A stretch of DNA of 64,000 bases from an uncultured Candidatus Saccharibacteria bacterium. GTDB taxonomy: Bacteria > Patescibacteriota > Saccharimonadia > Saccharimonadales > 2-12-FULL-41-12. The notes beneath the pieces were generated by a model. That model saw only the letters and a program-made list of their open reading frames with translations. It had not been told where the DNA came from and did no database searches. This document shows positions 1 to 64,000 of this stretch, in pieces; within the stretch, counting starts at the first letter, position 1; each line of letters starts with the position of its first letter. The stretch is from positions 4,624 to 68,623 of the forward strand of contig CAZTQB010000004.1 of NCBI GenBank assembly GCA_964615775.1. Reading direction: 5' to 3'. A program made the translations under genes and the position numbers.

Positions 1-89
1 TCATTGTCGCTGGTGCTTTAGGGTTGGTGGTGTTTTTGGTAGTCTATACATTAGCCTTGACGGTTAGTGGCATGGTTAGCAAGAATTAG
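1..89 (+). CDS. 3' end of a CDS entering from upstream; hydrophobic C-terminus (...IVAGALGLVVFLVVYTLALTVSGMVSKN*)
   Basis: Frame is open from the window edge (codons from nt 3) to TAG at 87-89. Absent from the ORF track because it is truncated. Product unknown. Confidence 0.3.
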   Translation, partial: IVAGALGLVVFLVVYTLALTVSGMVSKN

Positions 90-129
90 CCATTTAATGC
101 TAGTTTTGTTGAATTTTTGAACTATTTTG

Positions 130-138
130 TGGTATTAT
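130..138 (+). promoter_or_regulatory. Extended -10 box TGgTATTAT, 7 nt upstream of ATG 146 (leaderless-type start)
   Basis: TG at 130-131 and hexamer TATTAT at 133-138. The 7-nt gap atggcca contains no SD. Confidence 0.5.
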
Positions 139-145
139 ATGGCCA

Positions 146-985
146 ATGAACGAAAAAGGTTTGGGTTTACGGCTACAAAAAGTACGGAAAGAAGCAGGAT
201 TTACGCAACAAGATTTGTGTCAAAAATCTGGGCTTAGCTATTCGACATTAGCCAAGATTGAGCGTGGAGCAATAAAATCACCGTCAATTTTTACAATCCA
301 ACAAATTGCCGCAGTATTAGGCACCACTATTGATGAACTTATGGGCATTGAACAGGTTTTGCCTATTAATGCCAAGAGAACTTCCAATACTGGCATAAAG
401 TTTGTCTATTTTGATATAAATGGTTGTTTAGTTGGGTTTTTTCACAGAGCCTTTAGTAAAATTTCGATCGACTATTCCCTGCCTTTAGACTTTGTAGAGT
501 CAACATGCTGGCACTACAACGATGCGGTTTGTCGCGGTGACATGACCCTAGAGGAGTACAATGGAGAGTTGGCCAAAACCTTTAATCTAGCAGAGTTTGA
601 TTGGGCGAAGTACTATCTTGCATCGGTTGATCCGATACCACAGTCACGGGAGCTGATAACTTGGGCATCAGAGAACTACCATATAGGTTTACTGAGCAAC
701 ATAATGCCGGGGTTGATTGATAAAATGATTGACCAAGATATAATTCCTAATTTGTCTTACGACCAAATAATTGATTCTTCACAGGTTGGAGCCATCAAAC
801 CAGAGCCAAAAATTTTTGAGTTTGCGACCAAAAAAGCCAAAGTTGACCCAGAAGAAATTCTACTAGTAGATGATTCGCGTTCCAACCTTATGGCTGCCGA
901 AAAACAGGGCTGGAGAGTATCTTGGTTTGATGATTATCGTCCAGATGAATCGGCTAGTAAAGTTCGTCAAGCATTGGAATTTTAG
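146..985 (+). CDS. XRE-family HTH domain fused to a HAD-like hydrolase domain
   Basis: The N-terminus LRLQKVRKEAGFTQQDLCQKSGLSYSTLAKIERG is a typical Cro/C1 HTH. The C-terminal part has HAD motifs: YFDINGCL (motif I, with DxN instead of DxD), GLLSN, KPEPKIF and LLVDDSRSN. Confidence 0.75.
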   Translation: MNEKGLGLRLQKVRKEAGFTQQDLCQKSGLSYSTLAKIERGAIKSPSIFTIQQIAAVLGTTIDELMGIEQVLPINAKRTSNTGIKFVYFDINGCLVGFFHRAFSKISIDYSLPLDFVESTCWHYNDAVCRGDMTLEEYNGELAKTFNLAEFDWAKYYLASVDPIPQSRELITWASENYHIGLLSNIMPGLIDKMIDQDIIPNLSYDQIIDSSQVGAIKPEPKIFEFATKKAKVDPEEILLVDDSRSNLMAAEKQGWRVSWFDDYRPDESASKVRQALEF

Positions 986-1014
986 GCTTTTTTGAAATAT
1001 TCAGTAACCCGTCA

Positions 1015-1020
1015 TAAAAT
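1015..1020 (+). promoter_or_regulatory. -10-like TAAAAT, 7 nt upstream of ATG 1028
   Basis: TAAAAT, then ataaact, then ATG. No SD. Confidence 0.35.
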
Positions 1021-1027
1021 ATAAACT

Positions 1028-1471
1028 ATGTTAAATGCATTAAGCGGTCGGGTTAATCGCAGAACGTATGTTATTGGTAATATCATTGCTTTGGGTGTAC
1101 TTTTTCTGCTATGTGCCTTGATTATGATACCTCTAGCTATCTTGAGCTTGGTTCTGCACAATAAACTTTTCGATGAAGGCGTAAGCGTGATCGTCAAAAT
1201 CTTGATTTTACCGATACTGCTCTGGCTTTTTTATTTTGTGATACTAATGATTAGACGACTTCATGATATCAACTTCCCTGGCCTAATTATTGTTATAGCA
1301 TTTTTTGCTTTTATGGGCTTTGGGCGGCTGATGGATCTTTGGTTGTTGAATTTGGCTGGAGTTTTTGTAATTCTGGCTATCTGTCTGATACCTGGCAAAA
1401 AACATCGTAATCAATTTGGTCCTCACCCCCGCAAAAGGGTCAACTTCGAAGATCTCAAGGTCAATTTCTAA
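1028..1471 (+). CDS. DUF805-family integral membrane protein
   Basis: Multiple TM helices and the RRLHDINFPG motif typical of DUF805 (YhaH/YhaI-like) proteins. Confidence 0.7.
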   Translation: MLNALSGRVNRRTYVIGNIIALGVLFLLCALIMIPLAILSLVLHNKLFDEGVSVIVKILILPILLWLFYFVILMIRRLHDINFPGLIIVIAFFAFMGFGRLMDLWLLNLAGVFVILAICLIPGKKHRNQFGPHPRKRVNFEDLKVNF

Positions 1472-4020
1472 ATTTGCGTTAGTTGGTCGGTGACCTTGGC
1501 AAATTCGGTGCGGACTTTGGCTAGTTCCTGTCTGGTTTCATTTACTAATTTTTCAGGAGCTTTTTGGATGTAACTTTTGTTATTTAGGCGAGCTTCTAGG
1601 TTTTCAATTTGGTTTTTTAGTCGTGCTTGGTTATCTAGTAGGCTATCTTTTAGCTGCTTGGCTAACTCAGGACTAATAACGTAATAACAATTACCTTCGG
1701 CTGAGGTAATAGCAATCCCTTCTTTTTGCTCAGTGGCTACCACTTCACTGAGTTTGGCTAGTTGACCCACTAGTTGGCCATTTTCATCTAATAAATTATT
1801 AGAACTATACGCCAGAATGCCTCCCTGAAGATTTAGGTTAGATTTTATATGGCGAATTTCACTAATTATTGCTTGAATTTGAGCAAATTGGCCGGCTTTT
1901 TTAGTCTTAAAGCTAACAGTTTTTGGCCAGCTAGTGCTTATGAGTAGTCCTTCCCCGTCCAAATTCTGCCAGATTGTTTCGGTTACAAATGGAGCAAACG
2001 GGTGAGTTAACTTTAGAACAGTTGCCAAGCTATAATTCAAAACTGAAGCATTTTGAGCCTGCTTAGAGGCTTCAATATACCAATCTGCTAGATCGTCCCA
2101 TACCAAGTGATATACCTGTTCACGGGCTTCTGCGAAGCGATAATGACTAATATTTTGACTTATAGACTCAATTGCATCATTTAATTTACCCAAAATCCAC
2201 TCATCGGCAATTGTCTGTGGCTCAGGCGAGGCGTTCAGGTCTAAGTCATTGCCTAAAATTCCCTCGGTGTAGCGTGCAATATTCCATAGTTTGTTACAGA
2301 AGTTTCGTCCACCAACCAGCTTAGATTCGTCGTATGGTCGTGAGCTAGCCGGGGCTTCATCGGCGATAATACCCATGCGGAAAGCGTCGGAACCGTATTC
2401 GGTAATCTTATCCATAGGATTTATGACATTGCCCTTACTTTTACTCATCTTGGCACCATGTTCATCTTGAATAAGCCCGTGTAAATAAACTTTTTTGAAC
2501 GGCACCTGTCCAGTTACGTAAAGACCCATCATCAGCATTCTTGATACCCAAGGGTAAAGAATGTCAAAACCAGTTTCCATGAGACTCAAGGGATAGTATT
2601 GTTTAAACTTGTCACCATTGGGGTAATCAAGGGTAGCGTAAGGCCAGCTAGAGCTAGAAAACCAAGTATCAAAAACATCAGGGTCACGATGATACTTCTG
2701 TCCGTTTACCTCTATAATTTGCTGATCTACTCGCTCGTCAAACAGCCAGTCATCAGGTTTATCAACATTTTGAAAAGCTGGAATTGGTATACCCCAGGCA
2801 ATTTGTCGAGAAATATTCCAATCTCGGAGGTTCTCAAGGTAATTAACTAGTTGAGTAGCCCTGTTTTTTGGATAAAACTCCACTTCCCCGCTCTTTATTG
2901 CTCTAATTGCTGGCTTGGTAAGCGAACCCATATCCACGAACCACTGTTCTTTAAGTAGCGGCTCGATAACAGTGCCACACTTATAACAGTGTCCGACATT
3001 ATTTTCGTGATCTTTTACCTCTACCACTAGACCTTGCTCATCTAATGCTTTAATAACTGCGTCACGAGCCTCCGATACGCTCAGTCCAATAAATTGCTTA
3101 GGAGCGTTATGATTTATTAGTCCGTTGTGGTCGATTACTGAGATCATTGGTAGATTGTGTCTTTGGCTCATGTCATAATCATTTGGATCATGAGCTGGTG
3201 TAATTTTCACAGCACCTGTACCGAAGTTAACATCAACATATTCATCAGCAATGATTGGGATTTCACGGTTTGTTAGGGGTAGTTTCACAGTTTTGCCAAC
3301 TAGATTTTTGTATCTAGTATCTTTTGGGTTTATGGCTACGGCAGTATCGCCGAGCATAGTTTCAGGTCGCGTTGTAGCCACAATAATCTCGCCAGAGTTA
3401 TCGGTTAAGGGGTATCTTAGGCTCCAAATACTTCCCTTTTTGGTCTGGTATTCTACTTCGATATCAGCAAAGCTTGTACCATGGAAAGTGCAGTAGTTTA
3501 CTAATCTTTCGCCTCTGTAAATTAATCCTTCTTCCCACATTTTTTGAAAGGTTCGGTATGCGGTTTTCACGACTTTTTTGTCTAAAGTGTATGTAAAATC
3601 AGACCACGATAAACTTGCCCCTAGGCGGCGTAGTTGAGACTGGTAGCTACACTTGTTCTGTTCTACGAAGTCCCAGATTTGTTTGTAAAGCTCTTCTCTG
3701 GTGTAATCAAAACGACTCTCACCCTGCTTGTTTAAAAGTTTTTCATAGACGGTTTGAGTTTCAAATCCGGCATGGTCCGCTCCAGGTACAAATAAGGTGT
3801 TTTTGCCAATCATACGGTTATAACGAATAGCAATATCTTCAATGGTTATTGTTAAGCCGTGACCCATATGTAGATCACCGTTAGCGTTTGGCGGTGGAAT
3901 AACCATCGAAAAATAATCTTTGCCGGACTCATTGTTTGGCAAAAATGCCTGTTTTTCCTCCCAAAGTTTATATATTTGGTCTTCGTACTCTTTAGGGTTA
4001 TAAGTTTTGGGTAGTTTCAT
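1468..4020 (-). CDS. valS: Valine--tRNA ligase
   Basis: 850 aa. Class I HIGH-type motif PPPNANGDLHMGH, KMSKS motif (KMSKSKGN) and a C-terminal coiled coil typical of ValRS. Confidence 0.97.
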   Translation of the reverse strand: MKLPKTYNPKEYEDQIYKLWEEKQAFLPNNESGKDYFSMVIPPPNANGDLHMGHGLTITIEDIAIRYNRMIGKNTLFVPGADHAGFETQTVYEKLLNKQGESRFDYTREELYKQIWDFVEQNKCSYQSQLRRLGASLSWSDFTYTLDKKVVKTAYRTFQKMWEEGLIYRGERLVNYCTFHGTSFADIEVEYQTKKGSIWSLRYPLTDNSGEIIVATTRPETMLGDTAVAINPKDTRYKNLVGKTVKLPLTNREIPIIADEYVDVNFGTGAVKITPAHDPNDYDMSQRHNLPMISVIDHNGLINHNAPKQFIGLSVSEARDAVIKALDEQGLVVEVKDHENNVGHCYKCGTVIEPLLKEQWFVDMGSLTKPAIRAIKSGEVEFYPKNRATQLVNYLENLRDWNISRQIAWGIPIPAFQNVDKPDDWLFDERVDQQIIEVNGQKYHRDPDVFDTWFSSSSWPYATLDYPNGDKFKQYYPLSLMETGFDILYPWVSRMLMMGLYVTGQVPFKKVYLHGLIQDEHGAKMSKSKGNVINPMDKITEYGSDAFRMGIIADEAPASSRPYDESKLVGGRNFCNKLWNIARYTEGILGNDLDLNASPEPQTIADEWILGKLNDAIESISQNISHYRFAEAREQVYHLVWDDLADWYIEASKQAQNASVLNYSLATVLKLTHPFAPFVTETIWQNLDGEGLLISTSWPKTVSFKTKKAGQFAQIQAIISEIRHIKSNLNLQGGILAYSSNNLLDENGQLVGQLAKLSEVVATEQKEGIAITSAEGNCYYVISPELAKQLKDSLLDNQARLKNQIENLEARLNNKSYIQKAPEKLVNETRQELAKVRTEFAKVTDQLTQI

Positions 4021-4503
4021 GAGTTATTTAGTCTTTTAGTTAAAATTTTTAAAAAAAGTAGGTTATTATTATGCACTGATAAAAAATTTAAGTAAATTAG
4101 GTCGTCAACACACAACTTAATCATATTTATATTATATCACCTCTGTTGATTATTCGAGTCTTCCAGCTTATTTTTCGGTGGTTATCTTTAGACTAGGTTG
4201 AAGCATAAAAGAGCAAGGGATTAGCTCGTGCCAACTGTAATTAAGGGCAATAGACAGGCCAGTTTACTCTGAGAATAAAGAAATCATATTTTTATTCTTG
4301 TTTAATCTTTCACATGAAATAAAGCCAACTCAAATTTAAGCTTGCGGTTTCGAAAGCTCAAACTTAAACAGGCTTTAATTGAATTTTATTTACGATTTTT
4401 GTTTTTGTAACTACTACTTTAACAGAGGTTAACTGTATTTGTCAATCTTCTTATGCTAATTATGTAAATCTGACAACAATATTAAGTATTTTTACACGTA
4501 GGC

Positions 4504-5592
4504 TTACATAGATAAGCTAGGAGAAATTTCTAGCTTATTTGGATCTGCCTTGGATAAGTTAGCATTTATTTTTAACACTCCCAAAGTAGCGATCATTGCG
4601 GCGTTGTCGGTGCATAATTTAATATCTGGATAAAACGGCTGAATATCTAGCTGAGATTCTAGTTGCCCGCGTAACTCATGGTTGGCCGCCACGCCACCGG
4701 CTATCACTACAGATCTTGGTGAGAATTCGTAGTAAGCTTTCATTGTTTTATCTACAACAATATTAATTGCAGTTTTCTGAAATGAAGCGGCAATATCATT
4801 CACCTGAGCTTCAGATAGGCGATTTTTAATACTTCCAGAAGGAAAGCGGTGATCTTCACCTATCAGTTTTTGGGCGGTCCTTAAAACGGCTGTTTTAAGC
4901 CCAGAATAGCTAAAATCGTATACACCTGCTGGCTTGGGGGTAGGGAAGTGGTATTTGTCAGAGCTACCGCTTAGGGCAGCCTTGGATATGCTTGGTCCAC
5001 CGGGGTAGGGTAAGCCAATTATCTTGGCAACTTTGTCAAAAGCTTCGCCAATAGCATCGTCATGGGTTCGCCCTAAGACTTGGTAGTCAAAAGCACTACC
5101 AAAAAGCACTAGTTGAGTGTGTCCGCCACTGACGATTAGGGATAGCATTGGAAACTTAGGGGCAAAAGAGGGTAAGTCGTAATCTTTCATGGCGGCTTCC
5201 GTTATAAAGGCAGCAAATGGGTGGGCGTGAACATGATTTATGGCATAGAGTGGCTTGTTTTGGGTGATAGACAACGTCCGAGCTGCACTTACGCCAACCA
5301 GTAAGCTACCACCCAATCCAGGACCTTCGGTCACGGCAATAGCGTCGATTTTTTGCCAACCAGCTTGTTGACTTAAACCGGGAAATGCCTCTGATATCGT
5401 TTGTTCTAAAACAGGGTTCATGTACTCTATGTGACTGCGAGCCGCTACCTCTGGCACTATGCCACCGTATACAGCATGCTTATCCATACTAGTTGCTACA
5501 ACATTCGACAACATCTTTAAGCCAGTATCACCTTGCTGGATAACAGCTGCCGCCGTTTCATCGCAGCTAGATTCGATTCCAAGAACTATCAT
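4504..5592 (-). CDS. tsaD: tRNA N6-adenosine threonylcarbamoyltransferase TsaD (Kae1/Gcp family)
   Basis: MIVLGIESSCDETAAAV N-terminus, HVHAH metal motif and GGVAAN near the C-terminus. Confidence 0.95.
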   Translation of the reverse strand: MIVLGIESSCDETAAAVIQQGDTGLKMLSNVVATSMDKHAVYGGIVPEVAARSHIEYMNPVLEQTISEAFPGLSQQAGWQKIDAIAVTEGPGLGGSLLVGVSAARTLSITQNKPLYAINHVHAHPFAAFITEAAMKDYDLPSFAPKFPMLSLIVSGGHTQLVLFGSAFDYQVLGRTHDDAIGEAFDKVAKIIGLPYPGGPSISKAALSGSSDKYHFPTPKPAGVYDFSYSGLKTAVLRTAQKLIGEDHRFPSGSIKNRLSEAQVNDIAASFQKTAINIVVDKTMKAYYEFSPRSVVIAGGVAANHELRGQLESQLDIQPFYPDIKLCTDNAAMIATLGVLKINANLSKADPNKLEISPSLSM

Positions 5593-5599
5593 AAGTTTA

Positions 5600-5605
5600 A
5601 TACTA
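5600..5605 (-). promoter_or_regulatory. -10-like TAGTAT, 7 nt upstream of the tsaD ATG (minus strand)
   Basis: The minus strand reads tttTAGTATtaaacttATG. No SD. Confidence 0.4.
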
Positions 5606-5638
5606 AACTTAAGTTACCTCTAAAAGCAAAATTCGGTG

Positions 5639-5644
5639 TAAGAT
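5639..5644 (+). promoter_or_regulatory. -10-like TAAGAT, 7 nt upstream of ATG 5652
   Basis: TAAGAT, then tagatat, then ATG. No SD. Lies in the 59-bp divergent tsaD/murE spacer. Confidence 0.4.
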
Positions 5645-5651
5645 TAGATAT

Positions 5652-6941
5652 ATGAACCCAAAGAAAGCTGTTAGGCAAATAATACCAAAATCAGGGGTCA
5701 AATTGGCTGAAAAGTCGTATCGTAGAGCAAGGGGTAAAATTTGGCAGACCTATTATGGTAATTCGGCAGCTAAGTTAGAGATAATTGCCGTAACTGGTAC
5801 TAATGGTAAAACTACAACCTGTAGCTACATAAATAGCGTTCTAAGGGCAGCTGGGCATAAAACAGCTGTCTATACGACAGCATTTTTTGAGATTGATGGA
5901 CAGCGAGTAGCTAACCATACTCATATGACCGTGGCTAGCCAGAAGTCGGTTCAGAAGTTTTTTGCTCAGGCTTATAGGGCAGGGGTTAATTACGTAGTTA
6001 TTGAGATTACGTCGCACGCTTTAGATCAGCGACGGATTGCAATGCCTAAAGTCAAATTAGGCGTTATGACCAATTTAACCCAGGACCATCTAGACTATCA
6101 TGGCACCATGGAGGAATATGCAGCAGCCAAAGCTCGGTTGTTTTCTTCTGAATATCGGGCAGACTATGCAATTTTAAACAGCGACGATGATTGGTATGAC
6201 TTTTTTGCCAATAATTCTTCTGCACCGGTGATAGGTTATGGCATGGCAGCTGGTTCGATTATTCGGCTCAATAAACATAACTCTTCTGCAGCTGGTTCAG
6301 ATTTTGAGGTGGTGATAGACTCTAAAAAGCACAGATTCCATACTAGCTTACTGGGCAAATTCAATATCTATAATTCTTTAGCGGCCATAGGTGTGGCTCG
6401 TCAGCTTGGGATTAATATAGATGACGTTCAGAAGGGTATAGCCGAGCTAAAGGCTGTGCCGGGTCGCATGGAACAGATCGACGAGGGTCAAGGTTTTAAT
6501 GTTCTGGTGGATTTTGCCTATACTCCCGATGCCTTAGAAAACGCTTTACGTACTTTACGACCACTGACCAAGGGTAATTTGGCGATTGTTTTTGGGGCGA
6601 CTGGTGACCGCGACAAGACTAAACGTCCACTTATGGGTAAGGTCGTAGGGCAACTGGCAGATAAAATTTATCTGACAGATGACGAGACTTATACCGAAGA
6701 TCCAACAGCTATCTGGCAGGCTGTTTATGAAGGTATAAAAACTGTCAATGCAACCAAAAAGACTGAAGTTATTGATGATCGGCTTAAGGCGATTAAACTT
6801 GCCTTCAAGCAGGCTAAGAAAGGTGATACGATATTGCTAACAGGCATCGGTCACGAAAATTACCGCAATATGGGTGGTCAAAAAATGCGATGGGATGAAC
6901 GCCAAATTGCCAAAAAAGAACTAAAAAAGCTAGCGTTGTAA
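5652..6941 (+). CDS. murE: Mur ligase, MurE-like (UDP-MurNAc-L-Ala-D-Glu--amino acid ligase) with a shortened N-terminal domain
   Basis: VTGTNGKTTT P-loop, EITSHAL, TNLTQDHLDYHGTMEEY, NSDD, DFAYTPDALENAL, GATGDRD..KRPLMG and TDDETYTEDP (in place of DNPR). The P-loop lies at about residue 48. Confidence 0.8.
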   Translation: MNPKKAVRQIIPKSGVKLAEKSYRRARGKIWQTYYGNSAAKLEIIAVTGTNGKTTTCSYINSVLRAAGHKTAVYTTAFFEIDGQRVANHTHMTVASQKSVQKFFAQAYRAGVNYVVIEITSHALDQRRIAMPKVKLGVMTNLTQDHLDYHGTMEEYAAAKARLFSSEYRADYAILNSDDDWYDFFANNSSAPVIGYGMAAGSIIRLNKHNSSAAGSDFEVVIDSKKHRFHTSLLGKFNIYNSLAAIGVARQLGINIDDVQKGIAELKAVPGRMEQIDEGQGFNVLVDFAYTPDALENALRTLRPLTKGNLAIVFGATGDRDKTKRPLMGKVVGQLADKIYLTDDETYTEDPTAIWQAVYEGIKTVNATKKTEVIDDRLKAIKLAFKQAKKGDTILLTGIGHENYRNMGGQKMRWDERQIAKKELKKLAL

Positions 6942-7006
6942 TATTTTTTTAAGAAAAATCTATAATTTACCTCATGTAGATTATGAAAATGTGTCAAAAA
7001 ACTTGT

Positions 7007-7036
7007 TTGACATTGCTTTGAGTCTGGAGGTATAGT
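7007..7036 (+). promoter_or_regulatory. Sigma-70-like promoter TTGACA-N18-TATAGT
   Basis: TTGACA at 7007-7012 and TATAGT at 7031-7036. The groES promoter in this window has the same architecture. Confidence 0.5.
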
Positions 7037-7055
7037 GCAGATATTAAGCAAACAG

Positions 7056-7103
7056 CCAGAGTTACTCTAGAGCCTTACCTAGAGCTACTCTGGTTTTGTT
7101 GTT
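7056..7103 (+). terminator. Hairpin plus T-tract: murE terminator or a leader structure of the downstream gene
   Basis: CCAGAGTTACTCTAG (7056-7070) pairs with CTAGAGCTACTCTGG (7079-7093), with 2 central mismatches. TTTTGTTGTT follows. Confidence 0.55.
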
Positions 7104-7124
7104 ATAAAGAGGAGAAAAGTTAAG

Positions 7125-8537
7125 TTGTCAATGTCAAGAACTTTAGAGCAAGCGATAGGATATGTTGGAGGAGAAGCTCCACCTATTGGCCAGCTTGAAG
7201 AAAATAAACGATATGAAACTAGCAATGGTGTTAGGGTGATTTTTGGTTTTCCGTACCATTTCGCAACTTCTGGTGGCGGAGTACGAGCAAATTATGTTGA
7301 CGCGATGTCGGACACTATAAGAGAAAATATGTCTACCGAGGCAGAACGCTTAGCATCTGAGATGGCTGTTAAAGGATATTTTTTAGAAAGTTGCGGTGCT
7401 AAAGGCGAGTATGCCGTAGAAGGAAGCAGAGATGACTTTTTAGCTAACTTGCTAGCTGCTCGTTCATATGTGACGGATTTAGTAGCTTTAGGTTGGAACA
7501 AAGACTACTTCCAAACCGGCGAGGGCAGAAGAGATGTACTGGCTCCAGACAGTGGTACGGCTGATCAAATGGGTACTATGGTTCACGCAATCGCATCTGA
7601 AACAGCGACTAAGTATGGTCGTTCTGAAAAAGAAGCCTACCTACTTGCATGCAGTATAGTATCGGCTAAACCCAGAAACTTAGGAGGCATACCAGATATC
7701 CGTGAACCCGCTACTGGGTATATTTTACGCTACACCACTGACCTGTTAATTGAAAGAGGCGAAACAGAGCTGGAGTTCTCTAAAGGTGAACCTGTTAGAA
7801 CGGTTGTTCATGGCTTAGGGGCAGTAGGTCTGAATTATATAAGAACAGAATACGACTCTATTGGTCGCCAAATGATTAGCCCGGCGAGTGGGGACATGAA
7901 ATTAGTTGGTATTAGTGATATTTATGGCACAGTTGAATCTCCTGGAGGTATAGACCCGCGGGTTGTTAGCAGTATTCATGCTCAGCTAAGTCGCGTATTT
8001 TGGGATCAAAATATAAGCGAAGGTAGAAAAATCAAAGAAATAGATAGCCTTATACGAAAGCATCTTGATGAAAGTGCAAGATTTATACCCGGGTTTGGTC
8101 AAGATGCCGACACCTCCTACTTCTTAAGTGTTGGTGCAGATGTCCTGGCTTTATGTGCAACTCCACGTGGTGTTGTAAATAATGAAAATGTAGGAAGGCT
8201 TTTAGATAATCCAGACGGACCAAAAGTCATTACTGAAGGAGCTAACCATCCTATATTAGATGAGGCTGAGACCGCAATTTTAGGAACTGAAGGTATAATG
8301 ATTATCCCTGGAGAAGAGGCAAATAGGGGCGGTAGAGCCTGCTCTAGTGCTGAGGTAGAGGGTAAGATTAATGGAAAAACGTCAGCTCAAGAGGCTTTTT
8401 CTCACCTAAAGGAAGCTCAGCAGAAAAGCGTAAGGGAAGTATCAGAGTTTCAGAAAAGACGTCTTGGCGGCACAACAAACCGTCGTGCCGCCCTTTATGC
8501 ACTAGGTATATTAAAGGCAGTGGCAAAAACAAACTAG
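7125..8537 (+). CDS. Divergent Glu/Leu/Phe/Val amino-acid dehydrogenase superfamily protein, specificity unknown
   Basis: Motifs are collinear with GDH/LeuDH: SGGGVRANY, CGAKGEY, VLAPDSGTADQMGTM, GGIPDIREPATGY, VHGLGAVGLNY, LVGISD, ADVLALCATP, ITEGANHP and ANRGG. SD GAGGAG at 7109-7114. Start is TTG 7125 or ATG 7131. Confidence 0.6.
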   Translation: MSMSRTLEQAIGYVGGEAPPIGQLEENKRYETSNGVRVIFGFPYHFATSGGGVRANYVDAMSDTIRENMSTEAERLASEMAVKGYFLESCGAKGEYAVEGSRDDFLANLLAARSYVTDLVALGWNKDYFQTGEGRRDVLAPDSGTADQMGTMVHAIASETATKYGRSEKEAYLLACSIVSAKPRNLGGIPDIREPATGYILRYTTDLLIERGETELEFSKGEPVRTVVHGLGAVGLNYIRTEYDSIGRQMISPASGDMKLVGISDIYGTVESPGGIDPRVVSSIHAQLSRVFWDQNISEGRKIKEIDSLIRKHLDESARFIPGFGQDADTSYFLSVGADVLALCATPRGVVNNENVGRLLDNPDGPKVITEGANHPILDEAETAILGTEGIMIIPGEEANRGGRACSSAEVEGKINGKTSAQEAFSHLKEAQQKSVREVSEFQKRRLGGTTNRRAALYALGILKAVAKTN

Positions 8538-8542
8538 TACTC

Positions 8543-9334
8543 TTATTTTCCGAACTTTCGTTCCTTAAGAGTTTGCTGCCGTTTTTTGTAGTATTCTTCT
8601 CTGGTTAGCCCAAAAACTTCTTCACGACTGTTGCGGACTAATGGATACAATCTATGGTTCATTGCATCTAACACTAACTGTCCAATTTCTTTCCTTAATT
8701 GTTCACTTTTTGGATCGTATTCTCCATGTTTGAAGAGTTCAATTTTTTCTCTAATCTTTTCTTTTTTACTAGTATCTTCCTCAAGATTATACTGTTCATG
8801 AAGTCTTAAGATAGCTTCATTCTCCTCTTCTGTGTACTCTTCGTCTCTTCGCTCGGTTTTTGGTGTAGTTCCCAAGAATTGCATACTTGCTTGCGTATAG
8901 CGTTGATTAGTGGGTGGGGTATTTGGGTCGGGATCGTAAATACCTCTTCCTTCAATGCCGAATAATCCATTTTGCATGTCTTTTTTGGGATACCAAACAG
9001 GTATTTCTTTTGGTTCTGGCACATGTTCTCCGGTTGATGCATTATATTTACTAGAAGGAGCAATCCACTCGGCGGTATCAACTTCACTGCTTGGAAAAGC
9101 TAATTTAAAAAGTTTTTTTGCAACTGTCTGTGTATCTCCTGTTTCTCTCTGTTCATCGATGATTAACACTCTTTTCCCATCTAGTGTTTCGGTGCTATTT
9201 ATATGGAATATAGCTCTTAGGCCCTCAGAATCTTCTTCTGATATTGGCTTCATACCTTTTTCGCCATCAAACGGTATGGCTGGATCTTGACGCCATGTTA
9301 TTCTATCTATGTTTACAAACTTCATTTCTGGCAT
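8543..9334 (-). CDS. PRTase-like protein, C-terminal portion (PRPP-loop-like GKRVLIIDEQRETGDT) with a long charged tail
   Basis: The ORF begins 2 nt after the stop of ORF 9337-9669, in the -1 frame. The segments MKFVNIDRI and LDGKRVLIIDEQRETGDTQTVAKKL align with the HGPRT-type core. Confidence 0.5.
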   Translation of the reverse strand: MPEMKFVNIDRITWRQDPAIPFDGEKGMKPISEEDSEGLRAIFHINSTETLDGKRVLIIDEQRETGDTQTVAKKLFKLAFPSSEVDTAEWIAPSSKYNASTGEHVPEPKEIPVWYPKKDMQNGLFGIEGRGIYDPDPNTPPTNQRYTQASMQFLGTTPKTERRDEEYTEEENEAILRLHEQYNLEEDTSKKEKIREKIELFKHGEYDPKSEQLRKEIGQLVLDAMNHRLYPLVRNSREEVFGLTREEYYKKRQQTLKERKFGK

Positions 9335-9336
9335 CT

Positions 9337-9669
9337 TTATCGTATTTTTTCGCCGGTTTGTGGGTCAATTTCTTCAGGTGCTAAACTGTTCCATAGTTTT
9401 CTTGTCATCCAACTTAAGGGTCTGGCCGATTTGTCTAAGAACACTACTACGTCGTATGGTTGCTCACCCTTATTTGGATTGCCGGCGATTCTGGATATAA
9501 GCTCAGAGGTTTTACTTATATATAATTCTCTTAGTTCTTCACCTGTCTGCATCTGTGAATGGTAAGCAGTTGGTTCAAGAATTTCATAAGGCGAGCTGTG
9601 GCTAATTGTCTCCATACATTTAATGTTTTTCTTTTTTATTTTAATAACTAAGTATTGCAATAATAGCAT
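9337..9669 (-). CDS. PRTase-like protein, N-terminal portion (DVVVFLDKSARPLSWMTRKL); probably the same gene as 8543-9334, interrupted by a frameshift
   Basis: Resembles the first beta-alpha element of type I PRTases (compare vvvgiLkGsfmFmaDL). Ends at a TAA just after the A6 run. Start is ATG 9669 or ATG 9615. Confidence 0.45.
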   Translation of the reverse strand: MLLLQYLVIKIKKKNIKCMETISHSSPYEILEPTAYHSQMQTGEELRELYISKTSELISRIAGNPNKGEQPYDVVVFLDKSARPLSWMTRKLWNSLAPEEIDPQTGEKIR

Positions 9670-9681
9670 AAGTATGATTAA

Positions 9682-10008
9682 ATGTCAATAAGTATGAGAA
9701 AATATAATGTTAATTTTGATGGCCAGGAAACTAGTTTTGATAGAGTCTATGACATAACTTATGAGGCTTTTCGCGGAAAATTTCCCATCGAAGTCTATGG
9801 GCAGCATGAAGGGCTAGATATTTGGTTTGCACTTTCTGTTGCTCGAATAGTCCTCAAGCAAGCTATCTCTGATGAAAGTTTTGTTGATGGAATAGAATTC
9901 TCCGGCTTTTCTACTGGTAGTTACCTGAGTCCTGAAACTCCTTCTTTATATGTATGTAGATTTACGGATGGGGCTGAAAAGGCCTCATTGCAAATTGAAA
10001 ACGTCTAA
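9682..10008 (+). CDS. Hypothetical protein (108 aa)
   Basis: Non-overlapping ORF in a coding-dense context. No recognisable motif. Confidence 0.45.
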   Translation: MSISMRKYNVNFDGQETSFDRVYDITYEAFRGKFPIEVYGQHEGLDIWFALSVARIVLKQAISDESFVDGIEFSGFSTGSYLSPETPSLYVCRFTDGAEKASLQIENV

Positions 10009-10033
10009 AAACGATAATTAGACAAAGTAGATA

Positions 10034-10063
10034 TTGACAGGGTAGTTGGCACTCGAGTATAGT
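10034..10063 (+). promoter_or_regulatory. groESL promoter TTGACA-N18-TATAGT
   Basis: TTGACA at 10034-10039 and TATAGT at 10058-10063. Overlaps the CIRCE element. Confidence 0.65.
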
Positions 10064-10072
10064 GAGTGCTAG
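10046..10072 (+). promoter_or_regulatory. CIRCE operator (HrcA-binding inverted repeat)
   Basis: TTGGCACTC-N9-GAGTGCTAG versus the consensus TTAGCACTC-N9-GAGTGCTAA. Located upstream of groES. Confidence 0.85.
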
Positions 10073-10194
10073 TGCATTAGTGCTTATAGATCTTCGGTAT
10101 TAAATCACTGATGATTTATCTTGCGAGAAAGTGCTAGTGCATCTAACTATTTTAAAGTTTCTAAGTTTAATAACTTTCAAAAAGGAGGAGAGAT

Positions 10195-10461
10195 ATGTCA
10201 GTACCAATTAACCCGTTGGCAGATTATGTTGTGGCAGTAGCCGAAAAAGCTAGCAATAAGACGGCTAGTGGCTTTTATTTGCCAGAAAACGCTACCGAAA
10301 AGCCAAAAACTGCCGAAGTTGTAGCGGTTGGCCCAAGCGTGAAGGATATAAAAGTAAAAGACAAAATTATTTATAAAAGCTACTCTACTACTGAAGTTAA
10401 GGTTGGAAATGTTGACTATATTTTGGTGCGTCAAGAGGATGTGCTAGCGACTGTAAAATAA
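10195..10461 (+). CDS. groES: Co-chaperonin GroES
   Basis: 88 aa. PLADYVVAV...TASGFYLPE...VVAVGP. SD AAGGAGG upstream. Confidence 0.95.
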   Translation: MSVPINPLADYVVAVAEKASNKTASGFYLPENATEKPKTAEVVAVGPSVKDIKVKDKIIYKSYSTTEVKVGNVDYILVRQEDVLATVK

Positions 10462-10488
10462 TTAGAATTTAGTTAAGGAGATACGAAA

Positions 10489-12135
10489 ATGAGTAAAAAA
10501 GTATTTTATGATGAAGATGCACGCCGCCGAGTATTAGCCGGGGCAGAGATTTTGTACAATGCTGTCAAAACGACTATGGGGCCAAAGGGCCGAAATGTAG
10601 TGATTAGCAAGAGTTATGGTGGTCCAACTGTGACTCATGATGGTGTAACGGTGGCTAAAGGTGTGGAAATTGCTGATGTTGATGACGAAACTTTGGGCTA
10701 TAAAGTGGGTGCTGAGCTAATCAAGCAGGCAGCCAGCAAAATGAATGATAATGCTGGCGATGGTACTACTACTGTGACAGTACTGACTTATCATATCTTG
10801 AATGAAGCTAATAAGTTGATTGCGGCCGGCCATAATCCGATGTTGCTTCGTCGTGGTTTAGAAAAAGCTAGTGAAGATATTGCCAAAGAGCTAAATAAAA
10901 TGGCTGAAGATATCAAATCTAATAAAAAGCGGGTTGCAGAAGTAGCTACAATATCGGCTGGTGATAGTGAGATTGGTGAGTTGATTGCTGATGTGATTGC
11001 CAAAGTTGGTAAAGATGGTGTGGTTACGGTTGAGCAAGGCCAGGGTCTGGGGCTAGAGAGTGAAGTGGTAGAAGGATTTACTATGGATCGTGGCTTTATA
11101 AGTCCGTATATGGTAACTGACGCTACGCGAATGGAGGCTGTATTAGATAAGCCGGCAATTGTGATAACAGACAAGAAAATTAGTTCAATTCAAGAATTTT
11201 TGCCAATTTTAGAGAAATTGGCTCAAGTTGGTAAAAAAGACGTATTTGTAATTGCCGAAGATGTAGAGGGTGAGGCACTTGGTACATTGGTGCTAAATAA
11301 ATTAAAAGGTGTTTTGAATGTAGTCACGGTTAAAGCACCAAGTTTTGGCGACAAACGTAAAGAAATCTTGTCTGACATCGCAGTTTTGACTGGCGGACAA
11401 GTAGTTAGCGAAGACCAAGGTATGACTTTTGACAATGTTGATGAGTCGGTTTTTGGTTCTGCTCGTAAAGTGATTGTCGGTAAAGATAGTACTACTATTA
11501 TCGAGGGAGCTGGCAAAGCTAGCGATGTAACTAAGCGTATGAGTCAGATTGAAGCTCAAGCGGCAAATGCTACCTCAAACTATGACCGTGATGGATTAAA
11601 TGAACGAAAAGCTGCTTTGTCTGGTAAAGTAGCAGTTATAAAAGTAGGTGGTGCTACAGAAACCGAGATAGAAGAGAAGAAATTCCGCGTTGACGACGCG
11701 GTGGCCGCAGTTAAGGCAGCACTTGAAGAAGGAATTGTGCCAGGTGGAGGCGTTACGCTAGTTAACTTGGTGTCTGCTACTAAACTGGCATCTAATGACG
11801 AAGTTCTGTTTGGTCAAACTATCTTGTTTAGGGCTTTAGAGCAACCGTTTAGGATTATTCTTGAAAATGCTGGTCTTAACCCTGACGAGTGGTTACCGCA
11901 AGTTAAGAAGGGCAAAGCTGGCTATGGCATAGATGTCAATAACCCAAGTAAGTTGGTCGATATGAAGTCAGCCGGAGTAGTAGACCCAGTTAGAGTTACT
12001 CGACAAGCTATTCAAAATTCGGTGTCCATTGCTGGTACGGCTATGACTATGGGTGCATTAGTGGTTGATGTACCGGAGCCAAAAACGGCTGCCCCAGATA
12101 TGTCTGGTATGGGTGGCGGCATGGGCATGATGTAG
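10489..12135 (+). CDS. groEL: Chaperonin GroEL
   Basis: 548 aa. GPKGRNVV, AGDGTTT and the C-terminal GGM repeat (MSGMGGGMGMM). Confidence 0.98.
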   Translation: MSKKVFYDEDARRRVLAGAEILYNAVKTTMGPKGRNVVISKSYGGPTVTHDGVTVAKGVEIADVDDETLGYKVGAELIKQAASKMNDNAGDGTTTVTVLTYHILNEANKLIAAGHNPMLLRRGLEKASEDIAKELNKMAEDIKSNKKRVAEVATISAGDSEIGELIADVIAKVGKDGVVTVEQGQGLGLESEVVEGFTMDRGFISPYMVTDATRMEAVLDKPAIVITDKKISSIQEFLPILEKLAQVGKKDVFVIAEDVEGEALGTLVLNKLKGVLNVVTVKAPSFGDKRKEILSDIAVLTGGQVVSEDQGMTFDNVDESVFGSARKVIVGKDSTTIIEGAGKASDVTKRMSQIEAQAANATSNYDRDGLNERKAALSGKVAVIKVGGATETEIEEKKFRVDDAVAAVKAALEEGIVPGGGVTLVNLVSATKLASNDEVLFGQTILFRALEQPFRIILENAGLNPDEWLPQVKKGKAGYGIDVNNPSKLVDMKSAGVVDPVRVTRQAIQNSVSIAGTAMTMGALVVDVPEPKTAAPDMSGMGGGMGMM

Positions 12136-12170
12136 TTTAAGTCAAAGAAATCGGCCTTAATTTTAGGTAA

Positions 12171-12213
12171 AAAATACTGCTTTTGGAGCTGCCAGAAGCA
12201 GTATTTTCTTTTT
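12171..12213 (+). terminator. Intrinsic terminator after groEL
   Basis: 16-bp stem AAAATACTGCTTTTGG / CCAGAAGCAGTATTTT (one G-U pair), followed by CTTTTT. Confidence 0.8.
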
Positions 12214-12279
12214 AAATGCATCAGAATACTTGCGTAAAATGTAATTATGTAGTACAATACTGTTAATCAAGGAACTTAT

Positions 12280-12789
12280 ATGGCATTGTTTAGACAAAAT
12301 AAAACTCAGCGTACGGTCTTACCAGAAGAGGTAAACGATTATTATAAAGCCCAGAAACGTGAGCGAACTGGTGTGGCTTTGATGCTTGGTTTGGCAGCTT
12401 TGATAGCAACACTGATAGTCGGTTTTGCACTGTTTTTCGGTGGTAGATGGGTTTATCAAAAAATTAGCGGTAAAAACAAGACTCCAACTGCAATAATTGA
12501 CGATAAAAAGGCATCCGACAAGTCGGCTAACGATAAATCAAGCGACAAATCGTCAAGTAGTAGCCAAGATAACAGTAGCTCAACGAGCGGTACCTCTTCG
12601 TCTAATAGCTCGGCCGGCTCTAATTCTAGTACTTCTCAGGCCAATGGCGGCTCTGGTGGTGCATCAAGTTCGGCTTCGACTACAAATAGCGGTGGAGGTG
12701 CAGCTAACAATTCTGGAAGTACAACAACTCCAGCTTTAGGCGACGAACCAACTTCTCCGTTGCCACACACCGGTGACGAAGGTCACTAA
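12280..12789 (+). CDS. Membrane-anchored Ser-rich low-complexity protein ending in ...PLPHTGDEGH
   Basis: N-terminal TM GVALMLGLAALIATLIVGFALFFGG and a Ser/Gly/Asn-rich region. SD AAGGAA upstream. Confidence 0.55.
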   Translation: MALFRQNKTQRTVLPEEVNDYYKAQKRERTGVALMLGLAALIATLIVGFALFFGGRWVYQKISGKNKTPTAIIDDKKASDKSANDKSSDKSSSSSQDNSSSTSGTSSSNSSAGSNSSTSQANGGSGGASSSASTTNSGGGAANNSGSTTTPALGDEPTSPLPHTGDEGH

Positions 12790-12842
12790 TTAGATTTTAA
12801 GCAATTTTAAGAGCTAAGCTTTCTGGTTTTACTAAGTAAGTT

Positions 12843-13355
12843 TTAGCTATTTTGGCCGTGATGTTGAGAAAAGTAATTGATTTCGTTAACAATAGCCAGT
12901 AGAGCCTCAGCTTTTGCTTTCTCATCAGAAATTTGATTAGCTGCTTCGTAAGCTTCTTTGATAAGTTCATGATTGTCGGAAGCCTGGATAAGCATCATAA
13001 GTGTTTTGTAGCGCTCTTCGGGTTGTTGGCTGAGCTGACTCACTAGAGGCGATAGCTGATTAAGAGCTTGCACCTTGATATCCGATAGTTGATCTAGATT
13101 AGCAGGCGAGACGCCACTAACTGAAGTAGTAGATGATTGACTAACTGGGCTATCTTCTTCTAGGCCTTGCTCATTGTTATCATCTTGGTTAGGTAAGGTC
13201 GGCGTTTGACTGGGCTGGCTAGGTAGAACTGGGCTGAAAGTTGTGGGATTATTGCCAAGTCCAATCTGTGGACTGGCGTCATTTATATCATTTGCAACTT
13301 GATCCATGTCTGTTTTTGGGCTTTGACTTTGGTCGTCGGATTTATTATTGAACAT
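12843..13355 (-). CDS. Hypothetical protein: disordered Pro/Gln/Ser-rich N-terminal half, helical C-terminal half
   Basis: SD AAGGAG 6 nt upstream. No family motif recognised. Confidence 0.55.
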   Translation of the reverse strand: MFNNKSDDQSQSPKTDMDQVANDINDASPQIGLGNNPTTFSPVLPSQPSQTPTLPNQDDNNEQGLEEDSPVSQSSTTSVSGVSPANLDQLSDIKVQALNQLSPLVSQLSQQPEERYKTLMMLIQASDNHELIKEAYEAANQISDEKAKAEALLAIVNEINYFSQHHGQNS

Positions 13356-13475
13356 ACCACTCCTTTATTTGTTCATTTTGAAACACATTTATATGCTATT
13401 TATTTTAACAATTTTAACCATAAGCGACAAATCTAAATGTTTTGACGTTATAATAAAGTATATAAAAGGAGGATT

Positions 13476-14510
13476 ATGTCAGTATTAGATAATTTAAAAA
13501 TGATACATGAACGCGACGTTCAGGATGCTTTGGGTGTGGCATTAAATCAATGGCAGCAGCTAAAAGAAAGCTATGATTTGCCAATTATAGAGGAAGAATT
13601 TGAAAATATAGTTTATGCCGGCATGGGGGGTTCATCATTGTCGGCCTCATTGAGTCAGACTTGGCCAGGCTATAGTTTGCCGTTTGAAGTCTGCCGGACT
13701 TATGATATCCCTCGTTATGTGAATGACAAGACATTTTTTATCTGTTGTAGCTTTAGCGGGAATACTGAAGAGACTTTGTCGGCTTTGGCTCAGGCAGAGG
13801 CGAAGGGTGCAAAGATTGTAGTTATCACCAATGGTGGAAAATTAGCGACGATTGCCGAGGAAAAAGGCTATCCGTTAGCAAAGCTGCCTGATATTCCGCA
13901 ACCACGTTATGCTACATTGGCAATTTTGAAAGCAGTGATTGAAGCTTTAGCGGCAGCTAATCTTTGCCCTAAATCTTGCATAAATGAGCTTGAAGATTAT
14001 GCCGATGAGCTAAAAACTCAACTAGATAACTATCGTCCAGATGTGCTTACGGTAGATAACCCGACCAAGCAGCTAGCTCTTGAGTTGGCTGGTAGTTCGC
14101 CAGTAGTTTATGCCAGTAGCTTGTTTTATTCGGTGGCTTATAAATGGAAGATTAGTTTTAATGAAAATGCCAAAAATGTAGCGTGGTGTAATGCCTATCC
14201 AGAGTTTAATCATAATGAGTTTTTGGGCTGGTCATCTCATCCAGAAAATAAGCCGTATAAGGTAGTAAACTTGGTCAGTAGTTTTGATCATCCACAGATA
14301 CTGAAACGGTTCGAGATATCTGATCGACTTTTGAGTGGCAAAAAACCAGCTGCAGAGACAGTCAATCTAGTGGGTGATAATATTATGAAACAGATGATTT
14401 ATGGCACAACTTTTGGCGATTTTGTAAGCCTGTACTTGGCTCTGATTAATGGCCTTAATCCGTCGCCGGTTGACCTAATCGAGAAACTAAAACAGGAGCT
14501 AAAAAAATAA
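13476..14510 (+). CDS. pgi: Bifunctional phosphoglucose/phosphomannose isomerase (SIS domain)
   Basis: GMGGSSLSA and CSFSGNTEETL SIS motifs. Length and C-terminal region are typical of the archaeal/bacterial PGI-PMI family. SD AAGGAGG. Confidence 0.85.
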   Translation: MSVLDNLKMIHERDVQDALGVALNQWQQLKESYDLPIIEEEFENIVYAGMGGSSLSASLSQTWPGYSLPFEVCRTYDIPRYVNDKTFFICCSFSGNTEETLSALAQAEAKGAKIVVITNGGKLATIAEEKGYPLAKLPDIPQPRYATLAILKAVIEALAAANLCPKSCINELEDYADELKTQLDNYRPDVLTVDNPTKQLALELAGSSPVVYASSLFYSVAYKWKISFNENAKNVAWCNAYPEFNHNEFLGWSSHPENKPYKVVNLVSSFDHPQILKRFEISDRLLSGKKPAAETVNLVGDNIMKQMIYGTTFGDFVSLYLALINGLNPSPVDLIEKLKQELKK

Positions 14511-14551
14511 GATTTTTTAGACTAAAAAAAATAACAAAGCGGCAAAACCAC

Positions 14552-15190
14552 TTGTTATTAAGCCTAATTTGGCTAATTTTATTGCCAATTCTGTTGCTTG
14601 CTGCTCGTATGATTGAGAGTGGCAGCGATCGGTATGTTTTTATGCTTTGGAATTTAACACTAGCAGTCATACCTCTGTTCCTGGCGATTTGGCTTAAAGT
14701 AATATCTAAAAATAAACTTTTTATTACGCCAAAATGGTTAGTGATTTTTGGCCTGTGGTTAGTGGTTTTGCCAAATAGTTTTTATATGGTGACTGATCTA
14801 CTTCACCTACGTAAAACTCAGGAAGTCAGTCTAATATATGATGTTATTTTGCTAGAATCATTTATTGCTTCGGGGCTGATTCTGGGTTTAATAAGTCTAT
14901 TTTTGGTTCATAGAGTTCTGCAAAAACACTTTTCTGGTCATCGTTCAAATGTGATTATGATAATTATTTTGGCGTTGGTGAGTTTTGCGATTTATCTGGG
15001 GCGTTACTCGCGTTGGAATAGCTGGGATTTACTGTTTAGCCCAATGGGTTTGATTTTTGATGTTAGTGATCAGATTGTTGATCCGCTTGCCAATAAATCT
15101 ACTTATATTGTGACAATTTTATTTTTTCTATTTTTATCGTCAATTTATTGGGTAGTTTATGAGTTGGCTGGGATGCTATCGAAGAAGTAA
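14552..15190 (+). CDS. DUF1361-family membrane protein
   Basis: LWNLTLAVIPL, PNSFYMVTDLLHL and SRWNSWDL motifs with multiple TM helices. The TTG start is uncertain. Confidence 0.65.
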   Translation: MLLSLIWLILLPILLLAARMIESGSDRYVFMLWNLTLAVIPLFLAIWLKVISKNKLFITPKWLVIFGLWLVVLPNSFYMVTDLLHLRKTQEVSLIYDVILLESFIASGLILGLISLFLVHRVLQKHFSGHRSNVIMIIILALVSFAIYLGRYSRWNSWDLLFSPMGLIFDVSDQIVDPLANKSTYIVTILFFLFLSSIYWVVYELAGMLSKK

Positions 15191-15215
15191 GTTACCACAA
15201 CTAAGAAACTGTCTC

Positions 15216-15224
15216 TGTTATAAT
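15216..15224 (+). promoter_or_regulatory. Extended -10 box TGTTATAAT, 7 nt upstream of the argS ATG (leaderless-type)
   Basis: TATAAT at 15219-15224, gap tgttact, ATG at 15232. No SD. Confidence 0.6.
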
Positions 15225-15231
15225 TGTTACT

Positions 15232-16896
15232 ATGTTAGATAAAATTAACGGGGTTTTGATGAATGCAGTTCAGAAACTGTACTGCGAGACTATGGAAGCT
15301 AGCTTTGCAAGATCGGATCACTGCGATTTTGCCAGTAATATAGCTATGCAGCTTAGTGGCAAGCTAGGTAAAAACCCTATAGACATTGCTGAGCAGTTGC
15401 GTGCCGAAATTTCAGAGAACTCTTTTTTTAGCAGAATAGAAGTTGCTGGACCGGGCTTTTTGAATGTTTGGCTAAGTGACGAAGTGTTAATTCAAGCATT
15501 AGACTCAGACGGAATGACTGTTTTTGACATAAATGATGGAAATGGTGGTGCAGTTTTGCTTGAATATTCTTGCCCAAATGCTTTTAAGGAACTTCATACC
15601 GGACATCTCTATCAAACATTGATTGGCGATAGCATGGGACGGATTTATGAATTTTTGGGCGTAAAGGTTTATAGAACTAGCTTTGGTGGTGATGTGGGTT
15701 TGCATGCCGCAAAGTGTATGTGGGGGATTTTACAAGCTCTTGGTGGTGAAAATCTTACCAAATTGACAGAGGTAGAAGACCATGCGGCTTGGATTTCGGC
15801 AGCTTACGTGGTAGGGTCCAAGGCTTACGAAGAAGATGAGTTTGTAAAAGCCGAAATAGACAATCTAAACAAAAAAATCTATGGTTTGCATGAATCTGGT
15901 GATATAGTATCTGATTTTGCTCAGATTTATTTTACGACGAGGCAGTGGAGTTATGATTATTTTGATAAATTTTATGCTGATATAGATGTAGTTGCGTTTG
16001 ATAAATATTATCCAGAAAGTGTGACTTCTGGTCCTGGGTTAGAGGTCGTTAGTCAAAATTTGGTTGATGTTTTTAGTGAGAGTGAAGGGGCGGTAGTATT
16101 AGATGAAGCCAAGTCTGGTCTACATACTAGGGTGTTTGTGACTTCGGCTGGTTTGCCGACTTACGAGACTAAAGATTTAGGTGTTGTTAGGCTGGAAAAT
16201 CAGGACTTTAATTACGAGAAGCGAATTATTATGACTGGCAATGACCAATCGGAGTACATGAAGGTAGTTTTTAAGGCACTCGAGCTGATTGACCCTGTGT
16301 TGGCGGCTAAGCAAAGGCATATTGCAAATGGCACAGTTAAATTCGCTAACGGCCAAAAAATGAGTTCTAGATTAGGTAATGTAACCAAGGCAACAGATGT
16401 AATTGAGGCAGTTAGTTTGGCTATGTCGGCCGGAGACCAAGCAGTAAAAAAAGACATGGTGCTAGGTGCAATTAAATATTCGCTGCTAAAAAGCAAGGTA
16501 GGCGGTGATATTGCTTTTGATATAGAAAAATCGATTAGCGTCGAAGGTAACAGTGGACCTTATATGCAGTATGCTCTGGCTCGAGCTAACTCGGTACTTG
16601 CTAAAGCCAAAAAACGAGGGAGTATACCAAAAGAATTAACAGATGGCGAACGGAATTTTGCCCTTAAATTGACTGATTTTGGTCAGGCAATAGAAGTAGC
16701 AATTAAAGATTTTTCACCGCATCACGTTGCTAGTTTCTTGTATGACTTAGCTCAAGAGTTTAATCGTTTTTACGAAAAAAATCGGATTATTGATGATCAA
16801 CGAGAAGTCGAGAGGTTATTTTTGGTAAACAAGTATCAAAAAATTCTAAAACAGGGCTTGGAACTACTTGGTGTACCAACTCCGGAAAAAATATGA
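15232..16896 (+). CDS. argS: Arginine--tRNA ligase
   Basis: HTGHL (HIGH) motif, MSSRLGN in the KMSKS position, and a C-terminal DALR anticodon-binding region (ASFLYDLAQEFNRFYE). Confidence 0.93.
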   Translation: MLDKINGVLMNAVQKLYCETMEASFARSDHCDFASNIAMQLSGKLGKNPIDIAEQLRAEISENSFFSRIEVAGPGFLNVWLSDEVLIQALDSDGMTVFDINDGNGGAVLLEYSCPNAFKELHTGHLYQTLIGDSMGRIYEFLGVKVYRTSFGGDVGLHAAKCMWGILQALGGENLTKLTEVEDHAAWISAAYVVGSKAYEEDEFVKAEIDNLNKKIYGLHESGDIVSDFAQIYFTTRQWSYDYFDKFYADIDVVAFDKYYPESVTSGPGLEVVSQNLVDVFSESEGAVVLDEAKSGLHTRVFVTSAGLPTYETKDLGVVRLENQDFNYEKRIIMTGNDQSEYMKVVFKALELIDPVLAAKQRHIANGTVKFANGQKMSSRLGNVTKATDVIEAVSLAMSAGDQAVKKDMVLGAIKYSLLKSKVGGDIAFDIEKSISVEGNSGPYMQYALARANSVLAKAKKRGSIPKELTDGERNFALKLTDFGQAIEVAIKDFSPHHVASFLYDLAQEFNRFYEKNRIIDDQREVERLFLVNKYQKILKQGLELLGVPTPEKI

Positions 16897-17519
16897 AAAA
16901 TAAAGTAGTGATTTTTGATTTTGACGGTACTCTGGCCGATGTAGTGCCAATTTTTCGTAAAATTTATAGCAACCTTGCACTGCAATATAATCTACCGGAG
17001 ATATCGGACCAAGACTTTTTAGAGCTACGCAAGAAAAATCTAAAACAAGCTCTAAAATGGGTTGGCATAAGGTATTGGCAGCTACCTGGTATATTAAATA
17101 AGGGTCGCACAATGTTCGCCAAACACAAAAAAGAGGCTAAGCTTTTTGACGGTATGACTGATATTGTTAACAAGTTACATAGTAATGGTTGCGAGGTTTA
17201 CGTGTTGAGTTCTAATAGCGAGAGTACTATAAAATGTGTACTGGAACGCTACGGTATTGACAACAAAATTATAATCCTGCGTCGGCCTAGTTTGCTTGGT
17301 AAATCTGGCAGTATAAATAAGTTAGTTAAGTCCAGAAAATATAGTAAAGCTGACGTATGGATGATAGGCGATGAAGTTCGCGATGTTGATGCTGGCAATA
17401 AGGCTAAAGTTAACACTATATCTGTTAGTTGGGGCCTACAAGATGGCTCACTACTGGCTCAACACAAGCCAACACACCTGGTAAATACAGTTGCTGAGCT
17501 TAAGAAATTATTAATTTAG
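16893..17519 (+). CDS. HAD-family hydrolase (phosphatase-like)
   Basis: Canonical motif I VVIFDFDGTLAD, motif IV-like MIGDEVRDVDAG, and an ATGA overlap with the argS stop. Confidence 0.8.
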   Translation: MKNKVVIFDFDGTLADVVPIFRKIYSNLALQYNLPEISDQDFLELRKKNLKQALKWVGIRYWQLPGILNKGRTMFAKHKKEAKLFDGMTDIVNKLHSNGCEVYVLSSNSESTIKCVLERYGIDNKIIILRRPSLLGKSGSINKLVKSRKYSKADVWMIGDEVRDVDAGNKAKVNTISVSWGLQDGSLLAQHKPTHLVNTVAELKKLLI

Positions 17520-17524
17520 TTGGG

Positions 17525-18334
17525 TCAATAGCTTGGTGCAGCCGGCAAGCCAAAATACTCTTCGAGCGTAAGATTGCCAACTTTTTGTGAAACGTCAGTG
17601 CCGATATATCTGATATGCCAAGGCTCGTATTGGTAGCCGGTAACACTAGTTTTGTCTTCTAGATATCTGACGACGAATCCATATTTGGTTGCATTGTTTT
17701 TAAGCCAAATACCGGCTGCCGTGTTGCCGAAACAGGTTTCTAGGTCACAAGTGCCGTTGCCTAGGTCGATAGCAAGACCTGTTTGGTGTTCGCTGTATCC
17801 TGGTCTGGCACTATATGTGTCGGCTAGGGCCACTCCGTCGCGAGCTACCCAGCCGTTATATGTAGATTGCTGATTGGCATATGATCTGTAAGAGCTAAGA
17901 ATTTTCATGCCTACGCCAGCTGCCACTGCATCATTTAGAAGTTGGCTTAGGCTAGTTGCTGCTTCGGCTCGAACTGTGCCACCGGCGACTGACGTTAAAT
18001 TAGGTGGTACATAACTAGCTGATAGTGGGCGTTTTTTGTTGACAATTGCGGTTAATGAACTGGGGTCAGATATAGGTGTGGAAGCTGGGGTACTAGATGG
18101 TTCTGTGATAGGAGTTGGTTTTGGAACTACTGGGGCTGGCTTATTTTCAGTTTCTGTTGGCTGTGGTTGAGTGTTCGAGTCAGTCGTTTTTGCAGGAACT
18201 ATTGGGTTTTTGTGATCGTTTTTCGTAAACAAAAATACGCCTAAGCCGATCACTAAGAACAACACTAGTCCGTAAACAACTAACATTTTACGGCTTTTGT
18301 ATGAAAAAGACTTAAAGAGGAACTTACGCTTCAT
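17525..18334 (-). CDS. D-alanyl-D-alanine carboxypeptidase, VanY/peptidase M15B family, membrane-anchored
   Basis: N-terminal TM and a Pro-rich linker. SYRSYANQ, SEHQTGLAIDL and EPWHIRY Zn-peptidase motifs. Confidence 0.88.
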   Translation of the reverse strand: MKRKFLFKSFSYKSRKMLVVYGLVLFLVIGLGVFLFTKNDHKNPIVPAKTTDSNTQPQPTETENKPAPVVPKPTPITEPSSTPASTPISDPSSLTAIVNKKRPLSASYVPPNLTSVAGGTVRAEAATSLSQLLNDAVAAGVGMKILSSYRSYANQQSTYNGWVARDGVALADTYSARPGYSEHQTGLAIDLGNGTCDLETCFGNTAAGIWLKNNATKYGFVVRYLEDKTSVTGYQYEPWHIRYIGTDVSQKVGNLTLEEYFGLPAAPSY

Positions 18335-18340
18335 AAACAG

Positions 18341-18349
18341 ATAATATCA
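18341..18349 (-). promoter_or_regulatory. Extended -10 box TGaTATTAT, 6 nt upstream of ATG 18334 (minus strand)
   Basis: The minus strand reads aTGATATTATctgtttATG. No SD. Confidence 0.5.
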
Positions 18350-18353
18350 TATT

Positions 18354-18362
18354 TGCTATACT
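18354..18362 (+). promoter_or_regulatory. Extended -10 box TGCTATACT, 7 nt upstream of the orn ATG (leaderless-type)
   Basis: TATACT at 18357-18362, gap gtttgtt, ATG at 18370. Confidence 0.6.
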
Positions 18363-18369
18363 GTTTGTT

Positions 18370-18921
18370 ATGAGTATGGCAAATATTAATAAGGATAAAT
18401 TACCAACTAAATTACTATGGGTTGATTTGGAAATGACCGGGCTGAGTCCACAAAAGGACAAAATTATAGAAGTGGCCTGCGAGGTGACGGATTTTGAATA
18501 CAAAACACTAGCCAGTTATGAGGCAGTGATTAAACACACTAATGAAGTTATAGATAATATGAACCCTTGGAGTCAAACTCAACACCAGAAAAGTGGCTTG
18601 ATTGACAGAATAAAGTCCGAGGGCCGCGAAGAGAAAGAAGTTATTCACGAGCTAGTTGGGTTTATAAAAGCTCAATTTGGTAGCGAACCAGCAGTGCTGG
18701 CAGGTAATTCCATCCATAACGATCGAGGATTTATTACAGTCCATTGGCCGGAGGTAGAGGCGTTGCTACACTACCGCATGCTAGATGTGTCAAGCTGGAA
18801 AATAGTCATGCAAGCCAGAGGTATAGAATTTGCCAAAAAAGAAGTTCACAGAGCCTTTGATGACATTCAGGCCTCGATAGCAGAACTACAATATTACCTG
18901 CATGCCTTAAAAAGCCTCTAA
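18370..18921 (+). CDS. orn: Oligoribonuclease (DEDDh exonuclease)
   Basis: LLWVDLEMTGL, GNSIHNDRGF and HRAFDDIQASIAEL motifs. Confidence 0.9.
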   Translation: MSMANINKDKLPTKLLWVDLEMTGLSPQKDKIIEVACEVTDFEYKTLASYEAVIKHTNEVIDNMNPWSQTQHQKSGLIDRIKSEGREEKEVIHELVGFIKAQFGSEPAVLAGNSIHNDRGFITVHWPEVEALLHYRMLDVSSWKIVMQARGIEFAKKEVHRAFDDIQASIAELQYYLHALKSL

Positions 18922-18951
18922 TCTTAAGACTTCTGCAGAGTACTGGCCTTA

Positions 18952-18960
18952 TGCTAAACT
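18952..18960 (+). promoter_or_regulatory. Extended -10 box TGCTAAACT, 7 nt upstream of ATG 18968 (leaderless-type)
   Basis: TAAACT at 18955-18960, gap gttaatt, ATG at 18968. Confidence 0.5.
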
Positions 18961-18967
18961 GTTAATT

Positions 18968-19300
18968 ATGAAACACACCGAGGTTGAAGACTATATTTTG
19001 AGTATGCCAGCTGCATGGCTAGATTATCCTTTTGGTGAAGGGGTGGCAGTCTATAAAACTACTGATAATAAGATGTTTGCACTTATAGGCGAAAAGTCTG
19101 ATCCTTTGCAGCTTAGTCTCAAATGCGACCCTAAGCTAGCCGAGGTTTTAAGAGAAAAGTATGAGTCAGTAATGCCGGGTTATCATCTCAATAAAAAACA
19201 CTGGAATACACTAATTTTATCTGGCCAGTTAACTGGCGAAGAAGTTAAGGATTTGATTAGGCATAGTTATGAGCTAGTTACTGGTGGCCTGAAGGACTGA
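18968..19300 (+). CDS. MmcQ/YjbR-family DNA-binding protein
   Basis: About 110 aa. LDYPFGEGVAVYK and YHLNKKHWNT motifs. Confidence 0.8.
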   Translation: MKHTEVEDYILSMPAAWLDYPFGEGVAVYKTTDNKMFALIGEKSDPLQLSLKCDPKLAEVLREKYESVMPGYHLNKKHWNTLILSGQLTGEEVKDLIRHSYELVTGGLKD

Positions 19301-19921
19301 TACTTGCTTGTAGGCTTTTTCTAGTACCTTAAAGTCATTGCCGGCAGATCCGTTGGACGAGGATTTTACTTCAATCTGGTAGTCTTCTAAGTTTTTATTG
19401 ATTAAGTTGAGTAAAGTTTCGTCATAGCGGCCACTTTTTTCTGCACTGGCTAGTAGTTGGTCGGATTCTTTATTTCGACTTGATGATAATTGCTTAGATA
19501 GATCTTTACCCTTGATACCGCGTTTTTCTAGTCGGCCCATCAGTTCTTTTTGGGAAGTTTCTAAGGCTAATTTGGTAGTTAGGGCATAGGCTTTTGTGTC
19601 AAAATTTTTTGCCTTGGTGTCGGCTAAACCGCTAAGACGGATGATTTCAGTTTGTTTTTTGGCTAGCTCAACATAGCTTTGGCTTCGATTTTTGTCGTCG
19701 CTACTTAATATTTTGATAAAAACAGAGATTATAACTATTAGTAACACCACCACAACGCCCAGTAAAATGAATTTACTGGCTTTACCATTTGGCAGTGGTA
19801 ATTTGCGTGCTGGTTGATTGGAATTATCGGTGATAAACGAATATGGATTTGAGTTTTCAGGTGTAGCTGGGGAGCTATTGCTAACTGGCGGGCTTGGGTT
19901 ATTTTGATTGTTTGGATACAT
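19274..19921 (-). CDS. Hypothetical bitopic membrane protein
   Basis: Pro/Asn-rich N-terminus, single TM (FILLGVVVVLLIVIISVFIKIL) and a helical ectodomain. The 3' end overlaps the convergent yjbR-like gene by 27 nt. Confidence 0.55.
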   Translation of the reverse strand: MYPNNQNNPSPPVSNSSPATPENSNPYSFITDNSNQPARKLPLPNGKASKFILLGVVVVLLIVIISVFIKILSSDDKNRSQSYVELAKKQTEIIRLSGLADTKAKNFDTKAYALTTKLALETSQKELMGRLEKRGIKGKDLSKQLSSSRNKESDQLLASAEKSGRYDETLLNLINKNLEDYQIEVKSSSNGSAGNDFKVLEKAYKQVSVLQATSN

Positions 19922-19986
19922 AACCTTATTTTACAACAGATCTGGGTGTTTCGGCCATAGATTAGGTGATATCTACCGCTAACCTC

Positions 19987-19992
19987 TATAAT
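19987..19992 (+). promoter_or_regulatory. -10 box TATAAT, 6 nt upstream of ATG 19999 (proposed dnaG start)
   Basis: ctcTATAATaaatgtATGGAT. Supports ATG 19999 over the GTG at 19966. Confidence 0.5.
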
Positions 19993-19998
19993 AAATGT

Positions 19999-21744
19999 AT
20001 GGATGCGGTCAGTGAGGTCAAAGCTCGACTAAATATTGAAGATGTGATTGCTGAATATGTTAGCTTAAAGCGGGCTGGTAAAAATTACAAAGGCCTTAGT
20101 CCATTTACGTCGGAGAAAACACCAAGTTTTGTGGTTAGTCCTGATAAGCAAATATGGCATGATTTTAGCTCTGGTAGGGGTGGCGATATGTTTAGCTTTG
20201 TTCAAGAAGTTGAAGGTTTAGACTTTAGAGCAACTTTAGAGCTATTGGCTCGCAAAGCCGGAGTTGACCTTGATAAGTACCAGAAATCTCCTGGTAATCG
20301 CATCGACAAAGACCGACTTTATGAAATTTTAGAAAAAACTACTAAATTTTACCAGGCTAACTTACTGGCTAATCGACAAGCTCTGAACTACATAGTCAGA
20401 AAACGTGGTTTTAACAAGCAAACTTTGATTGACTTTAGACTGGGATATAGTCCAAATAATGGTGCCGCTTTGGTAAAATTTTTGACCAAAGAAGACTATT
20501 CTATAAAAGAGATCAGCATGGCTGGTTTGACGAGCCAAAGACGAGTTGGGCTAGGAGACATGTTCAGAGGGCGGATTATGATACCGCTTGCTGATCAGTT
20601 TGGCAAAACTATTGGTTTCACGGCCAGAATTTTGGAAGATAACCCTAATGCACCGAAGTATATCAATACACCGTCGACTCCTCTGTACGATAAGTCAAGG
20701 CATGTTTATGGGCTACACTTAGCAAAGAAGGCCATTCAAGCCTCGAAATTTAGTGTGCTTGCTGAAGGTAATTTAGATGTAATAAGCTCACATCAGGCTG
20801 GAGTTAAAAATGTGGTGGCGACGGCTGGCACTGCTTTAACACTGGCTCAGCTTAAAACACTCGGGCGATTTTCGCCTGATGTACGCTTAGCATTTGATGA
20901 GGACAGAGCTGGTATAGCTGCTAGCGAAAGAGCAATTCCACTTGCTTCACAGGCTAACGTGCGGCTGAGTGTAGTGACAATCCCAAATGGTAAAGATCCT
21001 GATGAGTTAATTCGTCAAGATGCTCAACTTTGGCAAGAAGTAATCGAGAAGTCAGAATACGCTATTGATTGGCTATTTAATCAACATCTTAAAACGATCG
21101 ATACTGATTCAATTGAGGGTAAAAAACAATTAGCAACGACGGTCTTACCTGTACTGAGTGGCTTATCGAGCCAGATTGAGAAAGACCATTACATCTCTAG
21201 GTTAGCCGATCTGTTAAAAGTTGATAAAAGCTCAGTTATCTCTGAGCTGAGTGGAATGAAAGCGACTGAACCTGCTAGACGCCTAAAACAGGTTAAACCG
21301 ATAAGAAACAATGACACAAATCAACAAGAACAGATTAAGGTGGGCGATAGATTACTGACAATTCTGCTGATGATACCAAAAACTCGACAAATTTTACCAA
21401 AATTAGAGGAAAAGATGTTTGTGAGTGATAATGCTAGGCGGCTCCTCTTGTTTATAAAGTCTAATCCAGAGTTTAACGGTGACGTGAAAAATGCTAGAGA
21501 CTTGAAAGTATTGAGTGAATATGTAAAAATTATTATATTACAATTTGAGGAACTATACGCCAAAGTCGACCCGTTAGATCTCCAAGATGAAATTGATCGA
21601 CTATTTTCAAGGCTAGTTGAACTTTACGTAAAAGATCAAAAACACCAAATTATCGAAAAAATGAATAATGCCAAAGAGTCTGAGATGAATCAGTATCTCA
21701 CAGAGGTGAAAAACCTTGATCAGCTCTTGAGCAGTCTTAAATAA
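19999..21744 (+). CDS. dnaG: DNA primase DnaG
   Basis: N-terminal Zn-ribbon-homologous region (SPFTSEKTPSFVVSP..WHDFSSGRGGD), RNA polymerase and TOPRIM domains (EGNLDVIS, DEDRAGIAA). The ORF is open from 19966 but ATG 19999 matches homologue N-termini. Confidence 0.92.
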   Translation: MDAVSEVKARLNIEDVIAEYVSLKRAGKNYKGLSPFTSEKTPSFVVSPDKQIWHDFSSGRGGDMFSFVQEVEGLDFRATLELLARKAGVDLDKYQKSPGNRIDKDRLYEILEKTTKFYQANLLANRQALNYIVRKRGFNKQTLIDFRLGYSPNNGAALVKFLTKEDYSIKEISMAGLTSQRRVGLGDMFRGRIMIPLADQFGKTIGFTARILEDNPNAPKYINTPSTPLYDKSRHVYGLHLAKKAIQASKFSVLAEGNLDVISSHQAGVKNVVATAGTALTLAQLKTLGRFSPDVRLAFDEDRAGIAASERAIPLASQANVRLSVVTIPNGKDPDELIRQDAQLWQEVIEKSEYAIDWLFNQHLKTIDTDSIEGKKQLATTVLPVLSGLSSQIEKDHYISRLADLLKVDKSSVISELSGMKATEPARRLKQVKPIRNNDTNQQEQIKVGDRLLTILLMIPKTRQILPKLEEKMFVSDNARRLLLFIKSNPEFNGDVKNARDLKVLSEYVKIIILQFEELYAKVDPLDLQDEIDRLFSRLVELYVKDQKHQIIEKMNNAKESEMNQYLTEVKNLDQLLSSLK

Positions 21745-21754
21745 GGAGTAATGA

Positions 21755-22882
21755 ATGCCTAAAAAATCAGTAGAAAAGACGATTGATATTTCAATTGAGA
21801 CAGTCAAGCAATTAGTTGAATCAGCCAAAAAGGCTGGTCGCATTGACCAAGACGAGATTCAGAAAACTATCCCTGATTCTCCAAAAAACTCGAAATTATT
21901 AGATGAGCTGTACAAGCAGCTCAGTGAAGAAAAAATAGTTGTTACTACGACAGATGAGGAAGAACCTAGCTCGACCGTTGAATTTACTGATGAGTGGACC
22001 GACGAAGAAGACGAAGAGGTGGTTTTGAATGATAAAGACTATATGGACGATATTGCTGATGATTCAGTGCGTCTTTACTTGCGTGAAATAGGAAAAATTC
22101 CTTTGCTTAAGACCGATGAGGAGTTAGAGCTTGCTCACCGAGTAGTGGCAGGTGATAAAGATGCTAAGGATAAGATGGCTGAAGCTAACATGCGTTTAGT
22201 GGTATCGATTGCTAAACGCTATGTCGGGCGTGGACTTGATTTACTAGATCTAATCCAAGAGGGTAATACAGGGCTACTTCGGGCAGTTGAGAAATTTGAT
22301 CCGGATAAAGGTTTTAAATTCTCTACTTATGCTACCTGGTGGATTCGTCAGGCGATAACTAGGGCAATAGCTGACCAGGCTAGAGTGATTAGGATTCCGG
22401 TGCATATGTTTGAAACTATTAACAAGCTGCTTCGGACTCAACGTCGCTTAACCCAGGAGTTAAACCGTGAACCGACCAATGAAGAGATAGCAAAAGCTAT
22501 GGAAATGGAAGTCGATAAAGTTGAACATATTATGAAAATCAAACAAGATATTCATTCGCTCGACGCTTCTGTTCGTGATGATGAAGAAGATAGTGTGTTG
22601 GGTGATTTTATCGAGGACGAAGACACAATTAGCCCAGAAGAATCGGCCACCAACCAGTTACTTAAAGAGCAAGTTAAAGATATGCTTGGAGGTTTGTCTG
22701 ACCGTGAACAAAAGATTTTGAAACTACGATTTGGCCTAGAAGATGGTAAAAACCATACTTTAGAAGAAGTCGGTCAAGAATTTAGCGTTACTCGTGAACG
22801 AATTCGTCAGATTGAAGCCAAGGCACTGGCCAAACTGCGTAAACACAAAGATGCTCGCAAACTCCACGACTACATCAAGTAA
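21755..22882 (+). CDS. rpoD: RNA polymerase sigma factor RpoD (primary sigma-70)
   Basis: Acidic region 1. Region 2 [18 protein letters not shown] and [17 protein letters not shown]. Region 4.2 [24 protein letters not shown]. Confidence 0.97.
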
Positions 22883-22885
22883 ATT

Positions 22886-22894
22886 TGATATCAT
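22886..22894 (+). promoter_or_regulatory. Extended -10-like TGaTATCAT, 6 nt upstream of ATG 22901
   Basis: Lies immediately after the rpoD stop. No SD before ATG 22901. Confidence 0.4.
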
Positions 22895-22900
22895 ATAACT

Positions 22901-23488
22901 ATGATAATTGGGTTAGCAGGTACACTTAATGCCGGTAAAGATAGCTTAGGTAATTTATTAGCTAAGCAGTACGGTTTTTTGCATATCTCTACCTCTGACA
23001 TGATTCGCGAGATGAAACGTCGTGAATATGGTGATGGTGCGGAGTCTTTATTGGTTCGCAACGACCCGTATATTAATAAGTTGAGAGATGAACGCGGACC
23101 TGGGTTTTTAGTTGATGCCGTTTATGCTGATTGGCAAGCTGATAAAAAAAGATACCCAAAAGGCTGTATTGCTAGTGCAATTCGGGCAATTGGTGAGGCC
23201 GAGACAATCCATAGGTTGGGCGGCAAGATAGTTTTTGTCGATGCTGATCCCAATATTCGTTACCAGAGGTCAATTGCACGTATGCGTGACGAAGGTGATA
23301 ATAAAACTTTTGACGAGTTTATGGCGGCGGAGCGGAGCGAGGTTGACGCTAATCCAAGCGATAAATCTGTTCAAAATTTGACTGCCATGAAACAGATGTC
23401 TGATGTGATTATCGATAATAATTTTGGCAATGTAGAAGATTTTTTGGTTGCGGCGGAACGTACGCTTAAATCTGCCGGTATTTTATAG
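22901..23488 (+). CDS. P-loop nucleoside/nucleotide kinase-like protein (dNMP kinase-like)
   Basis: The N-terminal MIIGLAGTLNAGKDS Walker A carries the GKD variant seen in dNMP kinase-type proteins. Confidence 0.55.
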   Translation: MIIGLAGTLNAGKDSLGNLLAKQYGFLHISTSDMIREMKRREYGDGAESLLVRNDPYINKLRDERGPGFLVDAVYADWQADKKRYPKGCIASAIRAIGEAETIHRLGGKIVFVDADPNIRYQRSIARMRDEGDNKTFDEFMAAERSEVDANPSDKSVQNLTAMKQMSDVIIDNNFGNVEDFLVAAERTLKSAGIL

Positions 23489-23493
23489 TACTT

Positions 23494-24561
23494 ATGGCAC
23501 ATGCTTCTTTAACCGAGTACAAAAATAGAGTTGATTTGGCAATTGAGTCTTACTGTCGTGAACTTTTAGCTACTACCAAGCAAAATTTTGGTTCAGAGGC
23601 TAAGTTGGTGGCTAGCGAATTTTGCAAATTTCTAGCAAGAGGCGGTAAACGTATAAGGGGTAGTTTGGTGATTTTTAGCTATCAGGCTAGCGGCGGTAAA
23701 GATAACCAGGCTATTAATCAGGTGGCTCTCGCAGTTGAGTTGATGCACGCCTATATTTTGGCAATCGATGACATTCAAGATAAAAGCGAACTACGACGTG
23801 GTGAGCTAACTCTACATAAAAAGTTTGAACACATTGCCAAAAATAGAGAAATAAACGATTCTCAACAGTTTGGGCTGTCACTAGCATTAAATGCTGCTTT
23901 GGTTGGATCGCATGAGGCAAATCGAATTATGCTTGAACAAGATTTTATTCCGAAAGACCTATTACTTGCAGTAAAAGAGTTAAATTCTGTCATGGTATCA
24001 ACTTCACATGGCCAAACATTAGATATTATTAATCAAAGTACCAATGAGCCTGTGTCTGAAGAAGATGTAAGTACGGTTCATGAGTTAAAAACTGCTCATT
24101 ATACAATTTATTGCCCACTTGTTATCGGCATGATTTTGGCTGGTAAGGCTGATCAAGCAAAGCTTTTGAGTAACTTTGCACTACATCTTGGCAAGTTGTT
24201 CCAAATAACAGATGACATTATAGGAGTATTTGGCTCTAAGCAGACTGGCAAAAACAATTTAGATGATATCAAGGAAGGTAAGGCAACTCTTCTCAGTACC
24301 TATACTATTAACAACCTAGCAAATGGCCAAAAAAATCGTTTTTTGGAGTTATTAGGCAAACCTAATATCACACAGGAAGAATTTATAGAAGCTCGTGATC
24401 TAATCCAGCAAAGCGGTTCTTTGGAATACTCTAGGCAGCTTGCCAAAAAAGAGCATGATGAAGCTATAAAATCTCTTCATGAACTAAAAGTTATCTGGTC
24501 CAAGGATGACATTGATTTTCTGATTGCATTAACCGGCCAAATTCTCTCTCGCCAAGCCTAA
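23494..24561 (+). CDS. Polyprenyl diphosphate synthase (trans-isoprenyl diphosphate synthase family)
   Basis: First Asp-rich motif LAIDDIQD. Second motif FQITDDIIGVFG...TGK. Confidence 0.88.
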   Translation: MAHASLTEYKNRVDLAIESYCRELLATTKQNFGSEAKLVASEFCKFLARGGKRIRGSLVIFSYQASGGKDNQAINQVALAVELMHAYILAIDDIQDKSELRRGELTLHKKFEHIAKNREINDSQQFGLSLALNAALVGSHEANRIMLEQDFIPKDLLLAVKELNSVMVSTSHGQTLDIINQSTNEPVSEEDVSTVHELKTAHYTIYCPLVIGMILAGKADQAKLLSNFALHLGKLFQITDDIIGVFGSKQTGKNNLDDIKEGKATLLSTYTINNLANGQKNRFLELLGKPNITQEEFIEARDLIQQSGSLEYSRQLAKKEHDEAIKSLHELKVIWSKDDIDFLIALTGQILSRQA

Positions 24562-24674
24562 CCTTAAAGTCAATCTGCTTTGGCAAACTTAGGTAAGTTT
24601 TTGTAGTAGGGATCCTTTCTTTATATTTTTAAATATTTACTAACTCAGAATCTTTATATGTAGCTTCTATTAGG

Positions 24675-24683
24675 TGTTATAAT
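24675..24683 (+). promoter_or_regulatory. Extended -10 box TGTTATAAT, 7 nt upstream of the polA ATG (leaderless-type)
   Basis: TATAAT at 24678-24683, gap ctggctt, ATG at 24691. No SD. Confidence 0.6.
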
Positions 24684-24690
24684 CTGGCTT

Positions 24691-27330
24691 ATGAAGCGGC
24701 TAGTGGTGATTGATGGCAAAAGTGTATTTTATCGTGGCTATTATGCCATGTCTGGCCTTAGTACTAAAGACGGTATACCAACTGGTGGAGTTTATGGTTT
24801 TGCGGTCATGGCTCTAGAAGTAATAAAGCGTCTTAGGCCAGACTATGTCTGTGTGGCTTGGGATAAGCCAAAGACCAATATACGTAAACGTCTAGCAATT
24901 TACGCCGATTATAAGGCCGGTCGGAAACCAGCACCTGATGATTTTTATGCTCAGATACCCCTGTTGCATGAACTTCTAGATGCTTTTAGTTGGCCACTCT
25001 ATGAATGTGACGACTATGAGGCTGATGATATTATGGGAACTCTAGCACTCAAGGCTAGTGAACAAAATATTGAGACTATTTTGGTTACTTCGGATCTGGA
25101 TATGCTGCAGCTAGTAAACAGCAAGGTGAAGGTATATGCTCTAAAAAAAGGCTTAAGTAATATTGAAGAATACCACCCTGAAAGTTTCACGCTTAAGTAC
25201 AGCATACGGCCAGATCAATTCGTAGACCTTAAGGCTTTAAAAGGTGATAGCTCTGATAATATTCCTGGTGTGCCGGGTATTGGCGAAAAAGGTGGTATAA
25301 AATTATTACAGGATTTTGAGACTCTTGATGGTATATATGAAAATATCGAGCTAATCAGTGGCTCGACCCATAAAAAGCTGGTTGATGGCAAAGATTCTGC
25401 CTATATGAGCAAGCGGTTAGCAGAAATTTGGCTAGATGCTCCTGTTGAGCTAGATCTTAAGGCAAAAGATGTTACGGATTGTGATAGTAGCAAAGTTATG
25501 AACGTCTTAAAGAAGCTAGAGTTCCGTAGCCTAATGCGTCAACTGCCAGAGGTGATGAACGTGCAAATTGACGAGACTTTGCCAACTGAAAAAAATTTTG
25601 ATTTAAGTCTTGGCAAACTAGAATTAATAGATGCAGATGATAAACTGGCGAAATTAGCCACAAAAGACTGGCAAGAGCTGGTCATGTCTAGCTATGCTAC
25701 TGGCAAAAATGGTAAAGGAGGTTTGTATTTGGTCATTGCTCCAAATATTAAGCAAAACTATGTTATTGATCTGCAGAAAATTTCAACCAAAAAACTGCAA
25801 AGTAAACTAAAAAGCACACTAGAAGATCTTGAAGTCAAAAAAATTGGCTATGACCTAAAATCAACAATAAAAGTTTTATTTGAGCTAGGCATAAAAATTA
25901 AAAATATTGAACACGATGTGCATGTGGGAGCATTTTTATTAAATAGTGTTCGACGGGAACAGTCCTTGACGGACTTAGCCAGGACCGATCTTGGTTATGA
26001 TGGGGGAGGACTAGATGGTTTATCGCCCGAGGAGTTTTTGGAGCGAAGTCCGCAAATTATGTCGGCAATTCGTGGACTATATAATTTTCAGGCTGAGCAG
26101 ATGAGCGAACTCACAGATATGATTACGTTAGCAGAGACAGTGGAGTTCCCGGTGATTCCAGTACTAGCAGACATGGAGTACAAAGGTATTAAACTAGAAG
26201 TGAATACTCTTAGAAAGCTTTCTAAACAGCTAGATGATGCCATTTCAGACCTTGAACAAACTATTTATGGATATGCTAATAGTGAGTTTAATATAGCCTC
26301 GCCGTCACAACTAGCGGATATATTGTATGGCAAGCTTAATTTGCCAACTAATTTTATAAAAAAAGGCAAAACCGGTTATTCTACGGCTGCAAACGAGCTA
26401 GCGAAGTTGCGACATCTTCACCCTATAATTGACTGTATTAGTAATTTTAGAGAAGTTACTAAACTAAAAAATACCTATGTAGATACTTTGCCAAGTATGG
26501 TTGATGAGAACTCGCGGATTCATACGACTTTCAATATGACAACGGCTCAAACTGGTCGCTTGAGTAGTCTTGATCCAAACTTACAAAACATACCAGTTCG
26601 GACAGAACTAGGTAATAAAGTTCGAGAGGCTTTTGTGGCCGATAAGGCCAATGTGTTGATTAGTGCCGATTATAGCCAGTTTGAACTAAGGTTGGCGGCG
26701 GTGTTGGCAGATGACCAAGATATGATTAATAATTTTAACGAAGATATTGATATTCATCGTCAAACTGCGGCTGAGATTTTGCGGATTAAGCCAGAAGAGG
26801 TGACTAAACAACAGAGATACGAGGCAAAGGCTGTAAATTTTGGTATTCTGTATGGTCAAGGTCCGCACGGATTAGCCGAAGGTACGGGTATGAGTTTTCA
26901 GGATGCTAAGTTTTTTATTGATCGGTATTTTGAAGTCCGACCTAAGCTAAAGGACTATATCGCTAAGACTCGTAAACAAGCAAGCGAACAAGGCTATGTC
27001 AAAACACTACTGGGTCGACGTCGGCCAACACCAGATGTCAGAAGTTCAAATTTTGTCTTACGCGAAGCGGCCTATCGGGCTGCTGTCAATATGCCAGTTC
27101 AGGGAACGGCTGCCGATCTAACCAAGTTAGCCATGGTAAAACTAGCCAAAAAACTAGATGACGATTGTCAAATGTTACTACAGATCCATGACAGTATTCT
27201 GATAGAGTGTCCCAAAACTAAGGCTGAGGGTGTAAGCCAAATGCTTAAAGATATAATGGAAGGTGTCTACAGTTTGCCTGTAAAACTTAAAGTAGATGTT
27301 GCTACTGCTCAAAACTGGGGTGAATTTTAG
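24691..27330 (+). CDS. polA: DNA polymerase I
   Basis: 5' nuclease domain (GDSSDNIPGVPGIGEKG) and polymerase motifs A (ISADYSQFELRLAA), B (RYEAKAVNFGILYG) and C (QIHDSI). The central 3'-5' exo-like region lacks an obvious DxE Exo I motif. Confidence 0.97.
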   Translation: MKRLVVIDGKSVFYRGYYAMSGLSTKDGIPTGGVYGFAVMALEVIKRLRPDYVCVAWDKPKTNIRKRLAIYADYKAGRKPAPDDFYAQIPLLHELLDAFSWPLYECDDYEADDIMGTLALKASEQNIETILVTSDLDMLQLVNSKVKVYALKKGLSNIEEYHPESFTLKYSIRPDQFVDLKALKGDSSDNIPGVPGIGEKGGIKLLQDFETLDGIYENIELISGSTHKKLVDGKDSAYMSKRLAEIWLDAPVELDLKAKDVTDCDSSKVMNVLKKLEFRSLMRQLPEVMNVQIDETLPTEKNFDLSLGKLELIDADDKLAKLATKDWQELVMSSYATGKNGKGGLYLVIAPNIKQNYVIDLQKISTKKLQSKLKSTLEDLEVKKIGYDLKSTIKVLFELGIKIKNIEHDVHVGAFLLNSVRREQSLTDLARTDLGYDGGGLDGLSPEEFLERSPQIMSAIRGLYNFQAEQMSELTDMITLAETVEFPVIPVLADMEYKGIKLEVNTLRKLSKQLDDAISDLEQTIYGYANSEFNIASPSQLADILYGKLNLPTNFIKKGKTGYSTAANELAKLRHLHPIIDCISNFREVTKLKNTYVDTLPSMVDENSRIHTTFNMTTAQTGRLSSLDPNLQNIPVRTELGNKVREAFVADKANVLISADYSQFELRLAAVLADDQDMINNFNEDIDIHRQTAAEILRIKPEEVTKQQRYEAKAVNFGILYGQGPHGLAEGTGMSFQDAKFFIDRYFEVRPKLKDYIAKTRKQASEQGYVKTLLGRRRPTPDVRSSNFVLREAAYRAAVNMPVQGTAADLTKLAMVKLAKKLDDDCQMLLQIHDSILIECPKTKAEGVSQMLKDIMEGVYSLPVKLKVDVATAQNWGEF

Positions 27331-27353
27331 TAAATAAATCTAAAATTAAAATT

Positions 27354-27593
27354 TTATATAATTTTAATAATTATTTTGTGGGTATTACCAAAACTTCTTT
27401 GTAGTCTAAAAATCTGAAACCTTAGTGCATTTGCTGCTGATGCACCTTCTATATAAACAATAAAGTTTTGGCCGGTCATTCTGACTTTTGGAGTTTGGTC
27501 GATATGTTCCTGTACAAATTTTTTAATTTTATTTATTTCTGGCGGCTCAGAAAATCGTGAGTTATTTAGTAAATCGCCCAAAGAGTCTGCCAT
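27354..27593 (-). CDS. DUF721/DciA-like small protein
   Basis: 79 aa. KVRMTGQNFIVYIEGASAANALRFQIFRL resembles the DUF721 core. Low certainty. Confidence 0.4.
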   Translation of the reverse strand: MADSLGDLLNNSRFSEPPEINKIKKFVQEHIDQTPKVRMTGQNFIVYIEGASAANALRFQIFRLQRSFGNTHKIIIKII

Positions 27594-27599
27594 GTAGCT

Positions 27600-27608
27600 A
27601 TTATAGCA
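27600..27608 (-). promoter_or_regulatory. Extended -10 box TGCTATAAT, 6 nt upstream of ATG 27593 (minus strand)
   Basis: The minus strand reads atTGCTATAATagctacATG. Confidence 0.55.
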
Positions 27609-27621
27609 ATTGTGGCAATAC

Positions 27622-27650
27622 TTGATTTTATATAGGATATGTAGTATAAT
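27622..27650 (+). promoter_or_regulatory. Promoter TTGATT-N17-TATAAT, with the -10 box 9 nt upstream of ATG 27660
   Basis: TTGATT at 27622-27627 and TATAAT at 27645-27650. Confidence 0.5.
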
Positions 27651-27659
27651 AGTAGTAAT

Positions 27660-28250
27660 ATGCCAAGGAAGTATCTTTTAACACTTTTAGTTATCGCTAC
27701 TGTACTGTTTGCAGTTGTGCTAATTACAGTTGGTTTTTTTAATAGAGGTAGTTCTAAAAATACGTCTAATGCTCCAAAAACAGCTCAGCAAATTAAGACC
27801 GAGAAAGCCTCTAAGTTGGACTCAGCACGTAAAGTAAGCTTTACGTCCCATGGTCGACTAGTTAGTGATCAAGAACGTCGAGGCATTAGGATAGAGGTAA
27901 CTGCCCAGGAAGTACGACTTGATATTTTAAGAACATATTCTGATGAAGTTGAGTCAACGAAGTCGTTTGAAAACACCAAAGACAGTTTCGATAACTTACT
28001 TGCTAACTTAAGAGCCATTGGCTATGATGCCACAATTGACAGTCGTATAACAGATAAACGAGCGGCTTGTCCAACTAACTGGACTTATGATTATGGTATT
28101 GAATATAGTGACGGCTCAAAAAATAACACATGGTCGACCACTTGTCCAAAAGTCGATGGTACTTTTGGTGGTGATGAGCAAATGGCTATCAAAATAATGC
28201 AAGCTCAAGTGCCAAATTATTACGAACTTACTCGCAGCGTTCAGTTTTAA
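27660..28250 (+). CDS. Hypothetical membrane-anchored or secreted protein
   Basis: N-terminal TM/signal anchor LLTLLVIATVLFAVVLITVGFF. No family motif recognised. Confidence 0.55.
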   Translation: MPRKYLLTLLVIATVLFAVVLITVGFFNRGSSKNTSNAPKTAQQIKTEKASKLDSARKVSFTSHGRLVSDQERRGIRIEVTAQEVRLDILRTYSDEVESTKSFENTKDSFDNLLANLRAIGYDATIDSRITDKRAACPTNWTYDYGIEYSDGSKNNTWSTTCPKVDGTFGGDEQMAIKIMQAQVPNYYELTRSVQF

Positions 28251-28276
28251 CAACAGCCGACGTACGTAAATGGCGA

Positions 28277-28282
28277 TATAAT
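28277..28282 (+). promoter_or_regulatory. -10 box TATAAT, 6 nt upstream of the mutM ATG
   Basis: gaTATAATgagtatATG. No SD. Confidence 0.5.
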
Positions 28283-28288
28283 GAGTAT

Positions 28289-29161
28289 ATGCCAGAATTA
28301 CCAGAGGTAGAAACAGTTAAACGCGGCTTAGAAAGGCTGCTCGTTAGTAAACAGGTTATTGGTGTAGAGTTTGACTGGCCAAAGTCTTTTCCTAACCCAG
28401 CTTCAGAAGTGAATAAATTTTTACTTGGTGCAAGAGTTAGATGCGTAAAAAGACGAGCCAAGGTTTTAATAATCGAACTTGACACAAACTATAGTTTGGT
28501 CACACACCTTAAAATGACTGGCCAGCTAGTTTACCGCGGACAACAGGCTTTTGGGGCAGGTCACCCAAATAATTCTTTAGTTGGCAAATTGCCTGATAAA
28601 TCTACTAGAGTGACACTGTCTTTTAGTGATGAATCTAGATTATTTTTTAATGACCAACGTAAATTTGGGTGGATGCGACTGATCGCTACAACTCTGATAA
28701 AAGAACTAGATTTTTTTAAGAAAGTTGGCCCTGAGCCACTAGAAGACGAGTTTACGTACCAGGTTTTTGAAAGTCGCTTGCAGCGGCGAAAAAATAGCAA
28801 TATTAAGTCAGTGCTACTCGACCAGACTGTGCTGGCTGGGGTCGGCAATATCTATGCCGATGAATCGCTGTGGGGTGCCAAAGTTCACCCTGCGACACTT
28901 GTCAAATATATACCGGTTACTAAGTTAAAAAAGTTATTCACGGAAATAAAGTATATCTTAAATTTATCGATAGAAAAGGGCGGCTCGACAGACAAAAATT
29001 ATGTCGATGCTGAGGGCAAAAGAGGTAGTTATTTGCAATTTGCTAGAGTTTTTCGGAGAGAAAATCTACCTTGTCCAAATTGCCAGACGACGATTATTAA
29101 GATTCGGGTAGCTGGTCGAGGAACGCATGTTTGTCCAAACTGCCAAAGGCAGCCGAAATGA
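28289..29161 (+). CDS. mutM: Formamidopyrimidine-DNA glycosylase (Fpg/MutM)
   Basis: MPELPEVETV N-terminus, an H2TH region, and an intact C-terminal zinc finger CPNC...CPNC. Confidence 0.95.
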   Translation: MPELPEVETVKRGLERLLVSKQVIGVEFDWPKSFPNPASEVNKFLLGARVRCVKRRAKVLIIELDTNYSLVTHLKMTGQLVYRGQQAFGAGHPNNSLVGKLPDKSTRVTLSFSDESRLFFNDQRKFGWMRLIATTLIKELDFFKKVGPEPLEDEFTYQVFESRLQRRKNSNIKSVLLDQTVLAGVGNIYADESLWGAKVHPATLVKYIPVTKLKKLFTEIKYILNLSIEKGGSTDKNYVDAEGKRGSYLQFARVFRRENLPCPNCQTTIIKIRVAGRGTHVCPNCQRQPK

Positions 29162-30090
29162 TCTATATTTTATGTGGTGACAATAGTTATGCTATCAAGC
29201 AAAAACTACTTGAGATAAAAACTGATTTTATCGAAAAATATAGCAATTTACAGATAGAAAATTACGATGGTGTAGTAACTGATATTAACGAAATTACCAA
29301 TTCTCTTAAAGCAATTTCACTGTTTGAGGCTAATAAGCTAGTAATTATTGAAGATTTGTCTGCAAATAGTAGTTTACCTAAGTCGCTAGATGATTGGCTT
29401 GGCCAAGTAGACGAAACTACAATTATGGTCTTGGTTGAGCGAAACATCGATAAACGTAGTAGTACGTATAAAACCTTCAAAAAACAGTCAAATTTTATGG
29501 AATTTAAGATAATTAGCGGCCCAGAACTGACTAATTGGGTGGTAGAACTTGTAAAGCAGAAGAAGGGGAGTATTAGCCGAGCAGATGCCCAGTATTTGGT
29601 GGAGAGGGTCGGTAACCACCAGCTTAGATTGTCTAATGAAATTCACAAACTTTTTGTTTATGAGCCTAAAATTACTAAAGAAAATATTAATTTATTAACT
29701 GAGCCAACTCCTAATAGCACAATATTTAATCTAATTGATAGTATTTTTAGTGGGCGATTGGATAATGCTATGCGGATTTACGCCGATCAGAAAGCTCAGC
29801 AAGTAGCTCCGCAGGCAATACTGGGTATGATTATTTGGCAGATGCATGTAATATGTCTATGTTTGGCTGGCGGAAGAATGACCAGTCAGGAGATATCGCT
29901 ACAAACGGGCGTAAATAATTATGTTATTTCCAAAAACCGAGCCTTAGCCGATAAAATTGGTGTAAAAAATGTCAAAAAGTTCTTAGATTTACTAAGGGAA
30001 ATAGAGATAAAGTCTAAGCATCAGACTTTTGATATGGATAGTGCCATAAAACACATTATTCTTAGACTAGATACTTATAAAAATAAATAA
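29158..30090 (+). CDS. holA: DNA polymerase III subunit delta
   Basis: MIYILCGDNSY N-terminus and overall length typical of HolA. ATG 29158 forms an ATGA overlap with the mutM stop. The ORF is open from 29131. Confidence 0.75.
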   Translation: MIYILCGDNSYAIKQKLLEIKTDFIEKYSNLQIENYDGVVTDINEITNSLKAISLFEANKLVIIEDLSANSSLPKSLDDWLGQVDETTIMVLVERNIDKRSSTYKTFKKQSNFMEFKIISGPELTNWVVELVKQKKGSISRADAQYLVERVGNHQLRLSNEIHKLFVYEPKITKENINLLTEPTPNSTIFNLIDSIFSGRLDNAMRIYADQKAQQVAPQAILGMIIWQMHVICLCLAGGRMTSQEISLQTGVNNYVISKNRALADKIGVKNVKKFLDLLREIEIKSKHQTFDMDSAIKHIILRLDTYKNK

Positions 30091-30097
30091 GGCGAGC

Positions 30098-30430
30098 TTA
30101 TTTTTTCTTGGCAGTAGATTTCTTGGCAGCTGGCTTTTTAGCAACTACTTTTTTGGTAGTTTTAGCAGCTGGTTTGGTGCTATTTTTGGCAGCTTTAGCA
30201 GCTTGGCTTTTCTTGCGAGCGGCTTTATTCTTGTGGATTACATTCTTTTTGGCAGCCTTATCGATAGAACTCTGAGCTTTTTTTAGTGCTGATTCGGTTT
30301 TTTTACCACCTTTTATGGCACTGTGTAGGGCCTTAACGGCAGATTTTAGACCACGTTTAGTTTTTGAGTTGCGAGCAGTAGCCTTGGCAGCTGTTTTGGC
30401 TCGTTTTTTGGCTGATTTGATAATTGGCAT
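30098..30430 (-). CDS. rpsT: 30S ribosomal protein S20 with a Lys/Ala-rich C-terminal extension
   Basis: MPIIKSAKKRAKT...HKNKAARKKS core plus about 30 extra residues (AAKTTKKVVAKKPAAKKSTAKKK). SD AAGGA. Confidence 0.9.
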   Translation of the reverse strand: MPIIKSAKKRAKTAAKATARNSKTKRGLKSAVKALHSAIKGGKKTESALKKAQSSIDKAAKKNVIHKNKAARKKSQAAKAAKNSTKPAAKTTKKVVAKKPAAKKSTAKKK

Positions 30431-30634
30431 ATCTATCCTTTTATTTATTGATATTAAAAGTAATTGTTAGTATAAGCGTTGTCAAAAATAATGTAAAGCG
30501 GTTGAAGTCTAAATATTAAAAATAACAGATGAAAGTTAACTGCAGTGATTTACGGGTTTTGGTTTTGACATATATATAACACTAATGTTAAAATACGAAT
30601 GTTAGGTAATATAAAATAAAAAAATAAAAATATT

Positions 30635-32293
30635 ATGGAAGAAGCAAAGAAACCTCAATCTATCATCAACGAAATTGTCTCAAGCTTAAGAGAAGCTAAT
30701 AATGTCTTGATAACCGTTAATAAAGACCCGTCAATTGATCAATTAACGGCCTGTATTGGACTAACTCTAGCCCTCAACAAAGAGGATAAACATGCCACTG
30801 CAGTATTTAGCGGTGAAGTGCCAAGTGTTATGGAATTTTTGGAGCCAAATAAGACACTAGAGAAAAATACCGACAGCCTGAGGGATTTTATTATATCGAT
30901 AGACCGAGAAAAAGCTGACAAACTGCGTTATAAGGTAGAAGACAGTTTTGTTAGGATTTTTATCACGCCTTACAAGACCTCGATTTCGGAAGATGATTTA
31001 GAGTTCAGCCAAGGTGATTTTAATGTTGATTCTGTCGTGGCTTTGGGTGTTCGCGAACGTTCTCAGTTAGATGAGGCTATTTTGGCACATGGTCGAATTT
31101 TGCATGATGCTACGATTATATCTGTTAATAATTCTGACAACTCTGAGCTTGGCTCGCTGAACTGGGTAGATAGTTCAGCCAGCTGTTTAAGCGAAATGAC
31201 CGCTGAGCTTATAAAACAATTAGATGATAAGGTTTTTGACTCACAAATTGCAACAGCACTGCTTACTGGAATTGTTGCTGAAACCGACAGATTCAAAAAC
31301 GATAAAGTTACCCCAAAGACTATGGATATATCAGGGGTTTTGATTTCTGCTGGAGCTAGTACTAATCTGGTTTCAACAAAGCTTGAAGAGGCTAATGATG
31401 AAGAAATCTCTGAACCGGAACCTGAAGAACCAACTCCAGAACCAGAGGAACTACCGGAACCTGAAGAGCCAAAAGAGGAACCCAAAGAAGAGGTTAAAGA
31501 AACTAAATCTAAAGAGCCAAAAGATAGTGGCGTAATAGAGATTGATCATGATGCGATTCAAATTGATGATTCGGGTAAGTTCCAGAAGATGTCTGATATC
31601 GAGAAAGAACGTCAGGCGATCGAAGAACAAGCAGCACTTGATGCTGCCGATGCTGAGCTTAGGGCTGAGCAGCAAAGCCAGCAACCGCTCGCTGAACTAG
31701 GATCTGAGACATCACAGATGAACGACACGGTTACTTCGCAAGATGAAAGCAAAGGAGATCAGAGTACTATCAATCAAGGCCCGTCGATGGTAATTGAGCC
31801 ACCAACTTTTGGTTCGCAGCTAACTGCAAACTCTGAAAAAGTTGACCAAGATTATACATCTACACCTGATCCACTAGCAGTCAACGATTCTTCGGTTGCT
31901 CATCAGATGAAACGAATTGAGCCAATTGGCGAACATTCAGATGAAACTGTCGATAAAACCACTTTATCGGAGCTTGAAAAATCGGTTAATAGTCCTCACC
32001 TTGAAGACTACAAGCAACCATCGGCAAATTCTGTCGATTTGCCAACTCAGCCTCAATTGGGTACCGAGCCTACAGTGGCATCACCGGTGTCGCCATTGCC
32101 AGATAGTGACTATGCCAGAGATGCGGTAAATAGGGCAGTGCAGGCGTCGAACGATTTTCGACCAGAACCAATTGCTTCACTTAATGCTCAGCCATTTGGC
32201 CAAGACTCTATTCACAACGCTCCGCCTGTTACTTCGGCGGCTAGCGGCCAGAACCCACCACCGCCTGTTCCACCGCCTCTACCGCCACAGTAG
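30635..32293 (+). CDS. NrnA/DHH-family homologue with substituted catalytic motifs, fused to a long acidic, Pro-rich disordered C-terminal region
   Basis: WVDSSASCLSEMTAEL and TGIVAETDRF align with NrnA (WVDTSASSVSEM, GIVGDTGRF). The DHH position reads NNS and motif I reads KDPSID. No DHHA1 GGGH motif. The tail ends PPPPVPPPLPPQ. Confidence 0.6.
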   Translation: MEEAKKPQSIINEIVSSLREANNVLITVNKDPSIDQLTACIGLTLALNKEDKHATAVFSGEVPSVMEFLEPNKTLEKNTDSLRDFIISIDREKADKLRYKVEDSFVRIFITPYKTSISEDDLEFSQGDFNVDSVVALGVRERSQLDEAILAHGRILHDATIISVNNSDNSELGSLNWVDSSASCLSEMTAELIKQLDDKVFDSQIATALLTGIVAETDRFKNDKVTPKTMDISGVLISAGASTNLVSTKLEEANDEEISEPEPEEPTPEPEELPEPEEPKEEPKEEVKETKSKEPKDSGVIEIDHDAIQIDDSGKFQKMSDIEKERQAIEEQAALDAADAELRAEQQSQQPLAELGSETSQMNDTVTSQDESKGDQSTINQGPSMVIEPPTFGSQLTANSEKVDQDYTSTPDPLAVNDSSVAHQMKRIEPIGEHSDETVDKTTLSELEKSVNSPHLEDYKQPSANSVDLPTQPQLGTEPTVASPVSPLPDSDYARDAVNRAVQASNDFRPEPIASLNAQPFGQDSIHNAPPVTSAASGQNPPPPVPPPLPPQ

Positions 32294-32295
32294 GG

Positions 32296-32301
32296 TATAC
32301 T
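32296..32301 (+). promoter_or_regulatory. -10 box TATACT, 8 nt upstream of the truB ATG
   Basis: ggTATACTactgctagATG. No SD. Confidence 0.4.
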
Positions 32302-32309
32302 ACTGCTAG

Positions 32310-33056
32310 ATGATAACAGATGGTTTTTTGCTGATTGATAAGCCCAAGGGCTGGACTTCTTTTGATATTGTTGCCAAGGTTCGCGGTAGCTTGCAGGCCG
32401 AAAAACGCCAACTTCACACTGCTCGAGGCTACTGTAGTGATCCGCCAAAGTCTGGCCAAACGACTAGTAATTTTCGTTGTCGCTGTAAATCCAAGGTCGG
32501 TCATAGTGGCACACTAGACCCTTTAGCTACGGGGCTGATGATTGTATTAGTAGGTAGTTATTGTAAGCAAGCTAGTGAATTCTCAAAACTTAATAAAAGC
32601 TATGATGTAGAGATGAAATTTGGTGTATCTTCAACCACTGGCGATGAAGAGGGTGAAAAGACCTATCAGGCTTGCCAGCAATTCAGTTTAGAGCAAGTCA
32701 AAAAGACTCTCAAAGCCTTTTTAGGTGAGAGTATGCAGACTCCACCAATCTATTCAGCTATCAAAATAAATGGTCAAAAAGCTTACAATTTAGCTCGCAA
32801 AGGCCAAAAAGTTGAATTAGAGCCACGTAAAGTTACTATATATGATATAAAGCTCAAAGATTATTCTTTCCCGGTACTTAGGTTTAGCGTAAACGTATCC
32901 AGTGGAACTTATATACGAAGTTTGGTAGAGGATATTGCAAGGGAACTCGGTACTTTAGGTTATTTGACGTCTCTTCGTCGTACGGTTGTTGGTGAATACA
33001 ATATCGCCAAAGCTGTCGCTATAGGTAAATTTACTTGCAAAAACGTAAAAAAATGA
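32310..33056 (+). CDS. truB: tRNA pseudouridine(55) synthase TruB, with an insertion before the catalytic motif
   Basis: GFLLIDKPKGWTSFDIV and KVGHSGTLDPLATG (catalytic Asp) motifs. They are separated by about 27 extra residues relative to the usual spacing. Confidence 0.9.
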   Translation: MITDGFLLIDKPKGWTSFDIVAKVRGSLQAEKRQLHTARGYCSDPPKSGQTTSNFRCRCKSKVGHSGTLDPLATGLMIVLVGSYCKQASEFSKLNKSYDVEMKFGVSSTTGDEEGEKTYQACQQFSLEQVKKTLKAFLGESMQTPPIYSAIKINGQKAYNLARKGQKVELEPRKVTIYDIKLKDYSFPVLRFSVNVSSGTYIRSLVEDIARELGTLGYLTSLRRTVVGEYNIAKAVAIGKFTCKNVKK

Positions 33057-33093
33057 TAAAATATCGACTACTTATTGCAGTAGATAAAATGAT

Positions 33094-33744
33094 ATGAAGT
33101 CACATATAGTTGGAATTACAAAAAGACAAGATTTTGAAGCATTTGAGAAGAATGCACTTGTAACTTTACCGAACTCCATTAGTGTAGCTAGAGGGGTTGG
33201 TGGTCTTGCCTTAGGTTATCTCATGTTAAGAGGGGTGGTTAGTCCAGGCACGGCGGCCGTTGGGGCTTTGGGTTTGGCTGTATCTGATGCTGAAGGTAGT
33301 CTTATCAATATGGCAAAAAAATGGCCGCAGAAGATTCGTGATGGTTTGCGTATTTGGCCCAGTAAGCAAGGTGTGTATGCAGATGTGGCTAATGACAAGC
33401 TATTTACTGGAGGTGTATTAGTGGGTGGAATATCTGGCGGTTATATAAGTGGAATAGCCGGTTTAATTGCTATTCCAGAATTAGCTACAGTTGCAGCAAC
33501 TGCCTATGCTACCAAAAGGCTTGATAATCCGCCAATTGTAGGCAGGTTTGGCAAACAGGGAATGATTGCCAGATTCAGTACTGTATCGGCTTACTTAATG
33601 GCTAGTGCAGTGGAGAATCCGACCACGTCTGGAATATTAGAGAAGACAGGTCACGTTTCTACAGCTCTAGCTCTTAGCCTAGGTGCATTAAGTTGCTTTG
33701 ATATCTATAGACAAGGTAAAGATGCCGAAGCCATCAATCCATAA
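33094..33744 (+). CDS. Divergent CDP-alcohol phosphatidyltransferase-like membrane protein
   Basis: LPNSISVAR, then SDAEGSLINMAK...GVYADVANDKL, resembles D-x2-D-G-x2-A-R...G-x3-D-x3-D. The G-x3-D-x3-D part is intact and the first part is altered. Confidence 0.45.
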   Translation: MKSHIVGITKRQDFEAFEKNALVTLPNSISVARGVGGLALGYLMLRGVVSPGTAAVGALGLAVSDAEGSLINMAKKWPQKIRDGLRIWPSKQGVYADVANDKLFTGGVLVGGISGGYISGIAGLIAIPELATVAATAYATKRLDNPPIVGRFGKQGMIARFSTVSAYLMASAVENPTTSGILEKTGHVSTALALSLGALSCFDIYRQGKDAEAINP

Positions 33745-33891
33745 CCACTGCCCAAATCAATTTTTGCTAGTATTCTGGTCCGGAAGCTATCTATCTTAAG
33801 AGAATTATCTTGGACTGCTTGATAAATAACAGGGGTTGTGCTAAAATAGCCATAACGCCATTGATCTACTAAACTTAATAATTAAAGGAAA

Positions 33892-34161
33892 TTGATGATT
33901 ACATCTGAGAAAAAACAAGAAATTGTTAAAGATTTAGCAAAAGACACCAAGAATACTGGTGCTTCCGAGGCTCAAGTTGGAATTTTGAGTGCTAGGATTG
34001 CAGAATTGACTGAACACCTAAAAGTGAATAAAAAAGATTTTGCCGCTCGTCGTGGGCTACTACAGATGGTTGGCAAGCGAAAGAGATTGCTCAAATATAT
34101 TGCCGAAAAAGATGGCAAAAAGTACCTCGATTTAATTCAAAAACTTGGTATTCGCAGGTAG
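33892..34161 (+). CDS. rpsO: 30S ribosomal protein S15
   Basis: GASEAQVGILSARIAELTEHLKVNKKDFAARRGLLQMVGKRKRLLKY. Start is TTG 33892 or ATG 33895. SD AAAGGA. Confidence 0.95.
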   Translation: MMITSEKKQEIVKDLAKDTKNTGASEAQVGILSARIAELTEHLKVNKKDFAARRGLLQMVGKRKRLLKYIAEKDGKKYLDLIQKLGIRR

Positions 34162-34173
34162 TTTGATCTGATA

Positions 34174-34201
34174 CTGCTGTTTAGTAAGTCATAAACAGCA
34201 G
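34174..34201 (+). promoter_or_regulatory. Perfect 10-bp hairpin in the rpsO-pnp intergenic region
   Basis: CTGCTGTTTA-(8 nt)-TAAACAGCAG. No T-tract follows. Confidence 0.5.
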
Positions 34202-34404
34202 AAATGAGACCATTTATAATCTCAAGCTTAAAAATTTTACTCACGCCTTAATGAAATGTAATATTAAAACATAAACATTAATAGGAGCTAAGGCTATAAC
34301 TAAGAAACTAACCTTATCGACAGCAGATATATTTACCAAAATAAATAGTCTGAATTGGTAAGATTAGCCCTCTAGCTTTACCCCGTGATAAAGGAAGGAA
34401 AAAT

Positions 34405-36558
34405 ATGTCAATAATAAATCCTTACGGAAAACAAATAACCAAAGTTTCTACCGAGTTATGCGGTAAAACTCTAACACTAGAGGTTAACCGTGTTGGTTTT
34501 CGGTCTAGTGCCAGTGTACTAGCAACTTACGGCGATACAGTGGTGCTTGGAACGGCGATGGTTGGCAATAGTCCGCTTGATCACTTTGACTATTTTCCGC
34601 TTAGTATTGATTACGAAGAGAAAATGTATGCTGCTGGCAAAATTAGCGGCTCTAGATTTATTAAGCGAGAGGGTCGCCCTAGTGATGACGCGGTTTTGAT
34701 TGGTCGCTTGATTGACCGACCGATTCGTCCGCTTTGGCCAAAAGGTTATCGTCATGAGGCTCAAGGTGTAGCTACGATTTTGAGTATGGATCCAGAATTT
34801 CGTCCGGATATGGTAGCTATGATAGCTATGAGTGCGGCTTTTATGCTAACTGGAGCTCCATTTGATGGACCAGTGGCAGGCTTGAGAGTTGGTATTAATG
34901 ACAGTGGTGAATACCAAGCTTTCATGAGCAACAAGCAATTAAATGAAGGCAAGTTAGACATAGTGGTAGCTGGAACGGCTAACGGTGTTATGATGGTAGA
35001 AGCTGGAGCTAGCGAAGTAACCGAGAAACAAGTAGTTGAAGCCATAGATTTTGCCATGAAGGCTATGCAGCCAGCTATTGATTTACAGAATGAACTAGTC
35101 AAAAAAGTTGGTGTAGAAACTCAGGAGTACAGCCTATCTTTACCTGATGAAGCTATTCAGACAGAGCTAGATAAGTGGGTTGACGGTAAATTGGGTCAGC
35201 CCTTAAGAGTCGACTATCCTGAGCGTAACGATCTTATTAGTGATTTGCGTAAGCAAATGGAGGATTATTTTTATGAGAAGCTGGGTGAAGAAGAATTCTT
35301 GCCATTAAAGTCTGAGTATAATGATGCACTGACGCTAGCAATCCATAAAGATGTCAGAAAAGGCATTGTCGAGGATAAAATTCGCCCTGATGGTCGTAAG
35401 TTTACCGACATTCGTACGTTATCGAGTGAAGTGGGACTTTTGCCTAGAGTTCACGGCTCAAGTATATTCACCAGAGGTGTAACTCAGGCAATGAATATAG
35501 TTACATTAGCTCCACTTAGTTATGCTCAAGTTGTCGATACTATGGAGAAAGACGAAGAGCGACGTTACCTGCATCATTACAATGCACCTGGCTGGACAGT
35601 TGGCGAAGTTCGCAGGCTTGGTAGCCCGGGCAGGCGAGAAATTGGTCATGGATACCTGGCTGAGAGAGCTTTGACAGCCGTTCTACCTAGCGAAGCTGAT
35701 TTTCCATATACAATTCGCTCTGTAACAGAGATAATGAGTCAAAATGGTAGCACGTCGATGGCGGCCACTTGCTCGTCAACTATGGCACTAATGGATGCTG
35801 GTGTACCACTTAAGCGACCAGTCAGTGGTATTGCAATGGGGCTGATACTTGATGGCGATAAACCGATTATCTTAAGTGACATTGCTGATGCCGAAGATTT
35901 TGCAGGCGATATGGACTTTAAGGTGACCGGTACTAGCGAAGGAATTACTGCTATTCAGATGGATATGAAGGTTCACGGCTTACCAGTTACTACCTTAGAA
36001 GCTGCTTTAGAGCAAGCTAAAGCTGGACGAGCACACATATTGAATCATATGCTCTCAGTGATTAGTCAGCCAAAAACCGAACTTAGCCCATATGCTCCTA
36101 GGGTAGAGTCTATGCAAATTAACCCTGACAAGATTCGTGAAGTTATTGGCAAGGGTGGCGAGATGATTAATAAAATTATCGCTGAATCTGGTGCTGAGAT
36201 CGATATTAAAGATGATGGGACGGTTAATGTAGCTAGTGCCGATAAAGCTAGTATCGATAAAGCTATGCAGATGATCAGCAATATTGTTGCTGAGCCAGAA
36301 GTTGGTCGAATTTACAGAAATGCCAAGGTGGTTAGTGTATTAGATTTTGGAGCTTTTGTAGAAATTTTGCCTGGCAAAGATGGCTTGGTCCACGTTAGTG
36401 CTATAAGCGAAGAGAGAGTCAATAAGCCCAGTGATGTTGTTAAAGAGGGTGACAGGGTTGATGTTAAACTAGTGGCTATTGATGACAAAGGTCGCTTGCA
36501 ATTAAGTATGAAAGACGTGAAGAGAGAGTTAAATAAAAATGTTGAGAAAGATTTATAA
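34405..36558 (+). CDS. pnp: Polyribonucleotide nucleotidyltransferase (PNPase)
   Basis: Two RNase PH domains, then KH (IREVIGKGGEMINKI) and S1 (VLDFGAFVEILPGKDGLVHVS) domains. SD AAGGAAGG. Confidence 0.97.
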   Translation: MSIINPYGKQITKVSTELCGKTLTLEVNRVGFRSSASVLATYGDTVVLGTAMVGNSPLDHFDYFPLSIDYEEKMYAAGKISGSRFIKREGRPSDDAVLIGRLIDRPIRPLWPKGYRHEAQGVATILSMDPEFRPDMVAMIAMSAAFMLTGAPFDGPVAGLRVGINDSGEYQAFMSNKQLNEGKLDIVVAGTANGVMMVEAGASEVTEKQVVEAIDFAMKAMQPAIDLQNELVKKVGVETQEYSLSLPDEAIQTELDKWVDGKLGQPLRVDYPERNDLISDLRKQMEDYFYEKLGEEEFLPLKSEYNDALTLAIHKDVRKGIVEDKIRPDGRKFTDIRTLSSEVGLLPRVHGSSIFTRGVTQAMNIVTLAPLSYAQVVDTMEKDEERRYLHHYNAPGWTVGEVRRLGSPGRREIGHGYLAERALTAVLPSEADFPYTIRSVTEIMSQNGSTSMAATCSSTMALMDAGVPLKRPVSGIAMGLILDGDKPIILSDIADAEDFAGDMDFKVTGTSEGITAIQMDMKVHGLPVTTLEAALEQAKAGRAHILNHMLSVISQPKTELSPYAPRVESMQINPDKIREVIGKGGEMINKIIAESGAEIDIKDDGTVNVASADKASIDKAMQMISNIVAEPEVGRIYRNAKVVSVLDFGAFVEILPGKDGLVHVSAISEERVNKPSDVVKEGDRVDVKLVAIDDKGRLQLSMKDVKRELNKNVEKDL

Positions 36559-36784
36559 AAACCAACTAACTACTGTTCAGCTTACGTTAGCCATAGCTAT
36601 TTTTGCTGGTCTAACTTACATTTTTGGTTCATTAGCTATAGATAGCGGTAAAATTATCTACTGGCTATTAACTATTATTATGCTTACAGAGACAATAGAT
36701 TTAATAGTAGGATTAGTTATACGCGGGAAATCACAAACTAAAAAAGATGCCAGAGCAAGAACAAAGAAAAAAAGAACAGCTTGA
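36539..36784 (+). CDS. Small two-TM membrane protein with a basic tail
   Basis: 81 aa with two hydrophobic helices. Overlaps the pnp 3' end by 20 nt and the UDG 5' end by 38 nt. Confidence 0.4.
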   Translation: MLRKIYKNQLTTVQLTLAIAIFAGLTYIFGSLAIDSGKIIYWLLTIIMLTETIDLIVGLVIRGKSQTKKDARARTKKKRTA

Positions 36785-37328
36785 ACAGATTAAAGCAGAT
36801 ATTTTAAAGAGTAATATCTGCTCAAATTTGGCTCAAGATGCCACCCAATTAGTTATGGGTCAGGGCAGTTTCGAGGCAAAGATTGTGTTTATTGGCGAAG
36901 CTCCTGGTAAACAGGAAGATTTACAAGGGATACCGTTTGTTGGTTCCGCCGGTAAGCTGCTAGATGAGATGCTAGCCAGTATTGGACTAGATCGAGCTAG
37001 CGTGTACATTACTAACATCGTAAAATATCGTCCACCAAATAACCGAGATCCGCTGCCAGATGAAAAACAAGTGTTCTGGCCGTTTCTACTAAGAGAGCTA
37101 AAGGTAATTGACCCGCAATTAGTGGTCTGCCTAGGTAGACATAGTATGGGCTATTTTTTGCCTAATGCCCGCATTACCGAAGCTCATGGTAAGGTAGGTA
37201 GGGCAATTTTAGGAGATAAAGAAGTAAAGGTTTTGCCTCTGTATCATCCAGCAGCAGCACTCTACAACGGTGGATTACGTCAAACATTATTTAACGATTT
37301 TAAAAATATTAAGCAAATAATTTTATAA
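36747..37328 (+). CDS. udg: Uracil-DNA glycosylase, family 4 type
   Basis: GEAPGKQEDLQGIPFVGSAGKLL, NIVKYRPPNNR and LYHPAAAL motifs. Confidence 0.88.
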   Translation: MPEQEQRKKEQLEQIKADILKSNICSNLAQDATQLVMGQGSFEAKIVFIGEAPGKQEDLQGIPFVGSAGKLLDEMLASIGLDRASVYITNIVKYRPPNNRDPLPDEKQVFWPFLLRELKVIDPQLVVCLGRHSMGYFLPNARITEAHGKVGRAILGDKEVKVLPLYHPAAALYNGGLRQTLFNDFKNIKQIIL

Positions 37329-37348
37329 ACCAGAAAAAAGGAGAAATT

Positions 37349-39406
37349 ATGCAACCAAAACAACAAAATAAAAGAAATAATAGATTGGAGAAAAAAACTA
37401 ATCAAAACCAAGCTTCCGCTAAGCGACCAATTAGTCGTGGCGAGGCAATCAGGGCTCAGAAGCGTAGTATTGATGATGCTATGCGTATTGCTAACCAGTA
37501 TCTTGATGCAGGCAGCACTACACAAAATTCCGAGCAGCAGTCGCGTCGGGCAAATTTTATTGATGATAGTCCCAAATTAAAAATAATTGGTATGGGTGGT
37601 ATGGACGGTGGCGGTTCCAAGAACTGTATTCTAGTCGAATATAAAGATGATCTTGTAATTATGGACTACGGTTCAGATTTAGGCGTTGACCTGCCAGGCA
37701 TTAACTACGGTATCTGTGACATGAGCTACTTAGAATCCGTCAAACACAAGCTAAAGGGCTATGTCATTACCCATGGCCACCTTGATCATATTGGTGGCTT
37801 GCCTCATCTTTTGCCAAAGTTTCCTGCACCGGTTTACGGTAGTCGGTTTACGATTGGCCGAGTAGAAGAAATTTTTGAGAATTTTGGTTTAGCGATGCCT
37901 GAAGGCTTTGAGCTTAGAACTGTGGCCATGAATGAAGATACGCACGAGCGTCTAAAAATAGGTGATTTTTTTGTAGAGTTAGTCAGAGTAACGCACTCAA
38001 TCCCAGGTAGTACTTGTATAGTGCTAGATACGCCGGTTGGACGTATCATTAACACTGGTGATTTTCGGCTTGATCCTAACCCACTGGACCACGAGAAAAC
38101 TGATGTCGAGCGACTAAAAGAGCTAGGTAACGAAGGTGTGTTGGCCTTACTGAGCGAAAGTACTACCTGTGATCGCCCAGGTCGGACGCCATCAGAAAGT
38201 ACCATTGAGCAAAGTTTTATCAATATTATGGATAATGCTCCAGGGCGTTGCTTTATGGCGATGTTCTCGACCAATATTAACCGTATCCAGATGATTATTA
38301 ATGCTGCCTCGCATCATGGACGTAAGATTGCTCTCGATGGTCGCAGCTTAGTCAGCACGCTGGAGATGGCGGTTCGCCATGGTTTTGTAAAGATTCCTAA
38401 AGGTACAATTGTGCCAATCGCTAGCGTGCCAAATATGAAAGACGACCAAGTAGTAGTAGTTTGTACCGGCTCTCAGGGTGAGCCAAATTCGGCACTACAA
38501 CGTATGGCTGCCGGTGAACACAAATTTATTAAACTCAAGCCACAAGATACGGTAGTACTTAGTTCTACGCCGATCCCAGAGACTGGTAATGATGCTTTGA
38601 TTGGCAATATGGTCGACGACATGATGCGAAAGGGCGTGCATGTATTTAGGCACGAAACTTACGTACTCGATAATTGTGGTCCACTACACGTATCTGGTCA
38701 TGCCAGCCTCGACGAATATAAAGAAATGATCCAAATGACACGTCCTAAATTTTTTATCCCAATTTACGGAGCTTACCGTGTTAAACAGCGTCATATAGAG
38801 GCAGCTATTGAGGAAGGCATACCACGAACCAACACCATCAATGCCGAAAACGGCCAAGTTATCGCTCTTGATGGTAATAAGCTTGAGCTAGCCGGTGATG
38901 TACCACATGGTGTTATCTTGGTAGACCAAACAGGTGCGGTAGTAAGCAATATCGTTGTTAAAGATCGCCTGATGCTTTCACAGGAAGGTCTAGTGGCGGT
39001 AGTGTTAACGATCGACAAAAAATCAGGTCAACTTATGACTAGCCCAGATATTATTAGTCGTGGCTTTATATATATGAAAGACCAAGAAGAACTGATGAAT
39101 GCTTTCAGAATTGAACTTAAGCGAGCAGTAGCTCAGCGATTTAAGCGTATAGACTTAGACCGGTTTAAAGCCGAGCTTCGTGAGCATGTTACTCATTTTT
39201 TGTATGAGCAAACCGGACGTAGTCCAATCGTTATACCTGTGATTAATATCATTGGTGGTAAGCAGCAGGGCGGTAATGGCTCCAAGAAGTCAAAGAATGG
39301 CAATCCTCAACCAGCTAAGTCTCCAGAGCAAGAGGCCAAAGAGCTGCAAGAACGTTTTGCTAAAATGCGACAAAAACTTCTTAACCAAGACGCTCGTACC
39401 GACTAG
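37349..39406 (+). CDS. rnj: Ribonuclease J, with basic N- and C-terminal extensions
   Basis: THGHLDHIGG metallo-beta-lactamase motif, beta-CASP region and HVSGHAS. About 75 aa of basic N-terminal extension. SD AAGGAG. Confidence 0.93.
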   Translation: MQPKQQNKRNNRLEKKTNQNQASAKRPISRGEAIRAQKRSIDDAMRIANQYLDAGSTTQNSEQQSRRANFIDDSPKLKIIGMGGMDGGGSKNCILVEYKDDLVIMDYGSDLGVDLPGINYGICDMSYLESVKHKLKGYVITHGHLDHIGGLPHLLPKFPAPVYGSRFTIGRVEEIFENFGLAMPEGFELRTVAMNEDTHERLKIGDFFVELVRVTHSIPGSTCIVLDTPVGRIINTGDFRLDPNPLDHEKTDVERLKELGNEGVLALLSESTTCDRPGRTPSESTIEQSFINIMDNAPGRCFMAMFSTNINRIQMIINAASHHGRKIALDGRSLVSTLEMAVRHGFVKIPKGTIVPIASVPNMKDDQVVVVCTGSQGEPNSALQRMAAGEHKFIKLKPQDTVVLSSTPIPETGNDALIGNMVDDMMRKGVHVFRHETYVLDNCGPLHVSGHASLDEYKEMIQMTRPKFFIPIYGAYRVKQRHIEAAIEEGIPRTNTINAENGQVIALDGNKLELAGDVPHGVILVDQTGAVVSNIVVKDRLMLSQEGLVAVVLTIDKKSGQLMTSPDIISRGFIYMKDQEELMNAFRIELKRAVAQRFKRIDLDRFKAELREHVTHFLYEQTGRSPIVIPVINIIGGKQQGGNGSKKSKNGNPQPAKSPEQEAKELQERFAKMRQKLLNQDARTD

Positions 39407-39426
39407 TAAGGCCACCATAAAGTGAT

Positions 39427-39460
39427 AAAAATCTGACTAAGCAATTAGTCAGATTTTTAT
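39427..39460 (+). terminator. Intrinsic terminator after rnj
   Basis: AAAAATCTGACTAA-gcaa-TTAGTCAGATTTTT, a perfect stem with a T-tract. Confidence 0.85.
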
Positions 39461-39577
39461 TTAGATACAAATTTGCATAAATTCATAAAAAGCATAACTA
39501 TACTTGACTTTTTATGATGTTTATGCTAAATTAGTATTATAAACAAAAAATAAAAACAATAATAAGGAATAATTATT

Positions 39578-41308
39578 ATGAATGAAACGTTAACTAGCCC
39601 ACAATCTCCAAGACAAAATCCGGGAGAACCTATGCCTATTGATGATGGTGAAATATTAACGTATGAGATGTTTGAAAAAGAGATATCACCAGAAGATAAG
39701 CGGAAACAGCTTGACTCTGTTTATAAAGATGTCCTGAGAAACGAGAAAGAAGCTCTAGGCTCTCAGCTAGGTTCTGATGTGCATGAAGTCGATACAATTA
39801 AACTAAGCCGTGATAAGTCTATAAGTATGATAGATACTGAAAAACTGGACGACCACGAACAAGCGTTGTGGGAGCTGAACACGATACTTAAAGGATTTGA
39901 TCACTATGATATAAGAGACTTGCCAAAGCTTTTGGGAGTACCAAGAGGCAAAATGTCGGCACTCGAGCATAAAAAAGCACAGGCTGAGCATCTTGAAAAA
40001 GTTGCTAATGTGATAGATGCACGTATAGAAAAACGAAATCGTGATGGCGACTATCATGATAAAAAAGTTGCCCATAACAAACGTTTAGCAGAGCAAGCAA
40101 AAGCTACAAAAAACCATGAACGAAAAGTGCAGAGAGCTGCAAAAAGCGAGGTAGAAGCTCACATAAAAGAAATGGCAGCAGCTGAGTTTGGTAGACTTGC
40201 TTTAGTGCATGGTCATATTTTTATTGAAAGAGATCCAGAGTTGGAAAAACAACTAAAATCTAAGGCTGAACAGAATGCTCGAGACAAGTTCAATGCAGAT
40301 GCTGAGCTAAAAGAGATTATTGAGAACGAAGCTGGTCAAAAGGCCAAACAAATCGTAGGTGAAGCACCAAAGGATCCTAATGCTTATTATTATGATTCAG
40401 ACGAGTCAAAAGAAGTTCGCGAAAAACAACTGGCAGACAAAAAAGAGCGAGCAGTATCACACAAGTCTGCTGTAGATTCTTTCCATAGGTCGTTCAACAA
40501 GAAAGATAAAGATCCATCTGAGGAGATTATAGAAATACTTGGTTTACCCGAAGGTGATTTACAGGAAATTATTGACCAAGATAGTCCTGAGGAAGGTGAA
40601 GATGTAGGTAATAAGACTTCATCATTAGTTGAAAAAGCTGCAAATAAGCCACAAAAACGCGGTTGGCTTAATCGAGTCAAGGAAACTTGGAACGCACAGC
40701 CAGCTGTAAGGTTTGACGGCAAAGATCATAACGGCAACCCTGTGCCGGGCAAGAAAGTCGGTGAAGCTATAGTTGATGAAAGATACAGGAAGTATGAGAA
40801 AAAACATGTAGTTGCCTTGGGTGCTTTAGCTTTAGTTCCTGTTGTTGTCACCGCAGCCGGTTACGCAAACAGCAAGGGTGTATATGTCGACACTTCACAC
40901 TTCATGCCAAATTCTGGTAATGGAGAAGCACCTTTACGCAACGTGTCCGAATATGCATCTACGGCTGGTAGGGACCTAAACCATATTAAGGATCAGGCTG
41001 TTGGTCAGTTGAGCAATTCTGGAGCGTCTCCACACAAAGTACTTGAACACGCTGCCGCAGCCGGCGACCTAAGTCACGCAAAAGACAGTATTGTTGAGCA
41101 ACTTAGTAGCTCTAATGGTACAGTTTGGGAACATGTAAGTAAGCACTTAGGTGAGAATGCAAAAAATGTAGATGTTGAAAGGTTTACAAAAAGAATATTA
41201 GATGCAAACGGACTTACATGGGATGAGGCAAGACATCTACCCGATAACTATAAATTCAATGTCCCTCGAGAATTAATTGAGCAAATGCACAAAATTCGTA
41301 GTTCTTAA
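39578..41308 (+). CDS. Hypothetical bitopic protein: about 410-aa highly charged, coiled-coil-like N-terminal region, one TM, and a C-terminal ectodomain with an internal repeat
   Basis: TM is VVALGALALVPVVVTAAGYA. Repeat units are AGRDLNHIKDQAVGQLSNSG...VLEHA and AGDLSHAKDSIVEQLSSSNG.VWEHV. SD AAGGAA. Confidence 0.6.
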   Translation: MNETLTSPQSPRQNPGEPMPIDDGEILTYEMFEKEISPEDKRKQLDSVYKDVLRNEKEALGSQLGSDVHEVDTIKLSRDKSISMIDTEKLDDHEQALWELNTILKGFDHYDIRDLPKLLGVPRGKMSALEHKKAQAEHLEKVANVIDARIEKRNRDGDYHDKKVAHNKRLAEQAKATKNHERKVQRAAKSEVEAHIKEMAAAEFGRLALVHGHIFIERDPELEKQLKSKAEQNARDKFNADAELKEIIENEAGQKAKQIVGEAPKDPNAYYYDSDESKEVREKQLADKKERAVSHKSAVDSFHRSFNKKDKDPSEEIIEILGLPEGDLQEIIDQDSPEEGEDVGNKTSSLVEKAANKPQKRGWLNRVKETWNAQPAVRFDGKDHNGNPVPGKKVGEAIVDERYRKYEKKHVVALGALALVPVVVTAAGYANSKGVYVDTSHFMPNSGNGEAPLRNVSEYASTAGRDLNHIKDQAVGQLSNSGASPHKVLEHAAAAGDLSHAKDSIVEQLSSSNGTVWEHVSKHLGENAKNVDVERFTKRILDANGLTWDEARHLPDNYKFNVPRELIEQMHKIRSS

Positions 41309-41339
41309 ATAGTTTATTATTTAAAAACATTCACCGCTT

Positions 41340-41375
41340 AAATAGCTCGGCTTACTCCGAGCTATTTATTTTATG
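41340..41375 (+). terminator. Intrinsic terminator
   Basis: AAATAGCTCGG-cttact-CCGAGCTATTT, followed by ATTTTAT. Confidence 0.65.
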
Positions 41376-41434
41376 TTAATATTGACTTTTGTGGTAAAAT
41401 ATGCTACAATCAAAGAGTAAATTACAAATAAAAA

Positions 41435-41443
41435 TGGTATAAT
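41435..41443 (+). promoter_or_regulatory. Extended -10 box TGGTATAAT, 7 nt upstream of the ftsK ATG (leaderless-type)
   Basis: TATAAT at 41438-41443, gap tactctt, ATG at 41451. Confidence 0.6.
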
Positions 41444-41450
41444 TACTCTT

Positions 41451-43694
41451 ATGGCTAAAAAGAAACACAAATCAAAAACTAAAAAAATACCAGTCAAAGC
41501 CAGCCCAAGCGAAAGGTCGGTAGTTTGGCCTTATGTAGGTATGGTATTTATGGTACTTTTGGCGGCAATAATTGGTCTAGGTAGTTTTAATACTGGCGGC
41601 AAAATGCCAATTATGATATTTGATGGTTTTAGTTGGTTGATAGGAATTGCTGCTTTTATTCTGCCAGTTGCATTAGTATTTTTGGTTTTTGTTAAGTTTA
41701 GAAATGAAGAGCATTTAATACCAAAAGGTCGCTTATTGGCTCTAGTAGGTTTTTTTGTGAGTTTATCGGCTTTTGCCCATGTAGCTTTTGTAAAACTACC
41801 CGACAGTACTAGTGTAATGATAAGTGAAGCGACTGGTGGCAAAGGTGGACATCTTGGCTCACTAATTGGTGGAGTAGTGTTAGACGCACTTGATAAAATT
41901 CCGGCAGTTATTTTGCTAATGTTGATTAGTCTGGTCTTGCTGTTTTTAGGGTTTTATATTCCGTTTAGATTGTTAGCAGCTCCTTTTAAGAAAAAGGAAA
42001 AAGATAAAGACACTGATCTTGGTGACCTAAAAGAAAAGCATTTTAAATTAAACGCTGGTGTGCCAACAGTGGGTACGCCTGAGCCTATAGAACCGCCTAA
42101 ACCAAAGCCGCGTCTGAGTAGCTTTCGCAATGCTGCTCGGGACAGCGAAAGACCTACTGGTAAATCTGATGAAGCACTGATAACTACCAATGATACGGAC
42201 TGGAAGTTTCCATCTGTTAGCTTACTAAACCAAACTCAGGATAAAGCCAATGCTGGTGATGTAAATGGCAATGCAGACGTGATTCGTGAAACATTTAATA
42301 ACTTCAATATTGATGTTGTTATGGAAGGAGCTAACATTGGGCCGCGTGTTACGCAGTATACACTGCGTCCTCCTACAGGAGTAAAATTGACCAAAATCAC
42401 AGCTCTCGAAAATAATTTGGCTCTGGATTTGGCGGCAACCTCGATTCGTATGGAGGCTCCTATCCCTGGCAAGAGACTAGTAGGTATAGAAGTGCCAAAT
42501 ATTAAGTCAGCGACAGTGCGTTTGAGTAGTTTGCTGCTAACAAATGAGTGGGAACAGGAAAAATCCAGACCACTTAATTTTGCGATTGGTAAAGATATAT
42601 CAGGTAAATCGGTTTATGGTGATCTAGCAAAAATGCCACACCTTTTGGTAGCTGGTCAGACTGGTTCTGGTAAATCAGTAATGATTAATACTATTTTAAC
42701 TAGTCTTTTGTATCATAATTCGCCATCAGATATGAAGTTGATTTTGGTGGATCCGAAGACGGTCGAAATGGCTCCCTACGATGATATACCACACCTTCTA
42801 ACACCTGTGATTACCGAACCAGAGAAGTGTATGAGTGCTTTGAAATGGGCAGTAGCTGAGATGGAGCGACGCTATAGAACTCTAGCTGAGGTTAAAAAGC
42901 GAAATATTGCCGAGTACAATGCACTTAAAAAAGAAGAGAGCATGCCATATATTGTGATTGTGATTGACGAGTTGGCGGATCTTATGATGATGGCAGCTCG
43001 CGATGTTGAAGCTTTGATTGTACGAATTGCCCAGAAGGCTCGAGCAGTCGGTATACACTTGATTTTGGCCACACAAAGGCCAAGTGTTGACGTAATTACT
43101 GGATTGATTAAGGCTAATGTGCCGGCCCGGATAGCCTTTACGACTACTTCGCAGGTAGACTCGCGAACTATTATCGACCAAGTTGGTGCCGAGAAGTTGC
43201 TTGGTAGAGGTGATATGCTTTATAAAACTAGTGAAATGCCGCAGCCAATCCGTGTTCAAGGCTCTCTAATAGACGACAACGAAACCAATAAAGTTACGGA
43301 CTTTTTGCGAGAGCAAAGGCAGCCACAATACGATGATGAGGTGGTAGCTCAGCCAGTTCAGTTTAATGGCAAGGGTGGAGTTGTGGCACCGATGGCTAGT
43401 AATGATGCTGATGACGACATGTGGGAAGATGCAGTTAGGGTAGTCATAGAAGGTCGAAAGGCTAGTACTAGCTTGCTGCAAAGGCGACTAAGAGTTGGCT
43501 ATGCTCGAGCAGCAAGACTGATCGAGACAATGGAGGAGCAAGGCATAGTCAGTCATGCTGATGGTTCGAAAGCTAGAGAAGTTTTGGTTAGTAGTATGGA
43601 TGAAGTTTTTGGTGGTGAGTCTGCCATGGAAGAAGCAAACTATGGTCAGGAACTTGGTGATGAGACGCCTGAAGAGAATTATCTGGCAAAATAA
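41451..43694 (+). CDS. ftsK: DNA translocase FtsK
   Basis: N-terminal TM helices, a linker, motor domain (GQTGSGKSV, VIDELADL, ATQRPS) and gamma domain (LLQRRLRVGYARAARLIETMEEQGIV). Confidence 0.96.
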   Translation: MAKKKHKSKTKKIPVKASPSERSVVWPYVGMVFMVLLAAIIGLGSFNTGGKMPIMIFDGFSWLIGIAAFILPVALVFLVFVKFRNEEHLIPKGRLLALVGFFVSLSAFAHVAFVKLPDSTSVMISEATGGKGGHLGSLIGGVVLDALDKIPAVILLMLISLVLLFLGFYIPFRLLAAPFKKKEKDKDTDLGDLKEKHFKLNAGVPTVGTPEPIEPPKPKPRLSSFRNAARDSERPTGKSDEALITTNDTDWKFPSVSLLNQTQDKANAGDVNGNADVIRETFNNFNIDVVMEGANIGPRVTQYTLRPPTGVKLTKITALENNLALDLAATSIRMEAPIPGKRLVGIEVPNIKSATVRLSSLLLTNEWEQEKSRPLNFAIGKDISGKSVYGDLAKMPHLLVAGQTGSGKSVMINTILTSLLYHNSPSDMKLILVDPKTVEMAPYDDIPHLLTPVITEPEKCMSALKWAVAEMERRYRTLAEVKKRNIAEYNALKKEESMPYIVIVIDELADLMMMAARDVEALIVRIAQKARAVGIHLILATQRPSVDVITGLIKANVPARIAFTTTSQVDSRTIIDQVGAEKLLGRGDMLYKTSEMPQPIRVQGSLIDDNETNKVTDFLREQRQPQYDDEVVAQPVQFNGKGGVVAPMASNDADDDMWEDAVRVVIEGRKASTSLLQRRLRVGYARAARLIETMEEQGIVSHADGSKAREVLVSSMDEVFGGESAMEEANYGQELGDETPEENYLAK

Positions 43695-43721
43695 ACCAAC
43701 TAGAGTGTCAGAAATTGTGAT

Positions 43722-44420
43722 ATGCTTTTAAGCATAAGCTATATGGATATAAATAGTCGTAAAAACAATAACCAGCAGTATGATAATGCGGTCTACAAGG
43801 ACGAATGGGCTTTTTTAAATAGTCCAAGCGAACCACCTAAGCAGCCGTCGCTTTTTGCTAAGTACAAAAAGCTAATTTTATTTATGCTGGTACCGATGAT
43901 AATTATTACTATCCTGGCGGCTATTTACTCATTTACCAAAAAAGATAGTAGCTTGCCGTTGGCTCAAACTAATGTAGCTACTTCGCAGTATGATGGGCAG
44001 TATTTTTCTATGAATTATGCGAGTTCACTTCGCAAGGATACTGACGAAAAGCTAGAAGATGGCAGTAATGGCTGGTTTTTGTCGTTTGCCGAGGAAGATT
44101 ACGAAAATACTAAGTATAAAATTTTTGTAAAAGTTAGTGATCAGCCGCCCAACGAAGAAGCTAGTCAAGAATCGCTAAATCAGGTAGTAGATGAAGGTAT
44201 TGAGCTAAGCAATATTACCAGCTCTGAAGTAAGTCTAGCGGGTGATACAGCTACAAAATACGTGGGTGAGTACACAAATGATATTGCAACCAAAAATGTG
44301 TTTTATGTTACGACTCATAAGAACGGCAAATACCTAACCGTTAGTGGCGAGTACAACAAAGATAACAGTGATATTTCTAATAGTCTTGATGCTATGCTTG
44401 ACTCAGTAAAGCTAAAATAA
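43722..44420 (+). CDS. Hypothetical membrane-anchored protein
   Basis: Single TM LILFMLVPMIIITILAAIYSF and a beta-rich ectodomain. The start is uncertain (ATG 43722 or ATG 43743). Confidence 0.5.
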   Translation: MLLSISYMDINSRKNNNQQYDNAVYKDEWAFLNSPSEPPKQPSLFAKYKKLILFMLVPMIIITILAAIYSFTKKDSSLPLAQTNVATSQYDGQYFSMNYASSLRKDTDEKLEDGSNGWFLSFAEEDYENTKYKIFVKVSDQPPNEEASQESLNQVVDEGIELSNITSSEVSLAGDTATKYVGEYTNDIATKNVFYVTTHKNGKYLTVSGEYNKDNSDISNSLDAMLDSVKLK

Positions 44421-44585
44421 ATCACCGAGATTACTATTTCCGTTTAGGTTGAATAAGTTGAGGTTTTCTGGTAAAATAAAATAGTTAATAAACTTAAGTT
44501 TCAGGTTAGGGCCAAGAAAGAAGAGTGCCTAGCCAGATACCTTGGCAATTATTGTCTAAGGGACCAGAGGAAAGGAGTCGTTTAG

Positions 44586-44966
44586 TTGAACGACTATGAA
44601 GTAGCAGTTTTGCTTGATCCAGGTCTAGAAGCAGACCTAGAAAAAGGCACAAAAAAACTCGAAAAAATTTTTGCCGATAGTGACGTAAAAATCACAAAAA
44701 CCGATAATTGGGGTAAGAAAAAACTGGCTTATAAAATCAAAGGTCAGGACCATGCTGTATACATTTTTTATACAGTTGAGATGGATGCTCAAGCTGTCAG
44801 GAAAGTTGAATCACTACTGAATATCACCACTGAAGTAATGCGATATTTGGTTAGTAAAGTTGATCATAAATCTATAAAAAAGGCTGAAGAAATTCGCAAG
44901 TTCAAAGTAGAGAGAGCTGCCAACAGAACTGGCAGAGACGAAGAAGAAACTGAAGAACAAGATTAA
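44586..44966 (+). CDS. rpsF: 30S ribosomal protein S6
   Basis: YEVAVLLDP...KLAYKIKG motifs and an acidic tail. TTG start with SD AAAGGAG. Confidence 0.93.
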   Translation: MNDYEVAVLLDPGLEADLEKGTKKLEKIFADSDVKITKTDNWGKKKLAYKIKGQDHAVYIFYTVEMDAQAVRKVESLLNITTEVMRYLVSKVDHKSIKKAEEIRKFKVERAANRTGRDEEETEEQD

Positions 44967-44984
44967 GAAATTTAGGAGGGTAAA

Positions 44985-45437
44985 ATGGCACGATCATTTA
45001 ATCAGGTAACATTAATGGGTAACTTAACCCGCGATCCAGAGTTGCGGCAAATACCAAGCGGTCAGAGTGTTTGTAGCTTTAGTCTAGCACTAAATCGTAG
45101 CTATAAAGGCGGTGACGGTAATTGGCAAGAAGCCGTGGATTACGTGGACGTAGTTGCTTGGGCAAACTTGGGAGAGCGAGTAGCTCAGTATATGAAGAAG
45201 GGTAGCCCAGTACTAGTTAGTGGTCGTTTACAGAGCCGACAGTGGGAACAGGATGGACAAAAACGCAGTAAATTAGAGGTTGTGGCAGTTGACGTGACCT
45301 TTATTGGCAATAAAAATGATGATGGCGGGAATAGTAATCAGTCATATGAACCACAAGCAAAATCTTCTAAGAAAGAAGATGTGGTTGTAGATAATATTGG
45401 TGACGAACCGATTAACCTAGATGATATCCCGTTTTAA
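44985..45437 (+). CDS. ssb: Single-stranded DNA-binding protein
   Basis: OB fold NQVTLMGNLTRDPELRQ and an acidic C-terminal tip DDIPF. Confidence 0.96.
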   Translation: MARSFNQVTLMGNLTRDPELRQIPSGQSVCSFSLALNRSYKGGDGNWQEAVDYVDVVAWANLGERVAQYMKKGSPVLVSGRLQSRQWEQDGQKRSKLEVVAVDVTFIGNKNDDGGNSNQSYEPQAKSSKKEDVVVDNIGDEPINLDDIPF

Positions 45438-45470
45438 TTCTATATAATTGAAAGGATTAATTAAATAATT

Positions 45471-45674
45471 ATGGCAAAAATTTTTAAACAAAGTACAGAT
45501 GTACCATATTTTGACTACAAAGATTTTAAGACTTTACAAAAGTATGTGAATCAATATGGTCAGATTGAAGCTCGAAAAAAAACTGGACTAACAGAGACCG
45601 AACAGAAACGTTTGGCAATTGCTATCAAGCGAGCTAGACACTTGGCACTAATGCCGTTTGTGGCCACAAACTAG
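45471..45674 (+). CDS. rpsR: 30S ribosomal protein S18
   Basis: FDYKDFKTLQKYVNQYGQIEARKKTGLTETEQKRLAIAIKRARHLALMPF. Confidence 0.95.
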   Translation: MAKIFKQSTDVPYFDYKDFKTLQKYVNQYGQIEARKKTGLTETEQKRLAIAIKRARHLALMPFVATN

Positions 45675-45708
45675 GTAAAATTTATCAGGAAAGTAGCAAG
45701 ATATAAGT

Positions 45709-46272
45709 ATGGCATTTGGGGTAACAGATCTTAAAAAAGGTACAATCTTTCAGCTTAATGGTATACCTTATAAAGTAGTTGAATATGCTCAAAAGGTAAT
45801 GGGGCGTGGTGGTTCGATTGTCAATGTAAAGATTAAGAGTTTGATCGATGGCAAGGTGCTAGATAAAACCTTTAAGGGTAATGACTCGATTGAACCGGCT
45901 GATGTTAGTAATTCTTCGGCTCAATATTTATATAACGATGGCCAAAAGTTTTACTTTATGGACGAAACTACTTTTGAGCAGCATGAGGTAGAGCTAGACT
46001 TGGTGGGCGGTAGTAGTGGCTTTATGAAAGAGGGTGACCGTGTGCAACTGCAGAAGTTTGACTCTAAGGTTATAAACGTAGAATTACCCAAAAACGTGTA
46101 CCTAAAGGTTGCATATACCGAAGACGCAGTTAAGGGTGACACTAGCTCGGCTATTACTAAAGATGCTACTTTAGAAACGGGTGCTAGTGTAAAAGTGCCG
46201 TCGTTTATTAAGACTGGCGACGTTATTTCTGTTGATACCAGTAGCGGGGAGTACAGAGAACGGAAAAAGTAA
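45709..46272 (+). CDS. efp: Elongation factor P (Arg at the loop-tip modification position)
   Basis: 187 aa with the three-domain EF-P pattern. The loop KVMGRGGS aligns with E. coli KPGKGQA, placing R33 (nt 45805-45807) at the K34 position. Confidence 0.93.
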   Translation: MAFGVTDLKKGTIFQLNGIPYKVVEYAQKVMGRGGSIVNVKIKSLIDGKVLDKTFKGNDSIEPADVSNSSAQYLYNDGQKFYFMDETTFEQHEVELDLVGGSSGFMKEGDRVQLQKFDSKVINVELPKNVYLKVAYTEDAVKGDTSSAITKDATLETGASVKVPSFIKTGDVISVDTSSGEYRERKK

Positions 46273-46275
46273 TAA

Positions 46276-46941
46276 ATGAGCGAACGCATATCTTGTAACG
46301 GGATAGATCTTGTGAGTGTTGGCTCTATGGCAACAATGCCAATACTAGAACCGGTGAGTAGTGGTATACCGAAAGGGCGAGGCTATTGCAGAATAATTGT
46401 ACCCGCACCAATTGTAAAAGGTACTCATGGGCTTGTTAAATCAGATGAGTACACTTGTACGGTTGCAGACTCGCCACCATACATACCTATAACTTCGCCT
46501 TTGTACAGTACTGCTTCTATTGAATGGGCAAAAGAAAAATGTGAGGAGCTTGCAAAAACTAATCCAAATATTTTGCTTGAAAGTCTAACTTACTCGCTGA
46601 GTTCGAGAGGGTTTGTTTTACGCATGTCTTCTGGGAGACGAGCGGTTAATCCTTCGCATAATATTAAGTCATCTTATAGACATAACCAGAATCATTCGCT
46701 ATCACGGATAATCAAGACTACAAATGCTGAGGCTTCAGAAAACGGTATAGAATACTCAAGACTCACTGAGTATTTAGGTGAGCTGGGCTGTATGTCATTT
46801 TCTGAAAAAGACTATGATGTAATACTAAAAAATAGGCCAGAAATTAAGACTGGTATTGGTGCATTTGCTGTGGCTGTGGTTGATGAAATTGGCTGGATGC
46901 GACTTGATCAAGTAAATAGTATTTTAACTGGAGATAGATGA
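46276..46941 (+). CDS. Hypothetical protein (221 aa), tightly packed between efp and tlyA
   Basis: Starts 3 nt after the efp stop. Its stop overlaps the tlyA start (ATGA at 46938-46941). No recognisable family motif. Confidence 0.55.
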   Translation: MSERISCNGIDLVSVGSMATMPILEPVSSGIPKGRGYCRIIVPAPIVKGTHGLVKSDEYTCTVADSPPYIPITSPLYSTASIEWAKEKCEELAKTNPNILLESLTYSLSSRGFVLRMSSGRRAVNPSHNIKSSYRHNQNHSLSRIIKTTNAEASENGIEYSRLTEYLGELGCMSFSEKDYDVILKNRPEIKTGIGAFAVAVVDEIGWMRLDQVNSILTGDR

Positions 46942-47651
46942 GGCTGGATAAATATTTAGCTAGTAAAAAAATAGTTTTTTCGCGGTCTCAGGCGGAAAGC
47001 TATATTCGTATGGGTAAAGTTTACGTCAATGGTGAGCAAATTAGTAAGCCGGGCTATTTGGTAGCGGAAGGCTCGATAGTTCAGCTAAAGACAAATGTTC
47101 AGTATGTATCGAGAGCAGCCTATAAGCTAGAGTCAGTAGTCAGCAGTTTAAAGGTATATTTTACAGACAAAACGGTTTTAGATGTTGGTAGCAGTACTGG
47201 TGGATTTACGGATTTTGCCCTAAAGCATGGAGCAAAGAAAGTAGTAGCTGTAGAGGTGGGAACAAATCAGTTGCATTATAGCTTGAGAGATGAGCCAAAG
47301 ATTGAACTTTACGAGCAAACCGACATAAGGTCAATAAAGAAGCTAAAGTCTGTACCGGATGTAGTAGTGATTGATGTAAGCTTTATTTCTTTGAGGGAAA
47401 TTTTGCCTAGTGTAGCAAAATTAGTAAATAAGAGAACTGAAATTCTAGCTATGGTTAAGCCGCAGTTTGAATCAAAAGAGCTGTCGCAAAAGCATAAAGG
47501 TGTCATAAAAAATGAGACCGAGCGTAGAAAAATTTTTAAAGATTTTGAGATATGGACCAAGCAAAACTTTTTTATTCAAGCCAAGCAAGACAGTAGTGTG
47601 GCCGGCGAAAAAGGCAATAAAGAGCGATTTTATTTGCTAAGGAAGCTATAA
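46938..47651 (+). CDS. tlyA: TlyA-family rRNA 2'-O-methyltransferase (S4 plus FtsJ-like domains)
   Basis: MRLDKYLASKKIVFSRSQAESYIRMGKVYVNGE (S4 domain) and VLDVGSSTGGFTDFAL (SAM-binding motif). Confidence 0.9.
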   Translation: MRLDKYLASKKIVFSRSQAESYIRMGKVYVNGEQISKPGYLVAEGSIVQLKTNVQYVSRAAYKLESVVSSLKVYFTDKTVLDVGSSTGGFTDFALKHGAKKVVAVEVGTNQLHYSLRDEPKIELYEQTDIRSIKKLKSVPDVVVIDVSFISLREILPSVAKLVNKRTEILAMVKPQFESKELSQKHKGVIKNETERRKIFKDFEIWTKQNFFIQAKQDSSVAGEKGNKERFYLLRKL

Positions 47652-47662
47652 TCTAAGGGATA

Positions 47663-48331
47663 ATGAACTATTTGTCATCACGATCGCAAGCTGGAATTTT
47701 GTTAGCTAACGAGCTAGATAAGCTTAAGAACCAGCTTGTGGCTGTTGTGGCTCTAAGTGAAGGTGGAGTGTTGGTTGGGGCAGAGATTGCAAGGCGACTA
47801 CACACTAGTTTGTTTATTTTGGCGACTCAGCATGCTGAAAAAAATAATGAAAATGCCATGACTGCTTTATCGGCAAATGGTGTATTTTCGTATAATACTT
47901 TTAATTCGTTGGGTGAACTAGAAGAAGACGCTTTTGCCAGTAAGCTTTTAAGCAGTACGCGAAGCATGATTGAGTATCAGAAGCTTAATAGTGTAGCTGG
48001 CAAAGATGGTTTTATCCCCAAAGCCTTACTAAAGCGACATACAGTCATTTTAGTAAGTGATGGTTTAAAAACTGCTTTGTCGTTGCAAGTTGCTGTAAAT
48101 TTTATGCGAGATATCGAGATTAAGAGATTAATCATAGCTACACCAATTGCCTCACTGGAGGCGGTAGATAGAATGCATATGTTGGTTGATCAAATTTTTT
48201 GTCTGAGGGTAGCCGAGAACTATATCTCAACCGAACATTATTATGACAATAATAACATTCCAGATGACAAAACAGTGGTAGAAATAATGAAAAATATTGT
48301 ACTCAACTGGCAAGCAACTGGGGCAAAATAG
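47663..48331 (+). CDS. Predicted phosphoribosyltransferase-like protein (COG1926-like) with a degenerate PRPP loop
   Basis: VVALSEGGVLVGAEIARRL and HTVILVSDGLKTALSL, compared with the typical VIVVDDGIATGAT. Confidence 0.5.
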   Translation: MNYLSSRSQAGILLANELDKLKNQLVAVVALSEGGVLVGAEIARRLHTSLFILATQHAEKNNENAMTALSANGVFSYNTFNSLGELEEDAFASKLLSSTRSMIEYQKLNSVAGKDGFIPKALLKRHTVILVSDGLKTALSLQVAVNFMRDIEIKRLIIATPIASLEAVDRMHMLVDQIFCLRVAENYISTEHYYDNNNIPDDKTVVEIMKNIVLNWQATGAK

Positions 48332-48470
48332 ACTGCGAATAACTTGAGGCAGATTCTTTTGCCTAGCATAAATGATGTATGCTAAGTTAAGTGTGTAAAC
48401 AAAAAGGTTTGAAAATAAAATAAATTTTCAATACCAAAACCGCAATTAAAATAATAAAAGAAAGATAAAA

Positions 48471-49430
48471 ATGTTAAACAGAAACAAAAGCATTTTTCGT
48501 GGCCAAAAAGTATCTTATTATGAACATACATCTGGGATTATAAATACTAAGAAACCACTACTAAAATCCGCTATATTACCAGTTTTTGCACTCGCATGTT
48601 TGGTTGGTATCGGCGGATTTTTTAGTTATCAAAATGTCTTTAACAAACCTATACAAGTATCACAAAATGCTACACCAATTAGTGCCGTAGAGCCAGCTAG
48701 CAAGCCAGAAATCATAACTGAGCAAAAAACTACTAAACCGTATGAAGATAAGAACTTAACTACTAGTTTGCGTTCGGTTGTTGCACGCAATGGTGGCCAA
48801 GGTGAGTATTCAATAGTAGTTAGAGATCTGAATTCTGGTCGTTCGGTTAACATTGAGTCTAGTCAAAAAATGCCAGCCGGCGAACTGTACAAATTATTTT
48901 TACTACCAAGCCTTGAAAGAAAAACTGATGCCGTTGAGTGGAACAAATGGTTAAATGGCAAGAACAATATCGGCAACTGTGTTAAAGAGATGGTCCGGTC
49001 TGTAGAGAATCGCTGTGGCGAGGCTGTGGCTAAGTATATAGATATTAAAACGGTTGATGGCTACAATAAGAACTTAGGACTTAATTCTACACATATAGAA
49101 GACATAGAAAAATCAACTACAACTGCTCAAGACGTTAGTGAAGTAATTTATAGATTACAGACTTCTCAGTTATTAAGCGATAAAGGTCGACGAACATTTT
49201 TTGATGGCTTTTATGAACAAAAAAATCGTAAAGGTATACCAATCGGTTGCGGTAGTACGTGCTTAGTGGGTAACAAGACTAGCGAACAAGGTGATTATCG
49301 CTACGACGCTGCCGTAGTTACGAGCGGTAAAACTAAGTATGTATTAGTGATTATGAGTAAAGGCTCTAACTGGCAGTTGATTGGTGATATCACTAAAGGG
49401 ATTGATTATCACATGAAGCATGTTGATTGA
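48471..49430 (+). CDS. Secreted class-A beta-lactamase-like (serine hydrolase fold) protein with an altered SxxK motif
   Basis: N-terminal TM/signal. EYSIVVRDLNSGRSV...MPAGELYKL (expected A-S-x-x-K), RSVENRCGE (SDN-like) and GNKTSEQ (KTG-like). Confidence 0.4.
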   Translation: MLNRNKSIFRGQKVSYYEHTSGIINTKKPLLKSAILPVFALACLVGIGGFFSYQNVFNKPIQVSQNATPISAVEPASKPEIITEQKTTKPYEDKNLTTSLRSVVARNGGQGEYSIVVRDLNSGRSVNIESSQKMPAGELYKLFLLPSLERKTDAVEWNKWLNGKNNIGNCVKEMVRSVENRCGEAVAKYIDIKTVDGYNKNLGLNSTHIEDIEKSTTTAQDVSEVIYRLQTSQLLSDKGRRTFFDGFYEQKNRKGIPIGCGSTCLVGNKTSEQGDYRYDAAVVTSGKTKYVLVIMSKGSNWQLIGDITKGIDYHMKHVD

Positions 49431-49445
49431 TCTAGGATTTCTTAT

Positions 49446-50216
49446 TTAAGAACGTAGTTTGTAGCCTTTATTAAAGAGTATGTAGTTTATGTAGAATAGT
49501 GCAAGCCCAGCTAGACCAACTACTAGTATGGCGGTTGTCATATGAATGTCGGCTTTACCTAACATAGAATAGCGAACCATGTTGATCATGTAGTAGATTG
49601 GGTCAAATTTGGTGAGTGTAGCAAAAAGTGGCGGTAATAAAGATGCAGAATAAAAAACACCGCCAAGAAAAATAAGGGGCTGCAAAATAAAAGTTTGATA
49701 CAGGCTCAAATCGTCGAATTTTTCACTCCTTAAGCCTACAAACACACCTAACATGGCAAAGAAAAAGCCGATTAGAGCAAGACTTAGTATGAATAGTATA
49801 GGGTGAACCAATGGCAAGTCCTTAATCATTATGTAAGATGTGGCCATAATAATAGAAGCGATAACTGAAGCCCGCACAATACCGCCTAGTGCGTAGGCCA
49901 TAAATAGCGATGTGTTGCCAACGGGTGAGGTAAGTTGATCGTCAATTGAGCGTTGAATTTTTTGCTGCATGATAGAAGATGCATTGTTAGAGAAGACGTT
50001 CATAGCAAAGCTCATCATCAAAAGTCCCGGGATAATATAAACAATATAAGGGTGTCCGTCTAACGAGTTAATGCGTGAGCCTAAGGCTGCACCGAAGATA
50101 CCTATATATAAAGCTGTTTCTAGTAGCGGTCCAAGGATTGTTTGGCGTTTAATACTCCAAAAGCGAGCCAACTCGCGGCGTAGTACAGTCCAAAAGGGCA
50201 TAAGATCGTAGTTCAA
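49446..50216 (-). CDS. ABC-2 type transporter permease
   Basis: 256 aa, about 6 TM helices, and a typical ABC-2 architecture. Its start overlaps the stop of the upstream ATPase gene by 4 nt. Confidence 0.85.
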   Translation of the reverse strand: MNYDLMPFWTVLRRELARFWSIKRQTILGPLLETALYIGIFGAALGSRINSLDGHPYIVYIIPGLLMMSFAMNVFSNNASSIMQQKIQRSIDDQLTSPVGNTSLFMAYALGGIVRASVIASIIMATSYIMIKDLPLVHPILFILSLALIGFFFAMLGVFVGLRSEKFDDLSLYQTFILQPLIFLGGVFYSASLLPPLFATLTKFDPIYYMINMVRYSMLGKADIHMTTAILVVGLAGLALFYINYILFNKGYKLRS

Positions 50217-50989
50217 TTTGTACTCCTTGTAAGCTCGCCTCGTCCAACTAGCTCTAAATAGACATCTTCTAGAGTCTTTTTATGGTAAGCTTTTTTTAAT
50301 TCTGCAGATGTACCGGTTTTGACGATCTGGCCTTTGTTGATTAAGGCAATCTGGTCGCATAATTGTTCGGCTTCTTCTATATAGTGAGTAGTAAGCAGTA
50401 CTGATGTGCCGCTTTTGTTGATTTGGGCAATATACTTCCACAGTTCTAAGCGTAATTCTACGTCTACACCGGCAGTGGGTTCATCTAATATCAGTAAGTC
50501 AGGATTGTGCATTAAGGCTCTAGCTATTACTAACCGTCGTTTCATACCTCCAGATAACATACGAGTATTAGTCTTGGACTTATCTTTTAACGAAAAGATC
50601 TCAAGTAACTCTTGGATGCGAACTTTTCGCTCATGTTTTGGCATACTAAAGTATCCGCCGTGATAATCAAGTGTCTCTTCTACGGACAGAAACCAATCTA
50701 GGTTTACGTCTTGTGGAGCAAAACCGATGCGTGAACGAGCTTGCTTGTAGTCCTTAACTACATCGTAGCCAAAAATATATGCCTCGCCAGAAGTTGGTCT
50801 AGATAAGCCAACTAGGCTGTGAATAAGAGTAGATTTACCGGCTCCGTTAGGTCCGAGTAGACCAAAAAATGAACCTTTTTTGATCTGTAAGTTTACATTC
50901 TCTAGAGCCTTTGTGCCATCAGCATAAATCTTGCCTAATTTTTGGGCATCGAGAGCTAGACTTTTAGAATCTTTGGTGTTATTTCCCAT
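50213..50989 (-). CDS. ABC transporter ATP-binding protein
   Basis: Walker A GPNGAGKST, signature LSGGMKRR, and Walker B LLILDEPT. Confidence 0.95.
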   Translation of the reverse strand: MGNNTKDSKSLALDAQKLGKIYADGTKALENVNLQIKKGSFFGLLGPNGAGKSTLIHSLVGLSRPTSGEAYIFGYDVVKDYKQARSRIGFAPQDVNLDWFLSVEETLDYHGGYFSMPKHERKVRIQELLEIFSLKDKSKTNTRMLSGGMKRRLVIARALMHNPDLLILDEPTAGVDVELRLELWKYIAQINKSGTSVLLTTHYIEEAEQLCDQIALINKGQIVKTGTSAELKKAYHKKTLEDVYLELVGRGELTRSTN

Positions 50990-51015
50990 AGCTTTTCTAT
51001 TTTATACCAAAGTGG

Positions 51016-52101
51016 TCATACATTAAACCTAAACTCTACAACATCGCCTTCTTGCATGATGTAAGTTTTACCTTCGGTGCGGATTTTGCCTAGTGATCTG
51101 GCGGCTTGTTCGGAGCCAGCAGCCACTAAATCGTCGTAATTTATTATTTGAGCGGCGATGAAGCCTCGCTCGAAGTCAGTATGAATTACACCGGCTGCTT
51201 GTGGGGCAGTGTAGCCTTTATGTATTGTCCAGGCTCTAACTTCTTTTTCACCAGCGGTTAGATAACTTTGAAGCCCTAATATATCATAGGCAGAGTGGAC
51301 TAGTTGGTTTAAGCCAGACTCTTTTACGTCGTAGGTGTCTAGTAGCTCCTCGGCTTCATCTGGGTTTAGACCAGCCAGCTCGCTTTCTAGTTTGGCACAG
51401 ACAAACATTGCTTTTGCATCACCGACCATTTGAATCAACTCTTTCTGGCGAGATTGATTACTTAAGGTAGCTTCATCGATATTAAACAAATAAATCATCG
51501 GCTTGGCAGTCAGTAGGTGAAGATCGGCCAAAATTTCTAGGTCAAGCTGAGAATGGTTGTGGTAGATAGGCTGGTTATTGTCTAAAATTTCTTTGGCTTT
51601 ATGCAGGTTGTCGAGGATTGGACGCAGCTTTGGGTTGGCTCTAACTTCTTTTTCGGTGCGTGGCATGCGTTTCTCGACTGTTTGTAAATCAGCTAGAATC
51701 AGCTCTGTGTTGATTATATCGATATCTTTTTTGGGGTTTATTTGGTTATCGACATGCACTACGTCATCATCTTCAAAGGCTCTGACTACCTGGCAAACTG
51801 CACTACAGCTGCGTATATGGCTCAAAAATTGGTTGCCAAGACCTTCGCCATTACTAGCACCTGCCACCAAACCAGCTACATCTACAAAGGTGACAGTAGC
51901 CGGGATAATTTTGTTAGATTTATATATATCCGCTAGTTTGGCTAGCCTAGAGTCGGGTACTGGAACAATCCCAGTATTTGGCTCGATAGTAGCAAAAGGG
52001 TAGTTAGCCGCTAAAATACTACTTCCGGTTAGTGCGTTGAACAGAGTGCTTTTGCCCACGTTAGGTAGACCAACAATTGCAATACCTAACATTTTGACCA
52101 A
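51016..52101 (-). CDS. ychF: Ribosome-binding ATPase YchF (Obg family)
   Basis: GIAIVGLPNVGKSTLFNALT G1 motif and a C-terminal TGS-like region (VEFRFNV end). The more likely start is ATG 52092; TTG 52101 opens the ORF. Confidence 0.95.
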   Translation of the reverse strand: MVKMLGIAIVGLPNVGKSTLFNALTGSSILAANYPFATIEPNTGIVPVPDSRLAKLADIYKSNKIIPATVTFVDVAGLVAGASNGEGLGNQFLSHIRSCSAVCQVVRAFEDDDVVHVDNQINPKKDIDIINTELILADLQTVEKRMPRTEKEVRANPKLRPILDNLHKAKEILDNNQPIYHNHSQLDLEILADLHLLTAKPMIYLFNIDEATLSNQSRQKELIQMVGDAKAMFVCAKLESELAGLNPDEAEELLDTYDVKESGLNQLVHSAYDILGLQSYLTAGEKEVRAWTIHKGYTAPQAAGVIHTDFERGFIAAQIINYDDLVAAGSEQAARSLGKIRTEGKTYIMQEGDVVEFRFNV

Positions 52102-52324
52102 CTTTGCTCGATGGTGACACTATGGTATTTACTTACTTTTGACATATTTTGTCTTACTCCTTAGATTGTATTTTACCAAGTATCTCTTCGTCAGTAAAAG
52201 TATCTATGACAGAATCAATACATGTAGCGTGATAAAAATCACACACTACACTATTTATGCTTGCAATATTATAAAAACAGTGTTATATATTAGGCGTAAA
52301 TTTTATAAATTGTGAGGACATTTT

Positions 52325-53581
52325 ATGATAAGAAACGAAAACGGTGAAGCATTATTTACTAACCCATCAACCAACATGGGTCTAGGAGAACTGCCCGCAG
52401 TCGAATCCTCATTTTCTACCAGAGAATTGGCTGCTGCAATAGCAGGAGTAGTTGCGTTAGGCTTAACGTCTGGAGTAAGTCTTGCCCAACCAGAAAAAGC
52501 AACTGCAGCAACTGATCCTAAATTTTTAAAATGCTTTAATTATGCGTCTTATGGCTATAGAAATATAATACCTCCTGTATCTCGTCCGTCATTTCCTCGA
52601 GTAGACGGAGTAGAGGCAGGAATTTATTCTAGACTTAGAGACCCGTTTGGTATGGACGGCAATAATATCATGATTGCTGGTGATGAGTTCGGGTCAAATA
52701 AAGGCAGGGTATTGGATTGGACTTGTGATAATACTGATCAAAGAGGCTATCCGGAAGGAAGTCACTTGTTGTTTGATATTGAGCAATATGGCACAGATCT
52801 AGCACCACGAACGGTAAAGTTATCCTTCGGAAATCCTAATCTTTCATTTGTAAGAGCAAATATGCTAGATGACTACTACCGCAATCTAGAATGTGTTGAC
52901 GGTGCAGAGTCTGCTGGTCAAAAAATCTGTACCCTTCCTGTTATGACTCAAGGGCAAGTTGGTTCATTGGTTGTCTGGGTTAGTTCCCGAGATGCGATAA
53001 CAGATTATTCTACCATTACGGCTCAACTTGGTGAGCCGGATTTAAATCCTTCTAACGATTCTACAGTTTCAAAGATTACAATTCATGGTGTGGCGAATCC
53101 ATTTGATCATAGTTTTCGAAATACCGGTTCTAATCCGAAGGTAACTATATCTACTCCAGGTAAGAATTTTAGCACTGGTGTCGTTGATAAACGAAAATGT
53201 GCCACACCACCAAGAATTACGCTTAAGCCTAACGCTAACGGTCAGGCTTACTCTGTTCAGGTTAGGCCATCAAAGGGTCAGACCATTCTACCTAATGGAA
53301 ATGGTGCATCATCTAAAGCTTCTGCAAGGGCAAAAGCCGCTAGACTAATTGCTAGTTTGCCAGGTGGTGCAGTCATTACTAGTAAAATACCTAATTCATC
53401 AAAAAAAATCGGTTCGAAAATCTACTTTGACACAAAAGATAAGATATCCAATAGACACCCATGGAATTTAAAGATACCTATTAAAAAGACAAATAAAAGG
53501 TGGTCTGTTATTTTCTATGCTCCAAAAGGTACAGTTAGTGAATGTGGCAGCCAATCTTTATATACGAAATCAAAAAAATAG
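52325..53581 (+). CDS. Hypothetical secreted or surface protein with a CARDB/DUF11-like segment
   Basis: The hydrophobic segment LAAAIAGVVALGLTSGVSLAQPEKATAA looks like a signal peptide. GSLVVWVSSRD...GEPDLNPSNDSTVSKITI resembles CARDB/DUF11 strands. SD GAGGA. Confidence 0.6.
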   Translation: MIRNENGEALFTNPSTNMGLGELPAVESSFSTRELAAAIAGVVALGLTSGVSLAQPEKATAATDPKFLKCFNYASYGYRNIIPPVSRPSFPRVDGVEAGIYSRLRDPFGMDGNNIMIAGDEFGSNKGRVLDWTCDNTDQRGYPEGSHLLFDIEQYGTDLAPRTVKLSFGNPNLSFVRANMLDDYYRNLECVDGAESAGQKICTLPVMTQGQVGSLVVWVSSRDAITDYSTITAQLGEPDLNPSNDSTVSKITIHGVANPFDHSFRNTGSNPKVTISTPGKNFSTGVVDKRKCATPPRITLKPNANGQAYSVQVRPSKGQTILPNGNGASSKASARAKAARLIASLPGGAVITSKIPNSSKKIGSKIYFDTKDKISNRHPWNLKIPIKKTNKRWSVIFYAPKGTVSECGSQSLYTKSKK

Positions 53582-53677
53582 CTTTTGCGTATATTAATTA
53601 AATACTTGCAATGCTGCTTAGGAAAGTCGTAAAATAAACCTAGATAAGCGTAAGTAGGATAGCGGTGGAGTAGTTAG

Positions 53678-54271
53678 ATGTCTAATACATCAAACCAAGA
53701 TTTAGGTAAGAATACAAAAAAGAAAGAGCTGCTAAGTATAAAGCCAGATTATTATAATGTACCTAGAAGATCTAATGTCTTAAAAGTACTTATATTTATT
53801 GCTGTATGTGTTGTTTTGTTAGCTATGGTACCAATTTTTCTTAATTATAAGAATAATCACAAGAAGACTGAATCAAAAAATCCGATATCCACTAAGTCAG
53901 AGCAAGTTACTCCAGGACCTCTTAGTGGCAGTGAGTATGAAAAGATGTTATCCCAAAAGGCAGATAAGTCTCTAGCAGACAATGATCTAGATCAAGTTTT
54001 TTTAGTATGTGAAGTTATATCTTCTAGCTACATGGCTTCGCAAAAATATCAAGATGCAAAACGATCAATAGATGAATGTACTTCCAGAGTTAAAGACCAA
54101 TCAAAGATACCTTGGTTTATATATAAAGATAAAGCGTATATTGACCTTAGATTGCAGGACAAAAATTCTGCAAAGATAAATTTTCAAGCAGCGATAGATA
54201 AGTATAAGGATACTGCTAATCAACCAAAAGATTCTCTTGAAAACTTAAAACAGGAAGTTGGCAAACTATGA
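53678..54271 (+). CDS. Hypothetical bitopic membrane protein with a helical, TPR-like ectodomain
   Basis: TM is VLKVLIFIAVCVVLLAMVPIFL. The stop overlaps the start of the next gene (ATGA). SD GGTGGAG. Confidence 0.55.
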   Translation: MSNTSNQDLGKNTKKKELLSIKPDYYNVPRRSNVLKVLIFIAVCVVLLAMVPIFLNYKNNHKKTESKNPISTKSEQVTPGPLSGSEYEKMLSQKADKSLADNDLDQVFLVCEVISSSYMASQKYQDAKRSIDECTSRVKDQSKIPWFIYKDKAYIDLRLQDKNSAKINFQAAIDKYKDTANQPKDSLENLKQEVGKL

Positions 54272-57200
54272 TTACTAAGAATAGTAAGCTGCTCCTTGCT
54301 TTATTTTTCTTTACTTCACTTGGGTGTATATTTTTTACAAATGGTGTTACGGAAGCGGCCGTACCAATTTCTTCACCTATATCTAATTTGGGGCCAAATA
54401 GAGCGAGTGGTATACTAAATGGCTCTACTCAGGTAACACCCTATTATACTATTGGTAAAGGAGGGTATGATGTCGCTAAGAGTTTTGTTAGTGTTACTGC
54501 TCCTCAAGGTTCTGGCTCCTTTACTATAACTATTGAAAATGCAGGCTATAATTGTAGCCTATATAGCAACAATGGGGTACAAGGCCCTGATTTTGGTCCA
54601 GCAGTAACCGACTATACTTTTTATGGTATCGGTGGTGGAACTGTAGTAACTAGAAGTCCACAAACCTCTTCTGAGGGTTGTGGCGATATATCTTTTACGG
54701 CTTACACAGACTGCTCAACAGTGTATTATGGTAATCGATGTCTTTATTACTTAAATTCAGTTTTAAAAACCAGTAGTCAAGACAGGGAGAATGCATTTAA
54801 AGTAATTGCAAATCGTACAGATGTACTTATTGGTGCGAGTGGAAGCGAAGGCGACTATACGGGTTATGGCTATAGGGTAGGAGACTTAGCGAATACAAAT
54901 CATTGGGGTTTTAATATTCAGTTTGGAGTTGAAGATCCAAGATGCAGTAATGTCGCTACCATGTCAGTAAAAAATGCTGCAGTAAATTGGCAAGATGCAG
55001 ACTCAGGTCCTGATCATTTTGATTGGAATACTGATATGGAATTTACGCTATGGTCTCAACCTATACAAAGTAATCCTGTAAATATATCTGCATGGAATAG
55101 GGTTGAAACGAAGAGACAGAGAGGAGGAGGTATTGGTGATGATGGCTCTTTCAATAAAATTGATTTTAATGCGAATAGTAGGTACATGGTTACTTTTGAG
55201 AATCTTGGCGTACGTAATACTTTAAGAGTTAATTTGCCATTAGGACTTTCACAGCTTGGAGCTAGAAGATCGAGCGTTGTTGATTGCCCGCCCCCTAAAC
55301 CTCCAACTACTGGTTGCGGAGTTATTAATTTTGCTAATGGCGGGGAGGTAAAACCGGGTCAGGCTCTTAGCTTTAACGTAAGTGCAGTAAATGACACAAA
55401 AACCAACTGGAACAATGGTGTTCGTGTACCGGGTAGTCCTTACCCAAGTCAAGTAGTTTATATGCAATTTAATGATGATCTTGCTCAAGGTAGGAAAGTC
55501 TACCGAGATGGGACGGGAAATGACATAGGTTCGGTTATCAATGGATCAGTTAATAATAATGCAAGTTTTTCTGCTAATGCACCTAGCACTAGAGGTCCAA
55601 AAGATTATTCTTTTTCTTTGTATCAGTACATTTCTCCTTCCAATAGTAGGCTTATGACATCATGTACGATAACCGTAAATGTCAAAGATAGCTACAGAGC
55701 AAGTTTAAGTGTAAGCTGCAATGGTATTGTAGGTAATTTAGTTTGGGCAAGTACCGGACAACCTGCAATCGGAATGATAGTCGCAGATGGACAATACTCA
55801 AGACCAATAAATGGGCAAGATATGGGTGGTGGAGTATTTTCGGGCTGGCCTGGTAGTCCAAATGGGAGGATAATGCCCTATGGCACTCATAATTTTGTTA
55901 TACTTGGCGAAAATGGAGAGTATGTCTCAGACGGTATATCAGACTCCTCTATAGATGGTTGTTTTTCGGCAACCTGTAGCATTAGTCCGGGGAGTCTACT
56001 TAAAGGTCAGCCTACAAATGTAAATCTAAAGTATGGAACTAGTAATCGTACAGATACCGCGTATACCTTCACGGGTACAGGTAGAGGAATAGGCGGCCTC
56101 AGTGGATATGGCGAAACATCGGGCGGGATGAATCCGGGAGATCAAAATTTTGATGTAAATATCTCAGTAATGCCGAGCTACTCGGGATATATACTATTGG
56201 GAGCGTCTATTGATGGTCAGCAGGTTCCGTTGGAATATCTACCAACATGTTTGGGAGCTGTTCGCGAAACTCCACCGCCTGATTGTATTCCAAGTACTGG
56301 TAATCCGGCCTGCTCTGCATCAATTGAAGTCAGTATATATCCAGCTGTCAAAACCTTCTCTGGCGACACAGTTGCGGGTATGGGCTTTGCCAAATCTGAT
56401 GGTACATGTGCTGCTGCTGGCAGCTCGAGTATAAAGGCATATATAGCTAGTTCTACAGCCGGCTCAGGTTCGCAACTTGGTGCCTTTGCCCCAGGTGGTA
56501 TAAGTGGCTTTCTGAGTTCGGTCAAACAGTCAAATGCGGCACCTAAGCCCAATGGTCTAACTTTTGGCGGTACTCCAGTTTCTGGTGGCTTAGCCCTGAA
56601 TCAAACAATGGGTGGTGGATATAACGTAACCGGCTGCATGGAAAACTATTTCCAAACTAAGCAGTTTAACGTAGACACCAACAAAACTTCAGTTATCGGC
56701 AATGATTTCAATATTAACCGTGCTGAAGCTGGTAAACAATACATTAAGAATGGTGATCTAACTATTAATGGTGGTGATTTGAGTGGTAAAAATGTGAGTG
56801 TATTTGTAGATGGTGATGTATTCTTGAGTGGTAATATTACAATACCTTCTTCTGGGTTTAATCCTGCAAATCCACCCGTATTCAGACTATACGTAAAAGG
56901 TAATATATATGTGAGCAAAGATGTAACTGAACTTAATGGTGTATTTGTAGCACAGCCTAAAGATGATGGCAATAAGGGTGAGATATATACATGTGCGTCA
57001 GGCCTAGGAACCTCAGTGAGCTATGGGCCAGACTGGAGTACGTATGTGAGTCAATGCCAAAACCAATTAAAAGTTTATGGTAGCTTTACTGCTAAAAAAG
57101 TTATTTTGAATCGCATTAAAAGCAATGGAACAGTAGATGGAGTCGTCAATCTGCCTAGTGTTCCTATATCTGAAAACTACAATTCAACTGAAGCTTCTGA

Positions 57201-57318
57201 AGTATTCATATGGGTACCATATCTATACTTGCCTAGTGCCAACACATCTGAACACCCAACAACCGGTCCAAGCTCTGATGACTATAAATTTATTGGTACA
57301 TTACCGCCAATATTGTAA
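54268..57318 (+). CDS. Large (1016 aa) Cys-rich secreted protein: Ig/CARDB-like segments plus a C-terminal beta-helix-like repeat region
   Basis: Signal peptide KLLLALFFFTSLGCIFFTNGVTEA and more than 20 Cys. GEVKPGQALSFNVSAVNDTKTNW is CARDB-like. C-terminal region: GDLTINGGDLSGKNVSVFVDGDVFLSGNITIP...LYVKGNIYVSKDVTELNGVFVA. Confidence 0.65.
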   Translation: MITKNSKLLLALFFFTSLGCIFFTNGVTEAAVPISSPISNLGPNRASGILNGSTQVTPYYTIGKGGYDVAKSFVSVTAPQGSGSFTITIENAGYNCSLYSNNGVQGPDFGPAVTDYTFYGIGGGTVVTRSPQTSSEGCGDISFTAYTDCSTVYYGNRCLYYLNSVLKTSSQDRENAFKVIANRTDVLIGASGSEGDYTGYGYRVGDLANTNHWGFNIQFGVEDPRCSNVATMSVKNAAVNWQDADSGPDHFDWNTDMEFTLWSQPIQSNPVNISAWNRVETKRQRGGGIGDDGSFNKIDFNANSRYMVTFENLGVRNTLRVNLPLGLSQLGARRSSVVDCPPPKPPTTGCGVINFANGGEVKPGQALSFNVSAVNDTKTNWNNGVRVPGSPYPSQVVYMQFNDDLAQGRKVYRDGTGNDIGSVINGSVNNNASFSANAPSTRGPKDYSFSLYQYISPSNSRLMTSCTITVNVKDSYRASLSVSCNGIVGNLVWASTGQPAIGMIVADGQYSRPINGQDMGGGVFSGWPGSPNGRIMPYGTHNFVILGENGEYVSDGISDSSIDGCFSATCSISPGSLLKGQPTNVNLKYGTSNRTDTAYTFTGTGRGIGGLSGYGETSGGMNPGDQNFDVNISVMPSYSGYILLGASIDGQQVPLEYLPTCLGAVRETPPPDCIPSTGNPACSASIEVSIYPAVKTFSGDTVAGMGFAKSDGTCAAAGSSSIKAYIASSTAGSGSQLGAFAPGGISGFLSSVKQSNAAPKPNGLTFGGTPVSGGLALNQTMGGGYNVTGCMENYFQTKQFNVDTNKTSVIGNDFNINRAEAGKQYIKNGDLTINGGDLSGKNVSVFVDGDVFLSGNITIPSSGFNPANPPVFRLYVKGNIYVSKDVTELNGVFVAQPKDDGNKGEIYTCASGLGTSVSYGPDWSTYVSQCQNQLKVYGSFTAKKVILNRIKSNGTVDGVVNLPSVPISENYNSTEASEVFIWVPYLYLPSANTSEHPTTGPSSDDYKFIGTLPPIL

Positions 57319-57342
57319 GGTGTTGGTTAATAAAAATGCTTA

Positions 57343-57351
57343 TGCTATACT
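57343..57351 (+). promoter_or_regulatory. Extended -10 box TGCTATACT upstream of pilM
   Basis: TATACT at 57346-57351, about 83 nt upstream of the pilM ATG. Confidence 0.4.
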
Positions 57352-57433
57352 GGGATTAAGTAAAATTATTAATGAGTGGGTTAATAGCAAGATGACTAAA
57401 ACCGTAAATAAAAAGAAAGATTACATTAAATAA

Positions 57434-58477
57434 ATGGGTTTTTTGAGTGGAATTACTGACTTTTTTGGGCTAGATATTGGCTCTGACACTTTGAGAGTGG
57501 TTGAGTTAACTAGTAACAAGACTGGACCTCGCCAGCTTATGAGATACGCAATTGCCCCAATAGATAGTAAGCTAGTTCAGAGTGACTCGGCGATAGATAG
57601 ACAAAAAGTAGCTGAAACTATCAGAAATGTGATCAATCAAGCTCAGATTACGACAAAAAATGTAACAGTTGGTATTCCGTCATCTAGAGTGTTTACGGTA
57701 GTGGTAGATATTGAGAGGCTAGCTCAAAATGAGCTAGCCAAAACAATTCAGTATCAAGCAGATTCGATTATTCCGACTCCAGTTAATGAATCAAAAATTG
57801 ACTGGGAAGTTATAGGTGATTCACCAAAAGACCCAAACAAAGTCGAAGTACTGCTATCTAGCGTACCAAACGAATTCGTGGAGTCTAGGCTAGATTTACT
57901 AGAATCGATTGGGCTAAACGTAGTGGCTTTTGAGCCAGATAACCTGGCACTAGTGAGAGCGATAATCCCGCCAGAGTCAATGGAGCCACAGATGGTGATA
58001 GATATCGGTGGCAAGACGACTGACATTGTGATTGTAATGAACGGTGCACCACGTTTGATAAGAGCAGTGCCAACTGGCTCGGAATCTATTATCCGTTCGG
58101 CAATACAGAATTTAAATATTGATGAAAAACAAGCTCAAGAATTTGTTTTTAAATTCGGCTTGAGCCAACAAAAATTGGAGGGACAAGTTTATAGTGCGAT
58201 TATTTCTACGGTTGACACATTGATGGGCGAAATAGATAAGTCTATAAAATTCTTCCAAGCTAGATATAAAGGTGTGCCGATAACTAAGATTATCATGACT
58301 GGTGGAGCATCGTCTTTGCCGGAGTTTCCGCTGTATATAGCTAACAAATTTGGTATAAATGTAGAGATCGGCAACGCTTGGCGAAACGTTCAAGCACCTA
58401 TGGAGAGGCAGAATGAGCTTATGGCATTGTCCAATCACTTTGCAGTAGCTGTTGGGCTAGCTGGGAGGGACGAATAA
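57434..58477 (+). CDS. pilM: Type IV pilus assembly protein PilM (actin-like ATPase fold)
   Basis: FFGLDIGSDTLRVVEL, VIDIGGKTTDIVI and IIMTGGASSLPEF motifs. Confidence 0.9.
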   Translation: MGFLSGITDFFGLDIGSDTLRVVELTSNKTGPRQLMRYAIAPIDSKLVQSDSAIDRQKVAETIRNVINQAQITTKNVTVGIPSSRVFTVVVDIERLAQNELAKTIQYQADSIIPTPVNESKIDWEVIGDSPKDPNKVEVLLSSVPNEFVESRLDLLESIGLNVVAFEPDNLALVRAIIPPESMEPQMVIDIGGKTTDIVIVMNGAPRLIRAVPTGSESIIRSAIQNLNIDEKQAQEFVFKFGLSQQKLEGQVYSAIISTVDTLMGEIDKSIKFFQARYKGVPITKIIMTGGASSLPEFPLYIANKFGINVEIGNAWRNVQAPMERQNELMALSNHFAVAVGLAGRDE

Positions 58478-59259
58478 TGTCACGTATGAGCCGTGTTCAG
58501 TTTAATCTACTACCTGATGTAAAGCTTGAATACATTAAGGCAACGTATCGTCGTAGGATTATTTCGATTGTTTGTTTTTTGGTTGGTGGGGTGTTTTTGG
58601 TATTATTCATCTTTATGTTTTTGCTTGTTCGCGTTAACCAGCCAAAGCATCTATCTAACCTCAATGAAGATATAAAAAGTAATGTTGCCGAACTTCAGAG
58701 CAATAAAGATTTAGACAAAATATTGACTATCCAAAATCAACTCAATAGTTTGCCAGATTTACATAATAAAAAGGTTATGGCATCTAGGTTATTTGATTAT
58801 CTAACTCAGGTTACTCCAGCTAACGCTAGTATCAGTAACGTGGAAGTAGATTATGAAGCAAAAACTATCAAAATAAAGGGAGATGCAGACTCTATCACTA
58901 CCGTAAATAAATTTGCAGATACTCTAAAGTTTACTGATTACGAAAAAACTTCTAATGGTAGTGATGCTAAAAAAGACAAGGCCTTTAGCTCGGTTGTTTT
59001 AGACAATTTCTCTATAAATTCTCAGCAAGGTAGTACAGCGAACAATGCCAACAAGAGTGTATCTTATGCTATGAACTTTGCTTATAATGAAGCAATTTTC
59101 GCTGATTATGCTAAAGATTCGAACCCGCTTAATAATGATGTAAAACTAGTAGTTCCTAAAGTAATTACTACCAGATCAGAAACCGAGAAGCCAGAGAGCT
59201 TATTTGATAAAAAAATTGAACCTACACCAACGCCAAATCAGAATGGGGGACAAAACTAG
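58477..59259 (+). CDS. pilN: PilN-like pilus assembly protein
   Basis: QFNLLPD motif followed by a single TM. TAATG overlap with pilM. Confidence 0.75.
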   Translation: MSRMSRVQFNLLPDVKLEYIKATYRRRIISIVCFLVGGVFLVLFIFMFLLVRVNQPKHLSNLNEDIKSNVAELQSNKDLDKILTIQNQLNSLPDLHNKKVMASRLFDYLTQVTPANASISNVEVDYEAKTIKIKGDADSITTVNKFADTLKFTDYEKTSNGSDAKKDKAFSSVVLDNFSINSQQGSTANNANKSVSYAMNFAYNEAIFADYAKDSNPLNNDVKLVVPKVITTRSETEKPESLFDKKIEPTPTPNQNGGQN

Positions 59260-59936
59260 TGATGCACAAACCAAATCTTTCGATCAAGCACCTAGCTATT
59301 GATAAAGCAAATGCGACTTTGGTGATTATTGTTGCGATTACGTCTTTTGTAGTTATTTTCTCGTTGGTTGCTTGCAAATCTTTGTTTAACCAAATGCAAT
59401 ATCAATCTAAGGTTATAAAAAAGCAAGAAGTAACGCTACGTCGTGTTGAGAGAAATAAACAAGAAGTAGATAAACTAAAGACTTCGTATGCTGAATTTGA
59501 TGGCTCAACTCAGAATATTTTAGGCGGCAATCCTAAAGGAAATGGTGAAAAAGACGGCCAAAATGCCAAGATTATATTAGATGCCTTACCAAGTAAGTAT
59601 GATTTTCCGGCATTGGCTACCAGTATCGACAAGCTGGTTACGGGCAACGGCTTTAAGTTAAAGGAGTTTACGGGTACAGACGATGAGGTTGCCCAGTCGA
59701 TTAATGAAGGTTCGGCGAGTCCACAGGCTGTTAGTGTTCCATTCAACCTAGAGTCCGAAGTATCAAATGCTGATGCCAAAAAGCTTATGGAAGGTTTTGA
59801 AAAATCTATTCGACCTTTCCAGATACAAAAAATGACTATTACAGGACAGGGTAATACATTAAAAATCTCTCTATTCGGCAATACTTATTTCCAGCCTGAA
59901 AAGAAAATGAATGTTACACAGGAGACGGTAAAATGA
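59259..59936 (+). CDS. pilO: PilO-like pilus assembly protein
   Basis: N-terminal TM, then a coiled coil, then an alpha/beta domain, in the PilO position of the cluster. Start is GTG 59259 or ATG 59262. Confidence 0.6.
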   Translation: MMHKPNLSIKHLAIDKANATLVIIVAITSFVVIFSLVACKSLFNQMQYQSKVIKKQEVTLRRVERNKQEVDKLKTSYAEFDGSTQNILGGNPKGNGEKDGQNAKIILDALPSKYDFPALATSIDKLVTGNGFKLKEFTGTDDEVAQSINEGSASPQAVSVPFNLESEVSNADAKKLMEGFEKSIRPFQIQKMTITGQGNTLKISLFGNTYFQPEKKMNVTQETVK

Positions 59937-60169
59937 AAAAAAATGACTTAGTCGTGATACTAATTGTGGCAATATTTGCAGGGATTTTCTCTATGGTTGC
60001 ATCGAACTTGATTTTTACACCCAAGTCTACAAAGACCTTAAAGGCATATAAGATAGACGAGATTAGCTCTGAATTTAAACAACCCGACAAAAGATACTTT
60101 AATAGCGAGAGTGTTAACCCAACCAAAAATATACAGATTGGTGACGGAAATAACAACAAACCATTTTAA
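59933..60169 (+). CDS. Small single-TM protein encoded within the pilus cluster
   Basis: 78 aa, TM LVVILIVAIFAGIFSMVASNLIF. ATGA overlap with the pilO stop. Confidence 0.5.
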   Translation: MKKNDLVVILIVAIFAGIFSMVASNLIFTPKSTKTLKAYKIDEISSEFKQPDKRYFNSESVNPTKNIQIGDGNNNKPF

Positions 60170-60184
60170 GGTAGGGCTTAGTTT

Positions 60185-61990
60185 ATGAGCATTCTATCAG
60201 AGGCCAATCAGCAGCAAATTGAAGATATTTTGGTGGCCGAAAACCAAATCACAAGAGAGCAGTTGGCGGAAGTAAAAGAGCTAGCTGTCAAAAATTCCAA
60301 GCCGATTATGGAGGCACTTATTAATGATGGTCACGTGTCTAGTGAATTTTTAACCAAAGCTATTGCCAAGGTTAATCTTGTGCCATATGTTAACTTACTT
60401 GATGCTCATATCGAAAAAGATGTTTTACGTCTACTCTCTAAAGAGATAGCTGAACGTTATATGGCAGTGCCGTTAGGACAGATCGACAACAAGCTAGTAG
60501 TTGCTATGCTTGATGCAGATAATGTACAGGCGGTTGATTTCTTGTCTAATAGGATTGGTCGTCAGCTTAAGGTTTATACTGCTAGCGAAGAGGGAATCCG
60601 TAAAGTAATATCTCAGTACGATGAAGATGTGGAGGCAGATGTAGCCAAAGCGATTGGTGTAAATATCAAAAAAACCGGAGAGCAAGGTACTGAGGATTTG
60701 CAGAACGCGGCTCAACATGCTGAAAATACCATAAAGACCATCGTCCAGGATTCGCCAATCAGCAAAGCTCTATCTTCTATATTAGAGTATGCTGCTAAAA
60801 GTAGAGCTAGTGATATACACATTGAGCCGCTAGAGCATGAGCTAAAAATTCGCTGTCGAATTGACGGTGTGCTAAGAGAGATCATGAAATTACCTAAAGA
60901 GACTGAACCGCCGTTAATATCGCGTATCAAGATTCTTAGTAACCTAAAGATTGATGAGCATCGTATACCCCAAGATGGGCAATTTACAGTTATGGTGGTA
61001 GATAAACCAATCGACCTACGTATTGCGATTAGTCCTGTAGTGTGGGGTGAGCAAGTGGTGATTAGATTGCTCGACAAATCTGGTACTTCTCTTAAGCTAG
61101 AGGCGATGGGATATAAAGGACGAGCTTTGAAGGCAATTCGCAAAGGGCTAGAGTATTCTAATGGCATGATCTTAACCTCTGGTCCAACTGGCTCTGGTAA
61201 GTCTACTTCTCTATATGCACTGCTGCAAGAGATAAAAAATGACACCATAAACATTGTTACCTTAGAGGATCCAGTTGAGTACAAGATGGACGGTATCAAT
61301 CAGATCCAAGTTAATGCTGAGGTAGGTTTAACTTTTGCATCTGGTTTGCGGTCAATTTTGCGTCAGGACCCTGATGTGGTGATGGTTGGTGAGATTCGAG
61401 ATAAAGAAACAGCCAACTTGGCAGTTCAGGCTGCTCTAACTGGCCACTTAGTTTTTAGTACACTTCACACTAACTCAGCATCTGGTATTTTGCCTAGACT
61501 TCTAGACATGGGTATTGAGCCATTTTTGATTGCTTCTACTGTGAGAACAGTTATTGGTCAGCGTTTGGTGCGTCGAATCGCCGATAAAAATAAAGCAAAC
61601 TACAAAGCTTCGATCACTGAGGCAGAGGCAATTCATCAAAATATTGGACATCTTTTACCGCCAACAGAAGAAGCAAAAGCTAAAGTCAGTGAAGATTTAG
61701 GCTACGAAAACTTGCCACTTAGTACTGAAAACGCTTATACTTTATACAAGGGTAAAGATAGCCCTGAAACTCCATCTGGCTATAAGGGTCGAATGGGACT
61801 TTATGAAGTATTTGAGGTTGATGAGTCAATCCAAAAACTGATTCTAGAGCGTGCAACTAGTAGTGAAATCCAAAAAGTTGCAAGAGAAAACGGCATGATT
61901 GACATGCGTGAAGACGGATATCTCAAAGCTCTAGCAGGACTAACTACCATAAGTGAAGTTAACCGCGTAGCGGCTGCAGATAGTGCCTAA
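60185..61990 (+). CDS. pilB: Type IV pilus assembly (extension) ATPase PilB/GspE family
   Basis: N-terminal T2SSE_N-like domain, Walker A GPTGSGKST, Asp box, Walker B VMVGEIRD and His box TGHLVFSTLHTN. No tetracysteine motif. Confidence 0.93.
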   Translation: MSILSEANQQQIEDILVAENQITREQLAEVKELAVKNSKPIMEALINDGHVSSEFLTKAIAKVNLVPYVNLLDAHIEKDVLRLLSKEIAERYMAVPLGQIDNKLVVAMLDADNVQAVDFLSNRIGRQLKVYTASEEGIRKVISQYDEDVEADVAKAIGVNIKKTGEQGTEDLQNAAQHAENTIKTIVQDSPISKALSSILEYAAKSRASDIHIEPLEHELKIRCRIDGVLREIMKLPKETEPPLISRIKILSNLKIDEHRIPQDGQFTVMVVDKPIDLRIAISPVVWGEQVVIRLLDKSGTSLKLEAMGYKGRALKAIRKGLEYSNGMILTSGPTGSGKSTSLYALLQEIKNDTINIVTLEDPVEYKMDGINQIQVNAEVGLTFASGLRSILRQDPDVVMVGEIRDKETANLAVQAALTGHLVFSTLHTNSASGILPRLLDMGIEPFLIASTVRTVIGQRLVRRIADKNKANYKASITEAEAIHQNIGHLLPPTEEAKAKVSEDLGYENLPLSTENAYTLYKGKDSPETPSGYKGRMGLYEVFEVDESIQKLILERATSSEIQKVARENGMIDMREDGYLKALAGLTTISEVNRVAAADSA

Positions 61991-62003
61991 GGAGGGTGAA
62001 TAG

Positions 62004-63074
62004 GTGGGAACACAAACATTACGCATAGAATTATTACTAGAGGAGGTGATTAAGCAAAAAGCCTCTGATCTTCACTTGCAGGTAGGCTTGGCACCAATTT
62101 TGCGTGTTGATGGGGCCTTGGCTCCAATTGCCGGTACGTCAGTATTAACCGAAGAGATGGTTGAAAATCTAGTATTTGCAATTTTAGATGATGAACAAAA
62201 ACAGATATTGCTCAAAGACAAAGAGTTTGATTTTAGCTTTGCGTTCGGAGATTTAGGGCGTTTTCGTGTAAACGCTTTTCACGAACGAGGCAATCTGGCG
62301 GCAGCTCTACGTCTTATTCCTAACGAAATTTTGACAATTGAGCAGCTAGGTCTACCTAAGGTTATTGAGAAATTTTCTAATTATCCACGGGGTTTGGTGT
62401 TAGTTACTGGTCCAACTGGCTCTGGTAAGTCTACGACATTGGCGGCTTTGGTCGACAGAATTAATACCGAACGAGCAACTCATATTATCACTATCGAAGA
62501 TCCAATTGAGTTTACGCACAAGAGTAAAAAATCGGTAATTGTGCAAAGGGAAGTGCATTATGATACATACTCATTTTCTGCGGCTCTTCGCTCAAGTTTG
62601 CGTCAAGACCCTGACGTAGTTTTGCTAGGCGAGATGCGTGATCTTGAAACCATAGCAGCAGCAATCACTATTGCAGAGACCGGGCATTTAGTATTCGCTA
62701 CTCTACACACTAACTCAGCGGCTCAAAGTATTGATCGTATGATTGATGTTTTTCCGCCACATCAGCAGCCGCAGGTGAGAGCTCAGTTAAGTAATATTTT
62801 GATGGCAATTTGTTCACAAAGACTTGTGCCAACTATTGGTGGTGGACGAGTGGCTGCAGCCGAGATTTTGGTAGCTACCCCTGCTGTTCGTAACATTGTA
62901 CGAGAGGGTAAGACTCATCAACTAGATGCAGTAATCCAAACTGGTGCCGAACACGGAATGCAGAGCATGGACAAAACACTTGTATCGCTAATTCACGCCG
63001 GAACAATTTCTTATGAAGAAGCCCGCAATTTCTCAGTAGATATTGAAGAGCTAGATAGGTTAATGCGAGGGTAA
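62004..63074 (+). CDS. pilT: Twitching motility (retraction) ATPase PilT
   Basis: ASDLHL, GPTGSGKST, LLGEMRD, TGHLVFATLHTN and the AIRNLIREGK-like VRNIVREGK. GTG start with SD AAGGAGGG. Confidence 0.93.
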   Translation: MGTQTLRIELLLEEVIKQKASDLHLQVGLAPILRVDGALAPIAGTSVLTEEMVENLVFAILDDEQKQILLKDKEFDFSFAFGDLGRFRVNAFHERGNLAAALRLIPNEILTIEQLGLPKVIEKFSNYPRGLVLVTGPTGSGKSTTLAALVDRINTERATHIITIEDPIEFTHKSKKSVIVQREVHYDTYSFSAALRSSLRQDPDVVLLGEMRDLETIAAAITIAETGHLVFATLHTNSAAQSIDRMIDVFPPHQQPQVRAQLSNILMAICSQRLVPTIGGGRVAAAEILVATPAVRNIVREGKTHQLDAVIQTGAEHGMQSMDKTLVSLIHAGTISYEEARNFSVDIEELDRLMRG

Positions 63075-63078
63075 ATAA

Positions 63079-64000
63079 ATGTTAAGTTTTGAGTACGAAG
63101 CTCGCGACCCCAACACAGGCCAAAAGGTCAAGTCTATGGTAGAGGCAGCCAATGAAATGGCTGCAGCTAAGATGATTCAAGGCCAAGGCTTGGCTCCTTT
63201 AGACATCAAGCCGATTGGAGCCAGTGACAAAGGGCTGAATGGTTTTCGTAATCATATATCTACCAAACAAAAGATTGTTTTTTCTAGGCAGATGTCAACT
63301 CTTATCAATGCTGGCTTGCCACTGGTGCAGAGTCTAAGAAATGTCGCTGATCAGACAGAAAACAAAGCTTTTAAGGTGGTGATAAATAAAATTATTGCCG
63401 ACGTAGAAGGCGGAAGTGCCTTAAGCAATGCATTAGCCAAGCACCCCAAAGTTTTTAACAATATTTATGTTAACTTGATTGCTGCTGGCGAAGTATCTGG
63501 TAACTTAGATACCGCATTAGAGCGGATTGCTTTCCAACAAGAAAAAGACGCCGAAATTGTGTCAAAAATTCGTGGGGCTATGGCTTACCCGGCAATCGTT
63601 ATATTGGTGATGTTACTTGTCGTAGGCTTTATGATTATTAAGGTTTTGCCGCAGGTTAAGGTGATCTACCAAGATATTCCAGGAGCATCTTTGCCGTTTA
63701 TTACTCGAGCCTTGCTGGCAGTTTCTGACTTTACTGTGAAATATTGGTGGGTGGTAATATTAGCTTTGGCTTTTTTGACCTTTATGGGTACACGTTATGC
63801 TCGCACCGGGCCAGGCAAAGAGGTTGTCGACAAAGCCAAGATGAAGGCTTGGCCGTTTGGCACATTGTTTATGAAGGTCTATATGGCTCGTTTTGCTCGT
63901 ACTGGTACTACTTTGGTAGCTAGTGGCGTACCATTAATCCAATCGTTAGAAGTTATTTCGCAGTCAATTAATAACGTACATGTCGAGCGGTCTATCAAAA
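63079..64000 (+). CDS. pilC: Type IV pilus platform protein PilC (GspF family), 5' partial; continues beyond the window
   Basis: My own translation from ATG 63079: MLSFEYEARDPNTGQKV...FSRQMSTLINAGLPLVQSL...AMAYPAIVILVMLLVVGFMIIKVLPQV...FARTGTTLVASGVPLIQSLEV. Not in the ORF track because it has no stop in the window. Confidence 0.9.
   Translation, partial: MLSFEYEARDPNTGQKVKSMVEAANEMAAAKMIQGQGLAPLDIKPIGASDKGLNGFRNHISTKQKIVFSRQMSTLINAGLPLVQSLRNVADQTENKAFKVVINKIIADVEGGSALSNALAKHPKVFNNIYVNLIAAGEVSGNLDTALERIAFQQEKDAEIVSKIRGAMAYPAIVILVMLLVVGFMIIKVLPQVKVIYQDIPGASLPFITRALLAVSDFTVKYWWVVILALAFLTFMGTRYARTGPGKEVVDKAKMKAWPFGTLFMKVYMARFARTGTTLVASGVPLIQSLEVISQSINNVHVERSIK

Follow-up and report, generated by a model that had tools for sequence, protein, structure and literature searches.

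Leaderless mRNAs are an already known bacterial strategy. In Mycobacterium tuberculosis, experimentally mapped leaderless promoters carry TANNNT 7-12 bp upstream of the transcription start site (TSS) (Cortes et al., 2013; PMC3898074), and in the genomes of GeneMarkS-2 group C the Pribnow box and the start are 6-8 nt apart (Lomsadze et al., 2018; PMC6028130). In Deinococcus deserti, too, many mRNAs begin at or very close to the start codon, and their -10 motif is TAnnnT (de Groot et al., 2014; PMC4007540). The classical Escherichia coli model is the AUG-first lambda cI mRNA from PRM, whose translation needs the 5'-terminal AUG (PMC10491246), and ATG is strictly required for leaderless translation in E. 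coli, as cited in a passage of the M. tuberculosis report (PMC3898074). Here, we describe a 64,000-nt stretch (the window) of a Saccharibacteria (TM7; class Saccharimonadia, Patescibacteria/CPR) chromosome, holding 62 non-overlapping long open reading frames (ORFs), in which about one quarter of the genes have a -10 box 6-9 nt 5' of the ATG and no Shine-Dalgarno sequence (SD). Because the box stands at this distance and a ribosome-binding site is lacking, these genes very probably give leaderless mRNAs. The putative leaderless arrangement is conserved in 80 related Saccharimonadia species and belongs with the group C kind; no description of leaderless genes in the Saccharibacteria lineage was found in the searchable literature. 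We document the motif, its fixed spacing, a promoter-specific TG extension, the lack of SDs, a preference for ATG and family-by-family conservation throughout the class, and from these we infer the exact transcript 5' ends and the mode of translation.

The geometry agrees with that of the mapped promoters (PMC3898074, PMC6028130), in line with an earlier sequence-only reading that had called a -10 box at a fixed distance the known leaderless signature. M. tuberculosis and other Actinobacteria (PMC3898074, PMC6028130) are alike in having TANNNT at a fixed short distance without a recognisable -35, a leaderless share of about one quarter of genes (or 25-50% of operons), SD-led ribosomal-protein genes alongside often leaderless aminoacyl-tRNA synthetase genes, and common close-set divergent promoters. 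They differ in TGn, found at 9 of 17 boxes in the window and 34% in the clade vs 7% in M. tuberculosis (PMC3898074), and in start codons, since ATG is near-obligatory here (17/17 in the window; 95% in the clade) whereas M. tuberculosis leaderless genes use ATG and GTG equally (PMC3898074). The Saccharibacteria genome is also very small and of low-to-medium GC. Leaderless mRNAs make up about 60% of the total in D. deserti, with GUG as an additional 5' codon (PMC4007540); where that class was defined by dRNA-seq and proteogenomics and the M. tuberculosis class by TSS mapping, the Saccharibacteria class is recognised from sequence and comparison alone. In E. coli, cases like lambda cI are rare exceptions, whereas the Saccharibacteria genes would be housekeeping genes that form a conserved class throughout the genome. 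In E. coli and Firmicutes, the TG one base 5' of the hexamer in extended -10 promoters (sigma-70/SigA) makes up for a -35 that is weak or missing. The TG positions match exactly in Saccharimonadia; those promoters normally drive leadered mRNAs, whereas the Saccharibacteria +1 is placed, by our reading, on the start codon.

The 17 hexamers of the sequence-only reading were re-checked, and all are present at the positions and spacings given (Table 1), with N6 in six, N7 in nine, and N8 and N9 in one each. The gene names tsaD, murE, argS, orn, dnaG, polA, mutM, truB and ftsK are borne out by family matches. TGn stands directly 5' of 9 of the 17 boxes (vs 6.2% background TG, p=2e-7), matching the statement that many carry it, and ATG is the start codon in all 17. 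The hexamers of tsaD and murE are the weakest of the set, and T at -1 is in modest excess (14/17 listed starts vs 22/45 others). Enrichment was measured on starts set mechanically as the first start codon of each long ORF (n=62), which takes dnaG at 19966 rather than 19999. TANNNT ends 6-7 nt 5' of 15 of these 62 starts vs 4.0% of 1866 other ATGs (p=1.5e-8), and a hexamer matching TATAAT at no fewer than 5 of 6 positions does so at 11 of 62 vs 0.8% (p=3e-12). Since the mechanical longest-ORF starts also show the enrichment, it is independent of the starts chosen in the earlier reading. The predicted excess over a shuffled background is likewise present: when the 40 nt upstream of these starts were shuffled 1000 times with dinucleotides preserved, the mean was 1.31 (sd 1.13, maximum 7) vs 11 observed. 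TGnTAnnnT-N6-7-ATG occurs at 10 sites on both strands of the window, of which nine are long-gene starts and the tenth opens an ORF before valS.

Table 1. Boxes (window coordinates) listed by the sequence-only reading and, in the four rows so marked, additional instances.
Box and spacer	ATG	Positions	Strand	Gene or product	Context or evidence
TGgTATTAT, N7	146	130..148	+	HTH + HAD-hydrolase protein, 279 aa	
TAAAAT, N7	1028	1015..1030	+	DUF805 protein, 147 aa	
TGaTATAAT, N6	4124	4122..4139	-	35-codon ORF 4017-4124	Additional instance
TAGTAT, N7	5592	5590..5605	-	tsaD	Weak box, 4/6; divergent pair, 59-bp intergenic
TAAGAT, N7	5652	5639..5654	+	murE	Weak box, 4/6; divergent from tsaD
TGTTATAAT, N7	15232	15216..15234	+	argS	Orthologues, sister species
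TGaTATTAT, N6	18334	18332..18349	-	LdcB/VanY-like carboxypeptidase	Back-to-back with orn promoter, 35-bp intergenic
TGCTATACT, N7	18370	18354..18372	+	orn (oligoribonuclease)	Orthologues
TGCTAAACT, N7	18968	18952..18970	+	YjbR/MmcQ-like protein	Orthologues
TAAAAT, N6	19921	19919..19933	-	Hypothetical protein, 215 aa	Divergent from dnaG, 77-bp intergenic
TATAAT, N6	19999	19987..20001	+	dnaG	True start; GTG 19966 unused
TGaTATCAT, N6	22901	22886..22903	+	P-loop kinase-like protein, 195 aa	Promoter begins 4 nt past rpoD stop
TGTTATAAT, N7	24691	24675..24693	+	polA	Orthologues, family profile
TGCTATAAT, N6	27593	27591..27608	-	Hypothetical protein, 79 aa	Divergent from 27660, 66-bp intergenic
TATAAT, N9	27660	27645..27662	+	Hypothetical protein, 196 aa	-35 TTGATT 17 nt upstream
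TATAAT, N6	28289	28277..28291	+	mutM/fpg	Start fixed by M-P-E N-terminus
TATACT, N8	32310	32296..32312	+	truB	16 nt behind upstream gene
TGGTATAAT, N7	41451	41435..41453	+	ftsK	Listed start
TATAAT, N10	47663	47647..47665	+	222-aa protein	Additional; candidate near-leaderless, predicted leader about 3-4 nt
TAAAAT, N9	50989	50987..51004	-	ABC transporter ATPase	Additional; possible candidate
TACATT, N6	57434	57422..57436	+	pilM, first in pilus cluster	Additional; possible, weak candidate

The wider comparison used 80 other Saccharimonadia species (GC 37-58%) and 1421 naive gene starts. Hexamers with at least five of six matches to TATAAT total 297 at spacers 6-9 vs 44 expected, with 12 at spacer 5 and 84, 87, 69 and 57 at spacers 6, 7, 8 and 9 (background about 11 per position). 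The signal is seen in 65 of 68 loci, at a median of 20% of naive starts, without GC dependence. When starts are picked by the hexamer alone, T stands at -15 in 47% and G at -14 in 56%, and the TGn rate of 34% compares with 8.8% for equal-quality hexamers elsewhere (p=4e-33); because TG is enriched under this selection, the motif is a promoter element and not mere AT-rich DNA. ATG serves 95% of box-type starts vs 82% in the SD class, and -35 enrichment is marginal (10.8% vs 7.6%, p=0.026). Raw clade TANNNT counts also rise slightly at spacers 0 and 12; at any spacer divisible by 3 the TA is in frame, where a bounding stop codon would fall, as expected if TANNNT arose from the AT-richness of intergenic DNA or from the in-frame TAA/TAG that bounds every longest ORF. 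Such an artefact of chance or composition has practically no probability and is refuted: the non-stop hexamers TA[TC]NNT still peak (95, 99, 80 and 63 at spacers 6-9 vs about 21), the peak includes the out-of-frame spacers 7 and 8, the signal is equally strong in relatives of 55-58% GC, the shuffles fall far short of the observed count (1.3±1.1 vs 11), and it is the hexamer specifically that the sister species conserves.

Against a sister species, identity is 96% at hexamer positions (81/84) vs 65% at spacer positions (44/68; p=2e-7), and in four pairs the spacer is shifted by 1 nt, still within 6-8. TGgTATTAT-N7-ATG of the 146 gene is retained in the sister species L081, and TAAAAT of the DUF805 gene in L081 (N7) and L082 (N6). 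The boxes of argS (TGTTATAAT, N7), 27660 (gtagTATAAT, N9) and mutM (gcgaTATAAT, N6) are identical in the sister species, which retains TATACT N7 at orn and has TGtTATAAT N7 at 27593(-) and TATAAT N6, in a different upstream context, at 22901. A tsaD box is retained in three of four relatives (TAGTAT N6, TACAGT N7, TGcTAAAAT N7), and murE boxes in relatives are TAAAAT N6, TATCAT N7 and TATAAT N7. Membership of the box or SD class, as judged from sequence, is conserved by gene family across the 80 species and the sister species. Under a start rule independent of the motif, boxes precede polA in 44/53 orthologues (spacer 6-9; SD in 3), argS in 26/30 (spacer 5-9; SD in 1) and orn in 41/63 (SD in 5). 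Boxes are also retained by orthologues of the YjbR-like gene (34/68; SD in 13), mutM (9/12; SD in 3) and the 22901 gene (25/51); for dnaG, nAnnnT (at least 4/6) lies at spacer 5-9 in 53 of 80 species vs 8.3% background. Orthologues of rpoD (box 0/18, SD 13/18) and pgi (box 0/10, SD 7/10), under the motif-independent start rule, fall in the SD class, and those of 27660 are mixed (box 3/13, SD 7/13). The 19921(-) gene has weak orthologue support (box in 4/12), and its called start in the sister species lies at spacer 1; in the window it has no other in-frame start within the first 40 codons.

Anti-SD duplex energy bears out the sequence-only reading: at the 17 starts, which it had described as without SD, the median is +0.1 kcal/mol vs -5.2 for the other 45 (p=9e-5), and only polA reaches -6 kcal/mol, via an AGGTG overlapping its own TGn box. 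Its SD-led contrast genes (groES, groEL, pgi, rpsT, pnp, rnj, rpsF, ssb and pilT) hold up by family and sequence, with AAGGA only (-5.6) at rpsT, and rpsO and rpoD are further SD-led genes. Canonical SD sites elsewhere in the genome show that the anti-SD is normal. Many Bacteroidota genes (GeneMarkS-2 group B) also lack SDs, on leadered mRNAs with a non-SD ribosome-site motif near the start; the Saccharibacteria motif is instead a promoter box, and canonical SDs coexist with it. A comparable arrangement, with leadered, SD-less mRNAs made from promoters further upstream or by co-transcription with the preceding gene, and TAnnnT as an A/U-rich unstructured ribosome landing site, is very unlikely here. 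It would suit the 6 of 17 genes that sit only 16-46 nt behind a co-directional gene, the marginal -35 enrichment, and a generic -35/-10 consensus scan that found no promoter excess (49 vs 48.8 expected) and recovered only 2 of the 11 candidates in the scanned stretch. Yet the element has exactly the shape of a sigma-70 -10 box, with T1, A2 and T6 near-invariant; a DNA-level TG at -15/-14 would be of no use to a landing site on RNA; the sharp cut-off below 6 nt is predicted by promoter geometry and not by a translational enhancer; ATG use is nearly exclusive; the SD and anti-SD are normal; and in the 35-bp divergent pair each promoter would have to lie within the coding region of the opposite gene. 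As the generic scan shows no excess, the promoter call rests on the -10/TGn element.

Start codons were assigned from protein evidence. The database protein identical (100%) to DnaG is 581 aa, which upholds the earlier choice of 19999 over 19966; all 27 homologues share M1-D2-A3, and the first ATG is co-positioned in 78-80 of 80 species. Fpg requires an N-terminal proline, so the M-P-E N-terminus of MutM fixes its start. Family profiles align from residues 1-5 in mutM, polA, tsaD, dnaG and argS (protein residue to profile position: mutM 1 to 1, polA 2 to 1, tsaD 3 to 1), the first ATG is co-positioned in YjbR-like (66/75), argS (23/32) and mutM (12/12) orthologues, and an independent gene caller in a public collection chose the same starts. 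These results, with the conserved first ATG of dnaG, leave very little room for mis-assigned starts, whereby true starts would lie downstream behind an SD and the boxes would belong to ordinary promoters giving mRNAs with short leaders. Weak SD-like in-frame alternatives (-6.2 to -7.1 kcal/mol) do occur at codon 27 of tsaD (an ATG, disfavoured by homology), 18 of murE, 10 of argS and 11 of the YjbR-like gene; 13 of 17 listed genes, truB and ftsK among them, have no SD-led in-frame start downstream. A longer murE ORF is impossible.

The leaderless interpretation is thus supported, every testable sequence-level prediction having come out as expected, with the mRNA 5' ends themselves deduced. Very likely, transcription begins at the A of the AUG or right beside it, from promoters with an extended -10 and a weak -35. 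Two translation-start modes would coexist: about 17-21 of 62 genes, and roughly half of transcription-unit head genes, would sit directly behind a housekeeping-sigma promoter made up mainly of the -10 hexamer (TAtAaT), often TGn-extended, with little or no -35. With the 3' end of the hexamer 6-9 nt from the ATG, RNA polymerase would start at the A of the start codon or 1-3 nt before it, and the hard lower bound at 6 nt would be the minimum distance that permits this. The resulting mRNA would have neither 5' UTR nor SD, its 5'-terminal AUG being recognised directly by the ribosome and initiator tRNA, the known leaderless pathway. A canonical AAGGAGG SD would instead serve the highly expressed genes (groES/EL, ribosomal proteins, pnp, rnj, ssb, rpoD, pgi) and those inside operons. 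Leaders would not fit into the 35-bp intergenic region between the starts at 18334 and 18370; spacers of 8-9 (truB, 27660) would give a 1-3 nt leader rather than none, so that the 27660 transcript may carry 1-3 extra 5' nt. Several of the listed genes close behind a co-directional gene may also be read from longer transcripts, with an internal ATG and no SD.

The TGA of the 35-codon ORF overlaps the valS ATG at 4020 (ATGA). Neither a -10 box nor an SD is present at the start of valS itself, and the promoter of the ORF aligns with the L082 valS promoter. The window RpoD is a compact protein of 375 aa, with the RpoD model NF006666 as its top family match.

At each of the 17 window starts that the sequence-only reading had listed as preceded by a TATAAT-like hexamer (the -10 box) ending 6-9 nt before ATG (the spacer, N), the described hexamer is present at the described spacing. 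The TGn extension, said there to accompany many of the boxes, lies directly 5' of 9/17 (53%, against a TG background of 6.2%; p=2e-7). To avoid circularity, enrichment was measured on the first ATG, GTG or TTG of each long open reading frame and not on the start choices of that reading. TANNNT ends 6-7 nt upstream of 15 of the 62 longest-ORF starts, compared with 4.0% of 1866 other ATGs in the window (p=1.5e-8), and hexamers with at least a 5/6 match to TATAAT end there at 11/62 starts, compared with 0.8% of other ATGs (p=3e-12). The suggested positional enrichment over a shuffled background was likewise recovered, with 11 hexamers observed against 1.31±1.13 (maximum 7) in 1000 dinucleotide-preserving shuffles of the same 40-nt upstream regions. 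Both strands of the 64 kb together contain only 10 sites with the composite TGnTAnnnT-N6-7-ATG, of which nine begin long genes; the tenth opens a 35-codon ORF before valS. A bipartite -35/-10 scan of 14000-33000 returned 49 sites, with 48.8 expected, and recovered only 2 candidates; such a generic scan is of no use where the -35 is weak.

Shine-Dalgarno (SD) sites are missing where boxes occur. The anti-SD duplex energy is above -6 kcal/mol at 16 of the 17 starts, for which SD absence had been claimed, and the proposed comparison of gene classes gives a median of +0.1 kcal/mol for the 17 and -5.2 kcal/mol for the other 45 (p=9e-5). The genes that had been named as SD-led contrasts do have AAGGAG-type sites. 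GC content is ~40% throughout the window, whose 62 non-overlapping ORFs are of housekeeping type. Family searches bore out the gene names tsaD, murE, argS, orn, dnaG, rpoD, polA, mutM, holA, truB and ftsK and confirmed valS, groES, groEL, pgi, rpsT, rpsO, pnp, rnj, rpsF, ssb, rpsR, pilM, pilB and pilT in addition. The putatively leaderless set comprises genes for replication and repair (dnaG, polA, mutM, ftsK), tRNA and RNA enzymes (tsaD, truB, argS, orn), the cell-wall enzymes MurE and an LdcB-like protein, and small unknown proteins; the SD set comprises chaperonins, ribosomal proteins, RNases, ssb, rpoD, pgi and pilus ATPases. Six of the 17 starts are located 16-46 nt behind a co-directional gene, and box-bearing dnaG is followed 10 nt later by SD-led rpoD.

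The same architecture was found in a scan of one genome per GTDB species, which returned Saccharimonadia-type loci only: 80 related dnaG loci (the clade; DnaG 51-63% identical), nearly all titled Saccharibacteria, Saccharimonadales or Saccharimonadia, with 1421 naive longest-ORF starts in 1.43 Mb and a GC content of 37-58%. The DnaG homologues closest to that of the window likewise bear the names Candidatus Saccharibacteria or Saccharimonadales, and the organism is accordingly placed in class Saccharimonadia (TM7) of Patescibacteria/CPR. Hexamers with at least a 5/6 match number 84, 87, 69 and 57 at spacers of 6, 7, 8 and 9, compared to 12 at spacer 5 and ~11 per position further upstream, so that 297 are observed at spacers 6-9 against 44 expected, with a sharp onset at 6. 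An in-frame stop codon bounding the ORF could produce a TANNNT peak as an artefact; this was rejected because TA[TC]NNT, which cannot be a stop, peaks likewise. The excess is present in 65 of the 68 loci with at least 10 genes, involves a median of 20% of starts, and correlates with GC content at -0.12. A weaker -10 peak is also seen where the preceding co-directional gene ends less than 25 nt before the start, and operon-internal starts have the strongest SD peak. When box starts were aligned on the hexamer alone, T was found at -15 in 47% and G at -14 in 56%, and TGn precedes 34% of box starts versus 8.8% of equal-quality hexamers elsewhere in the loci (p=4e-33). The -35 region contains a faint TTG at a 17-bp spacer, with -35-like hexamers at 10.8% versus 7.6%. 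Both features of an extended -10 promoter, TG at -15/-14 and a weak or dispensable -35, are thus present. Leadered, non-SD initiation of the Bacteroidota type (Group B) was considered for these starts and rejected, since the motif takes the form of a -10 box extended by TGn, and 6 nt is a hard lower limit to its spacing; the canonical SD sites of the other genes also contradict it.

For individual gene families, the start of each orthologue was set to the in-frame start codon closest to the beginning of the tblastn alignment, either at that point or upstream of it, with the motif left out of the choice; this rule replaced simple codon-offset mapping, which is unsuitable for the variable N-termini of polA, orn and the P-loop kinase-like 22901 family. 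Class membership is a property of the gene family (counts in the table). A few lineages have switched the class of dnaG (relatives' loci L063, L030, L035 and L039): in L063 a TACAAT box lies 29 nt upstream, together with an AGGAG site and a GTG start, and dnaG is SD-led in L030 and L039. These switches show natural conversions between the classes, in which a non-ATG codon appears together with an SD site. In the sister species (DnaG 82%, TsaD 77% identical) the box is kept at 14 of 15 comparable starts, and identity is 81/84 at hexamer positions versus 44/68 in spacers (p=2.4e-7); spacer length differs by 1 nt in four window/sister pairs, always within 6-8. The weak tsaD and murE boxes have matching boxes in 3/4 relatives each.

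Features of the window and of related loci (relatives' loci designated L0xx, with positions within each locus)
Feature	Position	Intergenic length (bp)	Box at spacer 5-9	SD	Remark
Divergent pair	5592/5652	59
Divergent pair	18334(-)/18370(+)	35 (18335-18369)			Extended -10 boxes back to back, 10 bp apart
Divergent pair	19921/19999	77
Divergent pair	27593/27660	66
polA orthologues			44/53	3
argS orthologues			26/30	1
orn orthologues			41/63	5
22901 family			25/51	8
mutM orthologues			9/12	3
YjbR-like orthologues			34/68	13	Window gene at 18968
dnaG orthologues			53/80	10	Box as nAnnnT, at least 4/6 match; background 8.3%
rpoD orthologues			0/18	13
pgi orthologues			0/10	7
dnaG, class switched	L063: 10001
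Gene with weak Sigma70_r2/r4 matches	L088: 12927-13850				Sister species; absent from window (22882-22901)
holA	29131-30090				Longest ORF
rpsO	33892				Longest ORF; alternative ATG at 33895
Small divergent ORFs	9669(-), 9682(+)				Region 9337-10008; 110 and 108 aa
valS	4020(-)				Start
ORF upstream of valS	4124(-)				ATG; region 4017-4139
tsaD-valS gap element	~4295-4470(-)				Window
tsaD-valS gap element	L081: 7190-7300				Sister species
tsaD-valS gap element	L082: 7180-7275
tsaD-valS gap element	L083: 7800-8015
tsaD-valS gap element	L084: 7940-8115

The assignment of the start codons was examined independently of the box. The N-terminal proline is the catalytic residue of Fpg enzymes, and MutM begins M-P-E, with a family profile alignment of 1->1; the corresponding alignments at the N-terminus are 2->1 for polA, 3->1 for tsaD, 4->7 for dnaG and 5->9 for argS. 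M1-D2-A3 of DnaG is invariant in 27 homologues, and the dnaG start is at the same place throughout the clade, as ATG in 78/80 species and GTG in the other two. The earlier preference for a dnaG start at 19999 rather than 19966 agrees with a 100%-identical database protein of 581 aa, which matches 19999. In 13/17 no SD-preceded in-frame start follows within 40 codons; tsaD, murE, argS and the YjbR-like gene have such a start, weak only, and in three of these four the first ATG is backed by homology. Stored gene calls on public contigs of the same organism have identical starts. The ends of the public contigs with identical DnaG (4-21 kb, multi-gene) do not coincide with gene starts, and these contigs consequently give no 5'-end information.

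In a sigma-70-type promoter the -10 element spans -12 to -7. The transcription start site (TSS) is centred seven bases downstream of this element (PMC12641261), and TANNNT of Mycobacterium tuberculosis lies 7-12 bp upstream of the TSS (PMC3898074); the spacers of 6-9 found here agree with the known -10-to-TSS distance. With a spacer of 6, +1 would coincide with the A of ATG; at 7 it would fall on this A or on the preceding base, and spacers of 8-9 would leave 1-3 extra 5' nucleotides. With a spacer below 6 transcription would start inside or after the codon, which would explain the abrupt lower bound at 6. From these sequence features we conclude that the 17 are putative extended -10 promoters with a weak -35, positioned so that the transcript would begin with AUG. 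Leaderless mRNAs are translated via direct recognition of the 5'-terminal AUG (reviewed in PMC9031893), and by analogy the mRNAs of the 17 would be translated in this way, without SD pairing. ATG is the start codon at 17/17 box-bearing starts in the window and at 95% of the box class versus 82% of the SD class in the clade, a bias consistent with a 5'-terminal AUG as the initiation signal. Transcription preferentially starts at a pyrimidine(-1)/purine(+1) step, and the base before ATG is T in 14 and C in one of the 17; this fits the preference but is weak support, because T is also common at the other starts (22/45). In the most compact of the four divergent pairs the distance between the boxes leaves no space for leaders and implies that polymerase footprints overlap; its two promoters must overlap as well, probably in competition for the polymerase. 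Neither Rfam nor tRNA scans of the window gave a match, so the intergenic gaps are not explained by an RNA gene.

Actinobacteria, the phylum including the hosts of cultivated Saccharibacteria, are rich in leaderless genes. Group C of GeneMarkS-2, in which the Pribnow box lies 6-8 nt from the start and 25-50% of operons are leaderless, accounts for 90% of Actinobacteria and 97% of Deinococcus-Thermus and is rare in Proteobacteria and Firmicutes (PMC6028130). Like group C, the window and the clade combine this box position and the absence of SD at box starts with SD sites elsewhere. Similarly, the functional split resembles that of M. tuberculosis, whose leaderless genes include no ribosomal-protein genes and half of the tRNA synthetase genes (PMC3898074). 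In contrast, TGn is found at 7% in M. tuberculosis versus 53% in the window and 34% in the clade, and its leaderless starts use ATG and GTG equally, whereas ATG is almost obligatory here (PMC3898074 for M. tuberculosis). Literature searches, with subscription journals mostly outside their reach and an earlier mention therefore possible, found none linking leaderless mRNAs with Saccharibacteria, Patescibacteria or CPR; matches for this lineage were reference-list entries or unrelated uses only. A TM7x transcriptome preprint is silent on TSSs, UTRs and promoters, and a study using 188 TSSs from N. lyticus RNA-seq does not discuss leaderless genes (PMC12641261). The pattern first noticed in the window is confirmed, and the sequence evidence supports its interpretation as leaderless expression, a new lineage-level case of a known architecture.

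On balance we lean towards the broader reading that leaderless expression from extended -10, largely -35-free promoters is conserved throughout Saccharimonadia, stable by gene family, documented here for the first time in CPR and governed by rules unlike those of Actinobacteria. If so, leaderless mRNAs would arise from ~20% of genes overall and perhaps from every second transcription unit; replication, repair, tRNA-modification and cell-wall enzymes would be made from leaderless mRNAs, and chaperones, ribosomal proteins and RNases from SD-led ones. In contrast to Actinobacteria, TGn would be frequent and AUG obligatory. This mode of expression could be related to the reduced CPR ribosome or make gene exchange with actinobacterial hosts easier. 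That SD-led high-expression genes and putatively leaderless housekeeping genes have stayed apart over deep divergence indicates selection on the choice of initiation mode in these ultra-small genomes, and it adds a deep-branching lineage to the debate on the age of leaderless initiation. The mechanism itself will not surprise specialists, and the value lies in class-wide conservation, annotation and genetic tools. Most Saccharibacteria and CPR genomes are metagenome bins with automatic annotation, and for choosing start codons, as in dnaG, the -10 box at 6-9 nt offers a strong and conserved cue. Genetic tools for Saccharibacteria exist, with expression cassettes that so far use tuf and rpsJ promoter regions (PMC10633639). 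Bare TGnTATAAT-N6-7-ATG as a native expression signal may serve as a compact second cassette design, and also as a direct test system for leaderless translation on the reduced CPR ribosome.

Several loci and gene calls deserve separate mention. Loci L014, L016, L052 and L054, with the record titles Pristimantibacillus, Bacillota, Dormiibacterota and Parcubacteria, contain a Saccharimonadia-type dnaG locus (51-54% identity) with the same M-D-A-V N-terminus and the same upstream box; these bins are probably mislabelled or contaminated. The TTG that opens the longest holA ORF gives a 31-nt overlap with mutM, and alignment to the family profile does not begin before residue 11. The rpsO ORF begins TTG-ATG, and its profile alignment does not begin before residue 5 (profile position 2), in better agreement with a start at the second codon, ATG. 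Both longest-ORF starts are probably too long. Two small divergent ORFs with 12 bp between their start codons have no -10 box at 6-9 nt, no SD and no NCBIfam family match, and the gene calls or their starts may be wrong. The sister-species locus L088 has an extra 307-aa gene, with weak sigma-factor domain matches, between rpoD and the kinase-like gene; the latter has its own TATAAT-N6-ATG in the window and L088 alike.

At valS there is no -10 box at 6-9 nt and no SD site. The 35-codon ORF, which opens 104 nt upstream at TGaTATAAT-N6-ATG, ends in a TGA that overlaps the valS ATG (ATGA), an arrangement that points to termination/re-initiation as a link between a leaderless upstream ORF and valS. 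In relatives, valS itself lies behind a box (TGtTATACT-N8 in L083, TGaTATGAT-N9 in L084 and GGTGATATACT-N11 in L082); the window box before the 35-codon ORF aligns with the valS box of L082, and the distance from box to valS has ~100 extra nt in the window and the sister species, which has an 18-codon ORF with a stop ~40 nt before valS. The tsaD-valS gap of 330-480 nt is kept in five genomes and contains a conserved element with the invariant palindrome TTTCAYGTGAAA, present in more than one copy each in L083 and L084 and found nowhere else in the window or the 80 dnaG loci. A hairpin precedes the palindrome, with a stem whose sequence varies between genomes while pairing is kept (GAGCTT/AAGCTT in the window, GGGGTTTT/AAAACC in L082), and promoter-like boxes lie upstream (TTGACA-18-TAAAGT in the window, TTGCTTATG...TGTTAATAT in L082-L084). 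Possible identities of the element, which has no Rfam match, are a small RNA that is not annotated, a terminator and a regulator site.
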